DNA from: a virus
Taxonomy: Duplodnaviria > Caudoviricetes
Length of the DNA stretch: 64,000 nucleotides
Direction: 5' to 3' (one strand)
Virus record (IMG/VR): IMGVR_UViG_3300013426_000016
Coordinates: 64,001-128,000 of that record
Positions 1 to 64,000 of this stretch are shown here, one piece after another. Both the position numbers and the translations under genes were made by a program. Position 1 is the stretch's first letter; each line of letters opens with the position of its first letter. The notes beneath the pieces are model-generated. The model searched no databases and was not told the origin of the DNA. It was given only the letters and a program-made list of their open reading frames with translations.

Positions 1-1
1 A

Positions 2-3000
2 AAGGAACAATGATTTAATGAAGATGGAGATTTAGTAACGATTCTAGTACAAGAAGATATTAATAGTGCTTTAAATGCTTTGGAATCTCCTTATCACATA
101 GAAGATATACAAGATGCTGTAGAGAATGCTTTGATGGCAAATCGCTGTTTTAGTGTTGCTAAAAAGTATATTTTGTATAGAGAGAAACATGCACAAATAA
201 GAAAAGAGGTTGAGAAAAATTTACAATTTATAAATAAATTTATTTCTTCAGATAACACTGCAAATGCTACTATAGACGATAATTCTAATGTTAGTAATCA
301 TAATATTGCTGTTTTAAATGCTGAAATACATAAAGAAAATAATCAAAATACAAATTATAGACTTTTAGAGGATACTATAAAACAACTATATCCAGATTTT
401 GATTACAAACAATTTATAAAAGATTGTAATTCAATTTGTTATGTACATGATTCAAGTTCTCAAATTGGAATGCCTTATTGTGTCGCTATTACTATGTATC
501 CTTTTCTTACAGAGGGTATTAAAAAACTTGGAGGACTTTCCGCAAAACCAGAATCCCTAGAAAGTTTTTGTGGAATATTTATAAATATGGTTTTTGCTAT
601 AGCGTCTCAATATAAAGGTGCTGTTGCAACGCCGGGTTTTCTTTTATGTATGGATTGGTTTTGTAGGCAAGAATGGGGAGATGATTATATTTATCATTTA
701 GATAAAGTTGTTTCTTTAGGAAAGAAAAATCGTACTATTGAGTCTCAAATTGTTCAATATTTTCAACAAATAACATTCAGTATCAACCAACCCGCATCGG
801 CACGCGGAGGGCAATCAGTTTTCTGGAATTGTTCGATCTTTGATAAAGAATTTTATAATACAATGTATGGAGATTTCTTTTTTCCAGATGGAACTGCTCC
901 AGTTTGGGAAACCTTTAATTGGTTGCAAAAAAAGTATTTGCATTGGCTCAACCAAGAGCGTTTAAAAACTCTTTTAACATTTCCAGTAGTTTCTGTAGCT
1001 TTAATTTATAGGAATAATCAATTTGTAGACCAAGAGTTATTTGAATATGCCTGTCAAGAGTATTCTGAAGGAAATTCATTCTTTACATATATAAATGATT
1101 CTCCGGAAAGCTTAAGTTCATGCTGCTTTTCAAAAGACCAAAAGATTTTATGGAAATCTTCAACATCTGGAGTTCATTTAACTACCTTCGAAGAATTTAA
1201 AAATCTTCCATATAGTGGAAATAAAGAAAATTTTAAAATATTTCATAATGGAAGTTGGGTAAAAGGAAAATTTGTAGAACTTCCAAATAGAAAAATGTAT
1301 GAAGTTACTACATTTAATAATAAGAAAATTGTTGTAACAGATAATCATCTTAATCCAACTCTAAGAGGTGATATTCCAACTTCTGAATTAACGATAAATG
1401 ATTATTTACTTTTTAATCAACAGCCTACAAATGCAATTTCTGAAAACGATGAACACTTAACATACGAACAGGGGTTTGTAATTGGAACGTTTTTAGGAGA
1501 TGGAAATTTTGGTTCTGAGCAAAATGGAGTAATTTATGATATTAATCTCTCTTTAAATTTGGAAAAGCATAAAAAATGCATGGAAATGTTGGATATTGCA
1601 AACCAACAAGTGGGTGGGCAAAATAAGCCATATCTTGCTTCTATATATAATAATGTTTATCCAGTTAGACTTTCTTCTAAAGAATTAGTAGCATTTATTA
1701 CAAAATGGACTAATTGGAAAAGAGGGACTTATGCTTTTAATAAAGAACTAAATCTTAATTGTTTGTTACAATCTCTTGATTTTAGAAAAGGTATTTTAGA
1801 TGGGTGGTACGCTACGGATGGAGGAAATTCAAATCGTTGTTATACAACTTCTCCAAAACTTGCAGAATGTATGGAGGTATTAATTACTTCTCTTGGACTT
1901 AATTCAATTATTGATATTTCAGATCGTACTGACGAAGCGGTTATTATTAGAGGGGAAGTGTATAAACGAAATTATCCTTTATATTGTGTTCGTTGGTACG
2001 AACCTGCAAATCATCGCAAAAATAAGGATACTGAGAATTCTTGGATTAAAAAGAATAATTCTATTTACTTTAAAATCAAGGATATACATGAAATAGAATA
2101 TTCTGAAAATGTATATTGTTTTGAATGCAGTGAACAAGAGCCTTATTTTACTCTTCCGAATGGTATAATTACTCATAACTGTCGTCTTTCTTCTAAAATT
2201 TCAAAACCACAATTTAATTTTACAAATGGACAAATAGGGGAAATGACTGGTAGTCAGAACGTTATAACACTCAACTTAAATAGAATCGTTCAAGATTGGT
2301 ATAATACATTAGATACTGAAATCGCATTTAAAGAGAAGAGAGGGAAACCTTCTCCACATTTTATTGGAAGTCTCTTAATTACTGACAGAGAGTATCAAGA
2401 AAATTTACAAACTTATCTGATTGAAATTCTAGAAAGAATTTATAAATACCAAACAGCATATAATACATGTCTTAAACGCCTTTTGGAAGCAGGTCTATTA
2501 ACTACTTATACAGCAGGATTTATCGATCTTAAAAAACAATATTTAACTATAGGTATTAATGGATTAAATCAAGGTGCGGAATTTCTTGGATATCAATGCA
2601 ATAAAAATGAAGCTTATAAAAGATTTTGTAATTTAATTTTTGGAACTATTAAAGAACAAAATCAACTCCATAAATCTAAGTCATTGATGTTCAATACAGA
2701 ATTTACACCGTAAATGAACGTGCGGTGTATAAACCTTTCTTAATTGACTCGAAACTCCCTAGTGGACAACGAGGCGCAAGCAGGAGAATTCCGTGCAGCG
2801 TGAGAGACTAAATAGAAAGGACGTAGAAATACGTATGTAATAGTCCGAACTCTATGGTAACATAGAGAGTTAATTAGAAATAATTAACCGTCTAATATAT
2901 AAAACATTAAAATTTATTTTGATTTTTCCTGGAGAATCGTTATATTTGTATATAAATAAATTTATATAAATATGATCGATGTTTCAAAATTAAATGGATT

Positions 3001-5452
3001 AAAATTAATTAAAAGTACGAGAATGGAAATGCCTAAGAACGCAACGTGTTGTGTTTGCGGTGCAACTAGACAAGAAGGAAGATTTCGAAGATTTAATGAA
3101 TATTGTATGTGTGAAAAGCATTTTATGCAAATGATTAATTATGAGAAGATTACCGATCCATCAAAACGTGTCCATAAAAAATCTAAAGAAGAATTAACTT
3201 GTTGTATTTGTGATAACCCTAAAATGGGATGTATTGATGGTAAACCTTATTGTAGAAGGCACTATATTCAAATGAGTAGGAAAGGAGAAGTTAGCGAAAC
3301 CATTTATTCTCCAAATGAGTGAATAGATTGTGGAGATTATTATGAATGCATTTTAAAAGATAAAAATGCAAAGGAAATTGCTCGTACTAAGATTGATAAA
3401 GAAGATAAAGGAAAATTTAAAAATTATAAATTGTATGCAAGGCATCAAAAAGATAAGATGTATGCCCACATTTCAGTACTAGGAACTGGACGTAAAATTG
3501 CCGTGCATAGATTTTTAATGGGACTTGGAGATGCTAAATATACAATAGATCAAGTTGTAGATCATATAAACGGAGATTCCCTAGATAATCGAAAATCTAA
3601 CCTCCGTATATGTACACAACATCAAAATGCACAAAATTTAAGGAAGAAAGGAAAAGTTGTAGGAGTTAAATTTATTAAAAAATATAACGGTAGTAACTTT
3701 TCTAAATTTTCAGCTGTTATTATGCATAATTATAAATCTATTCATTTAGGATATTTCAATACCAAGGCAGAGGCCGTATTAGCACGAATTTCATATGAAA
3801 GAAAGATTTGTGGAGAATATGGTCCGAATAGAGATTTGTTTTATATATTAGATCAGCTCTCTCCTTTGAAGGAACTTAAAAAAATGTTCCCCGAGAGCGT
3901 GTAACAGAATGGCGAATCAGCTTCGATTAAGCTTTATAATCGAGATAAAAAAGATGGATATTGGATTCCAGAAGATACAAATCTTTATGCGAGCTATATC
4001 TATAAACCAAATGACCAAAATATTTCTATTTTGGATAAAATTTATCTTCATGGTAAAGACTTTTGTGGAGATAATTTGGATGGTGGTTCTGCTGCTCATC
4101 TAAACCTCGATTCCCACTTGACAAAAGAACAGTATAAAAAGCTTTTAACTTACGCAGGAGATGTTGGATGTAAATATTTAACATTTAATGTGCCTAATTC
4201 AGAATGTCAAGACTGTGGTTTTATAACGAAAATTCCAATTACAAAATGTCCACATTGTGGTAGTACCAAAATTGACTACTACGATAGAGTGATCGGGTAA
4301 AATGTTAATTGCCCCCATTGTAGGTGACTACAATGGAAAACGCCGAATTTGCTGGAAACCCCTAAGAGCCCATTTGCCTATATGGAGAGAAATCAGAAAC
4401 AAGTAATGGGATGGTTCATGATGTAAGTCTAAAAACAGATATAATGGGAAATCAGCAGACACTATTAAAAATAGGACTAAAATATTTGTGTATTCGCACA
4501 AAATTTTATATATTTATATAGGGTTTCAACGACTACCAAGGCGCACCATAAGTGGTGAAGGTATAGTCTATTCCTATGTTTTATTTTTAATATGTTAATG
4601 TATGAAAGAAATTAAAAAATGTGATGTATGTGGAGTTTTATCTACATATAAAAGAATTAAGTATGTAACTGAAGCTAATAAGGGTTTGTGTGATAAACAC
4701 CGTATGCAATTTTCGAATCATGGTAAATTTTTTGACACCAATTCACGTGGAGTATTCGATTTAAATGAAGTGCGTGTTTTTGAAGATTATGCAGAAATAG
4801 ACACATATGATCAGTATGGTAATATAGTTACTACTTTTAAAATAGATTTAGATAATATTGATTTAGCAAAATCCAGAAAATGAAGAACAGTTTTTAAAAG
4901 AGACAAGCCTTATTTATTTTCAGGAAACCAACATAAGGAACGAGTTTATTTCCATCGATTAATTGTTGATTGTGGAGATATGCAAGTTGATCATATTTCA
5001 GGAGACACCTCCGATAATAGAAAATCAAACCTACGACTTGTTACAATCCAAAATAATATGAAAAATTTACAAAAGAAATGTAATAATAAATCTGGAATAC
5101 GAGGGGTTTCTTTTGACACAAAAAGACAAGTTTGAAAAGTTGATTTCTCATATGAAAAGAAGCGAATTTATCCGCATTCATTTCATAAAAAGGAAGAGGC
5201 AGTCTACTGTAGATATTTACTTGAAAAAACCTTATTAAAAGAATATAGAAACACTTCTAATGATTCTGAATATGAAAAATATATAAAAATGTTATCCGAA
5301 TCTCAAAAACACGACATACAAGAACATGTTAAAGATAAAATAGCGAAAGCTAAGGTATAAAAGATTTAACTAAAATAAAAAATTGGAGTGCTGGAAGACA
5401 ACAAGAGCAAAAAACCAGAGTTTACTCACATATAACAGAAGAAATTAAATAA
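2..5452 (+). CDS. nrdD: Anaerobic (class III) ribonucleotide reductase, 5'-partial; exons <2-2711, 3912-4298, 5364-5452; contains an intein
   Basis: Splicing gives ...NTEFTP-C-ESASIKLY...CQDCG...CPHCGS...DRVIG-Y-LTKIKNWSAGRQ..., i.e. Zn ribbon plus glycyl-radical motif RVIGY; SSC/CRL active-site loop restored after intein removal. Frame stays open to the window start through one TGA at 11-13. Confidence 0.95.
1124..2179 (+). mobile_element. Intein (352 aa) with LAGLIDADG homing endonuclease in NrdD
   Basis: Begins CFSKDQKILW, ends ITHN followed by Cys+1; LAGLIDADG-like blocks GFVIGTFLGDG and GILDGWYATDGG; removal restores SLSSC-CRL. Confidence 0.93.
2918..2948 (+). promoter_or_regulatory. 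Bacteroidota-type sigma promoter inside intron 1
   Basis: TTTG (2918-2921), 19 nt spacer, TATATTTG (2941-2948) matches -33 TTTG / -7 TAnnTTTG; 23 nt upstream of the HNH ATG. Confidence 0.7.
2972..3904 (+). CDS. Intron-encoded HNH homing endonuclease, 310 aa (two CxxC..CxxH fingers, HNH, AP2-like tail)
   Basis: ORFs 2972-3322 and 3431-3904 are in one frame across TGA 3320-3322; VDHINGDSLDNRKSNLR and IHLGYFNTKAEA motifs. Confidence 0.9.
4299..5363 (+). mobile_element. Group I intron 2 of nrdD (1065 nt), HNH-encoding
   Basis: Exon GGGT / intron GCCC P1; TTGCTGGAAA, AATCAGCAG, TTCAACGACTA and TATAGTCT core elements; terminal G; T|AT restores the Tyr of RVIGY. Confidence 0.92.
4602..5360 (+). 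CDS. Intron-encoded HNH-AP2 homing endonuclease, 252 aa
   Basis: Reads through TGA 4881 and 5133 to TAA 5358-5360; VDHISGDTSDNRKSNLR; GIRGVSFDTKRQV(W)KV AP2-like motif with TGA at the conserved Trp. Confidence 0.9.
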
Positions 5453-5739
5453 TGCCAAAAATAAAGAAATATTATGTACTAAGAGCAAGATACGCTTTAA
5501 AAGAAGGAAAACGATTGCCTAAGACAACTTGGGGTTATGATTATAACTGGTTTTTACCAGCTATATGTTTGGCCTTTAAATGGATAATAAATAGGCTTAT
5601 TTTCCATACAGACGATGTTATTATATTTACAAAAAGAAAGTCTTTTACTCCTGGATATATGTGAACAGTTGGAGGTAGTATAATAGACTCAAAAACAGGA
5701 GAAAGACATAAATTTGAATTTTTAAAAAAGAAAGATTAA
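5452..5739 (+). CDS. Hypothetical protein, 95 aa
   Basis: TAATG coupling with the nrdD stop; reads through TGA 5662-5664 to a TAA just before the next gene. Confidence 0.7.
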
Positions 5740-5743
5740 TCTT

Positions 5744-6139
5744 ATGGGACTAGATAATGGAATTAGGATAAAGGGTATGTCTGAAGAAGATTATGATAAA
5801 ATGCCCTATAAAGAGAGTGTACAGTTTTATACAGAATCCAATTGTATAGAACCAGTATACTGGAGAAAATGCTGGGGACTTCGAGAAGTAATACTCGATG
5901 TTCTCCATATGAAAAATGATGAGTATAAGAAAGAAATAGACCCAGAGGATATTCCAGCAATTATAAGAAAATTGAAACCTTTCCTTTCTCGTGATTACTG
6001 GGATGAATATGCAGACTCTATTTGGGAATATGATGAATACTTCGATGTTGTTTATAAACAACTAGTATTTCTCGAATGGTTTAAAGTATATTATAAAGAC
6101 CATCCTAATCTAGAAGTTTATTTTTACGATAGTTATTAA
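5744..6139 (+). CDS. Hypothetical phage protein, 131 aa
   Basis: Tightly packed ORF, ATG to TAA. Confidence 0.8.
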   Translation: MGLDNGIRIKGMSEEDYDKMPYKESVQFYTESNCIEPVYWRKCWGLREVILDVLHMKNDEYKKEIDPEDIPAIIRKLKPFLSRDYWDEYADSIWEYDEYFDVVYKQLVFLEWFKVYYKDHPNLEVYFYDSY

Positions 6140-6140
6140 T

Positions 6141-6341
6141 ATGAATATTGTAGTATTGAATTATGCTACTGGTGATGTAGATTATATTTCTAATTTACCA
6201 GAAGGTTTGCAAGTAGAAGCTATTGATAGTATCTTAGAATTAATGTATCATTACAGTGAAATTTCTTGGATGACTGTAGATAACTTTAAAGTAAATAACT
6301 ATACATATAACCAAAAAACTGGAGAATTTGAACATGTTTAA
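6141..6341 (+). CDS. Hypothetical protein, 66 aa
   Basis: Packed between neighbours in the operon. Confidence 0.7.
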   Translation: MNIVVLNYATGDVDYISNLPEGLQVEAIDSILELMYHYSEISWMTVDNFKVNNYTYNQKTGEFEHV

Positions 6342-6717
6342 AAAGTATATAAGAGTTGGTAATATCGAAGCGAGGAATCCTACTTATTTAGATGATAGAG
6401 AAACTAAAGATATTGATATAGTATGCTGGGAACCAAATTCTTATTATGGTAAAGAAGATGAGTACCTTTGGGATGAGGATGGTATAGCACATCCTAGAAA
6501 TAGACCTTATATTTATATTTACCCAAGCTGTTTTAAAAATCCAGAGACTTGCTATACAGTAGCTACTTTTATATATAATGAAAAGGAACCTTGTTATAAT
6601 TTGACTTATACGGGATTTAGACCATTTGAGCTTTCAGAAAAAGATGCACAAGACTTTTCATATATACTAAAATACTTGTATAAAGTACTTAAATACGAAT
6701 TAAAAGAGGATGATTAA
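6328..6717 (+). CDS. Hypothetical protein, about 129 aa
   Basis: Overlaps both neighbours in operon fashion. Confidence 0.75.
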   Translation: MNMFKKYIRVGNIEARNPTYLDDRETKDIDIVCWEPNSYYGKEDEYLWDEDGIAHPRNRPYIYIYPSCFKNPETCYTVATFIYNEKEPCYNLTYTGFRPFELSEKDAQDFSYILKYLYKVLKYELKEDD

Positions 6718-7198
6718 ATATGTAGATACAATGGTTACTTTTAGAGAGATCCCAGATGAGATTTCTCTTTGTATAAGTATTTCTGGATGTCCAGGCCATT
6801 GTAAAAATTGTCACTCACCATATTTAGCACAAGATATAGGAGAGATTCTTAACAAAGAGTCTCTCCTTTCTCTTATAAAGCAGAATGCAGGAATTACTTG
6901 TGTTGTCTTTATGGGAGGAGATCAGGCTCCTAATAGTATTTCTTGACTTGCTAAATGTGTAAAAGAAGATTACCCAGATTTAAAAGTGGGTTGGTATTCT
7001 GGAAAAGAAAATCTTTCTTCAGAAATAGATTTAAATTATTTTGATTATATAAAAATAGGACCATATAAAGAAGAGTTGGGAGGTCTTGATAAACCTACTA
7101 CTAATCAGCGTTTATATGCCTATAATCCCGCTTATTCAGATTTTACAATAGATAAAAGTTGGAAAGATATAACTTATAAATTTTGAAAAAATGATTAA
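6710..7198 (+). CDS. nrdG: Anaerobic RNR activating radical-SAM protein, 162 aa
   Basis: EIPDEISL, CPGHCKNCHS (CxxxCxxC), FMGGD, DYIKIGPY, TTNQRLY; reads through TGA 6944 and 7184 (DITYKF-W-K) to TAA 7196-7198. Confidence 0.93.
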
Positions 7199-7397
7199 TA
7201 TATTTATAAAGAAAGGTTGGAAACTTAACCCTAATGAAAAGATAGTAAACTCTATCATTACAAGATGTGAAGCAAATAATGGAGAATGCCCTTGCCATAA
7301 TCCCGGTTTTTCTAGAGAAGACAGGCTTTGCCCTTGTAAGGAGTATAGAGAAAACGATATTTGTCATTGCACACTTTATATAAAAGATGAGAAATAG
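7191..7397 (+). CDS. Ferredoxin:thioredoxin reductase catalytic-subunit-like Fe-S protein, 68 aa
   Basis: GWKLNPN...CPC...CPC...CHC, the FTR catalytic chain cysteine pattern. Confidence 0.8.
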   Translation: MINIFIKKGWKLNPNEKIVNSIITRCEANNGECPCHNPGFSREDRLCPCKEYRENDICHCTLYIKDEK

Positions 7398-7752
7398 TGA
7401 ATTACAAAAACTTCTTAGCCAGTATCCAGGTGATTATGATGTCTGCTTGGACTCGGCTTATCCTTGGGATACGCAAATAAAACTTGTAGATCCATACTTT
7501 TTTATTGATAATGATAATGGCCAAATTGAGTTGTCAGTCTCAGAAAAAGATGAGGTTTCTTTTTGGCATCTAATAAAGGATACTCCAGAAGAAAATAGAA
7601 TGTGTTTGTGTAAGAAAAATCTTATATCACCTGTAACAGTAGGTATATACACAACTCCTAAGAAAGTATGGCTTGAGTATACAACTCTAAAAGAAATACC
7701 ATATGAAGAATTTAAATATTGGGCATATTTGCCTGCTATTGACTGTATATAA
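7387..7752 (+). CDS. Hypothetical protein, 121 aa
   Basis: Operon-packed ORF. Confidence 0.75.
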   Translation: MRNSELQKLLSQYPGDYDVCLDSAYPWDTQIKLVDPYFFIDNDNGQIELSVSEKDEVSFWHLIKDTPEENRMCLCKKNLISPVTVGIYTTPKKVWLEYTTLKEIPYEEFKYWAYLPAIDCI

Positions 7753-7800
7753 ATTACAGTTATTAAATATTTTACAAAATTTATCTTTAATTATTTTATT

Positions 7801-8277
7801 ATGCGCGTAAAACTTAAGAAACTTAATGATAAGGCAATAATGCCAGATAAGAAGAAACCAGGAGATTTTTGTTATGATGTAGTTGCAACAGAAGAAAAAG
7901 AAGTTGCCCCTAACGTATGGCAATATAAGCTTGGTTTTGCTTATGAATTAGATGATAATGATTTTCGTCTTAAGAACTGGAACAAGACAGCTCCGGGGGA
8001 AAAGATGAATGTATGTATAAGTTTTCGTCCTAGATCCAGCGTTTGGAAGACAGGAATGGTGCTGAGTAATTCAATAGGCACATTAGATGAATTTTATCGC
8101 GGCGAGGTGATGGCTGTATTCTATCATGTAATGCCTAATATGCCACGTTATAAAGTAGGAGACCGTATAGGACAAATCTATCTTAGTACCGCACTCCCTA
8201 TGCAATTTGAATGGGTAGACGAAATTAATATGGATACTGAGCGTGGAGAAGGTGGATTTGGAAGCACTGGAAAATAA
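7801..8277 (+). CDS. dut: Trimeric dUTPase
   Basis: RPRSS, GTLDEFYRGE, GDRIGQ and RGEGGFGSTG motifs. Confidence 0.95.
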   Translation: MRVKLKKLNDKAIMPDKKKPGDFCYDVVATEEKEVAPNVWQYKLGFAYELDDNDFRLKNWNKTAPGEKMNVCISFRPRSSVWKTGMVLSNSIGTLDEFYRGEVMAVFYHVMPNMPRYKVGDRIGQIYLSTALPMQFEWVDEINMDTERGEGGFGSTGK

Positions 8278-8284
8278 AATAAAT

Positions 8285-8644
8285 ATGGAACAAAGAAATC
8301 TTACATTTGAAGAATTTTGTAAACTCCTAAGCGGAGAAGATATTACAAAGAAAGAAAAAGATTATTCTAAAGTAGAAGATTATCTTAATTCTACATACCC
8401 AGATATTCAAACTTCTGATGATCACGGATGTAATCTATCTACATTCTGTAATGGAAATCGAGTATTAAATGCTACTGCGTATATTCCTTTTGAAAGACAA
8501 TTTAATGATGGATATACATATGGAGTAAAAGAAAGACAATTGCTTTGGGTATTAGCTATGCGTTATAGGGACTACCCAAAGAAGTTAAAGCTTGTTAAAG
8601 ATCTTTTATATTTGGAATTAAATGACGAAAAGGGAACTGTTTAG
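8285..8644 (+). CDS. Hypothetical protein, 119 aa
   Basis: ATG at 8285 just after the dut stop, preferred over the overlapping GTG at 8243. Confidence 0.7.
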   Translation: MEQRNLTFEEFCKLLSGEDITKKEKDYSKVEDYLNSTYPDIQTSDDHGCNLSTFCNGNRVLNATAYIPFERQFNDGYTYGVKERQLLWVLAMRYRDYPKKLKLVKDLLYLELNDEKGTV

Positions 8645-8759
8645 AAGTCTTACTAAAGCACAACGAAAGGAGGTTCAGAACCTCCTTAGTAAGGCTTATT
8701 ATGAAGGTTATTTACTAGGAAAAGAAGACTCTAACGTAGTAAATAAACTTAAATATTAA
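8622..8759 (+). CDS. Small hypothetical protein, 45 aa (MTKRELFRSL...)
   Basis: Fills the gap between neighbours; below the ORF-track cutoff. Confidence 0.55.
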   Translation: MTKRELFRSLTKAQRKEVQNLLSKAYYEGYLLGKEDSNVVNKLKY

Positions 8760-8784
8760 TTTTAGCAGAAAAAGATATGAGGCG

Positions 8785-9042
8785 ATGACGAAAGAAGAAT
8801 TTAAAAATTATATAATTAGATATGTAAATACAGAAAAAACTATACAAGAACTAAAAAATAAATATGGTGTAGATTTAACAAATTCTAAATTTTCTAATTT
8901 TTATAATGAGTATAATTACTTGCTACACAAATTATTATCTTCTTTATTTGGGGAAACGAAAGCTTTTTTAATAGAGGATTATTGTTTTGAACAAACGGAT
9001 CTTTCTTTTTCTGAATTATGTAAATTATTAAATATAGAATAA
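8785..9042 (+). CDS. Hypothetical protein, 85 aa
   Basis: Operon-packed ORF. Confidence 0.75.
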   Translation: MTKEEFKNYIIRYVNTEKTIQELKNKYGVDLTNSKFSNFYNEYNYLLHKLLSSLFGETKAFLIEDYCFEQTDLSFSELCKLLNIE

Positions 9043-9043
9043 T

Positions 9044-9289
9044 ATGGAAATAAAACTGACTAACGGCTGTATTTGCGATAATATTAAAATCGATAATAGA
9101 GATGCAGATGAATATAGTTGTGAAGAACTACAAAAAGTTGTATGTCGTTGTATAAATACATTACAAGACCCCAGAGATTTAATAGATATACTAAGAACCT
9201 TTTTGTATAGTAATGGAAGCTATAAAGACTTGTATACCTGCGAAGAATGCGGAGATACTGTTAGCCAATATACATATAAATTAAACTAA
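9044..9289 (+). CDS. Hypothetical protein with CxC and CxxC, 81 aa
   Basis: Operon-packed; GCIC and CEECGD suggest metal binding. Confidence 0.75.
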   Translation: MEIKLTNGCICDNIKIDNRDADEYSCEELQKVVCRCINTLQDPRDLIDILRTFLYSNGSYKDLYTCEECGDTVSQYTYKLN

Positions 9290-9295
9290 ATAATT

Positions 9296-10678
9296 ATGAA
9301 AATCTCTAAATCTAAAACATTTAAAGATGAGTACTGCGCGACTATAGTACAAATAGGAAATATAGAATCTATAGAAGGAAAGGATAGAATAGTTAAAACT
9401 ATAGTAAATGGTCTTTCTATAGTAATAGGAAAAGCAGATTTCAAAACAGGGGACTATGCTGTTTATTGTGCTAATGAAACTGTAATTAATCCTACTTATC
9501 TTAAGCAGAACTCTATGTATGATATTCCTTCTTTAAATGCAGATACTACTAAAAGAGGATATATAAATAAGGCTGGGAGACTCCGACTTATAAAACTTGG
9601 TGGTGTACCTTCTTATGGAATGCTTTTACCTGTAACAAGTATAGCAAGGTTTGTTAATGAATCTATAGAAGATGTTACTGATTTTCTTGCTTCTCATGTA
9701 GGAGAGGACTTCGATGAGATAAATAAGGAGAGATTTATACAAGTTTATGTTCCTCCTGTAAAAGAAGTACTAGTAAGAACATCTAAAGGAAAGAAGGCAG
9801 AAAAGAAACTTAAGCGGTTTAAAACTATTATCGATAATACATTTGCATTCCATTATGATACAGAAGGTCTGCAAAAGCACATGACGGATATAAAGCCGGA
9901 TGATGAAGTTTATATCTCGGTTAAGATACATGGTTCAAGTTTTATCGCTGCTAATATTCTCACGAATCTTCCAACCCCTTGGTATAAAAGACTCTGGAGA
10001 AAATATATACAACATCTCTCTCCTTATATGCAGGATTATGATCTTGTATATGCTTCAAGACACGTTATTAAAAATGAATATATAAATCCAAAACAAAAAC
10101 CAGGAGGATATTATTCTGATGATATTTGGGGATATTGGGCACAAAAAATCAAAGGTCTTATACCTAAAGATTATGAAGTATATGGAGAAATAGTTGGCTA
10201 TGGCCCTACAGGAATTCCTATTCAAACAGATTATGATTATGGGTGTCTTCCAAATACAGAAAATCCTTGTAAATTAATGATATATAGAATTACACATAAG
10301 GGTAAAGAACTAGATATTCCGGAAGTTATCAGATTTGGAAATCAGTTAAAGGAACAACTTGGAGATTGTATTATGGAGTTCCCTCTTATGTATGTAGGAA
10401 CACTTAAAGCATTGTATCCAGAAGTTCCTGTAGATAATCATTGGCATGAAAATGTTCTCGAAAAATTGAAAGTAGAAAAAAGATTTCTTATGGAAGAGAA
10501 TGAACCTTTGTGTAATAATAAAGTACCAAGAGAAGGATTTGTATTAAGAAAAGCTAATGACTCTATTGCAGAAGCTTGGAAACTAAAATGCTTTAATTTC
10601 TTGAGTAAAGAAAGTAAACGTATGGATAAAGGTGAAGTGGATTCAGAAATGTTAGAAGGTTATGAAAGTGATATTTAA
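9296..10678 (+). CDS. ATP-dependent RNA ligase (Rnl2/DRB0094-like) with N-terminal OB-like domain
   Basis: Nucleotidyltransferase motifs KIHGSS, YGEIVG, EGFVLR, WKLK. Confidence 0.85.
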   Translation: MKISKSKTFKDEYCATIVQIGNIESIEGKDRIVKTIVNGLSIVIGKADFKTGDYAVYCANETVINPTYLKQNSMYDIPSLNADTTKRGYINKAGRLRLIKLGGVPSYGMLLPVTSIARFVNESIEDVTDFLASHVGEDFDEINKERFIQVYVPPVKEVLVRTSKGKKAEKKLKRFKTIIDNTFAFHYDTEGLQKHMTDIKPDDEVYISVKIHGSSFIAANILTNLPTPWYKRLWRKYIQHLSPYMQDYDLVYASRHVIKNEYINPKQKPGGYYSDDIWGYWAQKIKGLIPKDYEVYGEIVGYGPTGIPIQTDYDYGCLPNTENPCKLMIYRITHKGKELDIPEVIRFGNQLKEQLGDCIMEFPLMYVGTLKALYPEVPVDNHWHENVLEKLKVEKRFLMEENEPLCNNKVPREGFVLRKANDSIAEAWKLKCFNFLSKESKRMDKGEVDSEMLEGYESDI

Positions 10679-10802
10679 GGAAGAATATAAGGCTAAGCCT
10701 GTTACTAGAACATGTACAAATATGTCTAAGGAAGAAATTATTAAAATTTATGATTTAGATAACCCAGATATAGAGTGGTATAAATTTGTTGAGGATGAAT
10801 AA
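10662..10802 (+). CDS. Small hypothetical protein, 46 aa
   Basis: Fills the gap and overlaps both neighbours. Confidence 0.6.
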   Translation: MKVIFKEEYKAKPVTRTCTNMSKEEIIKIYDLDNPDIEWYKFVEDE

Positions 10803-11121
10803 AAAACAACTTTTTTTGCTTCCAGCAGAGACTATTTTGGAGATGTGAAATACATATATGCGATATAGGGAGAAACCTTATAAACCTTATTATATAAATG
10901 ATAAAAATACTTTAAATTTTGTATTAGAGGGGCTTACTCCACACGAAGTCCTAAAAAAAGTAGGATATGGAGATTATCGTTATTTTGATAATTATTTTAT
11001 ATTAAATGACTATCAAAATCTGGTTTCTTACCAAAATCTCGATGACTTTATAAATTATGATGAATTAATAAAGTGGATAGATGATAATCCAGAAATTGTA
11101 CATAAAGAATGGAATCTTTAA
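10795..11121 (+). CDS. Hypothetical protein, 108 aa
   Basis: ATG 10795 in frame with ORF 10858-11121 across one TGA. Confidence 0.7.
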
Positions 11122-11645
11122 TTAAAAATCCAAATGTTCTATATATCTATGATTTTAGAGGAGAGGCGTTTGGTTTAGAAAATATTTGAAAATACTTAGT
11201 TATAATTAAGGAGAATAGAGCTTTAACAACAGATCTTCCTGTAAAAGTGATTACTATTTCAGAATGGTTTGAACTCATAGAAAAATGTGAAATCTTACCT
11301 TGGATATGTGCATGTATTAATAAAAAATACATACTTAAAGAGCATGTAAAGCTAATGATGAGTACAAATCCTTTACAGTTAAGAAAGAATTACGAGGAAG
11401 CTAAAAAACAAGCTTCTACTAATTTTGAATGGATGAATCTTTTTATTCGTATTGGTTGTACAAACCAAATTATAGAAAACCACAAACTCAGAAGATTAGA
11501 TTTCTCTTCAGCATATAGAGTGTTTACTTATACTAAGAATCCAGAAGAAACTTTCTATAAACTAGGAAGTAGAGAAATCGCATGGTTAAAACGCTATACA
11601 GACGAAATGTATTTAAAAGATAAAATGAAATGCAAACAATCTTAG
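11109..11645 (+). CDS. Hypothetical protein, 178 aa
   Basis: ATG 11109 in frame with ORF 11247-11645 across one TGA. Confidence 0.7.
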
Positions 11646-12523
11646 TATTAAAAGGAGTCCCTGGGTCAGGTAAAAGCACTTATGCTAAAACCTGGCTGGG
11701 GGAATCTCCAGAAACACGTGTTATCGTAAATAGAGACACAATTAGAACAGAACTTGGTTGTTTTCCTATAGGAAATAATGCACAAGAAAAAGAAGTTTCT
11801 AAAAAAGAAATAGAATATATTACCAATGCTATCAAAGAGAATAAAGATGTTTGCATAGATGCGACAAATCTTAATTCAAAAACCCTTGAAAAATGGACTA
11901 AATTAGCCTCAAATTTGGGTGTGAAAATAGAATATAAGGAATTTATCATCTCTCTCGATGAGGCCTTAAAAAGGGATAAAATAAGAGAAAAACCAGTAGG
12001 TAAAAGAGTACTTTTTAGTTTTTTTGAAAGATATTATCCAGAAGAATTTAAAATCTTTTTTACAGATAAAAGACTTTCGATTAAAAAAGCTGAAAATAGA
12101 CCCTATAAGAAAGCAATTATTTGCGATTTAGATGGTACACTAGCGCTTCATACAGGGCGTTCCCCTTATGCATATAATGAACTTTCTACCGATGTAATTA
12201 ATAGTGATTTAAAAAGATTACTCTTAACTCTAAGTCACAATTATGATATTTTATTTGTTTCTGGTAGAGAGAACTCTTGTAAAGAAGCTACTAAAGAATG
12301 GTTAATTAAAAATTTTGCTGATTTGTGGAAAGTAGAATGGAGACTTTATATGCGTAAAACAGGTGATTTTCGCAAAGACGCAATTGTAAAAGAAGAAATT
12401 TATAAAACTTATATAGAACCAGAATACGACATAATAGCCGTTTTTGATGACAGGGATCAGTGCATAAATATGTGGAGAGATCTTGGATTATTATGTTGTC
12501 AGGTTTGGTACGGAGACTTTTAA
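11630..12523 (+). CDS. pseT: Polynucleotide 5'-kinase/3'-phosphatase (T4 Pnk-like)
   Basis: GVPGSGKS P-loop, NRDTIR, IDATN; HAD domain DLDGT, VSGR, VFDDR. Confidence 0.92.
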   Translation: MQTILVLKGVPGSGKSTYAKTWLGESPETRVIVNRDTIRTELGCFPIGNNAQEKEVSKKEIEYITNAIKENKDVCIDATNLNSKTLEKWTKLASNLGVKIEYKEFIISLDEALKRDKIREKPVGKRVLFSFFERYYPEEFKIFFTDKRLSIKKAENRPYKKAIICDLDGTLALHTGRSPYAYNELSTDVINSDLKRLLLTLSHNYDILFVSGRENSCKEATKEWLIKNFADLWKVEWRLYMRKTGDFRKDAIVKEEIYKTYIEPEYDIIAVFDDRDQCINMWRDLGLLCCQVWYGDF

Positions 12524-12524
12524 A

Positions 12525-12785
12525 ATGATTACAGAAATATTTAAAATTGGAGCAGACTGGTGCCTGCCGTGCAAACAGATGGATAAAGAGTTGAAAGACT
12601 TCGCTCTCGTTCCAGTTAAATATTTTGATGCTGATGACAACACAAATCTTTGTGATAAATATAATATAAAGAACCTTCCTACTCTTCTCTTTATGAGTGG
12701 TGAAGATGTTGTTTATCGGCATACAGGATTTATGACTAGAAAACAGATTGAAACTAAAATACAAGAATTAAATGAAGCTAATTAA
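12525..12785 (+). CDS. Thioredoxin, 86 aa
   Basis: ADWCLPCKQM active site and NLPTLLF cis-Pro motif; ATG at 12525. Confidence 0.9.
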   Translation: MITEIFKIGADWCLPCKQMDKELKDFALVPVKYFDADDNTNLCDKYNIKNLPTLLFMSGEDVVYRHTGFMTRKQIETKIQELNEAN

Positions 12786-13635
12786 TAGTTATACAGAATA
12801 TATACCACAACTTCCTGGTGTTATAGGCATGTATAAGCATATAGAAAGAGCTATGCGAAATTGTTATCGTTCTGAAGATAAAATTACAGAAGACTCTTAT
12901 AACAGAATGCTTGAACTTGCTAAGAAAAATCACCATTATTCAGTACTTGAACATGGTACGGTATATTTGAAAATACCTCGCTTTAAAAGTACTGCTTTAG
13001 ATGAAAGGATTAAATTTTATTTAAATAATCATTGGAGTAGAGTATATATACATTATATAGAAGACACTTATTATGCTTATATAACTACGAACTTTAGAGT
13101 AATTGTAGAAAACGAAAAGTATGTAGACTTAAATTATATCTGCGAACCAGAACAGTATCATGAAAAGCGATATACATTTAAAGTAGTTTGTTCAGAAGCT
13201 ATAGCAAGAGAACTCAATAGGCATCGTATTTTTTCTATAGCACAACAAAGCACACGCTATTGTAATTATAGTAAGGGAAAGTTTGGAAATGAACTTACTT
13301 TTATTGTTCCACAGTGGTTATATGAACTAGAGCCTACATATAATGTGGCAATGCTTAAAGATCTAGCTGCTAAGGACACTAGAGTTAGAACTTATTTAGA
13401 AGCACTTGCCTCAGCAGAAGAATCTTATATACAACTGACCACAGGAGAACCTGCTTTAAAGGCCCAGGAAGCAAGAGGGGTACTTCCTTTAGATACTGCT
13501 ACTACAGTGTTTTATACTGCATTTAAAGACGATTGGTATCAGGTAATTGATTTGCGTTCTTCAGAATATGCACATCCGGATGTTAGAGTAATAGTAAATA
13601 CCATTAAAGAAACACTAGATGAAAGTATTGATTAA
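12772..13635 (+). CDS. thyX: FAD-dependent thymidylate synthase
   Basis: HYSVLEHG, RELNRHR-x7-STRY signature, QEARGVLP, AHPD. Confidence 0.95.
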   Translation: MKLINSYTEYIPQLPGVIGMYKHIERAMRNCYRSEDKITEDSYNRMLELAKKNHHYSVLEHGTVYLKIPRFKSTALDERIKFYLNNHWSRVYIHYIEDTYYAYITTNFRVIVENEKYVDLNYICEPEQYHEKRYTFKVVCSEAIARELNRHRIFSIAQQSTRYCNYSKGKFGNELTFIVPQWLYELEPTYNVAMLKDLAAKDTRVRTYLEALASAEESYIQLTTGEPALKAQEARGVLPLDTATTVFYTAFKDDWYQVIDLRSSEYAHPDVRVIVNTIKETLDESID

Positions 13636-13837
13636 TTATAGTCTTTATGGTATAGAATTAGACTTGCCAACTAATGCTACAAGAGAGCAACAAATAAATG
13701 CTCTCTTGACTGCTTTTGGTGGACCACAACTCTTACTTGATCATTTTATAAGGCATTTTCGAGTTATAGAAGATTTTATACCAGACATAGAACTTACAGC
13801 TGATGTGAAAGAAACTCTCCCAGAAACTACCGAATAA
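13619..13837 (+). CDS. Hypothetical protein, 72 aa
   Basis: Operon-packed ORF. Confidence 0.6.
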   Translation: MKVLINYSLYGIELDLPTNATREQQINALLTAFGGPQLLLDHFIRHFRVIEDFIPDIELTADVKETLPETTE

Positions 13838-14513
13838 TACTCCGTATATAGCATTTGCTGGATTAAAGAACTCTGGAAAAGATACTGCCGCAGAAATGCT
13901 CTGTTACTGTTTAAATACACCTAAGTTTATGCATAATTATTATATGTATAAAACATTTAAGTGAGTAAAAGGAAAGTATAAAATAGTAGCATTTGCAAAA
14001 CCCATGAAGGAAATGCTTGCTATACTTTTAAATGTGCCAGTAAATAAATTTGAGGATAGGAAGTTTAAAGATTCTACTTATATTTATTTTCCAGAATTGA
14101 GAATCGAGAAAAATCCTCCTTATGAACAAGTTCTATCACAAAATGTTTTTAATAGACTTCTTGTAAGTAAGGATTACACCTTCCTTAAATGTATGTATAT
14201 TTCTATACGACAGTTAATGCAGTGTTTTGCTACAGATATAATGCGCTCAGTATTCGGAGATAAATTATGGATTTTGTCTACACTTAAAAGAAATAATTTA
14301 ATTATTTCTGATCTCAGATTTAAAGTAGAACTAGATGAAATCCATAAACAAAATGGTAAAATCATATATATAAAACGAGACTCCTGCGTTTCAGATAATC
14401 ACGCAAGTGAACAAGAAGTTCTTACTTTATATGCTAATAATGAATTTGACTACGTTATAGAAAATAATAAATCTTTAAAAGATTTGTTTAAATCTGTAAC
14501 TGAACTTATATAA
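13803..14513 (+). CDS. Deoxynucleoside monophosphate kinase (T4 gp1-like), 236 aa
   Basis: P-loop IAFAGLKNSGKDT lies upstream of and in frame with ORF 14004 across TGA 13962 (also TGA 13806); AFAKPMK, IISDLRF, HASE motifs. Confidence 0.88.
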
Positions 14514-14558
14514 AAATAGGCCTCTAGCAGTTTTCACTGTTAGGGGCCTTATTTTTTT
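14512..14558. terminator. Bidirectional intrinsic terminator between convergent modules
   Basis: aaaaataggcctctagcag-ttttca-ctgttaggggccttattttttt: hairpin flanked by A and T tracts. Confidence 0.85.
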
Positions 14559-17500
14559 AGTCGTTAAGGGTTTTTGCAATACCTTGGAAGTCTCTAAACA
14601 TACCAACGTTTTGAGTTACCCAGTAAGCAATATTAGATTTACCAAACATTAAATTTGTAGTTGATTTTATAAGTCTTTGCGCATTAGAAATTAAAGGAGG
14701 ATCTTGTCCAAATTGTCCAAGAATATTATTTAATTGAGAATCTTGCATAGCTCCAGTAAGAACAGCATATGCTAAATTCTCCATTGGTCCTTTATCTCGC
14801 ATAGCTAATCTTACTTTTTCCCAATTAACACCAGGATTTTCTACATCTGCGGATTGTCCAAAGATAGTATTTACAATCATTAACATAAATAATGTCACCC
14901 ACATATCATTAAAACAAAGTTTTAACATAGCACGAGTAGTTGGATTTGACCACATTTTATTTATATCTTCTTGATTCCAAGTTAATACAGCTTTCGCAAA
15001 TTTAAGGGATGCTTGTAACATACCTTGGAAAGGCAATTGATCATAATCGAAATAAAGTCTGCACTTCTCTTTTTCTTCTTCAGAAAGAGCATTAAATTCA
15101 CTTTCCAAAATGATATCTTTATGTGCTATACCATTATCGTCTTCATAAAAACGTACATATAAAGGTTTGCCATTTTTATCATATTGTTGATTTAATGTAG
15201 CAATATTATATTTACCTTCATGTATAGTTCATTGTTCCACCTTTGCAGTAAGGAATGTTTTATATTGAAGGAAAAGAGAACCAATAAAAGTATTACATAA
15301 TAAAGATTTAGATTCTTCATCATAGTGTCCATATAAATAGTCAGCATAGTTTTTAATACCTTCTGCTTCTTGTCTTGTATATGCCTGAGGTAGATTTTCT
15401 ACTTCGGTTAAACTATATTTAGAACCATCTGCTTTTCGGAAACCTTCTCGATTTAAATCTTCTATCATTTTCTGATAAAGAGAAAGTTCTTTAAGATATT
15501 CTGGACTAGACTTGTCACCTTTTACTAAATGTTTAAAACGAGCATCTTTTTTAATATCATATTGAAGAGTACCATTCTCATCTACAGAGTGAGCTTCCCA
15601 ACTTCCATCTCCCATCATTTTAGCAACAAGTAAAGACATACGATGCAAGAAATCAGGAGAAGTAGTACCTAACATTAAAGTATCCATTCCCCAGTGATTT
15701 ATATGTAACCAATTAAGTCTTCTTTGATTAGCTACCTGATTAAGAGATTGGTTTGCCATGCCATAAATAGCATTTAATTGCTGAAGCATACTTACACCAG
15801 AAGTATTTTTATGTGCTGTCTGAATAACATATTCTACAGCTTTCTTATAAGAATCCCAAGTAATTCCTGGATATAATTCTACTCCAGCTCTTGTAAGTCC
15901 TGTAATAGTACCTTGTAGAGTTTCTCGTAGGAAAGATTTAACATTTAAAGCAAGATTTACTTTAGAAAAACCTGATTTAAATACGTCTAAAAATTTAGCA
16001 ACTTGTTGTACAGGTTCTGGAATTATAGATTCACCATAAAATTTACTCTTAACTATATCATCAAAACGCTTTCTAATATTTGCCATATCTACAGTACTAA
16101 CTGTAGAACCCTTGGCATCAAGCATTTCCAAAGTAGTTTTTAAACCAGCTATAATAGGTACATATGTTTTACTTACATTAGAACGACAGAAAGCTACTAA
16201 AGAAGCGTTCATTACTAACTCCAGATCAGTTTCAAATAAACCATACCCATACTCATCTAAGCGAGATTGTCTTGCAGCTAAATTATCAAATTTAAGTTTA
16301 TTATACAGCTCTTGCTTTGTTGCAACGTAACCAGAAATACTATGTTCCGTAGGTTCAACACCCATAAACAAACCCTCTGTTAGAGTAAGATTTTCTTTCC
16401 ATTTATTTTTAGTTGTTTGCCACAAACCTAAATTTTTAACTTGTCTAGAGAATTTTGCTTCAAGTAAAGGAATTGCATAATAATCATCCATTAATTTAGC
16501 TTTTGCAAAATCTTCTTCTGTTTTAAGCTCCGGGTGTCTTAATTTAGCCATAGTTTTCAAGAAAGCATCTAACGCTTCTCTTGCTATTGGATCACCATCA
16601 AAATCAGAGGAATTTGGATCCTTTAAAATAAGGTTCTCTCGATCTGCAAACCAAGTTCTAAATACACTTTCTCCAGTACCATGAGTTTCATATAATTTCT
16701 GAAATTTAATCTGAACATCACGTCCAATTTCATAGACTTGTTTACGAACTTCCTTGGCATAATCTTCAATTACTTTACCAAGTTCTCGTATATTTACAGA
16801 AGAAGATAACGAAGGAGACTTAATCATTAAACCATTTAACTCGTAAATACGTCCTTTTTCAAAGTAATCGGGACGGTCTAACTCAGTTTTAACAGTATAA
16901 CCCAAAAGAGAGTTCAAGCCCTCTCTAAGCTTTACGTAAGCATTCCATATAGGGGTATTTTGATAACCTCTTCCTGAGAAAGGATTTATGTGATATTTTT
17001 GTTCTATAAGATTTATTCTATTCTTAAACCATTCTACAGAAGCATAATCATCATTATTTCCCTTCCCCCCATTCTCAATTACTTGACAAACATTCTCATC
17101 TGTTTCTTTAGCACTTTCGATTAAAGATTCTGCATCAGACATAAATAAAGTAGGATCTACTTTAGTAAGTCCACAAGTAGGATTCTCTTCTACTAAAGCA
17201 TCGAAATTATAAATTAAATCAGAGTTAAGAGCAGGCATTTCTATACCTAACCAAGGATTTACAACTTTGATTTCTGAGATTTTATAATTTTTAAATAATT
17301 CTGGATGCAAAGCGACATAAGACATTGCTTTCATCATTTCTACATTTCCAGCTAAAGCAGGAAGTACTCTTTGTCCTGCTTCCATATCAGAACGAGTTCT
17401 ACCAAGTAAGGAGGTTCCTTTCCATAATTTAGGTACACCCTTTTCCTTTTTAAAGTCAAAATCAGAAAGTTGCATTCTAAGTGCATCAAAAGAAAGCCAT

Positions 17501-19188
17501 ATAAGGGCAGATTTATTTCCTTTTGTAAATCTAAATAGACCTATGGAGTTGGCCGCTTCATCTTCTTGGAAAGTCCAGCTTTCTTGTAAATAAGGTCTAA
17601 AGGTTTCTTCTACAAAGTTTTTAGTATCATCTCTAAAAAGAGAAGTTAAAACAGAAATAGGATCACCTTGTTGTATAGATTTAATAGCAGCTGCTACATC
17701 TAATCGCTTAGTAGTTTGTAAAGAACCTTGTTGGCTAATAAGTTCTTGTAACTTAGTATCTAATTCACTTTCTTCACAATATGTTTTAGGCTGACCGAAT
17801 AAAGAAATACGATATTTAACTTTCCCTTCTTCATATTTAGGCTCTCCAGAAGTCAATTTGTGTACTAAACGATCTTGCTTTTTATAATATTCCACTTTAG
17901 TACGAAGATCCTCACCTCTAGCAATTACAGAGTTTTTTGGAAAAAATGCATCATTAGCCTTGGCTATTTTTTGTATGTCATCTGCTGTGAGTTCTACTTT
18001 TGGTTTAAACCAGGTTTTTACAGTAGAGGCAACTTCACCTCCTTTTAATCTACCTGGATTAGTAATAATGTCTTCAGCAATGTAGTTTACTTGTATGCTA
18101 TCTACTCCAGTTACTTCAAAAGGATCATCTTGATTTTCATATTTTAAATTTAACTTTATAGGTAAAATATTCGTATCAGATACAGGAATATCGTATTGCT
18201 CTACCATATTTCTATACATCTCCGTCTGATAAGAAGCAGCTAATTTCTTAGTAGATACCCATAATTTCTTCTCTTGAACTGCTTTATTTCCAGTGATTTG
18301 TCACCACTCTAATGTATTTTCTCCTTCGGGAGCAATACTCTTTCTTGATACCTTATAATCATATATATGACCTTTACCAAACTTGTCCACTACAAGTAAA
18401 TCTATTATACCATTAAAAGAGTCTAAATGTGCCCCCTCCAAAATAGTTTGAGCAATAGAAGATAAATTTTTAGACTTAATAGCCAACTCTGGATAAAAAG
18501 TACATTCTGGATACAAAGTCATTAGATGTTTTTTAAACTTAGTAGCTTGTTCTACTACAGAGTTAAATACATTATCAGGTAAAGTTTTGTTTACAGGAGC
18601 TTCTCCTTTAAAAACTTTTTCCATAATACTATGCACTTCTGTACCAAGTTCTGTTAATTTTGGCCAAGAAGCCTCTTCCATATCTAATACATTTTCAGCA
18701 GAAACTCCTTTCTTTTGCATAAACTCTTCTACTTTTAAACCTGTAGGAGTAGTTTTAGAAGAGGAAATATTTGGATCATTAAGTTCCGCTATAGTTGTTC
18801 TCTTGTATTCTGCCATATCCATAGGTGAAACACAAACATCTCCATTATGAAGATTAAGTGTTGTAATAGCTCGAGTAGTACCTATAGAACCAGGAATTAC
18901 TTTAATTTTATCCAAATCTTCCCCTCCTTCAAAAGGAGCACCATGATTAGGTTTATCTATAATAATTTGGTTACTAGTTATATCCGCTGTAATATTATCT
19001 ATCTTCTCTTTAATTTCTTCAGAAACAGATAAAAATTTTACAGTTCCTTTATTTTTATCTACCAATATCTGGTCTAAATTATTTAGGAGAAAAGAGTCTA
19101 GATTAGTATCTAGACCCTCTCCTAAATCAACTTGTTTTCCATTTAAGGTCAAACTTCATTTACAGTTTTCTCTTAAAATTTTATCCAT
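14557..19188 (-). CDS. Large virion cargo protein, 1543 aa, with N-terminal PD-(D/E)XK nuclease domain
   Basis: ATG 19188 overlaps the vRNAP stop; ORFs join across TGA near 19156, 18301 and 15229; GTEVHSIME...GIIDLLVV...IYDYKVS...YQTEMY motifs. Confidence 0.85.
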
Positions 19189-22100
19189 TACAATCTTGTT
19201 CAAGTTTATTATTTTTATCTGTCTTGTTAATTAAATAAGTCTTTAACCAACCTACTTTCTGATTTTTTAGCATATAATCCTGAGAAATATCTCCCATAAA
19301 ATTAAATACTGAATATGCAAATTTTTCAACAGCTTCTTCAAGATTTAAACCTACTATTTCAGATAAATCTTTTACACCATCTGGGAATAGTGTTTTAAGT
19401 CCTTCTAAAACAATTTTATTATTAGCGAGATCAATTTCAGTTTCATCAGAAAGTTTTCCGGTAAGTACAGTTTCTATTTTATTACAAAGAACTTCTTCCT
19501 CTAAATCAGTACCAGTAAGCCAAGGATAATATTTAGTATAAGTTTCTATATCTTGCCCCGTACGCACTTTGTCTAACAAAGCATATAAAGCAACCCTATT
19601 AGGATCTGTTACATCTTTGTTTTTAATAGCAGCAAAGACAAAATGAGATAATTCATGCATTCCTACACCAATGGCATTTTTAGCGTCCAATTTAGCTAAA
19701 TTAAAATGAATCAAACCATTTTGTATAAAAGCCTTAGGAGAAGTCTTACTCTCATCTCTAAATGTACTTACAACCTTTTTATTATAATTTAATTTATCTG
19801 CAAAAGTATTAATAATATCTCTTGCACTTAAATTACCCAGTGGAGTAAAATGTGAGAGTTTAGTTTTTATTTCTACTCCAGCCTGTGATATGAGGCCTCC
19901 TGTCATAGGAAGATCGAAAGTACAATCCTTAGGAAGTTCCATAAATTGGAAACTTATAGGTTCATTAACAGATGTATCTGCATATTTACCTAACCTATAA
20001 GCAACTTCTTTTATAGGAATTTCGTAGTTCATATTTCCAGAATCAAGTTGGCCTATAAACTGATAGTATGCAGAAATCCCAGCAGGACTGTTTTTACTAT
20101 TTACCAGATTCTCAAATATACGAGTAAGTGACTGATTACCGTAAGAATTCTTATTTACAATTAAGTTATATAAGAAAAATAAATCCCCTATATTATTTCC
20201 AGCAACTGTGTCTTTAGCTATAGAGTTAAATCCAGTTAAATACTGATTATACTTTGCAAGAGAACTTTCGTCAGCATCAATTTCCATCATTTGCAATGGT
20301 AAACTATAAGTAAAAGATTTTAGCCTTCTATTCTCAGTAAGATTTAAATCTCTTACAAAAGGATTATCTTTATATACCATTTTTAAATAAGGAATAATAG
20401 CCTGTTCCATTATATGCTTAAATGAAGCAATATCCATAGCATTACTAAAAGTTAAATTTGCAACAGGTTCGCTTACACCATTAGGTTTATAAACTTCTAC
20501 AGGGCGTTTTATAGTATTAGCTAACTCTTCCAAATTAAGAGAAAAAGAGCTATTAAGAAGAAATTTATAAATCATGGTGTCATTTAAGTATCGATTAATC
20601 TCTTTATATGCCTTATCTGATAAATAAAATACTTTTTTGTTATTTAATAAAACATTTACAATAGCATCAGTTTTCTTAAACACATAAGAAGTATTATCCA
20701 ATACATCTTTAGCCACTCCATACACTTTAGCCATATTATAGAAATTAGGAGAAAGATATAGAGCCTCTAAGATATTAAATGTTCCAGAAAAATTAGTACT
20801 ATATAACTGTATAGCTTGTTGTGCATAGTTCGTATCTGTAAGGAAACGATTAAAATCAAGAAGAACAGGATTATCTCCAGCAGTTATTGGCATCATATCT
20901 ATGTTCTTACCGTAATTAAGGAAAGCTGAAATATCAGTACGTAAACCCCCGTTAACACTGGCCATTCTACCTAAAGTAGACATTTTATCTGCTGCGTCTA
21001 ACAACTGTCCTAATGTATTTAAGTTTTCCGCATTCTTCTTTACCTGTAAATATTCAAGTTTTTTACTTAAGATTTGTAAGCTTTTATATACTTTATATAA
21101 ATCTTTAGTTGTCCATGGAACATTTACTTTTACGCGTCCTCCATCACTATTTTGTTCTGCTTCTTCCAAAGCTTGGTAATAAGCATCCCACATTTCACTA
21201 GTAATACGTTCTGGAGCATAAGTCATTAGATCAGAGTTCTCAAAAGCGTCTATTACCGCAGCAATTGCTTGGGTATTAGTAGTAAAATCTTTAGTTTGGA
21301 GTAACTCTTTTCCATGTTTTTTTGCCCAAGAATTATAAAGCTGTACAACCCTTTCCTCAGTTCCTTTTTCAAATCCAGGTATTTTATCTGCTAAGAGTTC
21401 CTCAATCATCTTTTTAACTTTATTACCTCTAGTAGAATCGTCAAAAATATTATCCTTTCCTATTTCAGTAATCCAGTTAAACATTTCAGAAGTCATTATA
21501 TCAGAAATGTTTTTAAAAGGAGTTCCTAGCATGAAAGAGGTAGTATAAAAGTCTACAAGATCCGCAGTTGCATTTAATTTAGGTAAAGCCAAATCCTTAG
21601 CATTATCTGCACCTAAAGAAATGATACCTGACAAATAATCAGAAGCATTTACAGCCTTAGAATTTCGTATAGCAGTCTCTAATTGTCCCAAGAAAACTTC
21701 TTTATTTAAATTCCCATAAGCTTCTTGAGGAAAACTTCGGAAGCCTTCTAAAAGACCTTCTGTATTAGTATTTGCTAAGAAAGTTGGTTGACGCAGAATA
21801 GGATTGTTCAGCATCATAGAAATAACTTCTTGAATAGCTTCTGATAATTTACCTTCTTTTAAATATTGTCTTGCTTTATCTGCTTTAATATTTGCCATAT
21901 AAGACAGAAGATAATAAGTCTTTAGAGAAACTGCTCCAATGCCTACTACAGATTTACCTAACATATTTTGCACTTGCATTATAAATAAACTTGTAGCTAA
22001 ATCAGAAGTAACTTGCTTTTCAGCAGAACCAGAAGTAGTACTTGCAGCACGTGCTTTAAATTCTCCTGTACATTCATCTACAGCTATTTGTGCCTTTAAT

Positions 22101-25100
22101 TGCACTTCTGGAGATAAAGTGATATTTTTAATATTTTTAAATATACGTGTTTTAAGTGCTTCTGAAGAATCCCTTAGATAAGAATTTGTATGAGAATGCT
22201 TATTTAAAAGTTTTAAAAAATTAGCTTTCTTTGTTTCCCATTCAGTATCTACAACTACAGGGGTTTGGAAAGTAACTGTAGCTGTACCATTTATAGCATC
22301 ACTATTTATTTTATTTGCTATATAAATAAAGGTCTCTTTATCCTGTTTTGTTCACTCACGTACTGGTTTAGAAAGATTCTCTACTATAAAAGATCTTACT
22401 CCAGTTCCATTTTCTCCCTCTACAAAATTAACTTCATTAGGTTTAAAAAGCTTAGAGGCGTAGTAGTATCCCAAATTTCTTTGTAAAGAACTTCCAGAAC
22501 GTAATGTACCGTTTTTTAATATAGAAACTGTAAGCAGATACAGCTTATCAATGTCATAGTCACTACCTGTTAAATAGGTATTTTGTTTTGGCAAATAGAT
22601 TTCATTCTTTTCGCTGTCTGTATATGCCACCACTTTAAAAGGCATATAAGACTGCATATTCTGAGTAGGAATACGTGCTCCAATATAAGTACTTGCTTCT
22701 TTAAATGATTCATATTTATCATTAGCAAGCCTCTCTACTTCTCCTAAAAATCTATTTCTTTCCTTTTCAAGATTATTAGAGTCAACATTATTTCTGTAAA
22801 TATCTTCAAAATAATCAGAGTCTATTAATTTTTCAAAATCGTCTTCAGTTGCTACATTAATATAATTATAAGAATAAGTTCCATCACTAACTGTGGCACC
22901 TTTAATACCCTCTACTCCAGAAACAATAACTTCACCATTATATCTGAAATCCTCTCCTAAGGTACTAAATGCTGGATCGTCATTAAATTGTACACTATCT
23001 GTTAAGTGAGAACCTTCTTTTCCTATCTTTACGAGGAAAGGAACTCCATTATGATAAATGACTTTATCATAAACACTTAATTGTGTTTCTTCATCTAAAC
23101 TAAAGACCACATTTTGTAAATTATTTAAAATCTTTCTCTCGAAAAATTCTGAAGAAGTTATATCCGAAATTTTATCTGTTTTTTCTATTCCGATTTTTTC
23201 AAGTTGGTATCTACCGATAATAATTTCAGCAGGAATTACTTGGCTTTCTGGGCAATAAAAAGACACATAATTAGAAGTATCACCAAAAGCATCTTGTGCA
23301 GAAATACTAGCTTTATTTGCTAAATCTCTTACATCCTCTCCAGCCCTTACAGCTTGATTAAACTGTTTTCCGAATTTAAGAGCATTTAAGAAGTCCTGGG
23401 TTAATTGATTACATTCTGCAACTGTAGTAACTCCAAGTTTTTGAATTAATGCTGCTTTCTTTTCTGCATAAGGATCATTTTTTTTAGGGTTATCTAAGTA
23501 ATGCGCAGCTCTTACAGAATCATTATTATAATAACTGTAAGTACCTAAAGAAACACTATTTCCAGTAGCATCTATACCATATACAGTATATACAGTATCA
23601 GTACCTTTTAAATTCTTAGGTGCAGCTGTATTTACATAAATAATAGCATCTGGAGCATAATCTTTTAAATTTCTTAAAATATCATAAGTTTCAAAGTTGT
23701 CTACATAGTACTTAGTAATAACTCCATTCTCCTTTATATAAACAGTATCTTCAAACTCTATTTCTCTTTTATTAATTTCTTTTAAGAAAGGATTTAATTC
23801 TCCACCTATAATCCAAGCATTACTTGCAAGATCAGCATATGAAGAGTAAAAATGATTTTCTCCTGTATAATCTAGCCCAGTAAAACCTTGTCCTTCTATA
23901 TAGGAAATTCTATCACTAAGAACAGATTTACACTGTTCATTAAATTCTGGAAATAATAACCCATTTTTATAATACATAACATTATTATAACCAGGATTCT
24001 GTACAGCAGCAAAACCTTCATATTTTCGTCTAATAGCCCCCTTATTAAATAGAGAAATTACATTTGCCACAAAGCCACCATATAAAGTAGCATCACTAAA
24101 TGGCAAAGAGAAAGATTCTCCGTTTTTAGCAGCATCTAAGAACTTTTTGGAAAATGCCTGTGCAAGACCTATTGTATCTTTACTGCCTGTAGAAAAGCTC
24201 TCAACAAAAGATCTACCAACTAGAGTATTTAAAGCCTGTCTTGCCTGTTCTTTACTTTCAACAGAAGCATCTGCATTCTTTAAAGTATCTAAAACAGAAA
24301 CAAATCTTTGTACTTTATCGTTATTCCAAACAATGTTCCCAATGTCCTCATATACTTCTCTGGCTTCTTGGAGACACAAACCACTTTCTATAAGAGAAGA
24401 AATCATCTGAGTCATTTCAGTTACTTCCCCTTCAGCAAGTTCGTGATCAGCATCCATCATAATGCCTCCATACTTAGTAGAAAGATCGAAAGTGTAGAAA
24501 GGAGTATTATCTGCAAGAGAAGAAACAGGATTAACGTTTTCTGCTCCTACTTTACATGCTGAAGTATTTACTACATAAGCTACTTGTTTATCACGTAAAT
24601 CATATCTGATAGCTATTTTTTCTAGCATATCTACACTTGCTTCATTCCCTATAAAGGAGTTACCTTCTCTAGAAAAAGTAAAGCATCCACCAAATATTTG
24701 GTCTATATCATATAAGGTGTGATTCTGTGTAGTATCATAATTCCTTCCAGCTCTAACTGTACCATCAACAGAACGAAGTTGTTGTGTATAAACTCCATTA
24801 TTCTCAGTAAAACCTATAAGTTCTTCATATTCTAAGCTTAAAGGGTTTTGTATCCAGATAGTACCGTTCTTATTAACATATTCTCAATATTCCTGTGCTA
24901 AATTAATATTCTTATTAAAATCTAAAGAATACATTTTCTGAGTCTGTAATTCAAGACTATCATTAGCGGAATAAGAAAGTCTACGCAAATTATTTGTGAT
25001 AGCATATACGGCCCATTTTAACAACACTGGAGTATTATATGCTGCATCTATATCATGTAAAATAGTCTTTTTATTTTCTCCAGCATAAGCATCCACAACA

Positions 25101-28100
25101 GAGTTGTTTTCCAAACGAGCTTGTAAAGCAGTACATCTACCAGCACCGTCTTGAGAATCGATAGTACTTTCCACTCCCTTTGGAGTAGCAACAGCAGCTT
25201 TTCTATCTTTAACTATAGCTATATGTATTTTTTCTGTTACTCCATTTGCTTTACCTTCTTCATTTAAAATTCCTTGTGCAAAAGAGTGTATAGTAGAACC
25301 ATTAATTACAGAACGCTTAATCTGATTTACATATCGACTTGCTTCTGAGAACTCTAAATAATTATCAGCATCTTTCGTTTTATTTTTATTTGGATGTGCC
25401 CACAATTCTCCTAAAGTTAAGGTATTATACTCACCATTTAAAATTAAATTTAAATAGAAATAAGTATTAGCTATACTATGTATCTCCCCATCTTTATTTA
25501 TAAAAGAAAACTCTTTAGTATTCGGATTATAAAAACCATTATAATCTTTACGATTAGCAGGTTTCCAATTAATTAAAAGATCAAAATATGAACTTTTATC
25601 GTCTCTATTAGACTTACGTTTTAAAGAGTCATCAAATCCATTTAAAATAGTAGAAGCTAAATTTCTCTTTTCCTTTGCTTTCAAGAAATTTATTCTTGTT
25701 TCCCAATTCTCTTTAGAAGAAGATGCATTTAAGAAATTATAAAAGGTTTCGTTAATACTAACTTTCTTAGTTAAATTGTTTGTAGAAGCGTGTACTTCTT
25801 CTTTAAAATTTACACCAGCATCTAAGAAAGCTTTACGCAAATCATCTACAGATCTAAAGTTTTCTGAAATATATTTATTAATCTCAGAAAGAGCTTTTAA
25901 AGCATTTTTAGCGTTAGTATCACCATCACTGGTTAAAGCCAAAGGTTTAAATACAGAAGGAAAAACTTCTGCATAATCATGTATAAGATTTCTAGCAACA
26001 AGTACATGTCTATCCCTCTTTAAGATTCTAGCTACTTCTTGCAACTTTTCCCCATTATCATTTAAAGATTCTGTTATAATATCTTTAAGTGTTTTTCCAG
26101 TGCCAAATATAGAACTGAATACTGCATTCTTAATGGTTTTATTTAATCTCCACCCCGGCAAGAAATGTCTTGCTTTATCAGAGAAAACTGCATTTTGTAA
26201 ATAAATACCATTATCTATATCAGAACCTCCAAGCAAATAAGGAAAAAAGAAATCATCAAGAATCTGCATTTTATTAAGTTCTTGCTGATTTAAAACAACT
26301 GCGGATTTAATTTTTCCATTTACTTCAACTTCATTTCTAATCTGAGGAAGAAGGAGTAAATCTTCATCGGAAAATAAAACATTATTTATTTGTGAAGTAA
26401 TAGGATTATTTTTAGCATCATATAAACAGCTCTGCCAGTTATATTCAAGACTAGTTAATTGGAATAAAGGTAATTTACTACCAGAAAGACTAGAAACAAC
26501 ACTTTTAACAGAATCACCATAAATAATACCAAGCCTCTCTCCTATTTTCAAAAATGTATTATTAAAAGACTTAATATTAATAGTACCATCCATATTATAT
26601 ATATTAGACGGTAAAAGCCCATATTTTCCCTTGGTTCTTTGTAATGCTAATTTACTGCCTATAATTACAAACGGAAGAAAGTCATTTTCCCATTTATAAT
26701 TAGTCTCTCCCATACAAGTAGCATAATCTTCCGGTAAAGTATAAGAAAAAGCATCCTGTAAAAAATCCTTTAAAATATCAGTATTTTCAGTAGTGTTACC
26801 CACTTCTATTTTATTTCCTATTTTATAATCTACAGAAAATGTTCTACCAGTTTCAGTAGTAAGAGACAACTGTTCTACGTCTCCATTTCTTGTAATTATA
26901 GGATTGTATTTAGAAATAATATTGTCAGCTACGTTAGTACTATGAATGGTATTAAATCCTCCGTTTACTATATTTTGAATAGCAAACTTTTGAGTAAGAA
27001 TCATTTTAGACTCTAAGGACTTTGCTCCAAACATACCTGTTTCATCAGTTTGATAAACTCTATAACTGGTAGGTTCTGTTTTATAAAACATTCTGCTGAA
27101 CATGTTTTTCACATAAGCAGGAGTTCTATCTCCAAATAAGAAATAATTTATACCTCTAAGTTTATTATGTATATAAGTCTGTCTAAACCTACTAAAGTCT
27201 GAAGTAGATTTGCTATTTACAGTATTAATAGAAACAAAAGCATCTATTAAATTAGACAGATTATAGGGATTATTCGGGTCTAAGAATGCACTCTCTCCTT
27301 TATGAAAACTCTCTCTGAATTTATAGGTATCTTCTCCAAATTGAGTAGTATAGAGTAATGCTTGTTTTAAAGTTTCCATTGCTCCATTATATCCAGCAGT
27401 TCCTATATAAGAAGGTAAAATACGTCCTTTAGCATCTATTTCTGGAACTAAAGAAAGAATAGTACCAGCTAGATTACTTACTTGTTTCATTATATCCGCA
27501 CTTTCATCTTTTCCGGAGTAACCAGAATAATGTTCTACCTTAGGCACTAAAGAGTATTTCGTAACACCCTCTATACCAGCTTTTAAATAACTAGGATCTA
27601 TTTTAATATAAGGACTATTATTTTGAAGTAGTGAATCAAAGTTCTTTAAAATCACATAAGCATTATATACATCTCCTTCAGAAGTAGGATTGTCATGCAA
27701 ATATTCACCGTATGCTGTAAGAACAGTATTAATAGCATTTGTCACTTCCTCATCTGAAGAATCTATATTTAAATTAGCAGGTTCGATTTTTAATGCTGCT
27801 GTAATTAAATTAAGAAGATCATTCTTAAAATTTAATATGTTTTCTTGTGCTATAGTGATATTTGTACCCTCTACAAATGCATTTCCATCTATAAAATCAT
27901 ACTCCCCATTATTTAAATTAATAGACAAAATTGTATTTGCTAAAATTCTTTCTTTAAAGAAACTCTTTAGTTGATTATACTTTGCAGTATCAGCAAAATA
28001 AGAGCCTACATCATTTTCATCTATATCTAATTGAATACTTGTTACGGGAGTTTTAGAAGAAGGGGGAGGTGTAACAGTCTCCCCCTTAATCCAATTCTTA

Positions 28101-28234
28101 ACAGTATTCAGAGCAACTTCGGGATCAGTGAACGCTTTTGCGAACTCTTCTCCCAATCTTTCTGGATCGTTTTTATATGCTTCATATAAAGCATAAGCAC
28201 GAATAAAAAGTTTGTCAGAATATTTACACTGCAT
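19181..28234 (-). CDS. Virion-packaged DNA-dependent RNA polymerase, 3017 aa, with C-terminal zincin-like motif
   Basis: Three ORFs join across TGA 24884 and 22352; catalytic GSDYDIDK (about 22543-22567), GARIPTQ, ADNAKD, SQDG; HELSH...EEEVL near the C-terminus. Confidence 0.92.
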
Positions 28235-28249
28235 AATTTTTATTTAAAT

Positions 28250-31200
28250 TTAACAACTCATAATTTCTTCAAATTTAGCAATTTTTTCTGCGATTTCAAA
28301 ATCAGAAGCAATAGTAGAAAGTACTTTAGAACGCATTCCCTTTAAGTCCTTAGGCTGTATATTAAAGAGTCTATAAGCAATATATTCTTCCCCAGTATAA
28401 TACATAGCAGAATTAACTATATCGCCCTCACCCTTTTTAAATACATAATTCTTATATCCATTTTCTGTATAATAAAAGGCATTTCTACTACCTATAAATA
28501 AATTGGAAACCCTCCGCTCAAATGGATTCATACTATCTATAAAATAAGTTTCTTCTTCATAAAGTATATCCATACCATAAGTCTCTTTAAACCAGGACTT
28601 TATATTATTCTCATCAGTAAATGTTATTTTAAATTCTCCATTCTCTTCTACTATTTGAGCATATAACCAAGTATTACTCTTCTTCTTTAATTGTATATTA
28701 GCATCTTCGATAGAAGAAGCCGTTATATTAAGATTATTATCATTTATAAACTTCTGAAGAGGACTAATAGTAGGAGCTGGACTAACCTTTGGTGCAAGAG
28801 CAGGGCTTGGTTCTGGTGCAGGTGTAGGAGCAGGTTTAGCTGCTGGCTTACTTGGATTTCCAGTCTTTATATTAACTGCATAAGTACGCATACTCTGTAT
28901 TTCTGCATTAACATAATAAATCTTATTTCCTGGGTCTAAAATAGTATAATAAGAATTAGGTGCAGCACTGTCTTTAATACCTTTATCGTCCAAGAAAATA
29001 CCGTATTTTGCCACATTGTTAGTGATAGCTTTAGAGATATTCTCTTTTTCATTAGGTGCTATATTTTCGGAAATAAAAGCAAGCGTTCAATTAGAAGAGT
29101 AATTGTGATCATAATGAATTACATTTCCATTTTTTGTATAATCATGCATACCACGTAAAGTGATGGCTGGAATATTATTTTCATTATAATCTTTAAAAGC
29201 AGCTTTAAATAAGAGTTCAAAGTTTATAACTTCTCCTGCTTTAGGGCCAACTTTACCTAAAGAACGTAATTTACCGCTGTCTAAAGTAACCCAATGTAGT
29301 TCTCCATTAATATTTCCTATACTTACTTTATTCTTTCCAAGAGTAATATCTAACCAATGAACGTCTTTATGTCCATTCTGATTTAAAGGATTTAAGAAGC
29401 CAGATAACGCAAAAGCTGTATTTTTACTATATAAAGCACAAATACCAACTATAGCATCTGTTTTATTTTTAGAAATCAGTTGTCGTATTTTACCCTTTTC
29501 TCCATCGCTCCTAAGTAAAGTAGCATTTGCTATAGCTTCGATAGGTGCGGTATCTCCAGATTCTCCATTAGTACTAATTAAAACCTCTTTATTTGAAGAA
29601 TAACCTGCTAGTTTTCTATACTGATTAATAGCTTCTAATAAAGTATCGAAATCTACTAAACTTTGAATACCGACTAAAGTATACTCTTGATAATCAGTAA
29701 CAGACTTTCCATCAGCATCAGTTTTAAATACTCCATGCTCTGTATCTGAATCCAAAATCTTTTCTTTAATGGCAAGTTCACAAGTAATAGGACACATTAC
29801 TTTACCATTATTTTCTCGAACATATTTAGCGGTACGTTCATCCAAATTACTTAAAGAATCTTCAGAATGTACAGTAATAACTCCAGATTTTTCTCCAGCA
29901 TAAAAACCATTTTCTTTTAAGAAATCATTTAAAGGAATATGAGTAGTAGCTTCTTTAGTTATACTATCAGGTTTTACCAAGTCTATAGTACCTTTATATT
30001 CCCCAAAGTAAGAATTCCCTTGTATAAGTAATACCGGAATATCGAAATAATTTCCATTTGCACTATAAAAACGATAACTAATTAAACTTAAATCTTTTTC
30101 ATATGGACTTATCCAAGTTGTTGTATAACCTCCATTTAAGAAGGTTTTTAAAGCCATATCTATATAAAGGTTTTTAGTAGTTACTACAGATGGATCATAT
30201 AAACCAGTTCTTACATAAGAACCGATTCTTTCCACAAAATTATTTCAAACCAACGGGTCTTTAAAACCATCCGCTAATTCTGGGACAGTTCTAATATCCT
30301 TATATGAATTTTCTTGTCCATCCCATTTAAGTCCAAATGCATTAATCCGTGGATAATAAAAAGCTCTGCCAATAAAGTCTCCTTTTTTAGCCTTTCTTAA
30401 TTGTCCATTAAAACTTACATCTAAGTCCAAAGGAGTAAGTTTACCAAGTTCTTCAAAAATCTCTTTACTTCCTTTATATGGAGAAGCAAACATTTTATTT
30501 AGAACATTTAAACCAGGTTGTCCATAAACACGAGAAACTATTTTTTCTAGTTTTCTATGCACTGGATTTAATGGGTTCTTCAAATCATCTAAAGATAAAG
30601 AAGAATCTATACTCTTTTTCAACTCTCTTCCAATATAAGGAAAACTATTATCAAGAAGAGCATAAAACTCGCTCGAAGTAGTTATCCCCTCTGAAGAATT
30701 AAAGTAAGCTTCAAAACCAGAAAGCTTCTTTCTCTTTGGTTTTGCAGGAGGAACTTGCGGAGGAGGCGTTATTTCTCCTGTTTCTGGAGGAGGTGTAGTT
30801 CCTTCTATTTCCGCTTTCAAACTATCCAAATACCCTTGGTCATCAATAGGAGAAGACTCTGGTGCAGAATTAACTGAAACTGGAGTTGCTGCTCCATACA
30901 TTTGGTTTATATACTCTTCAAAATCTTTCTGTTGTGCTTCAGCATCAGAAGTAGGTGTTCCTTCATCAGTACCACTTTCAGTAGTAACAGATGTATTTGG
31001 AGCAGCAGTCTGAACTGTAGGAACATTTGTTGGGGTTGTAGGAGTATTTGTAGTAGTATTTGTAGTAGGAGTGGTAGCATTTGTAGCAGCAGTAACATTT
31101 GCAGTAGGAGTAGGCGTTGTAGAAGCAGGTGTAACAGAAGAAGGGATATTACTGTCCTCAAAAAGTTTTGGGAATTCTTGTCCCATATAAGGCTGTAAAA

Positions 31201-34200
31201 CATCTTCCATCCACTTCATAAAGGAATCTCTTTCTGTATCTGAAATTATAGACACTTGTGCTTTAGTTTCATCTGGAACAAAATTAAAGAGACTATCTCC
31301 TTCTATTTTAATTACAGATCCTTTTCTAGAACGCTGAGTAATAGTATACAAGTCTTGTGTAAATAAATATGAATCTATCTTCCCATTTCTAGAATCAACC
31401 TCTTTAAAGTCTACATCAGAAATAACATAATCATATTCTCCACCAGCACGCTTTTCGTAAGGAATAGTAAATACTTTTCCTGGTACTTCAAACTGCTTGT
31501 ATTTATTTGTTCCTGTATAAATAATACCTACCGTACCCAACTTAGAAAGATTATTTATATAAGTCTCTAAGTCTTTAGAAGAAGATACTTTCATATCTCC
31601 AAATACTTCTCCAGTGTTTTTATCCTCCCAATAATATAAGTCTCGTGATTTTAAATTACTATTAAGAAGATTACTTCTTTCTGATAATGGCATTTCTGGA
31701 TGCTCTGTTGCTATATTAATTACGGCATCTAAAGCATTAGCCATTAAATTAGTATTTTCCTTCTTAGCGAGGGTCTGAGCACGCATAGAAGTGGTTAAAG
31801 TAGGAGTTTTTACAAAATAAGTATCCTCTAAACCAGAAGTTCTAAACTCTGTTTTACCTTCATTTTTAGCTCTAAAAGTAGTACTCGGTTGTTTTAAATC
31901 CCCCATACCAATGATAAAAATACCATGTCGTTGGGCATCAGCACTTAAACGAGTTAATTCAGCTTCAGAAAGAGTTTCTATTTCATCTACTACCAATAAT
32001 TTAATAGGAGCATTTACATCAAAAGCAGTGCCCTTAAAAGAAAGAGCATTATTAGAAAGTAAATGGCCATTTTTTATCACATAAGAATCTGGAGAAATAC
32101 TTTCACCATAAACTAATTTAAGATAATCATCAATATTATAAGCACGAGAATTTGGAGAAGCACCATCTCTAACGTTATCTGCTTGCTCTTGTTCCCTTGC
32201 TACAAAAATTACTTCTGGTTTTCCTCCAGTATTTGTAACAGTATCTAAAATAGTTTTAATTACGCCAATAGTTTTACCAGAACCAGCACTTCCTAAAACA
32301 GTAGCTAAGTTGTATAAAGGTAGTTTATCATTAACATAAACCTTAAATACATCATTAATTTTTGGGTCTATAACTGCTGACTTCTTTATTTCAGACAAGA
32401 TACCATTAAATACAGTAGGACTTTTAATTTGTGCTAAAATTTGTCTAGTAGCATACTCCTGTCCATATATAGGAATGATACCTTTTCCATCTTTCTTATA
32501 GGTATCAATAGTTCCAGCATAGGCTCTATAAAACTCTGTAGGAGAAATAGAAGTAATAGTAGCTAAATGATAAATTAAATCTAATGGACTTATTTTAGTT
32601 TCCGGATCAGCATTTAATAATGTATTTGGAGCATTATACAAGCTCTTAACATTAAAATTACTTAAAATATCTTTAACAACTTCTTCTGGAGTCTTACCTG
32701 TATATTTATCATAAATTTTCTGTTCAAAGTCAATAAAATGATTTTCCCAAGCAGCATAAGTATCTTCGGTAGGATTAAATGAATAATCCCCCCACATATC
32801 TTTATACTCTTGTGAAAGATCAGTTAAGCTCTTTGCCCATTTAGCACCCATATTAAGTGCGGTATCCTTATGTACTCTAAGAGTTTTAGCAGAATTTACA
32901 GCAGATAAGGCTCTTAAATAAGCAATCTCCCCTTCATAGTACTGAGCTTGTTGGAGTATATGTTTTGCTGCGCGTTCAGATAAAATAGGTAATTTAGAAA
33001 GAGTATCTCCATCTATATGCTTAAAGTTATTAATTATATCATTAGTACCATCAGCGGCACCAGTAACAACAGCACGTATAACTTTAAATACAGGATCGAG
33101 TTTTTCTGAACTCAAACTGTCTTTAATAATAGGATTCTGCATTATATAATCTTGCAGTGTTTCAGAGGAGATTACATTCTTTCTTTCTTTTTCTAGAACA
33201 TCAAATAAAGAAAGAGTTTCTGCATCAGTCCCTATATTCTTTGCAAGTTCTATAAAGGCAGAGTAATTAATTTCATTCTTTAACTCGGAAAACTCCTGAA
33301 CTATATCAACTATATTTTTACCTCCAATTACAGGTAACAAGGTATTTAAAAACTCATTTAAATAAGATTCATTTCCAGAGTCTAAAAGTTTACTCTTATT
33401 TTTAATAATGTCTTGTAATTCAGTGTAGTACTTCATTACATTTACATCATTTCCTAAAGAGTCTACTAAAGCATCAACAGTCTTTTTAATAGAGGCTTCG
33501 GCTGAATTTCCTTGTATAAACCATTCTGGATCGTAAGGATCAATAGCAGTAGCTAAAGCAACTTTCGGTATAACATTCCCATCATCATCGTAGTATTTTT
33601 CTACAAGATTAAAATAAGCTTGCATCCAAGTATTTGCTCCACCACTTGCTTTATATGCCTTTTTAATACCATCATAGAAAGCATTTAATTCTCCATCATC
33701 AAATCTATACTTAGACTTATCTGCTTGATACTGAGTTAATAAACTATTTAATAAAGCATTTGTAATTTTACTCTTAGAAGGAACTTTATCATCAAATAAA
33801 AGAAGTTTATTTTTCTCGTTAGAACCCTCTATAAATAAATCTAAATCTTCAGCAAGAGAAGCTTCAGATATGGCTAATTCTGGATTATTAATAACTGTTA
33901 AAAGCTTTTTACTTAATTCCGTTAAAGAAGATTGTAAAGAAAGTTTTTCTTGCTCTTCTTCTGGAGTTAAATTTTGTTTGTCTTCTAATTGTTTATAACG
34001 TTGTAATTGCTGTTCTTGTTCTGCTTGTATATTAGCCAAGTCAGAAAGTCCAAGTAAAGTAGGAACATTATTCTGATCAAAAGTCTCGTCTAATTGTTTA
34101 CCTTGGGCTTCTATAGGAGCAACAAATTTAGAAGATAAATCTAAATATAAATCGTATGCTTTATAAACATTATTTCTACCTTCAGTATCCAAATAGTTTT

Positions 34201-36730
34201 TATGCTCTTCTTTAATTTTATTTTGCTGCTCGTCTGTGAAAGAATTTAAACCTCGCCCATATCTGGTTTTAACATATGTGTCTAATGAGAGATCTACAAA
34301 GTTCTTATTTAAATTACTATCAGCTGCGAAAAGAGCTTGTCCACTGTAATAACGATTTTTTGCACCATTAAAGAAAGCTTCTTTCTCTTTTCTTAACTTC
34401 TTTAATTTTTCTTGTAATTGCTTTACTTGTGAGTCTTCTTCTATTCCTTCTGCAACAGTTTTTCTTTCATCTTGTGTTTCAGCAGGTTTCTCTGATAATT
34501 CTTGAACTCGTGCTTGTAAAGCAATTTTTGTTTTAACAAGGTCTGTTAAATTATCATATAGAGCATTTTGGAAATTATTATAGTCTTTTAATGCAACTAA
34601 AGTACTAGTGCCTATCAGCTTAGGATTTTTTAAGATTTCATTAGTATCATAACCTAAAACACGAAGCTGATCCATACCCTCTTTAGACATATAACGCAAG
34701 TCTATTTCTTGATTAATAGCTTGCTCATAAGTGTCTAAAGTATTTTTTAAAGTTTTATATACAGCATCGTTCTGATTTATTCCAGTAGTTTTTGGTATAA
34801 ACCTCTCTTGGCCATCTAAAGTTTTAGTAACTTCTCCATCTATGGACAAATCTTCACTTCCCAGCAACCCTTTCTCGTGCCATCTGTCTAAATAATAATC
34901 GATTTCACTTCTTTTACCTGTAGCTATATAATATATAAGTTTTTCTATATCAGGTAATTCTGTAGGACTCTGACCAGTTAATTTATTATTAAGCCATTTT
35001 TCATAGCGATGTTGCCCAGCGAAAATCATTCCACTCAAGAAACCTCCACCAAAAGACGCTATATATCTTTGTATTATATCAGAAACACTAAAACCAAAAT
35101 CTATCGGTTCATCATCTTTAGTAGTTTTAATTCCTAATGCATCTAAAGCAGTTGTAGTAGCCTTTACAAGGTCTGTAGTAACTTCTTCCATGGTTTCCTC
35201 AGCACCTTCAGAAAAACCTCTATTAATTAAACCAGGAACACCTTTTTTAGAAAGACCTTTAAGCATTGTATCCTGGTAAAAATTAGAAACTTTATTTAAG
35301 AAAGTAGCTGCTTTCTGTGGCGTTTCTAATCTAGCAGCATTTGCTAAAGCATCCGCAGTTTCTCTAGAGACTCCTCTTACAGCAGAACGAATTTCACTTT
35401 CATCCATAAAAGTATCTTTAAAGAGATTGTCTCTAAAGTAATCGATATTCATTAATTTATAAAGAGCCAGTGTACTAGCAAGCATTCCCAAAGAAGCAGT
35501 AGTATCATTAGCACCGGCTTCCTTAAATGCTCCATAAGTTTCTTGTGCAGAGGTAGCAGCCATATAAGCAAGAGAGAGATTCTTACTTACATCAGAAACG
35601 GATTTTAAATCTTTAACGCCATTAGCTTTTGCAATTAAAGTAGGAAGAGTGGAAACCGCACGCTGTTCAAATAACTGTTTAGAAATATCAGCTACCAAGT
35701 TTCCTATGTTTTCAAAAGATACAAAGTGATCTCTTCCATAGTCAGAAGCAGTAGTATCATATGCAGCAGCTCTATTCTCCCAATTAGTAAGAAATTCTCC
35801 TATAGAATTATCGTTTGTACCCGATATAAGACCATTAACAGTTTTACCAAAAACAGGCATTACTCGAGCAATTGCATTAGCCGCACTTACATAACCATAA
35901 ACTTCTCCAACATAAGGTATAAATAAAGGAGCTACTTTAGCTACTAATTCTAAGGCTACTTTACCAGCTCCTTTCTTTACATCATCACTATCGAAAATAT
36001 CTACTTTGTTTCATTTAGAGCCATCTACAGTAAGTATATCACTTCTGCGAAGTAGATCCTTGCCATACATTTCTCTACCAGAAAGAGTTTCATAATAAGG
36101 TTTTCCTTCTGCATTAAATTTTAAATCTCCCGCTTTATGTGGAATTGTAATGCCATTTTCTTCATGTGTACCATCTTCATCCCACTGTGCTAAAGCCATA
36201 GAAGGTAAAGAGAACCAACTAAACAACCCTGCTTTATCATTTGGCGTATAATCAAGTTCTTCTCCCGTTTCATAATCAACTACTTTCTGAGTTTGTGCAA
36301 TCTCACGCACACTCAATTTATTCTTTTTTCCAGAAAGTTCCGTTATATAAGAAATACCTTGTGAGTAATCAAAAGGTTTTTGGTCTACAATCATTATAGG
36401 ACTTGTATCCCTTTTAATTGCATCTGCTGGAGCATACCAAGCATCTGGACCAAAAGAAAGATTTCTTGTTATATTATCAAATAAAGAGTCTTCTGCCATA
36501 GTAGCATACTGTATCTGAGCATCTTTATAAACAGAGTCAAATTTCTTTTGGTCAAATTCTCCTGTAGGAGTTTTAAAAGCATCTACAACTTTAGGCATAG
36601 CCATATACTCCTCCTTAGTAAGCAAGGAGGAGTTTTCGGCAGTGATTCCAGCATCTTTAAAGTCAACTAAAGAAAGTTCTGGATTCTTTGTTATTATGGC
36701 TAAAAAATCATTCTTTTTTGTTTCATTCAT
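28250..36730 (-). CDS. Giant virion cargo/ejection protein, 2826 aa, with SF1 helicase-like domain
   Basis: Four ORFs join across TGA 36011, 30245 and 29087; GSAGSGKT, VVDEIE, GDLKQP, LYTITQRSRKG; hydrophobic segments near the N-terminus; Pro/Thr linkers. Confidence 0.87.
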
Positions 36731-36731
36731 A

Positions 36732-38612
36732 CTACCAATTTGTATTTGTAGGATCACTTAATTTTTCTTGTGCATACATAGCCTGTTGTCTGGCCACGTC
36801 TCTACCAGTAATATTAGTGTAATCAGTTTTAAATCTATACTCTGGATTATAAAGAGATGCTCCTATAACAGCATCAGAAATAGGTATATATACATTTGCT
36901 TTATAAAGATTCCTTTTAATAGCTCCACGTTTAAGCCCTAAGAAACCAGTTCCTATATCAGAGGTATTACGTTTATCAGCATTCTTGGCGTGATTAACAC
37001 TTCCATATTGTCCCATTTCTATATAGGCATCTAAAGAAGGCATATCGTCTTGTAGTAATTCATCAGCAGAAGCCATATAATCAGAAGGAGTAAAATCAAT
37101 AGCTTTAGAAGAAGCTACTCCCCCAAAAGTTAAGAAGGCTCTAGAACGGCTTTCTGGATATTTTACTAAACCAGTGCTTTCATCATATATAGCTCCAGGA
37201 CACACTTCTTGTAAATAACGATTTATAACAGAAGCATCTTCCCCTTTTTCTTTGCCGTTTTTAACTACGTTTTCTACCTTTTTAATTACTTCAAAATCTG
37301 GTATTACGTCTCTACCATTTTCTGCTGTTTTAGCAGGAAGTACAACTCTATACATATTAGAGCCATCATACATAATACCATCTAACTGGTTTCTATTAAT
37401 TACTTGGTCTCCAAAAACAACAGTGTCTGTGCCTACTTGTCTTATACCGTGAGCTTGCTCTAAGAGTTGTGCAACACTTACATTACTCATTGCTTGCCCT
37501 AAATTACCACTTCTATCATAAGCAACGGGACCCATATTTTGTCCATAAACAGATAAAGCAGTAGTAGACCCTCCTGTATATATAGGTATTCTTTGTGGTG
37601 CCGGTGCTCCTTCTCCAGTAGCATACATTTCTGGAACAGCCCCTTGTATTAATCCAGAGGCTCCACCTTCACTTCCGGAACCAGAAGTTCCACTTGCTTG
37701 TTTTTCATAAGAAGGCGTAATGGAACGCCCAGTACCATTAATAATAGTTTGTAAAAGAAATGCATGTGGATCAAATTTATTTACAGCAGCCTGTGCATAT
37801 AAATAACGTTTGTCCTTCTGAGGAAGAGCTGAAATTATATAATTTAAAGCAGTTTTAAGGTCCTTGTCTGCTTCTGTACCTTTTTCAGTAATTTTATAAA
37901 TACCATCCGGTCCTGTAGCAATTAAAGTAGAAGCATTATTTCCAGCCAAAGAAGAGTTTACTATTTCTTGCATTCCAGATAAAATATTCTTTCCTTGTTT
38001 TACAGCATATCCAGTAACCTCGGTTTCTTTATAATTTTTAATAATAGTATTTACATCACTTAAAACTGTGTCCATGCCGATAGCTCCAGAGACATCATCT
38101 AAAACACCATTATTAAAAGCTAAAGAAGAACTCTGTCTACGATAGTTTAATAAATCACCAAAAGTTAAAGGCATATATTTATTTGCATTCTTAGCATATT
38201 CTGTAGGAGAAATAGTAGTTAAACTCCCGTTTGCATCTACAGCATATAAGTTTCCAGCATTAGTAGTAGCAACTTCTCCCCAAGCATTATTTGTAGTCAG
38301 TGTTGCACGAGCTTTTTCATAATCTGCATAATTATTTGTAGCAGAAGTTGCCATTTGTGCAATACTTAAAAAATCTCTAGCGGTCAAATGATCTCCATTA
38401 GGATCACCAGCTAAATCTAAAGTCATTTGTATTTTATTCATTAACTGGCTCATGTCAGAGTCCAAACCTTTGGTTTTTAATAAATCAAATAAACTTTTTG
38501 TAAACTCAGAGGTTTTAGAAGAAGAGGCAGTATTTTGTTGTACTGCCTCTCCACTATTAGAACTCGTAGGAAGATATACTATACCTCCCGTCTGAAATGT
38601 TTTTATTTTCAT
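36732..38612 (-). CDS. Putative virion cargo protein, 626 aa
   Basis: Long ORF abutting both neighbours; begins MKIKTFQTGG. Confidence 0.8.
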   Translation of the reverse strand: MKIKTFQTGGIVYLPTSSNSGEAVQQNTASSSKTSEFTKSLFDLLKTKGLDSDMSQLMNKIQMTLDLAGDPNGDHLTARDFLSIAQMATSATNNYADYEKARATLTTNNAWGEVATTNAGNLYAVDANGSLTTISPTEYAKNANKYMPLTFGDLLNYRRQSSSLAFNNGVLDDVSGAIGMDTVLSDVNTIIKNYKETEVTGYAVKQGKNILSGMQEIVNSSLAGNNASTLIATGPDGIYKITEKGTEADKDLKTALNYIISALPQKDKRYLYAQAAVNKFDPHAFLLQTIINGTGRSITPSYEKQASGTSGSGSEGGASGLIQGAVPEMYATGEGAPAPQRIPIYTGGSTTALSVYGQNMGPVAYDRSGNLGQAMSNVSVAQLLEQAHGIRQVGTDTVVFGDQVINRNQLDGIMYDGSNMYRVVLPAKTAENGRDVIPDFEVIKKVENVVKNGKEKGEDASVINRYLQEVCPGAIYDESTGLVKYPESRSRAFLTFGGVASSKAIDFTPSDYMASADELLQDDMPSLDAYIEMGQYGSVNHAKNADKRNTSDIGTGFLGLKRGAIKRNLYKANVYIPISDAVIGASLYNPEYRFKTDYTNITGRDVARQQAMYAQEKLSDPTNTNW

Positions 38613-41600
38613 TTATTTCATTAATTTTAAAAGCAACTGAGTCAAGTTTTTATTCATATCCTTAACTGCCTCTTTTGCGGCTTTATCACCTTGTATTACG
38701 AGTTTTTCTCGCTCTGTTAATTTAGTTCCTTGTTTAGCATAAATGTTTTTAATGAGTAAATCATTATATGCCTTATGCTGCTTCTGGATCATGTCTCTCC
38801 ATTCTTTTCCTTCTTGTATTTCAAGATATTGTTTATAAGCAGAAGGAGTTCTAGTTAACCAGTCTTCAAATCTTAAAGTACTTCCCGAAGCATCATACTG
38901 CTCATATAATGAAGAGAGTGCGTTTTTCTTAGCCAAAGATTGTTCTTTCTGTAATTCAGAAATCTGATTATCAAGATTATAACTCTTAACAGTATCATGC
39001 TTAGTTCTAAGATCCTGTCTTACTTGTTGTGAGTAAGTATTCCATATATTAGACCACTTCTCATTAAGTTCATTTGCTTTTAATTGTTCATCTAAAGCAT
39101 TTACATTAGTAATATAAGCACTCTGTTCATTAGCTACATTAGCATTAATTTGAGAGATTTGATTTAAGGCATTTAATCTAGCATCATTATAACGAGAAGT
39201 ATAGTCAGAAAGTTCAGTTCCTTTTTGTGCTTCTAAATTAGACATTTGTTCAGAAAGAGCTAACTTTCCAGCTAAATTAAGCATAGAGTCGTTATAAGTA
39301 AGTTTAGTATTAAGTAGCGGGTTTTTAGCAGCATTATACTTCTGTTCTATACTAGAAGAGTTAAAAGTGGGTAACTGAACCTGAGGAGCTATAAATTGTC
39401 TCTTTTTACGTTCTGCGTTTGCATCATGCAAATAATCATAAGATCTAGAAATGTCTCTATTTTGTAACAAGGCAGAACTTAAATCGAGTATAGGAGAAAG
39501 ATTTGTTCTAATAGCCTCTCCAAGTAATCCACCTATTTGATACTTAGGAAGTTGGCCACCTTCTTTAAATCTCCAATCGTATTTAACTTTCATTTCATTT
39601 ACACGTTTATTAAAGTAAGCATCTTTTTCTGCGGTAGATTTATTTTTATACTTAGCATTAGAAAAGTTATTTCTAAGTTCAGCTACCAAAGCTCTTGCGG
39701 ATTTAGGGTCTTCCTTAACTAACTGCCTGAAAGTAGGATCGTTTCCAAGTTCTTCCAATTCTTGTAAAGTATTTTTCTTTAAAGCAGATTTAATTTTAGC
39801 TTCGACTTTTGCTAACTGTTGCTTATTAGGACGTTCCTTAGCTTCTGCTCGCATTTCAGCACGAATCTTACTTAATTCACCGATATTAAACCTTCGACTA
39901 CCACTTGTTATTTGTATAGGCTGACCTATTTTTGGGAATTCAAATTTAGTAGATCTTCTTAAAGGATATAAAGCTCTATCTACTTGTCCCAACTGATTTC
40001 AAATAACAGGAGAATTAAGAGTACGTACAGCTTTATTTGCAGTATCTAAATTTTCATTACCTAAAATAACGTCTCCCGTAGGAATATTTCTTACAGGTGT
40101 ATTTGTACCTCTTGTTAATAAAAGAGTTGGGGTATATCCTTGGCGTATAACAGGGCCGGAATCTATATTTGTACCCACATCTGGAGTAACATGCGCAGGT
40201 AATCTATAAATAACAGTAGCTGGTCTACTTAAATCCGGAGCCATGCCAGTAGCAGGAGTTGCATAAGGAGCGCTTCCTCTACTCTGACGTATATTAGCCC
40301 TACGACCAAACTGCCAAGGCATTACAAATTGTTCTGTATTTTCGGTTGTTCTAAATCCCAAAGCACCGGGGTTCTGAGCTCCAAGTCTACGTAAAGCACC
40401 TTCCCAAGTATAATCTTTAGTTCTTTTAGGAACTCCGTTTTCAAATAAAGCGTTATCATAATCTTCTTTTGTAAGACTCTTTACTACATTTGCCTGCTTA
40501 TCATTTGGTCTATAATTACCTAGAGCACGATTTCTTAAATTAGAATGGAAGAAATAATGTGCAGTAGAATTACCCTCTTGTGGGGTAGGTTCTTCAAATT
40601 CAACTTTGGATTTCTTAAAGATTTTAGCAAATAAATTTTGTTTCTTGGCACTAATATTAAAGTCAGCTAAAGCTTTTGCAGCTTGGTCTTCAGTCATAGT
40701 AATACCAGCTTCATTTGCTTTACTTATAAGTTTGTTAATAACAAGGGCTCGATTTCCCTTAGCTTCTGTTACTATATTTGCTATATCCTCATTTTTAAGA
40801 GTTAAATTTTGGTTTCCAATACGAGTATTAAATTCTCCTCTTAAATTTGCATTTGCAGCTTCAGCAGCTTTTCCAGATGCTTTCGCTGCTAATCTTGCAT
40901 CACCAAGTTGTTTACTCCACTGTTTACCTGCCACAATACCTCCAGAAAGACCATTTGCAAGATTTATCAAATCCTCTGAAGTGTATTTCTCGCCATTAAT
41001 GATTTTAGAAGCAGTATTAATTAAAGCTGAACTAAGTCCGATAGTTCCCATATACTTTAATATAGGAGTACCGATACCTTTAACTACTCGAACAAATTTA
41101 GATGCTTTAATAGCATTATCTAAACCAGGAACTAAAGAAGCAGGTAAAGCGGCAAGATCAAAAGCTGTATTAATAGCTAAGTCTTTTACAGCTCCCCATG
41201 TAGATTTTTCACCTTGTTTTAGATCTCCCATAAAGCGTAATCCAGTACCAGTTAAACCAGCTCCTGCACCAATAGCACCGCCTACAGGTCCGGCAAAGGA
41301 ACTGACAACACCCCCTAAATCAGCAATAGCTCCCATTATTTGAAGTTGTTCTGCTTGAGTTAATCCTCCATTTGAACCGTCCAAATTATGTGCTTTTGTA
41401 ACATCGTGCTTTCTAGGAGTTTTAGGTTCTTCATATTTACCTAGTGTAGTACCGTTTATATGACTAGAAGACGTGAGAGCCCCTCCTATTTGATATTTTC
41501 CTACATCATTAGAAGAATGGGTTTTTTTATATGCACCATAATTAAAAGCTGCCACAGGAAGAGTAAACAAAGGATGTAAAGAAGCAAGTGGACTTAAACG

Positions 41601-43310
41601 TCTAGCAACGGTATAAATATCTGTAGGAGTTTTAATAAGGTTCTTTATTTGTTTATTATCAAAGTCTGTTCCTTGTTCCAAAAGTGCGTATACAGACTCT
41701 AAGTTTTCTTTAGGAATTTCCCACACTTTATTATTAGCTTGTAAATACCAAGTACCATTTTTATCTCTTACTATAGTATTTTCTTGCGTACCATCCGCTG
41801 TTTTAAAACGAGCGTGTTCAGCAAAACCATTGTTCCAAGCATTTAAAGGAAGAGTTGTTTGTATATATTTATTATAAGGATCTACCTCCAGTTCATAATC
41901 TTTTGCCAGAGTGTTCAGATCGGAATACGGATCAGAATACTCCCCATTACCAAGATACACCAAATATTGAGGAGTCATAACTCCAGCTTGGTTTTCATTA
42001 TTTGGAGAAACATAAGAAAGAATATTATAACCTTTTGTATCTTTAAACCAAGGAGTAAGATCTTTTACACCACCACCAAGAATCTTTGCATTGGTAAAAT
42101 AGTCATAATACATAGGACTATACACATCAGAGTTGTAATTTTGATAGCCTCCGTAATAAGTAGAAGTATCTTCTATACCATTATGCTCTTGTGTCCAAAG
42201 ACGATCATCTAAAAATCTAACCCCGGAAGCATTTGCAGCATCATACCAAGAATTCCAGTCTTTAGCAGTTCTTCCTGCCGTAATAAATTTAGCTACATAA
42301 GGATCGAAACTTCTGTCTTTTAAAACTTCATCTAAGCTATATACAGTACCATTAATAGCAAAACCGTTTTCATAATCGGTATTTGCAAAATTATCAAATC
42401 CTCCTAAATACCAAACAGAGTCTTTATAAGCGTCCCCGTTAAGGTAATATCGTCCGTCAGCACCTCTAACAACACCTTCTTCGGGAGTATCACCTTCCCC
42501 ATTTTCAGGTTTTCCACCCTCATCTCCTTCATCGTCTTCACCTCCCGTATCTCCATCCGCAGGATCGGGATCGACAGGAGTTTCTACTACTGGAGGTACA
42601 GGTTTTTCAAAACCCATAAGTCTAAGAAGATTTAAATCCCCTTCACTTAAATTGCCAGAATGTAACCTATTAATAAAATCGGTAGAGTAACCCTCTACTC
42701 CTCCTTTATATGCTAAGAGTTCGTTCCCTAAATTTCTAAGCTGAGTTCTATCAGCATTATTCCAATTAGAGTATTTATATATATCGTCTACATTATTTGT
42801 ATCTACAGCATAATTAAGCAAAGATTTAATTAAATCCTCTCTATCTTTGTTAAGTATAGAATTAACATCATAAGCTTCATTATTTGTATCAAACCAACCA
42901 GAACCTCTACGTAACTCTTTACGAGTATCCATGTCTACATTAGCAAGTAAAAGACCACTCTGCTTAAAACGATGATTTTTAGTATTAAATGTAGCTCCTA
43001 AATTTCTCTTAAGTGTAGAATCATTAATAGAAGCAGTAATACCTTTTCCCACATAATTAGAAGTAATGTCTTTTCCCGTACTATCTAAAATTTGTATAGT
43101 GTTTTCTGTAGGATCGTATATAGCCTCATTTCCATCTTTAATGGCCCTAGTAGCAATACTATACATATCTTTAGGACCATTTTTATCTAATTCATAAGCA
43201 GCAGCTATCCTCTCTAAAGCTTGTTGTCCAAGTAAATGTTTCCCATTCATAGTAAATTTACCTTCTGGAAGAGGACCTGCTGCATTTTGGTATTTCTTAA
43301 CTAAAGCCAT
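38613..43310 (-). CDS. Putative ejection/cargo protein, 1565 aa, with Gly/Ala-rich membrane-like segments
   Basis: ORFs 39999-43349 and 38613-39992 join across TGA 39999; ATG 43310 lies after the terminator; GAIADLGGVVSSFAGPVGGAIGAGAGL segment; helical C-terminus. Confidence 0.82.
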
Positions 43311-43322
43311 ATTTCTAAAACT

Positions 43323-43356
43323 AAAAAAGGAGGAGCGGCTTTTAACCACCCCTCCT
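43323..43356 (-). terminator. Intrinsic terminator
   Basis: Minus strand aggaggggtggtt-aa-aagccgctcctcct followed by a T run, just after the 99-aa gene. Confidence 0.8.
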
Positions 43357-43362
43357 AAGTAA

Positions 43363-43662
43363 TTACTTACGTACCTTTACGCCACAAGACGCTTTCTTAA
43401 CTTTCTTAAGTTTCCCACCGCAACGCATAAACTGTTGCTCTGATGGTGCTTCTCCAACTGGAGCTTGTGACTGAGCCATATCAAGGATTATCTGTGCAAG
43501 AGCAACGGCTGCTTCGATACCAAGTTGCTCTATAATACTCAGTGCCATTTGTGACAACTGTTGCATTGCTTGCTCTTCAGCCGCAGCTGGTGCAACCTGA
43601 GCTTGAGGTGCAACGCCTCCCTCTTGAAGTTTCTTAACTTCGCTAAAAGATTTAATTTGCAT
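43363..43662 (-). CDS. Small Gln/Ala-rich protein with basic tail, 99 aa
   Basis: Has its own promoter and terminator; codon usage resembles the capsid genes. Confidence 0.8.
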   Translation of the reverse strand: MQIKSFSEVKKLQEGGVAPQAQVAPAAAEEQAMQQLSQMALSIIEQLGIEAAVALAQIILDMAQSQAPVGEAPSEQQFMRCGGKLKKVKKASCGVKVRK

Positions 43663-43715
43663 AATTATTTAAATTTTATATATATAAAAAATGATCTTAT
43701 TCACATCTATTCGCA

Positions 43716-43747
43716 CAAATATAATAATAAAAAAATAATTTTCCAAA
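43716..43747 (-). promoter_or_regulatory. Bacteroidota-type promoter for the 99-aa gene
   Basis: Minus strand TTTG, 20 nt, TATATTTG. Confidence 0.7.
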
Positions 43748-43779
43748 TATCTAGCATATAAGCAAAAGGGTAATTATTT

Positions 43780-43809
43780 TTTGTTTTAAAAAATAAATCA
43801 TTATATTTG
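43780..43809 (+). promoter_or_regulatory. Divergent Bacteroidota-type promoter
   Basis: TTTG, 18 nt, TATATTTG (43802-43809). Confidence 0.6.
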
Positions 43810-43812
43810 TAG

Positions 43813-43917
43813 TGACGAAACCGTCATATAAAGAATGTGACCGCAAAATCTTAGATTTTAACGACATTAACCATTATTTATACGTCATGCCCCGGCTGTT
43901 ATAGTCGGGGCTTTTTT
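43813..43917 (+). ncRNA. Candidate sRNA of about 105 nt
   Basis: Lies between a + strand promoter and a + strand-only terminator; 5' hairpin TGACG-AAAC-CGTCA; no ORF longer than a few codons. Confidence 0.45.
43889..43917 (+). terminator. Intrinsic terminator
   Basis: GCCCCGGCTG-TTA-TAGTCGGGGC-TTTTTT; the G.U pairs and U tract work only on the + strand. Confidence 0.8.
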
Positions 43918-43919
43918 AT

Positions 43920-44621
43920 TTATAATATATATTCTTTTTCATAATTCTTTTCAGATTTTAATAATCCGGTCTTCATCAGTTCCCGATTACAAAAAGAAAC
44001 TGTAGACTCTGGTATACCAAGTTCTTTTGATAATGTTTGGTTTGAAATACTAACTTTTGTAATATTTTTATACTTAATCTTAAAAGAAAATAAAAATGCA
44101 CGTGACGTGTTTGAAATAGTTAAAGAAAATATATTTGCAATAAAAGGCTTATCTAAGTACGTTTTAAGTACACTTACTCTAGAGGTTTTTTCAGACGTGT
44201 CTAGATTTATAAATTTATTTTCTATTAACTCAGTAAGAGATTTTCGTATCGTATCTATACTATAACCTGTTTTAGAGCGTAATTCACGTAATGATATTTT
44301 GTTTTTGCTAACGTAAATAATTGCAGCATAGATAACTCTAGCTGGTTGCCCTATATTAAAAAATGAGACATCTTTACAATTATAACTATTATTATATTCT
44401 TCAAATATTTTAATTATCTCTTTATTATAAACAAACCATTCATCTCGAAATCTATATTTAGAACACAAATTATGTAAAGTACTTTCATCAGTAAAGTCCC
44501 CGTCTCGTATTCCTAGTATTTCAACATCTGGGTTACATGTATCATAGTTTTTAAGTCTATTTGTAAAATTTTTAGTACAACCTATTTTTAGGTAATTTCC
44601 ACTTTTAATTAAGTACACCAT
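43920..44621 (-). CDS. T5orf172/MUG113-type GIY-YIG nuclease fused to two HTH domains, about 233 aa
   Basis: MVYLIKSGNYLKIGCT...RLKNY...ESTLH...DEWF; HTH-like SLRELRSKTGYSIDTIRKSLTEL and SNQTLSKELGIPESTV. Confidence 0.8.
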   Translation of the reverse strand: MVYLIKSGNYLKIGCTKNFTNRLKNYDTCNPDVEILGIRDGDFTDESTLHNLCSKYRFRDEWFVYNKEIIKIFEEYNNSYNCKDVSFFNIGQPARVIYAAIIYVSKNKISLRELRSKTGYSIDTIRKSLTELIENKFINLDTSEKTSRVSVLKTYLDKPFIANIFSLTISNTSRAFLFSFKIKYKNITKVSISNQTLSKELGIPESTVSFCNRELMKTGLLKSEKNYEKEYIL

Positions 44622-44632
44622 ACTATTCAATC

Positions 44633-45412
44633 TTATTCCATAGGGAACTCCTTTTGCTCATTATAACGATTTCTATTAAGAGCAGCTTCTCTTTCCAAAG
44701 CAGCAATTCTACGTTTTAAATCTTGATTCTCATTTTTAATTTCCTCTATATCATCGGTATTCTTCGATACTTGTTCAGTAACTGCTTTCACCCATAAAGC
44801 AGCTTGTTGCAAGCCAGTAAGGTTAAAATTTTTCTGAATTACTGGAAGTCCAGCTTCATCTGTTTTCTCAGTAACTTCCTCTGCAAGAAGCCCCTTCTCG
44901 ATTAATATTGTATTAAATTTTTTAATTGTAGGAACAGATCATCCTGTTAACTCTGAAATCTTTGTATTGGAGAAAGAAATTTTACCAACCCCACTGTCTT
45001 TATCATATAAATATCTTTGTATATCCATATAATATTCTTTAACATTAATTGGTAAATCCAAATCTAAAAATGCGTCTGTAAACATTTCAAAGTGTTTGTC
45101 AAAATTGGAATTATTAAATTCATAAAACCAGGATAGTTTCCCCGTAGCAGGAATTGGTTTTTTAAAAACTTTAATAAAACCAGCTTGAACGAGGCGTTTT
45201 ATTGCTTCTTCTACTTTAGTTTGTCCACAACCAGCTTTTTGTTTAATTTTTGAAATGGAAGGATAACAAACCCGTGTTTCTTCATTCATATATCTCCGGA
45301 TTGCGGCATATACTACTTTATCTCCATGTTGCAAAATTCTTTCTGGATTTTCATTGTCCATAATTAAAAATTTTTTATCATCAAAAGTATGAGGGATTTC
45401 TGTATGCTTCAT
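44633..45412 (-). CDS. Putative replication initiator / DNA-binding protein, tandem winged HTH plus coiled coil, 259 aa
   Basis: CYPSISKIKQKAGCGQTKVEEAIKRLVQAGFI; second HTH SNTKISELTG(W)SVPTIKKFNTILIEKGLL spans TGA 44939; ends TAA 44633; adjacent to iterons. Confidence 0.75.
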
Positions 45413-45454
45413 TATTTATACGTTTTAAAAATTATTGATCTATTATATATATCA

Positions 45455-45486
45455 CAAATATATCATTATTTTTTAAAACAAACAAA
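45455..45486 (-). promoter_or_regulatory. Bacteroidota-type promoter for the Rep-like gene
   Basis: Minus strand TTTG (45486-45483), 20 nt, TATATTTG (45462-45455). Confidence 0.7.
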
Positions 45487-45516
45487 TTTTTTCTATAAAA
45501 ATACGTGAAATGGATG

Positions 45517-45609
45517 GGTAGGCAAACCTCATTTTTAGGTAGGCAGATTTCATTTTCAGGTAGGCAAAACCCAAATCCGGGTAGGCAAAATCGATTTTCA
45601 GGTAGCAAA
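45517..45609. repeat. Five iteron-like direct repeats GGTAG(G)CA at an exact 21-bp period; putative origin
   Basis: Core starts at 45517, 45538, 45559, 45580 and 45601; AT-rich flanks on both sides. Confidence 0.85.
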
Positions 45610-45688
45610 CTATATTTAATAGATTTAATATACCTAATAGACCTATGAACTATACCTAAGGAAATTAAAAAATTTTAAAAAGTAAAAT

Positions 45689-45716
45689 AAAAAAGAGGGC
45701 CTATAAAGACCCTCTT
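45689..45716 (-). terminator. Intrinsic terminator after the DUF192-like gene
   Basis: Minus strand hairpin with aagaggg/ccctctt arms around a short loop, followed by a T run. Confidence 0.75.
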
Positions 45717-45720
45717 ATTA

Positions 45721-46317
45721 TTATTTTTCCACATACTGTGGGTCTCGGTTTTCTTGTGCTTCAAGCTCTTTAAAGATATATCTTCCTAGAGCTTTGTAGT
45801 CACTATCTTCTTTTGTTTTAAAAGCTTTTTTCGCTTTTCTAATTATAACTTTAGTTGCTACTCTACTAAAGATTCTTTCTCCACCTTGTAATTTAAATTG
45901 TACTGAACCATCTGCATTTAAAAGGAGCATCTCATTTTTAGGTAAATCAAAATCGTTTTCTATAATTTCGACTTCTTCTCCTACTTTTAATTCTTCTTTA
46001 TCCGATACTTCAAGCACATAAGCGACATTATAACCTTCCAAATATTCAAGGCTAAATGGTTCACCTTTATATACATTGGTTATAACATCTTCATCATTTA
46101 CAAAAGCTATTGTAAGTGGAATCTCAGTATCTTCCATCCAGAAAGCAAGTTCTTCTTGTGGATTGTCTCTAAAATCAAAAAAGAAACCTTCGCCTTTATC
46201 GAGTTTAGTAACGCCTTTAGCACCAAATTCTTTTTCCTCTTCAGTTTTCATTACGAGAAGATTGAACTCTTTCCCATTAATTAAAACTTTTATTTTATCA
46301 AGTTTACTATAGTCCAT
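45721..46317 (-). CDS. DUF192-like protein with C-terminal extension, 198 aa
   Basis: GFFFDF...FWMEDTEIPLTIAFV...YVLEV pattern. Confidence 0.75.
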   Translation of the reverse strand: MDYSKLDKIKVLINGKEFNLLVMKTEEEKEFGAKGVTKLDKGEGFFFDFRDNPQEELAFWMEDTEIPLTIAFVNDEDVITNVYKGEPFSLEYLEGYNVAYVLEVSDKEELKVGEEVEIIENDFDLPKNEMLLLNADGSVQFKLQGGERIFSRVATKVIIRKAKKAFKTKEDSDYKALGRYIFKELEAQENRDPQYVEK

Positions 46318-47432
46318 TACTCAACCTCCTTTACTAAACCAGTATTATCATCACAGTTATTAAAAAGAGTGCATACAATGATTTTTCCACACTCTATCAT
46401 AGAATCTTCATCTCCTTTTTTCCAGAGATCTTCTACTTTATTTGTGAGAGATTTCTCTAGAATCATTTCATTTCTTTCGATTTCTGCACATTGTTCTACA
46501 TTTCCTTTTTCATCTGTAACTACTACCGGTATTCCTTTATTTGTAAGTTCTTTAGCTAACTCCGGATTTGTCTCATCCATATTATGTTTATTTTTATGTA
46601 AAGCTCCTTCCGGAATTAAAATAGAACCTCCATTTTGGAATTTAGTTATCTCCTTTTTACATGCTTGTATTTTATGTAACTCTTCTTTAGAGAGTAATTT
46701 AACCCCATCTTTAGCATATAAGCCATATCTTTGGTTTATTTGATGCTGAAGTTCTTGAGAAGTATTACTATTCTTTCTAAGCGTGTTAGTATTATATATA
46801 TTTGAAATCATTTTAGCTTGTTCGTTAGCAGTATTAATTCCAGAATTAATTTTATTTCCTCCCAAGAATCTTTGTCCTCCCATATCAGCCATAGTATTTA
46901 TATAATTAACACTATTTGAGTAAGCACCAGAAAGTTTATCTACGTCATCATTTTTAGCTACTTCTCCAGTTTTAGACATAAATGCACCAGCAAGAGGCAC
47001 ATAAGAGAGAGTATTGTTCATCACTCTTTGAAAATCAGAAAGACCGACTGTTTCTTGTTCTGTTTCTGACATTGTACTACTATTTGTATCTGTAAAATCA
47101 CCTATAGTAGAAAGAGTGTTCCAAACTGCTCCCGCAGCCATTAAATAAGGATTGCCACTTTGCATAGCAAGATTTCCTATAGCTTTTTGTCCAGAAGAAG
47201 AGGTTCTTTCTTTAGGAGTAGTAAATCCAGAAGTTAAATTATTCAGTAAATTAACTCCAGTAGAAATATTTCCTATTTGCTGAGAATAATTATTTCCAGT
47301 GCGTCCTCCTACAGTTGCTTTTGGGCGCAATCCATCAGATTTTTCAGTAACAGCTTTTCCTATAAGAGGATTATTACTTGAGTAATGATTATTCGCTAAC
47401 TGAGTTAATGTATTTAAAAAATCTTGTGTCAT
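46317..47432 (-). CDS. Putative virion protein, 371 aa
   Basis: TAATG-coupled to both neighbours; KFQNGG and AEIERNE motifs. Confidence 0.75.
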   Translation of the reverse strand: MTQDFLNTLTQLANNHYSSNNPLIGKAVTEKSDGLRPKATVGGRTGNNYSQQIGNISTGVNLLNNLTSGFTTPKERTSSSGQKAIGNLAMQSGNPYLMAAGAVWNTLSTIGDFTDTNSSTMSETEQETVGLSDFQRVMNNTLSYVPLAGAFMSKTGEVAKNDDVDKLSGAYSNSVNYINTMADMGGQRFLGGNKINSGINTANEQAKMISNIYNTNTLRKNSNTSQELQHQINQRYGLYAKDGVKLLSKEELHKIQACKKEITKFQNGGSILIPEGALHKNKHNMDETNPELAKELTNKGIPVVVTDEKGNVEQCAEIERNEMILEKSLTNKVEDLWKKGDEDSMIECGKIIVCTLFNNCDDNTGLVKEVE

Positions 47433-50400
47433 TAGCTATAACTTATTGTTAATAAAGTTTTTAGAGCTGTAATTATAACCTGTTCAGTTCCAGTATATTT
47501 AACTCTTATCTTAACGTATTTATCTCGAACTTTTGCAGATTTTAAATCGCTCCAACGACCTTCTACATTTTTATATGTTTCTCTAAATAAAATAGGATCT
47601 ATAGTAACATACCAAGCATCTTCTTTATATTGGATATTTCCCAGTCTCCTACCAAAATTATATATGTTCTTACATGGCTGATTTAATACCAAAGAATAAG
47701 TATTTAAAGTAGTATCCCATTTAATAGAACAATTCTTAAACCTCTGTGTAACTTTAGTAGTTTTCTTTTCGGTCTCAGTTGGATTATATGTAGATGCTTG
47801 GATTCGAGGAGTATAATCAATTTCTTTGGCATATTTTCATTCTTTCTCTGTTATAGAAGGATATACTGTCAAACCCTTTTCGTCTACAGTAAAATCTTCA
47901 AACATATTCGGTTCAAAGGTTTTAGAAGCAAATATGCCAGCTTTATTAAAGTTAAATACGTCTCCTATAATTTCGTATTCAATTTCATTTGGTTGCACAT
48001 TATTAGAAATAATAACCAAATTATCAAATATCTTGTGCATACCTATAGGATCGTTAACTACAAATTCGAGTTCAAATGGTTCTTGTTTTTCATACCATTT
48101 AGTAGGTAAAATCTGATCATCTAAAGACTCGTTATCGTAATTTATTTCATCAAATATACCAGCTCTTCCATGCACATAAAAACCATTCTGCAAGAAAACT
48201 CTCTCCAACTCTTCTCTATTTGTTAGCTTCTGATTATTTAAAATTAACCCAACACTCTCAGTAAAAGAAGAAGTCCCACTTCCTATTTTTAAAGTGATTT
48301 TTAAATTAAATTTAAACCACAATGGGAAGTGATCGGCATCCTTAAATTCTTTCATAAATGCCTCTAAAATCGTGCTATAAGTTGCTTTAATAGTCTTACC
48401 CTCAACAGTAAATAAAGACGATTTTAGGGTAGTTTCTGTAACAATTCCAGCCTCTTTAAAAGAGGTTTCAACCGACATAATTTCAATAGTATAATCATCG
48501 ATATGGTCATACCCTTTTAGATTAATTGGCATCGAAAGTGTGGAGTCCATATTTGCTGGTATAGACCACTCATTTACGGGCGTATAGACACCTAAGGTAG
48601 TATTCCTATTATTATATATTATACTGAGCAATTTGGCCCGTTTCTGATCCAAAGAGTAGAAAATGTTATTAATGTTTTCTGAGTAAAGAGGAGTTCAAGT
48701 ATATCTTGTAATCCACTTATTCATTCTTTCATTAAAACATATATTCCAGCTCTCTTTATCTTTATTATAGAAAGTAAACATTATGTCTCCTTTATAATTA
48801 TTATAATGAGACTTAACATTTCTAAGAGCTACTATAGGAGACTTATCCATTTCTGATAATTGTATCTTATTATTAAGATACTGTTGTATTTTCATATCTG
48901 AAATGGTTTCTAAACCAGAGCTTCCATATCTCCAAATTTTCTTTGCATAGGTATCTACACCATATATGCCATTAGGAGTTCTAACAACAGATTCTGGCCA
49001 TATAGAACCGAAATCTGGAGAAATTAAAGTAATCTGATTTTGTACTACACCTGCCCCGTACATATGAATAGATTGTGAAGTAGAAGTTTGTATAAGGGCT
49101 TTTTCGTTTATTGGTATAATACCTAAACCATGTTCAAATACGCAGAAAATATTACCATTTAAAGGTAAGAATTTAACTATAGCTCCATATTGTCTATCTA
49201 TATCTTTATAATCAAGACCTTGGAAAATTCTATAAGAGTTTTTAAATTCATCTTCTTGTTGCACATCGGAGAACATAATTCTGTTATCAAATAACTCCTT
49301 AACATAAGGTACGTTATCTGCAACAAAATTTCTTTTTTGTCCTAATGTAACATTATAACCTTGGTTTAATAGCCAGCTCTCTTCTATTTTAGAAGAAACA
49401 GTAGCATTCATATCAGACAATGGATAAAAGCTTCTAGAATTACCCATAAGGGCTCTCTCATCGGTATGAGAAATGTCTTCTGCACGTAAACCTAAATTAT
49501 AATTAGAAAGGCATTTAAAGGTCACTCAATGGCCTAAATTAACAGAGTTTACATCTGCCCTATTTATACTTGCATAACTTCCAGTAGAGTCAGTAGCTTC
49601 TCCAGAAGTCATTTTATTGTAACCTTTATAATTATCTTTCCAGGTACTAGGACTCACTATTAACTCATTTATAGGAACATCTGAATCTATAAAGTTCCTA
49701 TTAAGTCTAATTGTGACAGTATTTGTATAACAGTCTCCCCTAAAGACTTGTATAGTATTTGTATTTCCCAACTCATATCTATCTGAAATAGCATAGAAAG
49801 AAGAATTATCTTTTCCTCTAATAGAGAAGTAATCTTTTAATCTTGTTATAGAATAATTAGGAATCCTAATATCGTATATAGTATTATTTTGTAAAGTTCT
49901 ATTTGCACCTAAGAATGGACAATATAATCCTCTGATTAAATTATTTGCACTAGCACTATAATCGGGCTGACTAAAGAAAGAGAACTGACTCACATCTTCT
50001 TGAGTACCACATTTAGTGGAATAACTATATCCATTTATATACTTCATAGGAGAATCGGAACCTACAAATATTAAAGAAGTGTTTGCACTCTCTTTAGTTA
50101 AAGTCCCACTCTCTTTTAAAGCATAATGTCTTTTAGATTTAGTGAGAGTACCTACTTTATTTGTTCTTGGATGCAAAATAAATTCAGAACCATCATAATT
50201 ACTTTGTAAAGTAGGATTAACACAGGCATCTAAAGAAAGGAGTCCAGAACATTGTATATATGGAGTTTTTACTATTCTATCTTCATAAGTTTGTGTTAAT
50301 AATCTAGAACCATTAGAAACAAAACTTTCTGAAAAATATTTTTCTCCATCGTACAACATTGGTACATAACTAGATCTATCTATACCTACAGAAAAGCCTT

Positions 50401-51946
50401 GCCCTAAAGTAGTAGGAATTCTTTCTTGTCTTACAAAGAAATACCCTTTTACTTTATATTCTTTTAAGAGTTCTTGTATTTCATTAGAAATGGAAAGCTC
50501 ATAATAAAGAGGTTGTACTTTACTATTAGTATAATCAAATATTGTAGCGTCCGGGTTCTTAAATACTCCAAAAGTATTATCTAAGAATTTGCCTTTATTT
50601 AGAAAGTCATCGCGAGTTAAATAATTCATTTTAACTTCAGAAGCATCTATTAAAGAAAGTGCATTATTTGTATACTTGTAATACTTTAAGGTAGAGAGAT
50701 CTTTATAGACTTTATCTGCTTCTAAAGTAAGCGCTTTAGTACAACCTTTATCAGAATAAAATTTATTTTCTTTATAATATCCAAAGTAATCTCCTTTAAG
50801 TTCAGTATCCTCTCTATCTGTAAAGTTATCGTCATTTATAGCAGAAAACTCACATCCTCTAAGATTAAATACAGAACTTAAAGAATCATCATTCATCACA
50901 AATACTACTCCAAGTCTATATATTTCATTTGGTCAGTAACCAAGTTTATAATAGATGTTATTTGGACTGTAATATTCAGTTTGGTAGTTATTTGCACTAG
51001 AAACACTATAATCATCTGGAGAAACTCAACCTATATTAGATTCTTGCTTAAGTGCTACTTTTATATAGTATGCTATATTTTGTAAATCCTTTATATTGTA
51101 GGTAACACCTTGCACATTTCCAAGAAATAGCATATTCTGAACTTGAGCTTGAGTCTTAGCAGCTGTTACTAAATTATATTTAATATTAAGTTCTTCTACG
51201 GAAATGTCAGTGATTTCCTCATAACCATTTAAAGTTATAGTTTCTACGTCATTCTTAATATCATATGGCTTTGTGAACATTCCTGCTTTAGTAAGCCTAA
51301 TTCCATTTGTATCACTAGTTTCTCTTACAAAATAAAGATAGAACTTAGAAAAAGAGGTATCTATATTACTAATTTTTAAAGTAATTGCTTTATCTGTAAG
51401 TTCATTCAGTAAAGTTCCAGATACAGAAGTTACTTTATCTAAATACCCTTTAAAAATGGCTACTTGTCCAGACTCGCATACTATATCTGTTTTATTGTAA
51501 TCATTATCTGCAAACTTTATATAAAAGGTATAATTACCGCCTTTTAATTTTCCGTAATTAGAAACATCATTTAAATCTATCCTTGGTATTTTATTTATAT
51601 TTCTAAATAGTCTTGTTTGACGATCTATTTTACCTTTTTTATATAAGTTGGTTTGCTCTAATTGATTCCTATTTATGACTTTATATCTATTATCTTCTAT
51701 TTTAGTAAACCTTGTATTAATGATTCTTGGTGGATTCTTATCATCATTTAAAATAAGATTCACTGTACCATCATAAGAAGGTTGACATTCTATATTAAGA
51801 GGGTTATTTAAATCTATATCCAGCTCTTTAGTTCTAAACTCCACTATTTGATTGTTTTCGTCTACTTGATTAAAAAGAGCGTGATACTCGTTTGCTAAAT
51901 CCCCTTCTTGTTTATTTGCTTTTATATTAAGTTGTATATTAGCCAT
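47432..51946 (-). CDS. Large tail protein (crAss muzzle / tail stabilization-like), 1504 aa
   Basis: Five ORFs join across TGA at 51026, about 50933, 49526, 48695 and 47837; LGY(W)PNEIYRLGVVF, VFRGDCY, C-terminal RDKYVKIRVKY. Confidence 0.82.
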
Positions 51947-54900
51947 TTAAATAAAAGTCTTTTTCTGTAAATCCTATTCTCTGTCTTAAAATTCCAACAA
52001 CGCCGTTATCAGTTAATTGTCCTCTTGCATAAACTTCTTCAGTATTACTTAAAGTGCCAGCATTTAAACGGGTAATAAGAGTATCGTTTACATCATAATC
52101 GCCTTTATAATAAAAATCTGACTGAGGAGTAATTATTCCTGCTCCATATACATCAGACTGATACTTAGCAACTTCCGTAGCAACAAGCTGTTTTCTACCT
52201 TCTTTTTCTCCTGTAGTAGTAGGTGTATTATCTATGGTTTTTTGCAGTGCAGCAAATGCAGAATCCTTCCCAGAAAAATCGAGAGTAAATTTAACCACGG
52301 CATCTTTAGTGTTAAAATCGACACTATCTAAAGAAGTATAGTCTGAAGTACTATTTGCACCCACTTTTAAATTAGGAGTATTATATAAAGTATTTCTATC
52401 AGAAGGACTTAAGAGATTTTTACTGTTATATGTAAATGTAGTAAAATTAATTTTCCCATTTCCATATAAAGATGCACCGTCACTTACTTTAGTAGAAGAG
52501 CCTTTAATAGTATAAAATCCACCTACAGTTTCTGAAGCATAATCACTTGTTACATGTTTAACGCTGTTTATCCAAGTAGTAAATATATTTTTGGCTACAG
52601 TTTCATTCTTTACAACAGCTCCGGTTTTTCGTATATTAATTAGGCCTATGTCATTTCCATGCTTAACTCCTACAAAATAAATACACTGAGTATCTGTACC
52701 TGCATTTTTTCATACGTAAGCTTTGTTATCTGGATCACTACTCTGAGAAGGAGTTTCTACACCAATAAAAGCATAGTTAGTGTTTCCTCCCTTATTAAAA
52801 GTACTAACAGATAAAGCGAGAAGGAACACATCGTCTGTTTTTAATGCAGAAGTTAGTGCTTGTAAAATACTAGGAGTTAGTATATTACTAGTTTTACTAC
52901 TTCCTTCAAATCCAAATCCTTTCCAAACTCCACTTGTATAACCAGGAATCTCAGAAAAATAAAGATGTATTTCTCCACCTTTAGCATTTTTAGAAGCATC
53001 ACACCATCCACTTACATCTAAGCTATAAGTAGAATAAGTAAGACTCTCTTCTACATAACTTCATATAGAAGCACTTTTAATTACAGGTTCTAAATCGTAA
53101 TGAATAGTTTTATTTCCCGTAACACTCAAATCGCCAAAAGTAATACTGCTAGTAAGAGTTCCAGAGTATTTAGAGAAAGTAGTTGTTTTAGAAGTATCGT
53201 TTATATCAACTTCCATTTTAGCTCCAGAAACAAGATTTTCCCACATAGGCCCTGTAAGAAGTTTAACTTCACTAGATGCCGTAACATCCATTTTACAAGA
53301 TGCGTTGCAGTATAAATCAAATCCGTTTTCTATTTTTTCTACATTTCCGTCTACACCATCTGTCATAAAGGTATTATAAACACCATTATTTCCTTTAGGA
53401 CTCTTTATATTAGAATTAGACATTCAAGCAGTATAACCAGGAGTAACTTGTACCTCTCCATAATCTACTTCGCTCTGAGGTATTCCATTTAACTTTAATT
53501 GCTTGTTTTGTATTAAAGTTTGGTAATTACCCATCCATTGATCAAATGAGATTTCATCATATCGGGAATCAGTAAATCCCTCCATTACCTTAGATGCCAC
53601 TATAAACTTAGTAAAAGTAGCTAAAACTTCAGCAGAATCACTCCAAGTAGAATTTCCTATAATATCAAACTTAATAATATAAAAATCTTCTGGAAATAAT
53701 GCTTTTGGATTACTTGTAACATTATCACTTGTATAAGGCACATAAGGAACAGAGAGATTAGTTTCTCCAACTAAATTTCATTCTTCACACTTTATGTGCT
53801 TATATGCAACTTTACTTGCATTTGTAGCATAATCATTTGGGGCACTTAATTTACTAATAGAGTAATACATATAAATCTCTGAAGTAAGTGCGGCATTCTT
53901 AGAAATGCCTTGTGTATCAAACATTATATCAAGTGTAGAATCTCCAAGATTATACCACCAAGAGCTGTTTCCTATTTTTATGTCTTCAATATTTCCTTTA
54001 GCATTTAAGGAATATTTATAGGATTTATTTAAATTATCGTAATAAACTATAGAAGTAGTCTCTCCAATTTTATAAGTCAAATAAGGCTCTATTTTTATTT
54101 CTACATTTTTATCTTTAACTAAATAAGAAGATAAATCGATTACATCTGAGAAATATAAACAGTTGCCGTTTTTTAAATCAAGTTTATTTGGTACTGAGGC
54201 ATTTAAAGTATTGGAAGTCTCTCCTACAGTTATAGTTATCTTCGCTTTCAGATCATTTGTGGTAGAATTTAAAATAAGCGGGTCATTAACCGTATACTGA
54301 ACACTTACTTTAAAAATAGGACTTCCTGCATAAGTAGGAACCACAAATTGCTTAACATTTAAGTCCATACTCTCCACTCTTGCAAATACAGGTTGTAAAG
54401 CTAACCAACCAGGAACATCCCATTCCACATAAGCAAAAGTATCTGAAGTATGATTTGCATTTTTTATTTTATCTGTAACATCGTAAGATTTACGATTTTC
54501 ATCTAAAACATAAAATTTAAGAGTTTCATATTTAGATGCTCCAGATAAAGAGGTAATCCAATTAGAGAGTTTATATTTATCTCCAGGATTTATTTTTAAT
54601 TTATTTGGATCTTTTCCGTAGAAAACCTTCATGTCTTGTAGGTTCTCTACTATATATGAATAATTAAGAGTATTTCCTGTTGCGCTATCTATAGATGTCT
54701 GTATAGCATCTAAAGAAATACTTTCATCTAGGTCACTAGAAGTAATAGTCTTAGGAGCAGGATAAGAACCTATTTCTGTTTCAGTAGTAAGAGGATTATA
54801 AGAAACTATATATAAAATATCTCCATATTCTTTTATTCCTACTGGTATAAAATTCTTTTCTAGTTTACAATTAGCTAAAGGATAATTCCCTTTATCATTT

Positions 54901-55037
54901 TGTAAACTATGCTCATTTCCGTCATAAGTAATAATAGTTCCATTAACACAGTCTGTCAATACTGTATTTGGAGTACTTACTGGATTTAAGTCCATCACCA
55001 ACCCTTCCGACCAAGTATTAGTCGCTTCTTTTTTCAT
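51939..55037 (-). CDS. Tail protein, 1032 aa, with tail-stabilization-like N-terminus
   Basis: Joins across TGA 53778, 53424, 53061 and 52710; NTWSEGLVMDLNP...LQNDKGN...EIGSYP start. Confidence 0.78.
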
Positions 55038-55588
55038 TAATCGCTAAGTATTTTTAATTTACTGTTTTCCTTTCGTAGAGCATATAAGTCGAAATTACGG
55101 GTTTCATAATTTTCTTCTCGAAAATAAAGACCTCTATCCTCCTTAACTTTTAATCTGAAAATATATTTATTCTTTTTTCTAATTAATGTTTCATGGATGA
55201 TCTTATAACAGTCTATTCTATCAAACTTAATTTTTTCTTTTTGTCTTCCAGATTTTTTCTCTGTAAAATACTTTTGGTACTCTTCTTCACTTAACCCAAA
55301 ATAATAATACCCATCTCAAATAGTTCTGCTAAAAAGATACTGTATTCTATATTTAATATGTTTCTTTATGTCACGGTATGTCCAATAGTCTTCATCTTTA
55401 CTAAATATTCTTCCTATATAAGCAGAAAAGGGAATTCTATGTGCAGCAAGTAGCACATCTCCTCCTCGATTAGAGACCTTAATTAATTCATTAAATCCGT
55501 ATGTACAAATCTTTTTAATATCACTTAATTCCAACTCTGGAAAAGCTATTTTTAATTTATCATAATAATCTTCTAAATATTTAATCAT
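55037..55588 (-). CDS. IHF/HU-like protein, 183 aa
   Basis: Reads through TGA 55316 to a TAA coupled to the next ATG; helical HU-like N-terminus; syntenic with crAss IHF-like genes. Confidence 0.6.
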
Positions 55589-56037
55589 TAGTAATAAGTT
55601 TTTCCTGCATTAACATTATCTATAAACATCTTTTTATATGGCTTAGTTAAGTGTATAGTTTTTCATTTTGTTCTTCCTCCTCCATATCACTCTAATACTA
55701 AGTCATATGCTACAAAATTAGTAGCCAATAAATCAATATCTTTAAATCTACCTCTTTTACAGTATAACTGTAATTCTTCTCCCACAAAAGGCTTTACATA
55801 TATTTGTGCTTTTCTAAAAGCTTTCGTAGGTAAGGCAAAAGTAACATTATTTTGGATAATATCCAAGCATATTAAATATATACAATATGTAAATACAAGT
55901 CCACAATAAACTTTTCTTTTATTTGAACCATACTCTTTTTCTAAAGTTTTTGCTTTAATTTTTAACTGCTTTACATTAAAATTATCAAATAGTTCTTTGG
56001 ATGAAAAAGAAAAACTGTTATAAGATCTTCCTACCAT
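55588..56037 (-). CDS. IHF-like conserved crAss protein, 149 aa
   Basis: Reads through two TGA to a TAA coupled to the next ATG; basic; ends GKTYY. Confidence 0.6.
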
Positions 56038-56732
56038 TATTTAATCGGATTATAAGTTTTATTAAAAAGCTTTCTGTCCCAACAGGCTTTTACATCTAAA
56101 ATATTGTTCATATCATTTTGGTTCAGTTTCTCAGGTATTCTAGCAGCATTACATTTTCTTAACCATTCTGCTTCTAAATCTTTAGCAAACTGAAGTATAT
56201 TACGATCTTTCTTTTTTAACCCTTCTTTATAGGTTTCTCTCCAAGCTACAAAAGCAGCTATCGCTCTCTCCTCCTTATTATTAATTAAAGGTAATCCTGT
56301 TTCATCTTCTACAAGAATTCCATGATATAAAACAGTTACATTTCTAAAGTCTCTTTCAAAATATAAAACTCCATCACCTTCTTTATATTTAATTAATTTA
56401 CCTTTAACATAAAAAGGACTAACTCCTTTCTTGGAACGTTCTATATAATTCTCAGTATTAATTGCATCTGTATCCAAGAAATCAGTTTTATTACTAGAAA
56501 CTTGGGCATCTATTATAGGTATATATACAGCCTCTATTATATCTGCATTACAAGGGAGTACTAACTCTTTATCATTAGTATCCGCAGTGTATTTATATAA
56601 ACGAGTATGTTTATTTCCTATAGTTTCCCAACCAGTAAGGGCTATATCTTCAAAATTATCGAGTTTAATGTCTATTCCATAAATTTCATTTACTAATGGA
56701 AAGACTGTATTCATACTATGTAAATTACCCAT
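56037..56732 (-). CDS. Tail tubular/ring protein, 231 aa
   Basis: ATG 56732 follows the upstream stop; LPCN...YHGILVEDETGLPLI pattern; synteny. Confidence 0.7.
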   Translation of the reverse strand: MGNLHSMNTVFPLVNEIYGIDIKLDNFEDIALTGWETIGNKHTRLYKYTADTNDKELVLPCNADIIEAVYIPIIDAQVSSNKTDFLDTDAINTENYIERSKKGVSPFYVKGKLIKYKEGDGVLYFERDFRNVTVLYHGILVEDETGLPLINNKEERAIAAFVAWRETYKEGLKKKDRNILQFAKDLEAEWLRKCNAARIPEKLNQNDMNNILDVKACWDRKLFNKTYNPIK

Positions 56733-56733
56733 A

Positions 56734-57399
56734 TTATATGTTTTGTGGTGCTTGGTAAAGTGGAGTTCTATACAATTGTAACTTCTTATTAAGTATTCTG
56801 CGCTTAATTTCGTCACTTATAGATCCCATATCTAAATAGTCCACATCTGTGCAACAATTATATTCTTTTAATTGTCTAGGGTCTTTAAAAGTAGCTATTA
56901 TTGCTATATTCTTTACATACGGAGCATTAAATATCCAACCATCATATTTTCCATTTTCGTTTAAGGTCCTTTCTATATAAACATATGGTTTATTAAAGGC
57001 TCTTTTCTTATACTGATGGTATCTAGTAGCTTCTTTAGTAAAATATACTTTATAATACTCATCTCTATCGGTACTTCCTATAAATGTAATTGCTTCATCT
57101 CCAAGGCCCTCTGCAAGAGCGGGTATCTCAAAGTGTTTGGCAAGTTTAGCATTTGGAATTCCCTTACAAACGCATTTATTTTGGTCTTTACAATCAACTT
57201 CTACACAATTAAGTGCAACTGCTAATTCTCCTTTAGTTAATAGACTTTTTAAATACCATTCTCTAATTATAGTAGCTCTTGTTTCGATACATTCGTCTTC
57301 TATCTGATCGAGAGAAATAAATTGTCTATTGGAAGCAGGAATCATTGTACCACTAATTAAATCGTTGTATATCGCTGATACTAATTCTTCTAATTGCAT
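56734..57399 (-). CDS. Tail ring protein, 221 aa
   Basis: ATG 57399 after the terminator; FKDP motif; synteny. Confidence 0.65.
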   Translation of the reverse strand: MQLEELVSAIYNDLISGTMIPASNRQFISLDQIEDECIETRATIIREWYLKSLLTKGELAVALNCVEVDCKDQNKCVCKGIPNAKLAKHFEIPALAEGLGDEAITFIGSTDRDEYYKVYFTKEATRYHQYKKRAFNKPYVYIERTLNENGKYDGWIFNAPYVKNIAIIATFKDPRQLKEYNCCTDVDYLDMGSISDEIKRRILNKKLQLYRTPLYQAPQNI

Positions 57400-57401
57400 A
57401 T

Positions 57402-57443
57402 AAAAAGAAAAAGGACGAGCGAGATCGGCTCTCACTCGCCCTT
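57402..57443 (-). terminator. Intrinsic terminator
   Basis: Minus strand aagggcgagtgaga-gccga-tctcgctcgtcctt followed by T tracts. Confidence 0.8.
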
Positions 57444-57468
57444 AATTGGTTTATTAATTATTTATAGA

Positions 57469-58488
57469 CTAAGATACACCAGATACAGTTACCTTAACAG
57501 AAGCGGAATCTCCGTTGTAAGAAGCAGTAATAGTGGTGTCACCATTAGCAACTCCAGTAACGAGGCCAGTATGAGCACCTACAGTTGCCTTTCCAGCAGC
57601 AGAAGAAGTCCAAGTAGCCTTAGTAGTTACATCCTCACCATCGAAGATAGCCTTAAGCTGAGAAGTCGTCTTTCCAGTAATTGCAGTAGAGCCAGAGATG
57701 GATACCTTACGCTCAGAAATCTTACCAGAGAGCTTGCCTTCAAAAGCAGATACAGCAGACGGAGCTACATAGAATACAATAGTAACCTCAGACTCGATTG
57801 CCTGACCAACAGCACTTAAGCCACCAAGACCAGGACGCTCAACCTTATAATTAAAAGAGTACTGAGTATACAGCTGTCCGTCTACAGGAGACTCATCAGC
57901 ATAAGGAGCAGCATACCTACGATTGTAGTAAGTAGGGAAACGAAGGTTCTCAACAAGCCACTTTCCAGTAGCAAATTCCTCTACATTCTTAGTAACAACA
58001 TATGCAGAGTCAGCAACAGCAGAGCCATCAGAAATCTTAACAATCTCTGGCTGCTCTGGAACCATCCAAGACTCAGCGAGAGTAATAGTAACCTTAGCAC
58101 CACTTACAGATACAGAGAAAGGAACACTATCCATAGCAACAAGCTTAAGAGCCTCTGCAAGATTCTTAGCCGCATCAGCAGCAGTAGCAGAACCAGCAAA
58201 CTCTACCATAATAGGCTTACCAAATTCTGCCCAATTAGCCATAGCAAAGTCAGAAAGAGACTTAGATGGCGTAGAAATAAACATAGTAAAGCGATAAGGC
58301 TCAGCAACGAGTGCTGGTACGGTAATCTCAATCTTACCTACAGAACCTGCTACGCCAGCAGTCTTGTATACGCTGCCTACAATCTTAGAAAGATCGTAGT
58401 TACCTGCACGCTTAATAGCAAGCTGCCCATCTACACTGAGGATAGCATCTGCTGAATTAATAATAGTTTCTTTTATATAATTAAACAT
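57469..58488 (-). CDS. Auxiliary capsid-like structural protein with C-terminal Ig-like (Big_2) domain
   Basis: ATWTSS...ATV...GLVTGVANGDTTITASY; codon bias like the capsid gene. Confidence 0.75.
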   Translation of the reverse strand: MFNYIKETIINSADAILSVDGQLAIKRAGNYDLSKIVGSVYKTAGVAGSVGKIEITVPALVAEPYRFTMFISTPSKSLSDFAMANWAEFGKPIMVEFAGSATAADAAKNLAEALKLVAMDSVPFSVSVSGAKVTITLAESWMVPEQPEIVKISDGSAVADSAYVVTKNVEEFATGKWLVENLRFPTYYNRRYAAPYADESPVDGQLYTQYSFNYKVERPGLGGLSAVGQAIESEVTIVFYVAPSAVSAFEGKLSGKISERKVSISGSTAITGKTTSQLKAIFDGEDVTTKATWTSSAAGKATVGAHTGLVTGVANGDTTITASYNGDSASVKVTVSGVS

Positions 58489-58513
58489 GATAATTTTCTA
58501 TTTTTAAAGTTAT

Positions 58514-59563
58514 TTAGGATTTGCTTTGCTCTGCCCCAGGAGTAGCAATAGTCTTGTTAATAGGGATATTTGTCTGAAGCCTTGGATCACTTGCATTTTC
58601 CATAAGCAATCTTACAAATATATTTGCAATCTCAAAGCAAACATAATCTGGAAATTCAAGAATTTGTGAGTAATCAAGAGTAGCATCGATCTGCTCTTGT
58701 GTAAGACGGATATACATAGGCGATTTTAAATAGTCAATGTATAAGTTCTTAGGAACAAATACTCCGTCATCATTACCAAAACGAAGTTCAAGTCTAACGC
58801 TAGAAGGGTTAGATAAACGATCTCCCTGTGCGTTATAAGAGTCTACCAAACTTGAATTAGAAGTAGATATTACTTTCTTTGTAGCCTTATCCCACTCCAA
58901 CTTAGCTGCATCTAATTCTTCAGCAGCAGAACTTACAGCATCCTCTTTTTCAGTAGTGCCATCGTTAGCTTTAACTGCCGCGGCATATGCCTCTAATGCA
59001 GTCTGATAAGCAGCAGTAATTTTAGAATCCACATTAGCAATACCATTAGCACTAAGGATTTTAGAATCCATAGTAGCATTACTTGGTAAAGTAGTAGTAC
59101 TATTAATATTATTTAAATAATAGTAAGGCCTTTTATACATAGGACGCATATACGCGTTATTAAGTACTTGCGTATACATGTCTGGAGTAAGTCTTCTACA
59201 AGGGAAATAAACAGAATCTCCGCGATTATAGCATTTAAACACTGGAGCTGAAACTTCATACTCTACAATGCAATTAAGCAAATGCATATAATCGTCTGGA
59301 AGATTTACACTGTAAGAAGACTTAAAGAGGTTGTTGCCAGTGATAGAATCAGTCATTTTAGTAGGCTGAAGGATAGTAGAGGTTTTTAATACTCTAATAT
59401 CATCTGTACTTTGCTGGTCAATTTCAAGTTTCTGATAGACTAGATTTATATATTGCTGAACAGCCTTATTAATAAAATAGTTATAATCCTCCAAAATAAG
59501 AGAAGGAGCTTCTAACTTATTTAATTCAATAAGCGCATATTCATACAGCTCTCTAGAAGTCAT
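58514..59563 (-). CDS. Neck/ring structural protein, 349 aa
   Basis: YFINKAVQQYI, NLPDDYMH, IDYLKSP, EFPDYVCFEI; position after the capsid genes. Confidence 0.7.
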   Translation of the reverse strand: MTSRELYEYALIELNKLEAPSLILEDYNYFINKAVQQYINLVYQKLEIDQQSTDDIRVLKTSTILQPTKMTDSITGNNLFKSSYSVNLPDDYMHLLNCIVEYEVSAPVFKCYNRGDSVYFPCRRLTPDMYTQVLNNAYMRPMYKRPYYYLNNINSTTTLPSNATMDSKILSANGIANVDSKITAAYQTALEAYAAAVKANDGTTEKEDAVSSAAEELDAAKLEWDKATKKVISTSNSSLVDSYNAQGDRLSNPSSVRLELRFGNDDGVFVPKNLYIDYLKSPMYIRLTQEQIDATLDYSQILEFPDYVCFEIANIFVRLLMENASDPRLQTNIPINKTIATPGAEQSKS

Positions 59564-59576
59564 ATTAAATATTTAT

Positions 59577-60431
59577 TTATTTTTTACTAGCCTTTTTTAC
59601 TTCAGCCTCTGTTTCTTTAATAGCCTCATCGAGCTTAGAAACAGGAGCATATTCTGGGTAAGTAACTAGTTTAATTTGTTCAAGGATTTTCTTATTATCC
59701 GGCTGCTTAAAGAAGAGGATTACCGCCTCATCATTAACTCCAAGAGGGACTTCTCCAAAGAAGTACATTCCCTTATTCTGAACTATCTTACCTCTATCTC
59801 TGGCATCTATGAACAGAAGCTTAAGCTTCATATCTCCCCCAGTATAAAGATCGATAATTTCATCCGGATTCTTTTCTGCTCTTTGGTACAGATATTCCTC
59901 AACATCTGTTGCTGGAGCATTTCCCATATATTTGCCAAGCAACTTGCACTTCGTAAGTCTGCTAGCAGGAGAGTCTGCTCCAATATAAGTCCAAGCTTTA
60001 TTAATCTTCTGCATACGTGAAACATTACGCTCAGAAGTTTCACCTGGAACTTCTACATATAACTCTGCGATACCATAACGCTGCTGATTACCGTCTATAT
60101 AAAGATTTCCTTGGTTGTCCTTAGCATCTCGCGTAGGAACAATCAAATCGTTATCCTTAATAGACATCCATATATTATATTCAAGAGGATTATCAAGGTC
60201 AAAAGTAGTACCACTAGTAACTACAATATCCATATCCTCTGGGATAAAATAATCACGGTTAGGATCATTCATTTCATCTGGACTAAGTATCATCTCCGAA
60301 TTTCCCTGAGAATCGTATCTTACAGGCTTTACCCAAGAGTAACGAACACCATTTTTCTGACGGCACGGCTGGAAATGATACTCCTTTACCGGACCCAATA
60401 CGCTTCTAAGAGTAATAACTCTATTCTCCAT
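59577..60431 (-). CDS. Conserved crAss-like protein downstream of MCP, 284 aa
   Basis: Clean ORF; synteny with the conserved post-MCP gene. Confidence 0.7.
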   Translation of the reverse strand: MENRVITLRSVLGPVKEYHFQPCRQKNGVRYSWVKPVRYDSQGNSEMILSPDEMNDPNRDYFIPEDMDIVVTSGTTFDLDNPLEYNIWMSIKDNDLIVPTRDAKDNQGNLYIDGNQQRYGIAELYVEVPGETSERNVSRMQKINKAWTYIGADSPASRLTKCKLLGKYMGNAPATDVEEYLYQRAEKNPDEIIDLYTGGDMKLKLLFIDARDRGKIVQNKGMYFFGEVPLGVNDEAVILFFKQPDNKKILEQIKLVTYPEYAPVSKLDEAIKETEAEVKKASKK

Positions 60432-60468
60432 AATTTTCTCTCTTTTTTAACTAAAATCTATATAATTT

Positions 60469-60499
60469 AAAAACTACTCCCCAAATAAAGGGGAGTAGT
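60469..60499 (-). terminator. Intrinsic terminator after MCP
   Basis: Perfect 10-bp stem actactcccc/ggggagtagt followed by TTTT on the minus strand. Confidence 0.8.
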
Positions 60500-60517
60500 A
60501 TATGTTATTTTTTCTTT

Positions 60518-63500
60518 CTACTTAAAGAAAGAATCACGTGTCTCTGAACCCATCATGATCACTGATCTATATGGGTTAAACACAGCCACGCTTGCATAGC
60601 CCCAGTCAATGTATTTAACGCCAGCTACAGGAGAGGAAACAACTCCTCCTTGGAGTCCTGTAGCTCCACCTCATTTTACATTTTAATTATTTCTAATTAA
60701 ATCAGACTATATCTTTATCCTATATTCTATTACCGTCTATAGGACATTTCCCGTTTCCATCATTTAGATGTACTCTACTCCATTACTTCTTTTAAGATTT
60801 GCTTAAAAGTACTGTTTCGATAGTCGTTGAACTTTCGGTAGAGCTTCGTAATACGCTTGCATATCCTACCGCTTAGCTGCTGATTATCCAATCTTTAACA
60901 TTTTCACCTTTTAGGTAGTTAAAGCTATAAGGAACTCCCAGCAATTAGAGAAATTATTTTTTCTTAGTATTACTACTAAGTGGCGCAAGTGGTTTAGTTT
61001 ACGCCATTTACAATGTTCTGGATCAAATCTCCACCCTTAAAGGTGAAGTAACCGAGTGCAGGACGGCCCGTAGCTGCATCAGCAGTAAGGTCGATGATTG
61101 CACCAAACGCACGGTTAGGGAACTCTACATCAAAGCTCCTATCAAGCTTAACAAGAAGTGTGTTCTTTATTATTAACTATAATTATTTCTAATTATACTA
61201 GACTATATCTTTAACTTTCTTCTTTTACCGTTGAAAGTCATTTCCTGTTTCCATTATTAAAAAATGTACTCTACTGATTCTTTTTTAATATTTCTTTAAA
61301 AAAGAAATTTTCGATAGTCGTTGAACTTTCCCCACGTATAAAAGATACAGAGGGGCTTAGCTGCTGATTGACCAATCTTTATAATTTTTAAGCATTCACA
61401 CCTAATGTTTCCATTTATGTTATAGCTTATAAAGCTTAAGGTTTTTCCAGCAATTAAGGAAATTTATTATAAATAGATTTCTCTATTTAGGTGGCAACAC
61501 ATTTTACCACCATACTCGTAAGCAGAATACGTAGCTCCGAGCTTAATGTAGCCATTCTTTTCTTTAGAGTACAGGAAGGCGTTGTCAGACTTGTGCTCTA
61601 CAACCCACTTACCCATTACACTCTGCCACTGATTATAGAAGAAAGTGTTGCACATTAAAATGTACGTATTCCCTTGTGCCTTCTCAGACTTAGCGGACAT
61701 GGCCATAAGAGCCTTCTCAAAATAATCAATGGTAAGTTTGTTAAATACAAACTTGGTAGCGAAACGCTCTACCTGCGGTATTACCAATTTGTTAATATAG
61801 CATTGTTTATATGCTATTTCTTATACTTTTATTCGCATAAGATCAGACTATATCTTCACCTATATAGGTGACTCTTGTTCGTGAAGTTATATTATTCTTC
61901 TGGAGACATTAGTTTATATTCAAACTCGGGAAGTATATAAGGCCTTAATAAAGAAGACCATTTTCTACCTTCTCTAGTTCTACATTTTAAATAATATCTA
62001 ATTTCTCCTTTTTTATTTAGTTTTTTAATCGGATAAAAATTTATATCATATTTCTCTTTAAAGAAATCTATAATATTTTGGGTGTCTTCTGGATTAGTCA
62101 TAGTATAAAAATAGAAAGAATGAGAACGGATTTTTTTAGTTCCTTTATAATAGTCTTTTGCATGACTACCATCATCCATCCATCATAGAGCAATTGCTTC
62201 TGGAGTTAAATAGTTTAGCATTTTTCTACTAAACCTCTTTTCTCCACTTTTATATATCCATTTATATAATATTCTAAAATACCTATGCCCTTTACTTATT
62301 TTATAGGTATCTTTTTTTATTCTATGATATATACTTGGAAGTTTTCCACCTAATAAGGTAACAAGTAAGTTAGCCTTATATTCAAGGTAACTTTTTTGCT
62401 TACTTCCATGCTCTATTTCTAAAGCAACACCACTGTGAGCATTTAAATGCCCATCTCCTAAAATTAATCCAATTAAAAGTGCTTTTTTTCGTTTATCCAT
62501 ATAAAATGATAGTAATTACAATAATATAACTCTAGTCGTTACACCTTCCTTATATAAGGCTTGGCTCGGTATTCTCATCGCAGAGTTCACCGAATTAAAG
62601 AGTTTTTGCATAACTGATTTCTCAGTTAAGCGGCATAAAGTTTACCGTCCGTAGAAATGAGCGGCCTACCAATCTCGTCATAGCGTTAGACTATATCTTA
62701 TTCTATAAAGACTGTATATCTGATGTATTTCCATAAAAATATCTTCATCTTAAATTCTTACAAGTTTTACTTTTACCTTCTATAACATTATAAATAGGCC
62801 CCGGAGTTATATTCATATACTCAGCAGCTTCTTTAACATTTGTAAAAGATTTTATAAACTTGCCTTCTAAAGTATAAGATGCACAAGCTGTATTTTTCTT
62901 AGAGGCTCTTAAAGCAAATCTTTTCTTATAACTTCAAAAATAACCTCCAGCCTGTATTTGTTTATCCACACAAACTGCAAATATAGATTTATATGAAATG
63001 CCAGTTTGTCTGTCAGCCTCATGTAAAGACTTGTAATAAGTTATATAATTTCCTTGTAAATCAAACTGATAAACAACTTTTTCTCTGTTTTTACAAGGAG
63101 ATATGCTTTCAGTACTTCCCGTGAAAAACCTTCACTGAAAATCTTTGCATTTCCTTTCTTTTAAGCAAGCATCTCCAATACCACTTTTAGAAATACCTGT
63201 TTCTCTGGAAGCTTCGGAAATAGAGTTTCAAGTTTTTATAAAGTTACCTTCCAAATCATACTGATTAACTTGTTTTTCACTTACAGAAGAAGGAACTTTT
63301 CCTCCTAAACAACTATTATAAACATCTTTTCTCTTTATAAATTCTCTATTTACCAATTCGGCTTCTTTCTTATATGCTGCTATTTTACCCTTCTCTGTAC
63401 CAGGAAATTCATATAAAGTTTCCCTTACAAAATTATTTATTCCATATTTAATAACAGCTTTCTGAAAAACAGTAGAGTGTTTTTGCTTTAAATCTCCTTT

Positions 63501-64000
63501 ACAGGAAATTCCACAGCCTATATAACCATCGAAATCATCAGAAAGAGTACCGTGTACTCCTATATATATTTTACCATTTATGGTATTTGTTGTCTTGTAT
63601 ACTATATATTTTAGCATTAGATCTGAACTTTTAGTCGTTGAACATTTTCCTCTATGAGGAACCTTTGCTGCTGATTATCTAAATATTATTTTTTTCAGAC
63701 TTTCACACTTACTAAAAAGTTATGTTGTAGTAAATAATATATAAAGAACTCCCAGCAATTTGAACAGTTTTTAACTATACATTACTGCATAGAAAGACCT
63801 ATGATTGATCTTGGGCTTCCCGTCAGCCGAAACGTTGCCCTTACCCCAGGTAAGAGAATTGTTACGAGCTTCCATGAAGTTGTCAAGACAATCCTTTTCA
63901 GCAGGATTCATCTTGTAAACATGATCAGTAGATTCGTTACCTTTACCTATCTTAATGAAAACATCTTCCATACCAGCGTACTTAGCAGACATATCCACAT
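60518..64000 (-). CDS. Major capsid protein, 5'-partial; exons >64000-63808, 62683-62644, 61784-61506, 61164-61001, 60671-60518
   Basis: Spliced product ...DGKPKI-YDEIGRPLISTDG-VIPQVERF...AYEYGG-NTLLVKLDR...NIVNGV-GGATG...RDSFFK* is continuous; exon phases add up; biased codons; position at the head of the structural module. Confidence 0.88.
60672..61000 (-). mobile_element. Group I intron D of MCP (329 nt, ORF-less)
   Basis: P1 TGGCGT/GCGCCA; AATTGCTGG, AATCAGCAGC, TTCAACGACTA, AAGATATAGTCT; terminal G. Confidence 0.9.
61165..61505 (-). mobile_element. Group I intron C of MCP (341 nt, ORF-less)
   Basis: P1 GGTGGT/GCCACC; same core elements; P7.1/7.2-type insertion (IA-like); terminal G. 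Confidence 0.9.
61785..62643 (-). mobile_element. Group I intron B of MCP (859 nt), LAGLIDADG-encoding
   Basis: P1 CGGT/GCCG; GTAACGACTA, P8 CACCTATATAGGTG, AAGATATAGTCT; ORF enclosed by the GAGTTATATTATT/AATAATATAACTT stem. Confidence 0.9.
61892..62500 (-). CDS. Intron-encoded LAGLIDADG homing endonuclease, 202 aa
   Basis: LIGLILGDG and AIAL(W)WMDDGS, with TGA 62183 at the conserved Trp. Confidence 0.9.
62684..63807 (-). mobile_element. Group I intron A of MCP (1124 nt), GIY-YIG-encoding
   Basis: P1 AAGAT/GTCTT, P10 CATAG/CTATG; AATTGCTGG, AATCAGCAGC, TTCAACGACTA, AAGATATAGTCTAACG end. Confidence 0.88.
62703..63617 (-). CDS. Intron-encoded GIY-YIG homing endonuclease with three NUMOD1-like repeats, 304 aa
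   Basis: IVYKTTNTINGKIYIGVH; repeats VNQYDLEGNFIKT, VYQFDLQGNYITY, ASYTLEGKFIKS; four in-frame TGA; TAG at 62703. Confidence 0.88.

Follow-up and report, generated by a model that had tools for sequence, protein, structure and literature searches.

How does a phage express genes that are interrupted by in-frame TGA codons, which amino acid does it assign to this codon, and how early would the altered reading have to operate? These questions are raised by the window, i.e. the 64,000-nucleotide stretch (positions 64,001 to 128,000) of the IMG/VR record IMGVR_UViG_3300013426_000016 that was analysed here. A first-pass annotation had counted by hand about 38 in-frame TGAs joining ORF fragments without frameshift. 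Simple longest-ORF calls under table 4 gave 42 of them, about five of which were set aside because they belong to two probably spurious antisense ORFs (43435-43761 and 57137-57403) or are located upstream of likely starts. The hand count therefore holds, with about 37 credible TGAs in 21 of the 45 ORFs; these 37 interruptions are accompanied by no frameshift at all, and every one of the 45 ORFs ends, as had been claimed for the restored genes, with TAA (38) or TAG (7). Past the stops that close table-11 ORFs of at least 80 aa in the window, the frame stays open for a median of 92 codons in the case of TGA, versus 8 for TAA and 6 for TAG. About one fifth of the tryptophans of the phage are written as TGA, and recoding does affect both the metabolic and the virion modules, as TGA makes up 18% of the Trp codons in the nucleotide-metabolism arm and 17% in the virion arm.

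The nucleotide-metabolism arm is encoded by the + strand and includes the following features (positions in the window):

2-2713, + strand: nrdD exon 1 (Pfam NRDD, ATP-cone and Intein_splicing; intein at about residues 381-726), starting 80 nt upstream of the window; TGA at 11-13
2972-3904, + strand: HNH homing endonuclease of the first nrdD intervening sequence (Pfam HNH_3); TGA at 3320
4031-4300, + strand: nrdD exon 2, Zn ribbon, ending with ...YYDRVIG; 71% identity to a contiguous C-terminal part of the NrdD of G038, a standard-code relative
4602-5360, + strand: HNH/AP2-type endonuclease of the second nrdD intervening sequence (Pfam HNH_3); TGAs at 4881 and 5133
about 5363-5450: nrdD exon 3, whose reading LTKIKNWSAGRQ matches G038
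6710-7198, + strand: NrdG-like radical-SAM activase (Pfam Fer4_12); TGAs at 6944 and 7184
13803-14513, + strand: dNMP kinase (Pfam DNMK, 4.8e-17); TGA at 13962, with a second at 13806 should translation begin at the first ATG

The virion arm and the right end of the window are encoded by the - strand:

14557-19203, - strand: 1548-aa virion-module protein; TGAs at 19156, 18301 and 15229
19181-28234, - strand: 3017-aa giant protein; TGAs at 24884 and 22352
28250-36757, - strand: 2835-aa giant protein; TGAs at 36011, 30245 and 29087
38613-43349, - strand: 1578-aa protein (table-4 ORF); TGA at 39999
44633-45412, - strand: HTH_36 "Rep-like" protein (Pfam HTH_36, 7e-16); TGA at 44939
47432-51946, - strand: 1504-aa virion structural protein (PHROG); TGAs at 51026, 50933, 49526, 48695 and 47837
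51939-55037, - strand: 1032-aa protein; TGAs at 53778, 53424, 53061 and 52710
55037-56037, - strand: two small virion-module genes (183 and 149 aa); TGAs at 55316, 55687 and 55663
60683-61010 and 61179-61515, - strand: two group I introns (Rfam RF00028, 73.6 and 75.2 bits)
61892-62500, - strand: LAGLIDADG homing endonuclease (Pfam LAGLIDADG_2, 2e-25); TGA at 62183
62703-63617, - strand: NUMOD1 homing endonuclease (Pfam NUMOD1); TGAs at 63228, 63132, 62934 and 62745, and no TGG

The window thus carries two group I introns, an NrdD intein that is missing from the G038 homologue, a three-exon nrdD and four homing endonucleases. Most of the giant proteins have no match in PHROGs. Genes that are interrupted by TGA here are single uninterrupted ORFs in G038, where the homologues of the 1548-, 3017-, 1504- and 1032-aa proteins are table-11 ORFs of 1547, 3300, 1568 and 1128 aa, and MT835470 likewise encodes the homologue of the 1504-aa protein as a single standard-code ORF of 1594 aa. 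The alignments of the 3017-aa protein run across both TGAs, and the N-terminus of NrdD that precedes the TGA is homologous to the NrdD of relatives. The G038 homologue of the 2835-aa protein (587 + 2511 aa) is split over the contig ends, only the N-terminus of the 1032-aa protein aligns with its G038 homologue, and the 13 related loci matched by the 1578-aa protein all leave its TGA uncovered.

The meaning of the codon was read from homologues sharing at most 57% protein identity with the window phage. Across 86 related loci or genomes, TGG is the codon in 423 of the 775 cells that align with a TGA of this phage. When TGA was masked as X, W occupied 376 of 757 cells (49.7%, against a background of 0.93%) and was the commonest residue at 10 of 20 TGA columns. 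The first-pass annotation had pointed to four motifs with TGA at a conserved Trp position. In the NrdG motif DITYKF-TGA-K, codon 159 corresponds to W in 25/25 relatives (15/15 with the masked query), and in the AP2/HNH motif RQV-TGA-KV, codon 178 corresponds to W in 3/3 homologues; the TGA of the LAGLIDADG motif AIAL-TGA-WMDDG aligns to the W of YWFMDDG from I-SceI. In the fourth, the NUMOD1 motif GGYF-TGA-SY, two homologues have W and two others F, and the TGA columns of this gene are W, F or Y. In the virion arm, 82-85 of about 85 relatives use TGG where W338, W807 and W1084 of the 1504-aa protein are TGA here; these relatives were found with an alignment-based query, the single-sequence query having matched none. 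Codon 249 of the 2835-aa protein corresponds to W in 20/41 relatives and codon 91 in the small virion-module genes to W in 63/81 and Y in 17/81. Relatives disagree at about half of the TGA columns. Three genes, nrdD, the dNMP kinase gene and the HTH_36 gene, have theirs at such variable positions; for these genes, continuity is supported and residue identity is uninformative, the HTH_36 frame remaining open for 101 codons past its TGA and the PDB match of the kinase, a weak one to T4 1DEK, leaving its TGA uncovered. Comparison at the sequence level shows that TGA stands for Trp in the window phage.

This phage is a crAss-like gut phage of about 157 kb, probably of the Zeta group. Its TerL (contig positions 150320-152527) matched 140 phage records; those listed and named are crAss-like phages of Bacteroides, Flavobacterium and Cellulophaga, with 22-45% identity. 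One of its virion proteins also matches Fpv1 and cr118_1. The "204-kb phage" contig from which the window derives is a composite, in which the recoded crAss-like genome, of low GC content (31%), lies inside a 46-kb standard-code siphovirus-like genome and is bounded by identical 648-bp repeats (repeat-to-repeat unit of 157,187 bp). In the siphovirus-like genome, TGA terminates 25 of 41 ORFs, and the downstream-open-frame test indicates that it is a normal stop in the GC-rich contig ends. Megablast of this GC-rich flank against named phages gave no match, and a protein encoded in the flank, close to the right junction, has no relatives in IMG/VR. The association of the two phages in one contig is probably an assembly artefact.

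The first-pass annotation had seen neither a suppressor tRNA nor a release factor in the window. ARAGORN indeed finds no tRNA there, and no release factor is encoded in the whole contig, where searches for RF-1, PCRF and TrpRS domains revealed no RF1, RF2 or TrpRS. The tRNA with a UCA anticodon that it proposed to seek elsewhere in the genome does exist. Located 25.4 kb before the start of the window (contig positions 38494-38568; ARAGORN; Rfam RF00005, 64 bits), it is one of three tRNAs detected by ARAGORN in the genome, none of which is a second (CUA) suppressor. It folds as a canonical 75-nt cloverleaf with the anticodon loop CUUCAAA and carries G73, as do the tRNA-Trp(CCA) of relatives. 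G73 and loop similarity are the two features that suggest a Trp identity for this putative suppressor; the 2025 Zeta paper (PMC12386605) states that tRNAscan cannot tell Trp from Arg for such tRNAs.

The tRNA(UCA) gene is located within a + strand block (contig 26.6-42.4 kb) that contains 2 TGA versus 57 TGG; a second + strand block (176.2-182.65 kb) contains 1 TGA versus 42 TGG (binomial P of 1e-6 and 1e-5 for the two blocks; together 3 TGA versus 99 TGG). They adjoin each other on a circular reading of the contig, and their 41 genes use only TAA or TAG as stops. Outside these blocks, about 45% of the genes carry an in-frame TGA, and the replication block is the heaviest user, with 55% of its Trp codons. 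nrdD, nrdG, the dNMP kinase and the Rep-like gene each carry an in-frame TGA and hence need read-through, as had been noted. From this, it had been argued that suppression must act early. The part concerning replication and metabolism genes stands, but a code-neutral block carrying the tRNA can be expressed before them. Recoding outside late genes, which had been framed as unusual, has published precedents, i.e. TGA in a PolB of the Zeta group (Yutin 2021, PMC7886860), in helicase and RNAP (PMC12386605) and in replication genes, whose recoding is termed "variable" by Borges 2021 (bioRxiv 10.1101/2021.08.26.457843). The TGA-poor block and its tRNA fit the published model of early standard and later recoded expression; we infer the early status of the block from its position and strand only.

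In the scheme that we consider very probable, a crAss-like phage of about 157 kb, probably of the Zeta group, would use its own tRNA(UCA) to decode UGA as Trp in a host that presumably uses the standard code. The + strand block of about 40 genes, almost devoid of TGA as sense codon or stop, is unaffected by the choice between the two codes and could therefore be translated before the tRNA(UCA) accumulates. This tRNA would be charged by the TrpRS of the host and would compete with host RF2 for UGA. As about 45% of the genes downstream carry an in-frame TGA, the expression of this part, which comprises the replication genes and, in the window, the nucleotide-metabolism arm and the entire virion arm, would depend on the tRNA.

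The nucleotide that follows sense TGA bears on this competition. It is A in 56% of cases, compared with 35% after all other NNA codons (p=8e-7), and the same bias is seen in two other TGA-recoded relatives (49/97). It is absent in TAG-recoded relatives, so that the context effect is not general to recoded stops, and the depletion of T at the same position is not significant relative to other NNA codons. In E. coli, a 3' A favours UGA decoding by tRNA-Trp, according to work cited in PMC10540940 and PMC5289835. The excess of A suggests competition with host RF2, and the preference could conceivably be a hallmark, general but so far undescribed, of any suppression in competition with RF2. Homing endonucleases stand apart, with 8 TGA and 3 TGG versus 29 and 171 elsewhere (p=5e-5).

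Three other explanations have to be weighed against decoding by a phage tRNA in a standard-code cell. That the TGAs do not encode Trp at all, being errors, pseudogenes, selenocysteine codons or Gly codons (table 25), deserves practically no credence: ARAGORN does label the tRNA "SeC", but its 75 nt, short variable loop and 7-bp acceptor stem are not those of a tRNA-Sec, W is about 50-fold enriched at TGA columns, where Gly occupies 3 of 775 cells and Cys is among the listed residues of none, and 37 interruptions without frameshift argue against errors or decay. Table 25 and selenocysteine are thus ruled out by homologue columns and tRNA architecture. It is very unlikely that UGA is already a Trp codon in the host (table 4) and that the phage, sharing its code, makes no switch, even if the low GC content, the consistent W meaning and the Firmicutes-type predictions made for opal-suppressing Zeta phages (PMC12386605) are compatible with it. 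In such a host, sense TGA would be expected in essentially all genes and a phage tRNA would be unneeded, whereas this phage has its own tRNA(UCA) and two blocks nearly without in-frame TGA. The predicted hosts named in the 2025 Zeta paper use table 11. Sister phages are TAG-recoded or use the standard code, the bias toward a following A implies competition with termination, and the 648 identical bases common with a standard-code phage hint at a shared standard-code host. The 45% of genes with TGA also contrasts with the approximately 90% reported for phages of code-25 hosts, in which TGA is a sense codon (Borges 2021).

Alternatively, read-through could be deliberately inefficient, each TGA acting as an attenuator that sets dosage or yields truncated and full-length forms, which seems quite unlikely to us. 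In its favour, host RF2 is presumably present and the phage encodes no RF1, the importance of decoding efficiency is evident from the context bias, and homing endonucleases are strongly TGA-rich, such a delay having been proposed by Borges for an intron endonuclease. Nevertheless, TGAs lie at invariant W positions in giant essential virion proteins, whose truncation would be wasteful, and TGA and TGG do not differ significantly in their position within genes, TGA showing no significant bias toward gene starts (KS p=0.10).

TGA-to-Trp recoding with a dedicated tRNA is already described for Zeta crAss-like phages (Yutin 2021; Borges 2021; the 2025 Zeta paper). The window phage resembles these phages, including Lera and its relatives (PMC12386605), by its large genome (157-kb core versus 161-188 kb), a TerL matching only crAss-like phages, dense inteins, group I introns and homing endonucleases, an encoded tRNA(UCA) and TGA at Trp positions of structural and DNA-processing genes. 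Its sister branches also show TAG recoding or the standard code, in line with Yutin 2021 on the Zeta group, three whole relatives being heavily TAG-recoded with 660-800 in-frame TAGs each. It differs by having 3 tRNAs (ARAGORN) versus 26 in Lera, by lacking the CUA suppressor and by a use of TGA that peaks in the replication block and not in late genes. As in the code-switch model of Borges, a standard-compatible block holds the suppressor tRNA, structural genes are recoded and intron homing endonucleases are preferentially recoded; unlike in the Jade phages, there is no RF1/TrpRS "code-change operon", and replication and nucleotide-metabolism genes are recoded too. In Mycoplasma and Spiroplasma, UGA is also read as Trp by a tRNA with a UCA anticodon, but theirs is a cellular code with loss of RF2; here, the suppressor is virus-borne in an apparently standard-code cell, and the phage has TGA-free genes and a 3'-context bias.

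The 648-bp segment shared by the two genomes of the contig sits in the code-neutral block. That the contig is a real cointegrate of the TGA-recoded 157-kb and the standard-code 46-kb genomes formed by recombination across this segment, or, in a weaker version, that they exchange genes in one host, appears unlikely; if it were true, phages with incompatible stop usage would co-occupy one cell, where the many TGA stops of the standard-code phage would be read through by the suppressor tRNA of its partner, a possible interference between phages. The contig should not be tallied as a 204-kb jumbo phage before a read check of both repeat junctions, at contig positions 24,866 and 182,700. Whoever uses the record needs the correct code, as annotation under table 11 would fragment nrdD, nrdG and the largest virion genes. 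This phage provides a well-documented case in which recoding spans replication, nucleotide metabolism and virion genes and spares only a code-neutral tRNA block, and it offers two testable leads, the 3'-A context at sense UGA and the enrichment of TGA in homing endonucleases.

Record IMGVR_UViG_3300013426_000016 is a single IMG/VR virus record of 203,856 bp, the window being its bases 64001-128000. Translation of the window with table 11 yields many fragmented ORFs, which fuse without frameshift under table 4, giving long genes of 1548, 3017, 2835, 1578, 1504 and 1032 aa. Among the 45 ORFs of the gene set (longest-ORF calls under table 4), 21 contain a total of 42 in-frame TGAs. About five of these TGAs are doubtful, as they are located in two antisense ORFs or in codons 5' of likely starts; the remaining 37 or so come near the 38 or so reported by the first-pass annotation, which relied on the bare sequence. 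As stated there, the restored genes close with TAA (38/45) or TAG (7/45). For table-11 ORFs of at least 80 aa in the window, the median number of open codons past the closing TGA is 92 vs 8 past TAA and 6 past TAG, a read-through pattern that is not due to chance. The homologues from G038, a relative using the standard code, each form one continuous ORF (1547, 3300, 1568 and 1128 aa) and that from the relative MT835470 is an ORF of 1594 aa. Therefore, the fused ORFs of the window are real genes.

The meaning of TGA was deduced from 80 related IMG/VR loci (alignment-based query), two GenBank relatives, 30 NrdG loci and four whole related genomes. At the columns corresponding to TGAs of the window, 423 of the 775 cells from relatives are TGG and only 3 are Gly, and Cys is absent from the residues listed at any of these columns. 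As the translation of TGA as W could skew the alignments, the comparison was repeated with X at every TGA. W then occupies 376 of 757 cells (49.7%) at TGA columns vs 0.93% elsewhere, and ranks first among the residues of 10 of the 20 columns with two or more homologues. In the virion protein of 1504 aa, W338, W807 and W1084 are encoded by TGA in this phage and by TGG in 82-85 of about 85 relatives. The conserved Trp positions proposed earlier for two other proteins are also found: position 159 of the NrdG-like activase is W in all relatives aligned, and the TGA of the LAGLIDADG gene aligns with the W of WFMDDG in I-SceI.

The window includes two arms and several mobile elements (window coordinates):
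1-14.5 kb, + strand: arm encoding nrdD, two HNH endonucleases, NrdG-like activase, RNA ligase, PNKP, ThyX and dNMP kinase
− strand: arm encoding giant and virion proteins, with two group I introns and LAGLIDADG and NUMOD1 endonucleases
60683-61010 and 61179-61515, − strand: group I introns (Rfam RF00028, 74 and 75 bits)
2972-3904, 4602-5360, 61892-62500 and 62703-63617: homing endonucleases

The share of TGA among Trp codons is 18% for the + arm and 17% for the − arm; metabolic and virion modules both need read-through, as first claimed. The nrdD gene (window 2-5450) has one TGA, located within the ATP-cone, and the 30 residues ahead of it are homologous to the N-termini of relatives. An intein occupies about residues 381-726 of its window ORF, and two intervening sequences, each with an HNH gene, divide nrdD into three exons. 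The second of these sequences interrupts the glycyl-radical motif between RVIG and Y; at this locus the Rfam group I intron model stays below threshold. The two group I introns of the virion arm adjoin the LAGLIDADG and NUMOD1 genes. The Trp codons of the four homing endonucleases are 8 TGA and 3 TGG, vs 29 TGA and 171 TGG in the other window genes (8/11 vs 29/200, Fisher p=5e-5). This enrichment recalls Agate phages, for which a recoded intron endonuclease has been reported, an intron endonuclease being preferentially recoded according to Borges et al. (bioRxiv 10.1101/2021.08.26.457843).

The window itself is devoid of tRNA genes, in agreement with the first-pass annotation, which had suggested a search of the rest of the genome. 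This search revealed one tRNA(UCA) at contig 38494-38568. It is a canonical 75-nt tRNA (Rfam tRNA score 64 bits) with the anticodon loop CUUCAAA and the discriminator G73, as in tRNA-Trp(CCA) of related phages. It has no long 'decoy' arm. No RF-1, PCRF or TrpRS domain was found anywhere in the contig. Within the AT-rich core of the contig, A directly follows the sense TGA in 80 of 144 cases (56%), whereas it comes after 35% of TGG codons and 35.3% of the NNA codons other than TGA (z=4.9 relative to the gene-specific expectation; binomial p=8e-7). This +4A is found in 26 of 37 cases in the window alone and in 49 of 97 cases in two other TGA-recoded relatives; TAG-recoded relatives show no such bias. 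According to the accounts given in PMC10540940 and PMC5289835 of the work of Engelberg-Kulka (1981) and Kopelowitz (1992), tRNA-Trp of E. coli decodes UGA more readily when an A follows on the 3' side, +4U being the least favourable context. The bias is consistent with a competition against host RF2, and might also arise from mutation or neighbouring residues.

The following features were delimited in the whole contig (contig coordinates):
24866-25513 and 182053-182700: direct repeats of 648 bp with one mismatch, bounding the core
26.6-42.4 kb, + strand: TGA-poor block holding tRNA(UCA), TGA:TGG 2:57
42.5-63.9 kb: replication block, TGA:TGG 45:37
176.2-182.65 kb, + strand: TGA-poor block, TGA:TGG 1:42

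The contig is a composite in which a crAss-like genome of 157,187 bp, AT-rich and TGA-recoded, lies inside a standard-code siphovirus-like genome of about 46 kb (contig 1-24865 and 182701-203856). The ends (1-24.8 kb and 182.7-203.9 kb) have a GC content of 52% vs 31% for the core, and TGA is there an ordinary and the commonest stop (25/41 ORFs). Their gene content is that of a second complete phage, with a TerL, a portal, a tape measure, a DnaB containing an intein and a reverse transcriptase; the relatives of this phage are stand-alone genomes of 42-48 kb. The core has its own TerL, whose listed and named matches are crAss-like phages only. An independent IMG/VR contig, 99% identical to the left end, terminates exactly 77 nt into the 648-bp repeat, as contigs typically do at branch points of an assembly graph. 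The most likely origin of the composite contig is a repeat-mediated misassembly, and its status of '204-kb jumbo phage' is doubtful; a real cointegrate of both phages is possible. In either case, the two phages have recently exchanged sequence in common. The reverse transcriptase of the GC-rich phage (contig 202222-203331, − strand) shares about 50% identity with those of the crAss-like G038 and G042; only one other flank gene has a match in these genomes.

Zeta-group crAss-like phages have intron- and intein-rich genomes of 145-192 kb and, depending on the branch, read TGA as Trp, read TAG as Gln or follow the standard code, TGAs being reported in one PolB (Yutin et al. 2021, PMC7886860). TGA is also present in TerL, RNAP and a helicase (2025 Zeta paper). 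The relatives of the core phage have 161-188 kb genomes. Three of them, G041, G042 and G032 (176-188 kb; loci L121-L129 and L140-L159), carry a tRNA(CUA) and 660-800 in-frame TAGs each; the number of TAGs roughly equals that of CAA plus CAG, which puts TAG=Gln recoding close to saturation. The standard-code relative G038 harbours 25 tRNAs. The TGA=Trp recoding of the core phage is thus a known phenomenon, of which this phage is a further instance.

Borges et al. proposed that early genes follow the standard code and late genes are recoded, the recoding of replication genes being 'variable'. The first-pass annotation had suggested that suppression must act early. This holds only in part. The suppressor is needed for the genes of replication, of nucleotide metabolism and of the virion alike, but these can be preceded by a code-neutral block bearing the tRNA. 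The two TGA-poor blocks, contiguous on the circular map, jointly contain 3 TGA vs 99 TGG and their genes stop only at TAA or TAG, so that both codes give the same reading of them. The first has genes for a chaperonin, for GMP-reductase-like and PcfJ-like proteins and for many small proteins; together, the two hold tRNA(UCA) and the GroEL-like chaperonin, GMP-reductase-like, PcfJ-like and DUF5662 genes. Judging from position and strand only, the following order can be drawn: the code-neutral block carrying tRNA(UCA) would be expressed early, and the suppressor-dependent genes would be expressed after it.

What the first reader, a model, noticed from the sequence alone, without database searches (positions are those of the whole stretch)
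14557..36730. Head-to-tail terminal cysteines on three consecutive giant cargo proteins
Seen: the 2826-aa protein has no Cys in roughly its first 2200 residues yet ends ...EEIMSC*; the RNA polymerase starts MQCKY and ends ...EQDCNG*; the 1543-aa protein starts MDKILRENCK(W). The two outer ends (MNETKK..., ...KTLND*) lack Cys, so cysteines occur at exactly the four internal junction termini. Inference: disulfides or metal bridges link the proteins in gene order into one chain of about 7400 aa that is threaded through the tail in sequence and released in the reducing cytoplasm. I do not know of a description of such a mechanism.
Basis: partly seen in the sequence, partly recalled or inferred. 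Interest (0 to 1): 0.75.

Follow-up and report, generated by a model that had tools for sequence, protein, structure and literature searches.

The report
Cysteine clips chain phage cargo proteins
Three giant proteins that this crAss-like gut phage probably packs in its head and injects, including its RNA polymerase, each carry a cysteine exactly at the ends that face the next protein, and relatives lose that pair where genes fuse and gain one where genes split, which suggests an undescribed way of clipping separate proteins into one injectable thread.

Summary
Confirmed under genetic code 4 (TGA=Trp). The 2826-aa helicase-bearing protein, 3017-aa virion RNA polymerase and 1543-aa nuclease-like protein carry Cys at the four facing ends and at neither outer end. 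The rule is order-wide. Among 391 de-duplicated adjacent gene pairs, 232 have both Cys, 138 neither and 21 one; most of the 21 that I inspected were start-site errors, inserted genes or unrelated genes. It holds in all four Crassvirales families sampled. Cultured phi14:2 has only these four Cys in 5,398 aa. Fusing neighbours removes exactly that junction's pair, full 5,500-aa fusions have no Cys, extra splits add a pair, and inverting a gene keeps the polarity. Best reading (0.62): short terminal docking modules sealed by disulfides turn separate gene products into one ordered thread, equivalent to a polyprotein and to N4's cysteine-free polymerase chain. The bond itself is inferred, not shown; a metal bridge remains possible. 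Release in the cytoplasm is untested and may not be needed. I found no paper describing this. This scan has noted the same pattern on several other crassvirus genomes.

The parts
28250..36730 (-). Cargo protein A, first in the chain (2826 aa, code 4). SF1-helicase-like domain at residues 1475-1616. No Cys before residue 2313; ends in Cys. Syntenic with crAss001 gp47 and phi14:2 gp67 (by position; sequence homology to them not shown).
28253..28255 (-). Junction 1, upstream cysteine (Cys2826, last residue of protein A)
   Evidence: C-end Cys in 24/24 distinct homologues
28226..28228 (-). Junction 1, downstream cysteine (Cys3 of the RNA polymerase)
   Evidence: nearly invariant in alignment A1
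19181..28234 (-). Virion RNA polymerase (3017 aa, code 4), homologue of phi14:2 gp66 and crAss001 gp50. Its last roughly 220-280 aa are an HExxH (zincin-like) module that is a separate gene, with Cys at both ends, in many relatives.
22547..22561 (-). Catalytic DYDID motif (residues 1892-1896)
19643..19657 (-). HExxH motif of the fused zincin-like module (residues 2860-2864)
19190..19192 (-). Junction 2, upstream cysteine (Cys3015 of the polymerase), ending a helix-plus-strand terminal motif
   Evidence: (invariant)
19162..19164 (-). Junction 2, downstream cysteine (Cys9 of protein B), opening a hairpin-plus-helix terminal motif
14557..19188 (-). Cargo protein B, last in the chain (1543 aa, code 4). 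Weak PD-(D/E)xK nuclease match at 179-286. Gene overlaps the polymerase gene by 8 nt. No Cys near its C-end.
36732..43310 (-). Two upstream genes (626 and 1565 aa) in the positions of crAss001 gp46 and gp45 (by synteny only). They lack terminal Cys and serve as the internal control: not part of the chain.

Best explanation
The RNA-polymerase-associated cargo of crassviruses works as one long ordered thread, built either as a true polyprotein or from 2 to 5 or more separate gene products. Where the thread is split, the end of protein n and the start of protein n+1 carry short complementary docking motifs (inferred). These pick the right partner during head assembly and bring one Cys from each side together (inferred). 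The two Cys oxidise to a disulfide in the released virion (inferred), which stands in for the missing peptide bond. On infection the thread is pulled, partly unfolded, through the tail and envelope channel as a unit, much like N4's single-chain polymerase. The nearly Cys-free first 1,100 residues of protein A stay in the envelope, and helicase, polymerase, zincin and nuclease modules reach the cytoplasm in order (inferred). Reduction there may free the parts, but this is not required. Shown: the Cys rule, its pairwise gain and loss, the terminal motifs, the Cys gradient along protein A. Not shown: the bond, where it forms, threading, release.
For: Pairwise concordance: both 232, upstream only 15, downstream only 6, neither 138; Fisher p about 2e-79, pairs not phylogenetically independent. 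Most of the discordant cases inspected were GTG starts, missed ORFs or inserted genes. phi14:2 has four Cys in 5,398 aa, all at junction ends; 22 of 30 clean trios (some redundant) have exactly four Cys. BLAST-verified fusions: A+RNAP keep the C-end Cys and lack the N-end one (L043, L056, L077, L085 have no other Cys); RNAP+B L021/L022 keep only the N-end Cys; A+RNAP+B L070/L074/L079 have none. Extra splits into four or five genes add a pair per junction. A prediction made before looking held: all nine 310-385-aa cargo-type inserts have Cys at both ends, while ferritin-like and homing-endonuclease passengers in the same gaps do not. Breaks inside the polymerase gene at likely introns carry no pair. 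Outer N-ends: 0 of 54 first members have Cys. The rule holds in Steigviridae, Intestiviridae, Crevaviridae, Suoliviridae and Fpv3. Cys is the only invariant non-Met residue of the junction-2 motifs, which occur almost only at termini (176/177 and 151/151). One Cys per side in 230/232 junctions, His 0.6-1.0%. Literature: crAss001 virions contain inter-subunit disulfides, carry these proteins inside the capsid, and must partly unfold them to eject (PMC10172136). Some phages fuse the three into a polyprotein (10.1101/2020.03.07.982082). N4-like virion polymerases avoid Cys (PMC3715699, PMC11445570) and N4's is modelled as beads on a string (PMC13434306).
Against: No direct evidence of a bond. In the window's own lineage (gut, probably anaerobic hosts) interior Cys are tolerated at 0.2-0.4%, against 0.036% in the phi14:2-like set. 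That weakens the argument that these proteins meet an oxidant and raises the question of what oxidises the pair in an anoxic gut. Terminal Cys positions vary (mostly 1-9 from the C-end, 3-13 from the N-end) and the motifs differ between lineages, so no single universal docking fold is visible. Recombinant gp66 purified with DTT transcribes on its own, so the link is not needed for catalysis. No dedicated oxidase is seen; the genome's thioredoxin lies next to ThyX in the replication arm.
Confidence: 0.62

Rival explanations
1. Same head-to-tail chain, but the two cysteines bind a metal ion (Zn or Fe) together with acidic residues or with a second copy of the junction, like a Rad50 zinc hook. 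This would work without oxygen.
For: The pairwise gain-and-loss rule fits equally. Terminal Cys stay invariant in gut lineages where interior Cys are tolerated. Glu is frequent two residues before the upstream Cys. Several copies of each protein per virion are expected.
Against: Only one Cys per side in 230/232 junctions, no conserved His, and no second invariant ligand in the alignments. Near-total removal of other Cys in the phi14:2-like set points to an oxidising route. A two-thread metal site would have to pass a tail constriction under 50 angstroms.
Confidence: 0.14
2. The proteins are only docked non-covalently in the virion. The disulfides form at infection, made by host periplasmic Dsb enzymes, and tether the polymerase to an envelope-spanning channel as a DNA-pulling motor.
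For: Cys avoidance in ejected proteins is attributed to periplasmic oxidases. The first 40% of protein A is nearly Cys-free (0-0.04%), against 0.16-0.47% further on. N4's polymerase is modelled as staying membrane-tethered. This route solves the anoxic-gut problem.
Against: Both junctions lie downstream of the helicase domain, in parts expected to be cytoplasmic, where disulfides would not last. Brief passage through a closed channel gives little access to Dsb enzymes (inference).
Confidence: 0.1
3. An enzyme ligates or modifies the termini (transpeptidation, thioester or thioether chemistry), giving a true peptide-like join.
For: Equivalence with gene fusion. A zincin-like HExxH module lies in the cassette.
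Against: The downstream Cys is never residue 2 in the 232 junctions, so no free N-terminal Cys arises by Met removal (1 of 140). Offsets vary at both ends. No intein or ligase motif is evident.
Confidence: 0.05
4. The cysteines do not join neighbours. They close each protein on itself, or attach each protein to a common scaffold such as the portal or cargo proteins 1 and 2.
For: The middle proteins have Cys at both ends, as a ring closure would need.
Against: First and last proteins have a single terminal Cys. Fusions delete the C-end Cys of n together with the N-end Cys of n+1, not the two ends of one protein. Full fusions need none. gp45/gp46-like proteins often have no Cys. An AlphaFold2 model of a 361-aa middle member leaves its C-terminal helix unpacked (pLDDT 35-59; weak, no distances given).
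Confidence: 0.05
5. Chance, or an artefact of gene calling under a recoded genome.
For: The ORFs exist only under code 4.
Against: The same pattern occurs in standard-code cultured phages and in hundreds of distinct junctions. Contigs of other runs span both junctions without listed indels there.
Confidence: 0.005

Closest known systems
Crassvirales RNA-polymerase-associated cargo block: crAss001 gp47/gp50/gp49 and phi14:2 gp67/gp66/gp65 (GenBank tags gp078/gp077/gp076)
   Same: Same synteny after muzzle and cargo genes. Homologous catalytic region (profile E 4e-13 to gp50, 4e-9 to gp66). These very proteins obey the terminal-Cys rule.
   Different: The papers read (PMC10172136, 10.1101/2020.03.07.982082, PMC7886860, PMC12386605) treat them as separate proteins and do not mention cargo cysteines or links. 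Here the polymerase is larger, fused to the zincin-like module, and read with TGA=Trp.
N4/DEV (Schitoviridae) virion RNA polymerase gp50/gp71
   Same: Giant ejected polymerase, Cys-free, modelled as beads on a string threaded through a narrow tail with an N-terminal envelope part. The fully fused crassvirus forms (zero Cys) look the same in design.
   Different: One polypeptide, T7-like polymerase fold, no terminal Cys. No homology claimed.
Polyketide and non-ribosomal peptide synthetase docking domains (from my own knowledge)
   Same: Short C- and N-terminal modules that order giant proteins head to tail and stand in for gene fusion.
   Different: Non-covalent, no conserved Cys pair, and they serve substrate hand-over, not translocation.
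Disulfide-tethered two-chain proteins and end-linked polymers: AB toxins, viral fusion proteins, von Willebrand factor and mucins (from my own knowledge)
   Same: Interchain disulfides keep parts together during transport and can be reduced on arrival.
   Different: These are cleaved single precursors or homopolymers joined like end to like end, not ordered chains of different gene products with one Cys at each facing terminus.

Membership tests
Crassvirus virion RNA polymerase cargo block | Giant protein with DxDxD catalytic motif homologous to phi14:2 gp66 | tested here: met
   DYDID at 1892; profile A1 hits gp66 (3.8e-9) and gp50 (4e-13) over the catalytic region; the reverse profile hits the window protein (domain E 5.6e-7). 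Direct phmmer against PDB found nothing.
Crassvirus virion RNA polymerase cargo block | Flanked by other giant genes, downstream of muzzle and cargo-1/2 genes | tested here: met
   Gene order; the 1504-aa gene at 47432-51946 matches crAss-like and Fpv virion structural proteins.
Crassvirus virion RNA polymerase cargo block | Packaged in the virion and ejected | not testable with these tools
   Shown only for crAss001 and phi14:2 proteins.
Zeta group of Crassvirales | Large genome, stop-codon reassignment with suppressor tRNA, interrupted polymerase genes | tested here: inconclusive
   Low-GC core of about 160 kb, TGA=Trp with tRNA-UCA, many relatives of 140-190 kb with split polymerase genes fit PMC7886860 and PMC12386605. 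No terminase tree was built and no classified close relative was found.
N4-type single-chain virion RNA polymerase | One Cys-free polypeptide with T7-like core | tested here: not met
   Three genes, 28 Cys, DxDxD two-barrel motif. Works like it; not a member.
Disulfide-linked protein chain | One Cys on each facing end, gained and lost in pairs | tested here: met
Disulfide-linked protein chain | Interchain S-S bond present in the particle | not testable with these tools
   Needs non-reducing gels and cross-link mass spectrometry.
Zinc-hook type metal bridge | Two Cys (CxxC) or Cys/His ligands on each partner | tested here: not met
   Single Cys per side in 230/232 junctions; His 0.6-1.0%.
Split intein or native-ligation join | Free N-terminal Cys/Ser at a fixed position plus an intein domain | tested here: not met
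   Cys at residue 3-13, never 2; no intein family in the Pfam scan of the three proteins.

The most novel reading that the evidence does not exclude
Crassviruses use a general 'cysteine clip': orthogonal terminal docking motifs sealed by a disulfide that concatenate up to five or more separately made proteins into one ordered megadalton thread for injection. The clip is interchangeable in evolution with gene fusion and lets the phage add, split or swap cargo modules, as small as 113 aa (L014), without losing ejection order.
Probability: 0.6. Interest if true: 0.9.

Novelty: categorically new. Interest (0 to 1): 0.8.

Why it matters
How short-tailed phages push megadaltons of protein through a narrow tail in the right order is an open question. 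The crAss001 structure paper leaves the order to unspecified interactions, and a 2026 N4 paper asks how the three crassvirus proteins relate to N4's single chain. The cysteine rule gives a concrete answer that can be tested cheaply in cultured phages: in phi14:2 these four Cys are the only ones in the three proteins. The proteins themselves are known; the novelty rating refers to the connector, which is inferred, not shown. The rule also gives an annotation tool (true starts, chain membership, intron versus gene boundary) for the most abundant gut phages, and a possible modular way to add cargo to a protein-injection device.

Tried and rejected
Code 15 (TAG=Gln) did not close the ORFs. A single-sequence locus search with the polymerase core found nothing; an alignment query worked. 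Complex prediction on a junction-2 pair from relative L182 with 34-row alignments gave no answer (score 0.14, mark 0.32); it is not evidence either way. The window's own junction 2 was not sent because it contains a TGA codon. A fold search of the 361-aa middle member found nothing. No PDB sequence match for the polymerase. Profiles of the two junction-2 halves found no internal scar in fused proteins. The 1.8-billion-protein search found the N-terminal motif almost only at N-termini (140/150 with Cys in the first 15 residues; partly built into the profile), plus unrelated repeats. Apparent exceptions P0081, P0265 and P0210 were start mis-calls. P0225 (Cys to Ser) sits on a 1.4-kb contig with a truncated gene beside a bacterial-type hydrolase and is uninformative. 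L173 (645 aa) and L199 remain imperfect: their upstream Cys lies 100 and 24 residues from the called end. No ferritin or glutaredoxin in this genome. No strong transmembrane helix in protein A by hydropathy. No RNA holder listed. Records BK049789, JQ995537, PV725988 and paper PMC12127119 were not held. Reduced versus non-reduced mass spectrometry was done for crAss001, but its table was not available. Eight full-text searches found no description of the terminal cysteines; subscription papers are not covered.
Full report
Reading frame. Under the standard code the region is in eight pieces. Reading TAG as Gln changes nothing, and five of the pieces end at TGA. With TGA=Trp the region becomes three tightly packed minus-strand genes of 2826, 3017 and 1543 aa, 15 nt apart at the first junction and overlapping by 8 nt at the second. 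Coding density rises from 0.84 to 0.93, the genome has a tRNA with anticodon UCA, and homologues were called with the same code. Contigs from two other runs of one study cover the region, one of them across both junctions; that study may be the source of the window.

What the proteins are. Protein A has an SF1-helicase-like domain and protein B a weak PD-(D/E)xK match. The middle protein has the DYDID motif, and a profile of its homologues hits phi14:2 gp66 and crAss001 gp50 over the catalytic region. Gene order after the muzzle-like gene and two cargo-like genes matches crAss001 and phi14:2. This is the known crassvirus polymerase cargo block. Size, code and relatives suggest the zeta group, but I built no tree.

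The observation. The four inner ends carry Cys and the two outer ends do not. The proteins also hold 24 interior Cys. The chance of the terminal pattern is about 2e-6 (post hoc). In distinct homologues down to 22-25% identity: protein A has C-end Cys 24/24 and N-end 0/24; the polymerase has both ends 21/21; protein B has N-end 77/79 and C-end 0/79. In the polymerase alignment Cys3015 is invariant and Cys3 nearly so, although the termini are otherwise poorly conserved.

Breadth. In cultured phi14:2 the three proteins (1797, 2180, 1421 aa) contain four Cys in all: the last residue of the first, residues 3 and 2179 of the polymerase, and residue 3 of the third. crAss001 shows the same polarity although gp47 is on the other strand from gp50 and gp49. 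The rule holds in crAss002, a Carjivirus, cr11_1, cr127_1 (Crevaviridae), cr56_1 (Suoliviridae) and Fpv3. I tabulated all same-strand adjacent ORF pairs of 500 aa or more in about 290 loci, de-duplicated by their termini: both Cys 232, upstream only 15, downstream only 6, neither 138. The pairs are related by descent, so the Fisher p of 2e-79 overstates independence. The 'neither' class is mostly cargo-1/2 and tail junctions and breaks at likely introns inside the polymerase. Most discordant cases inspected were GTG starts, missed ORFs, inserted or unrelated genes; two (L173, L199) remain imperfect.

Natural experiments. BLAST against role sets confirms the fusions. A+polymerase fusions of 3,800-4,000 aa keep one Cys, at the C-end. 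Polymerase+B fusions of about 3,520 aa keep one, at the N-end. Full fusions of 5,520-5,639 aa have none. Cassettes split into four or five genes add one pair per extra junction. After seeing a 113-aa insert with Cys at both ends, I predicted the same for other small genes inside the cassette. All nine intact 310-385-aa cargo-type inserts complied; ferritin-like and GIY-YIG passengers did not. The C-terminal part of those inserts is homologous to the C-terminal HExxH module of polymerases in the window's lineage, so the window's polymerase is itself a fused form. Cys number therefore follows 2(n-1) for n genes. The pair lost on fusion is always the end of n plus the start of n+1, which argues against ring closure of single proteins and against attachment to a common scaffold.

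Anatomy of a junction. At the last junction the upstream end is an amphipathic helix followed by a short strand ending in Cys, and the downstream start is Cys followed by a hairpin and a helix (read from the alignments). Cys is the only invariant residue apart from Met1. Profiles of the two halves hit almost only termini (wider search). The simplest picture is two halves of a small domain in which the disulfide replaces a turn. This is inference; the complex prediction gave no answer and is listed under tried and rejected. Each side has a single Cys in 230/232 junctions and His is rare, which disfavours a self-contained metal site. The downstream Cys is at residue 3-13 and never 2, which disfavours ligation chemistry.

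Redox context. crAss001 virions contain inter-subunit disulfides in the tail and vertex, hold these proteins inside the capsid, and need them partly unfolded to pass the tail (PMC10172136). N4-like virion polymerases avoid Cys, which is attributed to passage through the periplasm, and N4's is modelled as a beads-on-a-string chain that stays membrane-tethered. Interior Cys are 0.036% in the phi14:2-like set but 0.2% in the window's lineage. In protein A homologues the first 40% is nearly Cys-free and the rest is not, which fits an envelope-resident N-terminal part. The relaxed interior in gut lineages is the main reason to keep metal bridging and host-catalysed oxidation open. Isolated gp66 is active in DTT, so the link concerns delivery or localisation, not catalysis.

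Novelty. The block and its occasional fusion into a polyprotein are described. Eight full-text searches and term searches in the main crassvirus papers found no mention of terminal cysteines or interchain links; subscription papers are not covered. After forming this reading I found that the scan had noted the same pattern on at least seven other windows. Those notes are not independent evidence and did not change the score.

Verdict. The feature is real, order-wide and, as far as I could find, undescribed. That neighbours are joined through these cysteines is about 0.9 likely; that the join is a disulfide already present in the virion, about 0.62. Interest 0.8.

Noticed in passing
G000 positions 1-25,000 and about 185,000-203,856 (outside the window): The 204-kb record has GC-rich ends (0.51-0.54) around a 0.28-0.36 core: probably foreign or host DNA or a chimeric assembly. 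The phage proper is about 160 kb.
   Followed up: no
L012, L018, L036, L061, L069 (junction 2); L064, L082 (junction 1): A ferritin-like gene of about 160 aa (PF00210 confirmed for L012; the others by similar sequence) is inserted inside the cargo cassette at either junction in several phi14:2-like phages. A role as oxidant or iron source for the cysteine pairs is speculative. The window's genome has none.
   Followed up: partly
window 12483-12785 (+): Thioredoxin with a WCxxC site, next to ThyX and close to the cassette on the other strand. Thioredoxin genes also lie near the cassette in Carjivirus ZA and L304. Most likely serves nucleotide metabolism.
   Followed up: partly
window 22555: Contigs from two runs carry a 328-nt insertion inside the catalytic DYDID motif of the polymerase, the site where many relatives are interrupted; likely a mobile intron.
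   Followed up: no
L003:26243-26345; L301, L302, L304, L186, L173: Terminal Cys point to the true start codons: crAss002 gp33 probably starts 32 codons after its annotated start, and several database proteins are mis-started.
   Followed up: yes
window about 30700-31100 (protein A residues about 1870-2010): A long Pro/Thr-rich linker follows the helicase domain, and a second Pro-rich stretch lies near residue 2630; consistent with a beads-on-a-string design.
   Followed up: no
G000 38494-38568: tRNA with anticodon UCA (labelled SeC by ARAGORN), probably the opal suppressor for TGA=Trp.
   Followed up: no
L065, L071, L076, L001: In crAss001-like phages the first cargo gene faces the other two on the opposite strand, so chain order cannot depend on co-translation from one mRNA.
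   Followed up: partly

Follow-up and report, generated by a model that had tools for sequence, protein, structure and literature searches.

A 233-aa protein encoded directly behind the replication gene rep1 of a crAss-like phage joins a putative GIY-YIG endonuclease domain to a tail that appears to have been captured from a replication initiator, and the recognition helices of this tail match a Rep that takes the place of the nuclease gene in a sister strain far better than they match either Rep of the carrier. The reading preferred here, which we put at about an even chance of being right, is that the protein is an origin-directed homing endonuclease, Odn-like in its action and aimed at the allelic origin cassette of sister phages.

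The window, meaning the whole 64-kb stretch of DNA that was analysed, comprises positions 64001-128000 of a 203,856-bp virus record (genome G000), which was assigned to the crAss-like phages by the match of the gene at 47432-51946 to the Crassvirus muzzle family and is close in size to the Zeta group of Crassvirales (145-192 kb; PMC7886860). When TGA is read as tryptophan, 91% of the window is coding instead of 78%, and this code applies throughout, most long virion genes appearing fragmented under table 11; no tRNA genes were found in the 64-kb window. With one TGA read through, rep1 is a single ORF, and a split rep gene was rejected as an artefact of table 11. The best PHROG matches of rep1 are replication initiators. 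Read along the minus strand, the locus runs from the DUF192 gene through AT-rich repeats, iterons, rep1, an 11-bp gap, the nuclease and the hairpin to the 99-aa gene (Table 1), and the 8-bp core of the iterons is absent from the rest of G000; a scan of viral contigs with the phage's own iteron pair returned 88 raw matches. Most of the family Reps examined are likewise preceded by 3-5 repeats of 21-22 bp, located 100-200 bp upstream and behind a common AT-rich block, with a core that varies between Rep subfamilies and is common to close Reps. From this iteron-origin layout we infer that rep1 initiates replication; the GC skew has no turning point at its origin, and rep1 may instead be an autoregulated repressor with the repeats as its operators. 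Full-length Reps of the family sit on phage-like contigs and MAG contigs, and none were found among the plasmid or cultured-phage sets.

Table 1. Features of the rep1 locus and related loci (window coordinates unless a genome or contig is named; a dot marks features without strand)
Feature	Position	Strand	Remarks
Nuclease gene, 233 aa	43920..44621	-	GIY-YIG (T5orf172/MUG113), then two Rep-family winged helices
T5orf172/MUG113 catalytic domain, residues 1-78	44388..44621	-	Pfam match and conserved residues
Winged helix 1, residues ~92-140	44202..44348	-	recognition helix ~122-134
Winged helix 2, residues ~158-225	43947..44150	-	recognition helix ~205-218; better-preserved unit
Last six nuclease codons	43920..43940	-	with hairpin, match rep 3' end of empty-slot relatives (85% over 46 nt)
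Hairpin after slot	43889..43911	+	terminator-like on + strand; common to nuclease, cassette and empty alleles
Variable slot	43924..44632	.	nuclease (window, L009), second origin+rep cassette of ~1055 bp (L137) or empty (L005-L007)
rep1, 259 aa (TGA=Trp; W158 at 44939-44941)	44633..45412	-	tandem winged helix (HTH_36) and C-terminal coiled coil; putative iteron-binding initiator
Four 21-bp direct repeats	45517..45600	.	iteron-like, invariant 8-bp core; upstream of rep1
AT-rich short repeats	45608..45660	.	upstream of iterons; unwinding-element-like; kept before reps of the rep1 family
DUF192 gene	45721..46317	-	conserved upstream flank of rep locus
99-aa gene	43363..43662	-	conserved downstream flank
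Inverted segment pair	43777-43810 and 45454-45487		upstream of the 99-aa gene and of rep1
HNH_3 and GIY-YIG/NUMOD1 genes	2972-3904, 4602-5360, 62703-63617	+, +, -	homing-type genes of the window
Second origin-like/Rep/repL locus	G000:C1:171665-174070		outside window
SF2-helicase-like locus	G000:C1:167030-168800		outside window
Rep-flanking endonuclease-like genes	L001:4929-5873, L045:4745-5374, L006:2747-3757, L022:2303-3259		in relatives

Several further observations concern the replication genes of this phage. At a second locus of G000, an array of four origin-like repeats (21-22 bp each) lies together with the second Rep paralog of the genome and a tandem pair of repL genes. The same AT-rich block also precedes a 507-aa SF2-helicase-like gene, possibly a third type of initiator (an origin-binding helicase), whose product is 46% identical to that of the gene ahead of the nuclease in contig L088. 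Upstream of rep1 and of the 99-aa gene lies an inverted pair of 20-34-nt segments, with 95% complementarity over 20 nt, possibly a promoter or operator. An aromatic-x-hydrophobic C-terminus, perhaps a docking or degradation tail, was found in 92 of 200 Reps and in 10 of 263 G000 ORFs.

The nuclease gene, which contains no TGA codon, starts with the ATG at 44621, 11 bp past the rep1 stop, and because of this short gap it is probably co-transcribed with rep1. That its product begins with a T5orf172-type GIY-YIG domain, as proposed in the sequence-only reading that prompted this analysis, was borne out by Pfam searches, in which both cut-offs were exceeded (MUG113, 32.6 bits against a cut-off of 22.3; T5orf172, 26.2 against 20), and the segments which that reading quoted from both proteins were found to be present. 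All of the family-conserved residues Y3, K12, G14, R22, Y26, E46, H50, E61 and W62 are kept, including those invariant in the family alignment (Y3, R22, E46 and E61, which include the Tyr, Arg and Glu expected of the catalytic domain), and every residue invariant among 57 relatives is present in the domain. The domain is therefore intact-looking and the protein a putative endonuclease. Its sequence was recorded on 37 contigs, and word-index and full HMMER searches for full-length homologs returned none beyond its own 3-member cluster, all further matches being confined to residues 1-80. Single-sequence folding gave an unusable model (pLDDT 42).

The remainder of the protein was compared with the Rep family by profile and by fold. 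Residues 80-233 aligned with two Rep-family profiles in hhalign (probability 93.9, E 1.6e-7; probability 96.1, E 3.2e-9), and the alignment is collinear over both winged helices (~131 columns). A broad Rep profile scored 33.8 bits on the nuclease protein, the best solved structure reaching at most 21.3, and a second profile gave 45 bits, with 200 shuffled sequences at 9.9 or below. The two helix-turn-helix pairs are thus closer than generic HTHs, and by these profile comparisons the tail is Rep-like beyond the level of a generic HTH. The proposal that the tail repeats the layout of the upstream Rep held in part: both units align collinearly with Reps, unit 2 favouring its positional counterpart clearly (26.3 vs 9.5 bits) and unit 1 weakly (20.7 vs 18.8 bits), but their order carries little signal, since the linker between them is not conserved (2-6 of 28 residues) and exchanging the two units costs almost nothing in overall profile score (43.4 vs 45.0 bits). 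Several near-invariant Rep residues of wing 1 and the linker are lost. When modelled with Rep homologs in the alignment, the tail is a well-folded tandem winged helix (pLDDT 88), a model biased toward the Rep fold by the inclusion of those homologs. In the ESM Atlas, viral HTH_36/DnaD_N proteins about as long as a Rep make up most of the structures closest to the model over residues 82-233. Fold searches for a solved tandem counterpart met single winged helices of a generic kind and nothing closer (best Z 9.3), and Foldseek found nothing at E<=0.001.

The tail had also been taken for a paralog of the neighbouring Rep, a claim that stands for the family and falls for the neighbour itself. Direct comparison of rep1 with the tail is weak (E 6e-5), and with 67 Smith-Waterman points rep1 ranks only 68th among 200 Reps, so the tail is a family-level paralog rather than a copy of rep1. 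The highest-scoring Reps belong to another subfamily (L081, L095, L097 and L133). The second Rep of the sister strain L137, a member of this tail-matching subfamily, scored 127 (E 5e-10), although its overall identity to the tail is only ~31%. At 21 recognition positions, defined as the turn and third helix of both units according to the helices of the model and chosen after the alignments had been seen, the tail and the L137 Rep are identical at 16 (rank 1 of 201), compared with 3/21 for rep1 (rank 168 of 201) and 8/21 for the second Rep of G000; beyond the recognition helices, identity to the L137 Rep is 20%. Among 9,771 Rep-Rep pairs with 20-40% outside identity, which are not independent of one another, none reached 16/21 and the maximum was 14, a match of 16/21 being typical of Rep pairs that are 80-90% identical. 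Some of the tail residues in common with the L137 Rep are found in fewer than 10% of Reps. Recognition helices kept amid such drift are what would be expected if DNA-binding specificity had been under selection.

When the comparison is extended to the complete HTH units, four Reps are level at 26/58, and the target may accordingly be an origin anywhere in the matching subfamily. In a tree the tail falls near this subfamily on a very long branch (length 3.9), and its ancestry is not settled by phylogeny, since a clade of the tail with rep1 was not rejected by the AU test (p-AU 0.43). A weight matrix built from the five L137 repeats found no clustered match in the 204-kb G000, where the best single match scored 16.2, compared with 19-26 for the L137 repeats themselves. 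At its recognition helices, the captured domain is more like an initiator from another replicon than like either Rep of the carrier. The earlier suggestion that a nuclease had acquired the DNA-binding module of an initiator is supported by the hhalign probabilities (93.9-96.1) and the shared recognition helices, and of the two targets suggested for it, a heterologous origin is the likely one, the tail having retained the recognition helices of the Rep that L137 encodes in place of the nuclease, whereas nicking of the phage's own origin is disfavoured by the low recognition-helix match to both G000 Reps.

Three states of the slot after rep1 were found among relatives with homologous flanks, namely empty, occupied by a second origin+rep cassette and occupied by the nuclease. 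It is empty in an 80%-identical relative, and in L005-L007 (rep 87% identical) the 99-aa gene follows directly after rep; DNA homology of the empty-slot relatives to the window ends at 44669 and restarts at 43940. L137 is 99.5% identical to the window over origin+rep1 up to 44634 and 95.9% identical from 43923 on, and between these points, in place of the interval 44632-43924, it has a complete second origin (a five-repeat array) and a 252-aa Rep, an arrangement read from one contig only; this Rep, as its table-11 product, was recorded on 8 contigs plus two variants. The end of the L137 cassette is an exact 24-nt repeat of the rep1 3' end, so that, given the match of the last nuclease codons and hairpin to the rep 3' end of empty-slot relatives, each insert carries at its end a copy of a rep 3' terminus. 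The cassette as a whole (L137:1006-2088) is bounded by this 24-nt direct repeat of the resident rep 3' end, which suggests that origin+rep cassettes of its kind may be mobile on their own. The idea that the nuclease element gives rep1 a new C-terminus was dropped, as rep1 ends in the same way in the nuclease-free L137. L091 likewise has reps in tandem with one origin apiece, and further multi-rep loci were found in L119, L116 and L039.

Patchy presence beside rep, which the sequence-only reading had named as a check, was seen not only in the slot but also in a wider sample, where the nuclease was found behind 3 of 108 rep genes, each time as the first gene downstream. Unrelated endonuclease-like genes also adjoin rep in relatives, some with Zn-finger repeats and a PD-(D/E)xK-like end and others HNH-like (Table 1); the rep locus attracts nucleases. 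One of these, an HNH-like gene before rep in L022, was considered as a second Rep-tail fusion and ruled out (hhalign probability <1).

Relatives of the catalytic domain number more than 1,300 at E<=0.001 and carry varied tails. Their 160 tail clusters comprise 34 that are RepL-like, 9 akin to the C-terminus of an origin-linked SF2-helicase-like protein, 4 akin to the Rep coiled coil, 2 akin to Rep winged helices and 111 others; some tails are NUMOD1. A Rep-like tail is thus not needed for a place behind rep, as about two thirds of the family tails are not recognisably initiator-derived. Some captures appear to be recent, the RepL tail of one relative having 80.6% DNA identity over 356 nt with a free repL gene and the coil tail of another 66% identity over 44 aa with a Rep. 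All nine members that were looked up (six picked for their tails and three for contig size) lie directly behind a rep, repL or SF2-helicase-like gene. L085 and L086 have common flanking genes around rep+nuclease and repL+nuclease, respectively, and L104 and L131 have rep and nuclease domain in common and differ in their tails. In L082 (1117-2817), repL is followed by two family nucleases in tandem, one of them RepL-tailed.

Under the preferred reading of an origin-directed homing endonuclease, the tail would bind the iterons of the rival cassette, or those of close kin in the same Rep subfamily. When two sister phages met in one cell, the nuclease would cut at the rival cassette, the break would be repaired from the nuclease-bearing genome by way of the near-identical flanks, and the nuclease would replace the cassette, leaving the rival genome at a disadvantage; the carrier is proposed to be immune because its own origins have other iterons. 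In favour of this are the match of the recognition helices to the Rep of the alternative cassette, far beyond that of the rest of the sequence, the lack of an array of L137-type iterons in G000, and the precedents of Odn (PMC8263062) and of T4 homing by break repair (PMC2988022). Against it weigh the near-invariant Rep residues lost in wing 1 and linker, the low overall identity to the L137 Rep with a donor that the tree does not place, the single contig behind the sister-strain arrangement, the large share of family tails without recognisable initiator origin and the indirect case for an initiator role of the Rep, with no turning point of the GC skew at the rep1 origin. An ordinary free-standing homing endonuclease, cutting nuclease-free alleles at or near rep and bearing an interchangeable tail without iteron specificity, is somewhat unlikely, though it would suit the variety of the tails, with L104 and L131 differing in the tail but not in rep or nuclease domain, as well as the unrelated endonuclease-like genes beside rep (L001, L006, L045), a Kehishuvirus relative in the structural module away from any rep, and the other homing-type genes of the window, which are two genes for HNH_3 endonucleases and one GIY-YIG-like gene containing several NUMOD1 repeats. 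It explains neither the retention of recognition helices with rare residues amid 20% identity nor their match to the Rep that can fill this slot.

A domesticated Odn-type defence directed at origins of other co-infecting crAss-like phages or of a satellite that uses the matching Rep subfamily, without homing at the slot and placed where a second rep cassette formerly lay, is improbable: Odn itself is a precedent (PMC8263062), a second rep in the slot would be a ready donor, and the matching subfamily is widespread, its Reps being encoded on many further large phage contigs and frequently more than once in a genome, but no satellite or plasmid with a full-length family Rep was found in the plasmid and cultured-phage sets, and the best match is an allelic cassette whose flanks would ease repair from the nuclease allele. 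It is quite improbable that the gene is a decaying or non-cutting remnant, left when a nuclease inserted into a second rep cassette and today either neutral or a DNA-binding repressor; the degenerate wing and linker and the confinement of full-length homologs to one small cluster would fit such a remnant, whereas the open frame, the retention of all family-conserved residues of the catalytic domain, the well-folded tail model and the recurrence of the same sequence on 37 contigs argue against it. Very improbable, finally, is a role as a replication helper in nicking the origin of the phage itself. Family members follow initiator-like genes in all 9 cases looked up and at 3 rep-centred loci, usually with translational coupling, yet the nuclease accompanies only 3 of 108 sampled rep genes, near-identical strains lack it, and its recognition helices match neither Rep of G000.

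The fusion type is already published, and to speak of an undescribed system, as was done at the outset, overstated the case. Odn (Gp88) of the Vibrio phage ICP1 joins T5orf172 to a captured RepA_N domain and binds and cuts the iterons of the PLE satellite in an iteron-dependent manner (PMC8263062), and such fusions have arisen repeatedly and independently, as in Gp5 and the Odn-like genes of coliphages Inny, Muut and Mt1B1_P17 (PMC10448857). The present protein resembles Odn in its fusion of a T5orf172 domain to the origin-binding domain of an initiator, its size of ~230 aa, its locus with alternative alleles and the proposed cutting of iterons of a replicon other than the carrier's. It differs in the reversed domain order (nuclease N-terminal, winged helices C-terminal), in a captured module that is a tandem HTH_36-type winged helix from the phage's own Rep family, in a gene position directly behind the initiator gene, in a candidate target that is the allelic origin cassette of a sister phage instead of a satellite, and in the lower identity to the putative counterpart (~31% to the L137 Rep; 42% for Odn to its RepA). 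No RepA_N domain was found among Pfam matches to E=1. The nuclease is thus not an Odn ortholog and would at best work like Odn.

The free-standing GIY-YIG homing endonucleases of T4 (SegB, SegE, SegF and SegG) spread through repair of the breaks they make (PMC2988022), and ICP1-like phages also have homing genes of the T5orf172 type (PMC10448857). With both, the present gene has in common a promoter-less nuclease cassette beside an essential gene, a patchy distribution among relatives and a catalytic domain with a swappable DNA-binding tail, and its spread would likewise be expected to proceed by break repair with marker exclusion. The tails of the ICP1-type genes are mostly Zn-fingers (87% CapR/DUF723/DUF4397; PMC10448857), whereas those of the present family are pieces of initiators (RepL, Rep or the origin-linked helicase C-terminus), NUMOD1 or coils, and most of the family found here lies behind genes of the initiator kind. 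Within Crassvirales, initiator genes like those of plasmids, with predicted origins beside them, are known from Carjivirus communis (bioRxiv 10.1101/2024.03.20.585998), in a work that deals with RepL; the words 'iteron' and 'HTH' do not appear in its text, and a tandem-HTH Rep with 21-22-bp iteron arrays and a linked nuclease is not covered there. Searches of an incomplete paper collection found nothing on crAss-like phages and T5orf172 together, and in the literature no report of an allelic-origin target or of an initiator-linked family pattern was found.

A wider picture, offered tentatively, is that large crAss-like phages carry mobile origin+initiator cassettes at rep 3' ends and, in the same slots, a dedicated GIY-YIG family that repeatedly captures initiator domains to cut allelic origins between sister phages, which would account for the diversity seen in iterons and recognition helices. 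If true, homing and origin targeting would be joined in one element, the presence of several initiators with fast-changing iterons in these gut-type phages would have a reason, and a natural set of small nucleases would exist whose specificity is set by swappable initiator domains. To our knowledge, origin-directed nucleases have so far been shown only as phage weapons against satellites. The natural alleles predict a specific, testable target, namely the rival origin cassette in the same slot of the 99.5%-identical sister phage; its substrates are short and open to in vitro work that needs no phage culture.

Two observations on relatives bear on neighbouring lineages. The exception to rep linkage in the family, the Kehishuvirus gene located among structural genes, is present in five cultured phages (tikkala and PhiCrAssBcn14-16 and 18; L089/L090:3501-4046), where it is annotated as hypothetical, and offers a culturable model for the catalytic domain. 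In the ESM Atlas, a MUG113+RepL cluster was found (39% of 56 members), together with a classical GIY-YIG cluster in which 21% of 57 members carry RepL, which may represent a second nuclease lineage capturing RepL.

Follow-up and report, generated by a model that had tools for sequence, protein, structure and literature searches.

A Crassvirales major capsid gene interrupted by five group I introns, one of which ends without P9

Introduction

In group I splicing, guanosine attacks at a U.G site, the terminal G of the intron enters P7, and P10 aligns the 3′ exon. Phage introns of the RF00028 family that encode GIY-YIG or LAGLIDADG endonucleases share the P1 U.G pair, the P3-P8 core, the G-site of P7, the terminal G, P10 and ORFs placed in peripheral loops. 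Capsid genes interrupted by group I introns have been described in Crassvirales; Yutin et al. 2021 (Fig. 7a) presented a Zeta-group capsid gene in five fragments from cMAG OLRF01000054 (PMC7886860). [quoted passage not shown] Those passages do not extend to intron structure, P9 loss or exon sizes.

Very short exons between group I introns have also been described. The orf142 gene of Staphylococcus phage Twort contains three group I introns and a 23-nt exon and undergoes exon skipping (PMC10136302, PMC11878797), and a 34-nt exon is present in the 23S rRNA gene of Coxiella (PMC10136302). The closest parallel at the level of intron structure is Pr.rnl.1 of the Prasinoderma coloniale mitochondrion, which lacks P9 and was called very unusual for the absence of an essential region (PMC3873408). 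This intron belongs to subgroup IB4, is trans-spliced within an organellar rRNA, possibly with a third RNA piece, and has too few 3′ nucleotides to form P9, while its same-site relatives have one (PMC3873408). Pr.rnl.1 was the only natural P9-less intron found in our literature search, whose coverage excluded many older papers.

Here we analyse a capsid gene in a 64,000-nt window, bases 64001-128000 of a 203,856-nt phage contig (IMG/VR record IMGVR_UViG_3300013426_000016). Multi-intron capsid genes and short exons are already known; the new part is a contiguous intron without P9, for which natural matched controls exist.

Results and discussion

The phage and its capsid gene

Long ORFs cover 82% of the contig under translation table 4 vs 63% under table 11, and a tRNA-Trp(TCA) gene, likely the TGA suppressor, is located at genome positions 38494-38568, outside the window. 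On these two grounds TGA is assigned to Trp. The genome has only four tRNA genes by ARAGORN, one of them a doubtful intron-containing call. Public runs containing the stretch have animal gut or faeces as their recorded source. The joined capsid protein shares 62% identity with that of a named Zeta genome, cMAG OHFV01000001, while its match to phiCrAss001 is barely detectable. Together with the large genome, the recoded stop with its suppressor tRNA and the many introns, all of them Zeta-group traits, capsid identity suggests a Zeta-like member of Crassvirales with TGA=Trp. As in the published Zeta phages, the capsid ORF is split into at least five fragments whose exons are spared recoded stops, although at 204 kb the genome exceeds the reported size range (PMC7886860).

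The capsid gene lies on the minus strand and extends past the window. The P1 U.G wobble, the terminal G and P10 defined the splice sites, after which a script joined the exons. Four introns lie in the window and a fifth just outside it. The features are as follows, in window coordinates:

63808..64000, minus strand: capsid exon, in-window 193 nt of a 713-nt exon; ends at the U of the intron A P1 wobble; Pfam Crass_capsid E 5e-4
62684..63807, minus strand: intron A, a 1124-nt group I intron that interrupts codon 265 in phase 2, has no P9/P9.0 and carries its ORF in loop L8
63794..63804, minus strand: internal guide of intron A, made up of the P10 strand (63804-63799), the wobble G (63798) and a P1 strand that reaches 63794
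62703..63617, minus strand: intron A ORF, 304-aa GIY-YIG-like/NUMOD1 homing endonuclease; all 4 of 4 Trp codons are TGA
62684..62693, minus strand: 3′ end of intron A, comprising the P7 3′ strand, the tether of 3 nt and the terminal G; site of the missing P9
62644..62683, minus strand: 40-nt micro-exon, one base plus 13 codons; nt 1-6 form P10 of intron A, last 4-5 nt belong to P1 of intron B
61785..62643, minus strand: intron B, an 859-nt group I intron that has both P9 and P9.1; ORF between P7 and the P3 3′ strand
61892..62500, minus strand: intron B ORF, 202-aa LAGLIDADG_2 endonuclease, E 2e-25; one TGA
61506..61784, minus strand: 279-nt exon, residues 279-371; interrupted by a further intron in some strains
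61165..61505, minus strand: intron C, group I, ORF-less, 341 nt; missing from some strains
61001..61164, minus strand: 164-nt exon
60672..61000, minus strand: intron D, group I, ORF-less, 329 nt
60518..60671, minus strand: last exon, 154 nt including the TAG stop

Beyond the window lie an 81-nt first exon and, after codon 27, the fifth intron, which is ORF-less and 244 nt long (genome 128764-128521; L001:5521-5764). The in-window introns (1124, 859, 341 and 329 nt) sum to 2653 nt and the in-window exons (193, 40, 279, 164 and 154 nt) to 830 nt, which agrees to the base with what a sequence-only reading had proposed for four group I introns. The Rfam RF00028 covariance model matches intron C with 75 bits, intron D with 74 and the upstream intron with 76 (gathering cut-off 50). 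Intron A (38 bits, E 2e-7) matches in part, as does intron B (23 bits, E 0.006); both stay under the gathering threshold because their ORFs split them. Both P7 strands and the terminal G are present in all five introns, and an insert between P7 and P3, at the P7.1/P7.2 position that is a trait of subgroup IA2, occurs in B, C and D and is missing from A, as judged by inspection. The five introns have 4, 6, 4, 6 and 6 contiguous P10 pairs, and no guide finds a better partner in another exon than in the one that follows its own intron.

The two endonuclease ORFs both depend on TGA=Trp, a difference from the known RF00028 phage introns with homing endonucleases. TGA encodes 4 of 4 Trp residues in the intron A ORF, 1 of 4 in the intron B ORF and 0 of 7 in the capsid exons. 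The intron A ORF scores 55.6 bits against TIGR01453 (cut-off 56.05), matches a PHROG homing endonuclease family with E 1e-26 and contains NUMOD1 repeats; Pfam GIY-YIG gives no match.

Joining of the exons yields a 476-aa protein without TGA codons, whereas retention of any intron ends translation early. Alignment to 15 intron-free homologues, with identities up to 72%, shows no gap at any junction. The 40-nt exon at 62683-62644, proposed earlier from the letters alone, is thus upheld, with 9 of its 13 residues identical to the best intron-free homologues. Natural alleles lacking exactly intron C (341 nt) or intron B (L183) corroborate the borders. The exon at 63808-64000 matches Pfam Crass_capsid (PF23898) under the curated cut-off, and full-length homologues carry PF23898. 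A profile of homologues matches gp32 in 7qof, the phiCrAss001 capsid (E 0.005), and a Foldseek search with the AlphaFold model of homologue P0001, a low-confidence model with mean pLDDT 50, returned phiCrAss001 capsid chains as the best matches (E 4e-12). Pfam, profile and fold similarity agree with the earlier identification, and the gene is a Crassvirales major capsid gene. Standard gene calling misses most of this protein, and it is mainly for annotation that the multi-intron gene matters.

The same reading had noted that introns are known in capsid genes of some Crassvirales, as the five-fragment Zeta gene bears out (PMC7886860), and had called four of them extreme. This does not hold against the published five-fragment gene and relatives with six to at least ten introns: we counted six capsid introns in L008 and in L185 and at least ten in L315 (L315:446-8148). 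Nor is the 40-nt exon extreme beside the 23 nt of Twort and the 34 nt of Coxiella (PMC10136302), or beside two exons among the relatives. One of these has 27 nt (L310:3039-3065), lies between two group I introns and restores the expected protein on joining; the other has 10 nt (L183:9076-9085), lies between two endonuclease-bearing group I introns and gives a joined translation matching the capsid, on one contig only. The 10-nt exon must act as P10 partner and as P1 strand nearly simultaneously.

Intron A ends without P9

The most unusual feature of the gene is one that the sequence-only reading did not mention, the missing P9 of intron A. Downstream of the S motif only 5 nt remain, namely the final base of P7, a tether of 3 nt and the terminal G, so that P9 and P9.0 cannot form. 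In the other four introns this span measures 33-62 nt and contains GNRA-type or longer hairpins; the upstream intron, B, C and D all have P9/P9.0 between P7 and the terminal G. Intron A is in this respect a P9-less variant of the RF00028 phage introns. The rest of its core is intact in P3-P7 and P4-P6, and P8 is weak, with about 4 bp vs 7-11 in most relatives. In P3, a 3-bp core shows covariation among 14 related introns, and since the 3′ strand of P3 directly follows P7, the ORF is placed in L8. A P3 built from the final endonuclease codons was rejected, as that pairing is broken in L183 and L313 and the strand right after P7 covaries instead.

An assembler error, or a dead intron in decay, could produce such an end, since an assembler or a recent mutation can delete a short hairpin. 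L184-L199, contigs of several studies and different assemblers, all show this same end, and ungapped contigs of three runs that carry their own SNPs span it (the read-run contigs examined were DNA-type, from four runs of one study). The major capsid gene is, moreover, present as one copy per genome. In L183 the P9-less state is retained with one tether base changed. The intron there is 85% identical; its ORF is intact, with 85 synonymous vs 33 non-synonymous codon differences, and P2 and the P5 extension show compensatory changes. Persistence of the P9-less state across this 15% divergence, with an intact ORF and compensatory changes, shows that it is not recent decay, and an artefact or dying intron is extremely improbable.

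Orthologous introns in L313 and L317, at the same site and with the same 3′ exon start, have kept a GAAA-capped P9; the guide is identical in the window, L183, L313 and L317. Related introns at other sites likewise have P9, and the P9-less intron A appears from these comparisons to be the derived form. P9 is also missing at site D in L108 and from an intron near codon 136 in L315, on one contig each, and these losses were probably independent of that in intron A. The L108 intron (L108:8567-9926) contains an endonuclease ORF, has 7 nt after the S motif and shows a P5 receptor without C-G pairs, and the L315 intron (about 1307-1544) is ORF-less. The P9-less introns have P10 lengths of 6 bp in the window, 7 in L183, 5 in L108 and 5+4 in L315. 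Pattern scans for further P9-less introns in L200-L279, L316 and L321-L331 gave only chance matches or hairpin-bearing introns.

The P5 receptor is altered in intron A compared with its same-site P9-bearing orthologues. By hand count, tandem C-G pairs (CC:GG) occur in P5 of 33 of 37 introns with a GNAA P9 vs 0 of 3 P9-less lineages, a difference with p 0.004 that is to be read knowing that the introns are related. CU:AG in P5 co-occurs with GNGA loops as well. The pattern is suggestive of a receptor decaying along with the loss of P9. A capsid intron at L008:2839-3037 has a 5-bp P9 whose loop is not of the GNRA type, and its P5 lacks C-G pairs; it is a possible intermediate of such a loss.

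Locating the 3′ splice site of intron A

We consider it highly probable that this is a single capsid gene whose five mobile group I introns remove themselves in cis to give one 476-aa protein, with intron A as a derived P9-less form whose 3′ site is set by P10 and the tether. Each intron would leave the late transcript through its own P1, P7 guanosine site and P10. The 3′ splice site of intron A would most likely be fixed by the perfect 6-bp P10 with the micro-exon, and the 3-nt tether would keep the terminal G beside P7. In-frame alternatives 15 or 18 nt into the micro-exon were rejected; by inspection they have no P10 and cost a near-invariant Asp. As had been noted earlier, the micro-exon serves both introns, with the 6-bp P10 of intron A and a 4-bp P1 strand of intron B.

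This closeness invites the idea that introns A and B form a coupled unit, in which the 3′ domain of B or the micro-exon supplies P9 to A and imposes a splicing order. The two introns are 40 nt apart with identical P7 3′ strands, and tandem introns can give rise to one chimeric ribozyme (PMC10136302). However, L183 carries the P9-less intron A without intron B and with a long next exon, which makes the P9-less state independent of B and largely refutes coupling, and intron B is found without A in L004 and L008. If A used the 3′ end of B, the micro-exon would also be lost and translation would end at codon 265. The micro-exon contains no conserved GNRA hairpin. A coupled unit is accordingly very unlikely. 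The 40-nt exon would instead be a mere gap between neighbouring insertion sites that were occupied independently; since introns come and go site by site among strains, it reflects the spacing of two homing sites and not a device.

How far intron A acts by itself is a separate question. Published work reports that group I splicing can do without P9.0 or without P10, though not without the two at once, and that an engineered Tetrahymena system in which an unstructured loop replaced P9.0 gave less than 4% product (PMC11417360). Reliance on P10 and a tether fits the first result; given the poor yield of the loop replacement, intron A may have protein help. The weak P8 also makes unaided self-splicing uncertain. 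We give an even chance to the strongest reading, that intron A is a contiguous ribozyme splicing an essential mRNA without P9/P9.0 by P10 alone with a 3-nt tether, that phage introns have repeatedly lost P9, after which their P5 receptor relaxed, and that P9 lies outside the obligatory core.

Alternatively, intron A may splice at the predicted junctions only with a phage or host protein (a maturase from its own ORF or an RNA chaperone) or with a separate RNA that replaces the L9-P5 brace. The missing P9, the weak P8 and the altered P5 receptor would fit such a need, what seem to be three independent P9 losses within a single group of phages point to a permissive background, and accessory factors were proposed for Pr.rnl.1 by Pombert 2013 (PMC3873408). 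On the other hand, the P3-P7 and P4-P6 core is intact, no candidate factor was identified, and the ORF-less P9-less intron of L315 means that a self-encoded maturase is no general answer. Splicing with outside help is a serious contender that we place somewhat below an even chance; it overlaps the self-contained account of P10 and tether and differs from it in autonomy only.

Pr.rnl.1 resembles intron A as a natural group I intron with P9-bearing same-site relatives (PMC3873408). Intron A differs in being contiguous, in residing in a phage mRNA, in having an intact endonuclease ORF and in occurring in two diverged phages. It is a natural test of the minimum RNA needed to locate an intron end, and the same-site pairs (window and L183 without P9 vs L313 and L317 with it) permit a direct test of the role of P9 in folding and in the choice of the 3′ splice site. 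Such pairs could also guide the design of smaller ribozymes for RNA circularisation or trans-splicing.

Consequences of skipping an exon

Skipping of the 279-nt exon keeps the frame, as had been pointed out together with the suggestion of isoforms, and the calculation stands. GGU is the 3′ end of the exon before each of introns I0, B and C, which allows weak cross-pairing, and skipping is documented in Twort orf142, in Coxiella 23S and in phage SIOphi, where it affects 47% of transcripts. A functional isoform, such as the 383-aa form without this exon, is nevertheless highly improbable. It would lose 93 conserved residues, near-invariant ones among them, in a region that ranks among the better predicted of the model; the P10 strand of intron B can form no more than 2 pairs with exon 4; and the skipped exon is itself split or fused in sister strains. 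Every other skip tested shifts the frame. Low-level skipping as waste is plausible, if a little short of an even call.

Twort orf142 is alike in being a structural gene of a phage in which a very short exon lies among several group I introns. There the flanking introns are near-identical IA2 introns, which favours skipping, whereas A and B are unlike each other in core layout, in their guides and in endonuclease family, and loss of the 40-nt exon shifts the frame.

Intron turnover at the capsid locus

Occupancy of the capsid sites varies among close relatives. No intron-bearing relative was found among GenBank phages, and alignment-based searches of the locus, which rank by score, return almost only intron-free genes and are unsuitable for intron frequencies. 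Intron C is missing in L184, in L189 and in about half of the contig depth of one sample, and L185 has an extra intron within the 279-nt exon. Both the intron C allele and its empty counterpart are present in run X4, in contigs of similar depth, and the flank of the empty allele differs, as if it had been recombined from another strain. In L181 a different intron sits 5 nt upstream of site A and leaves a 45-nt exon. This intron (L181:743-1907) and intron A (window 62684-63807) are related, endonuclease-bearing and never found together in these near-identical strains; they possibly compete for one homing target.
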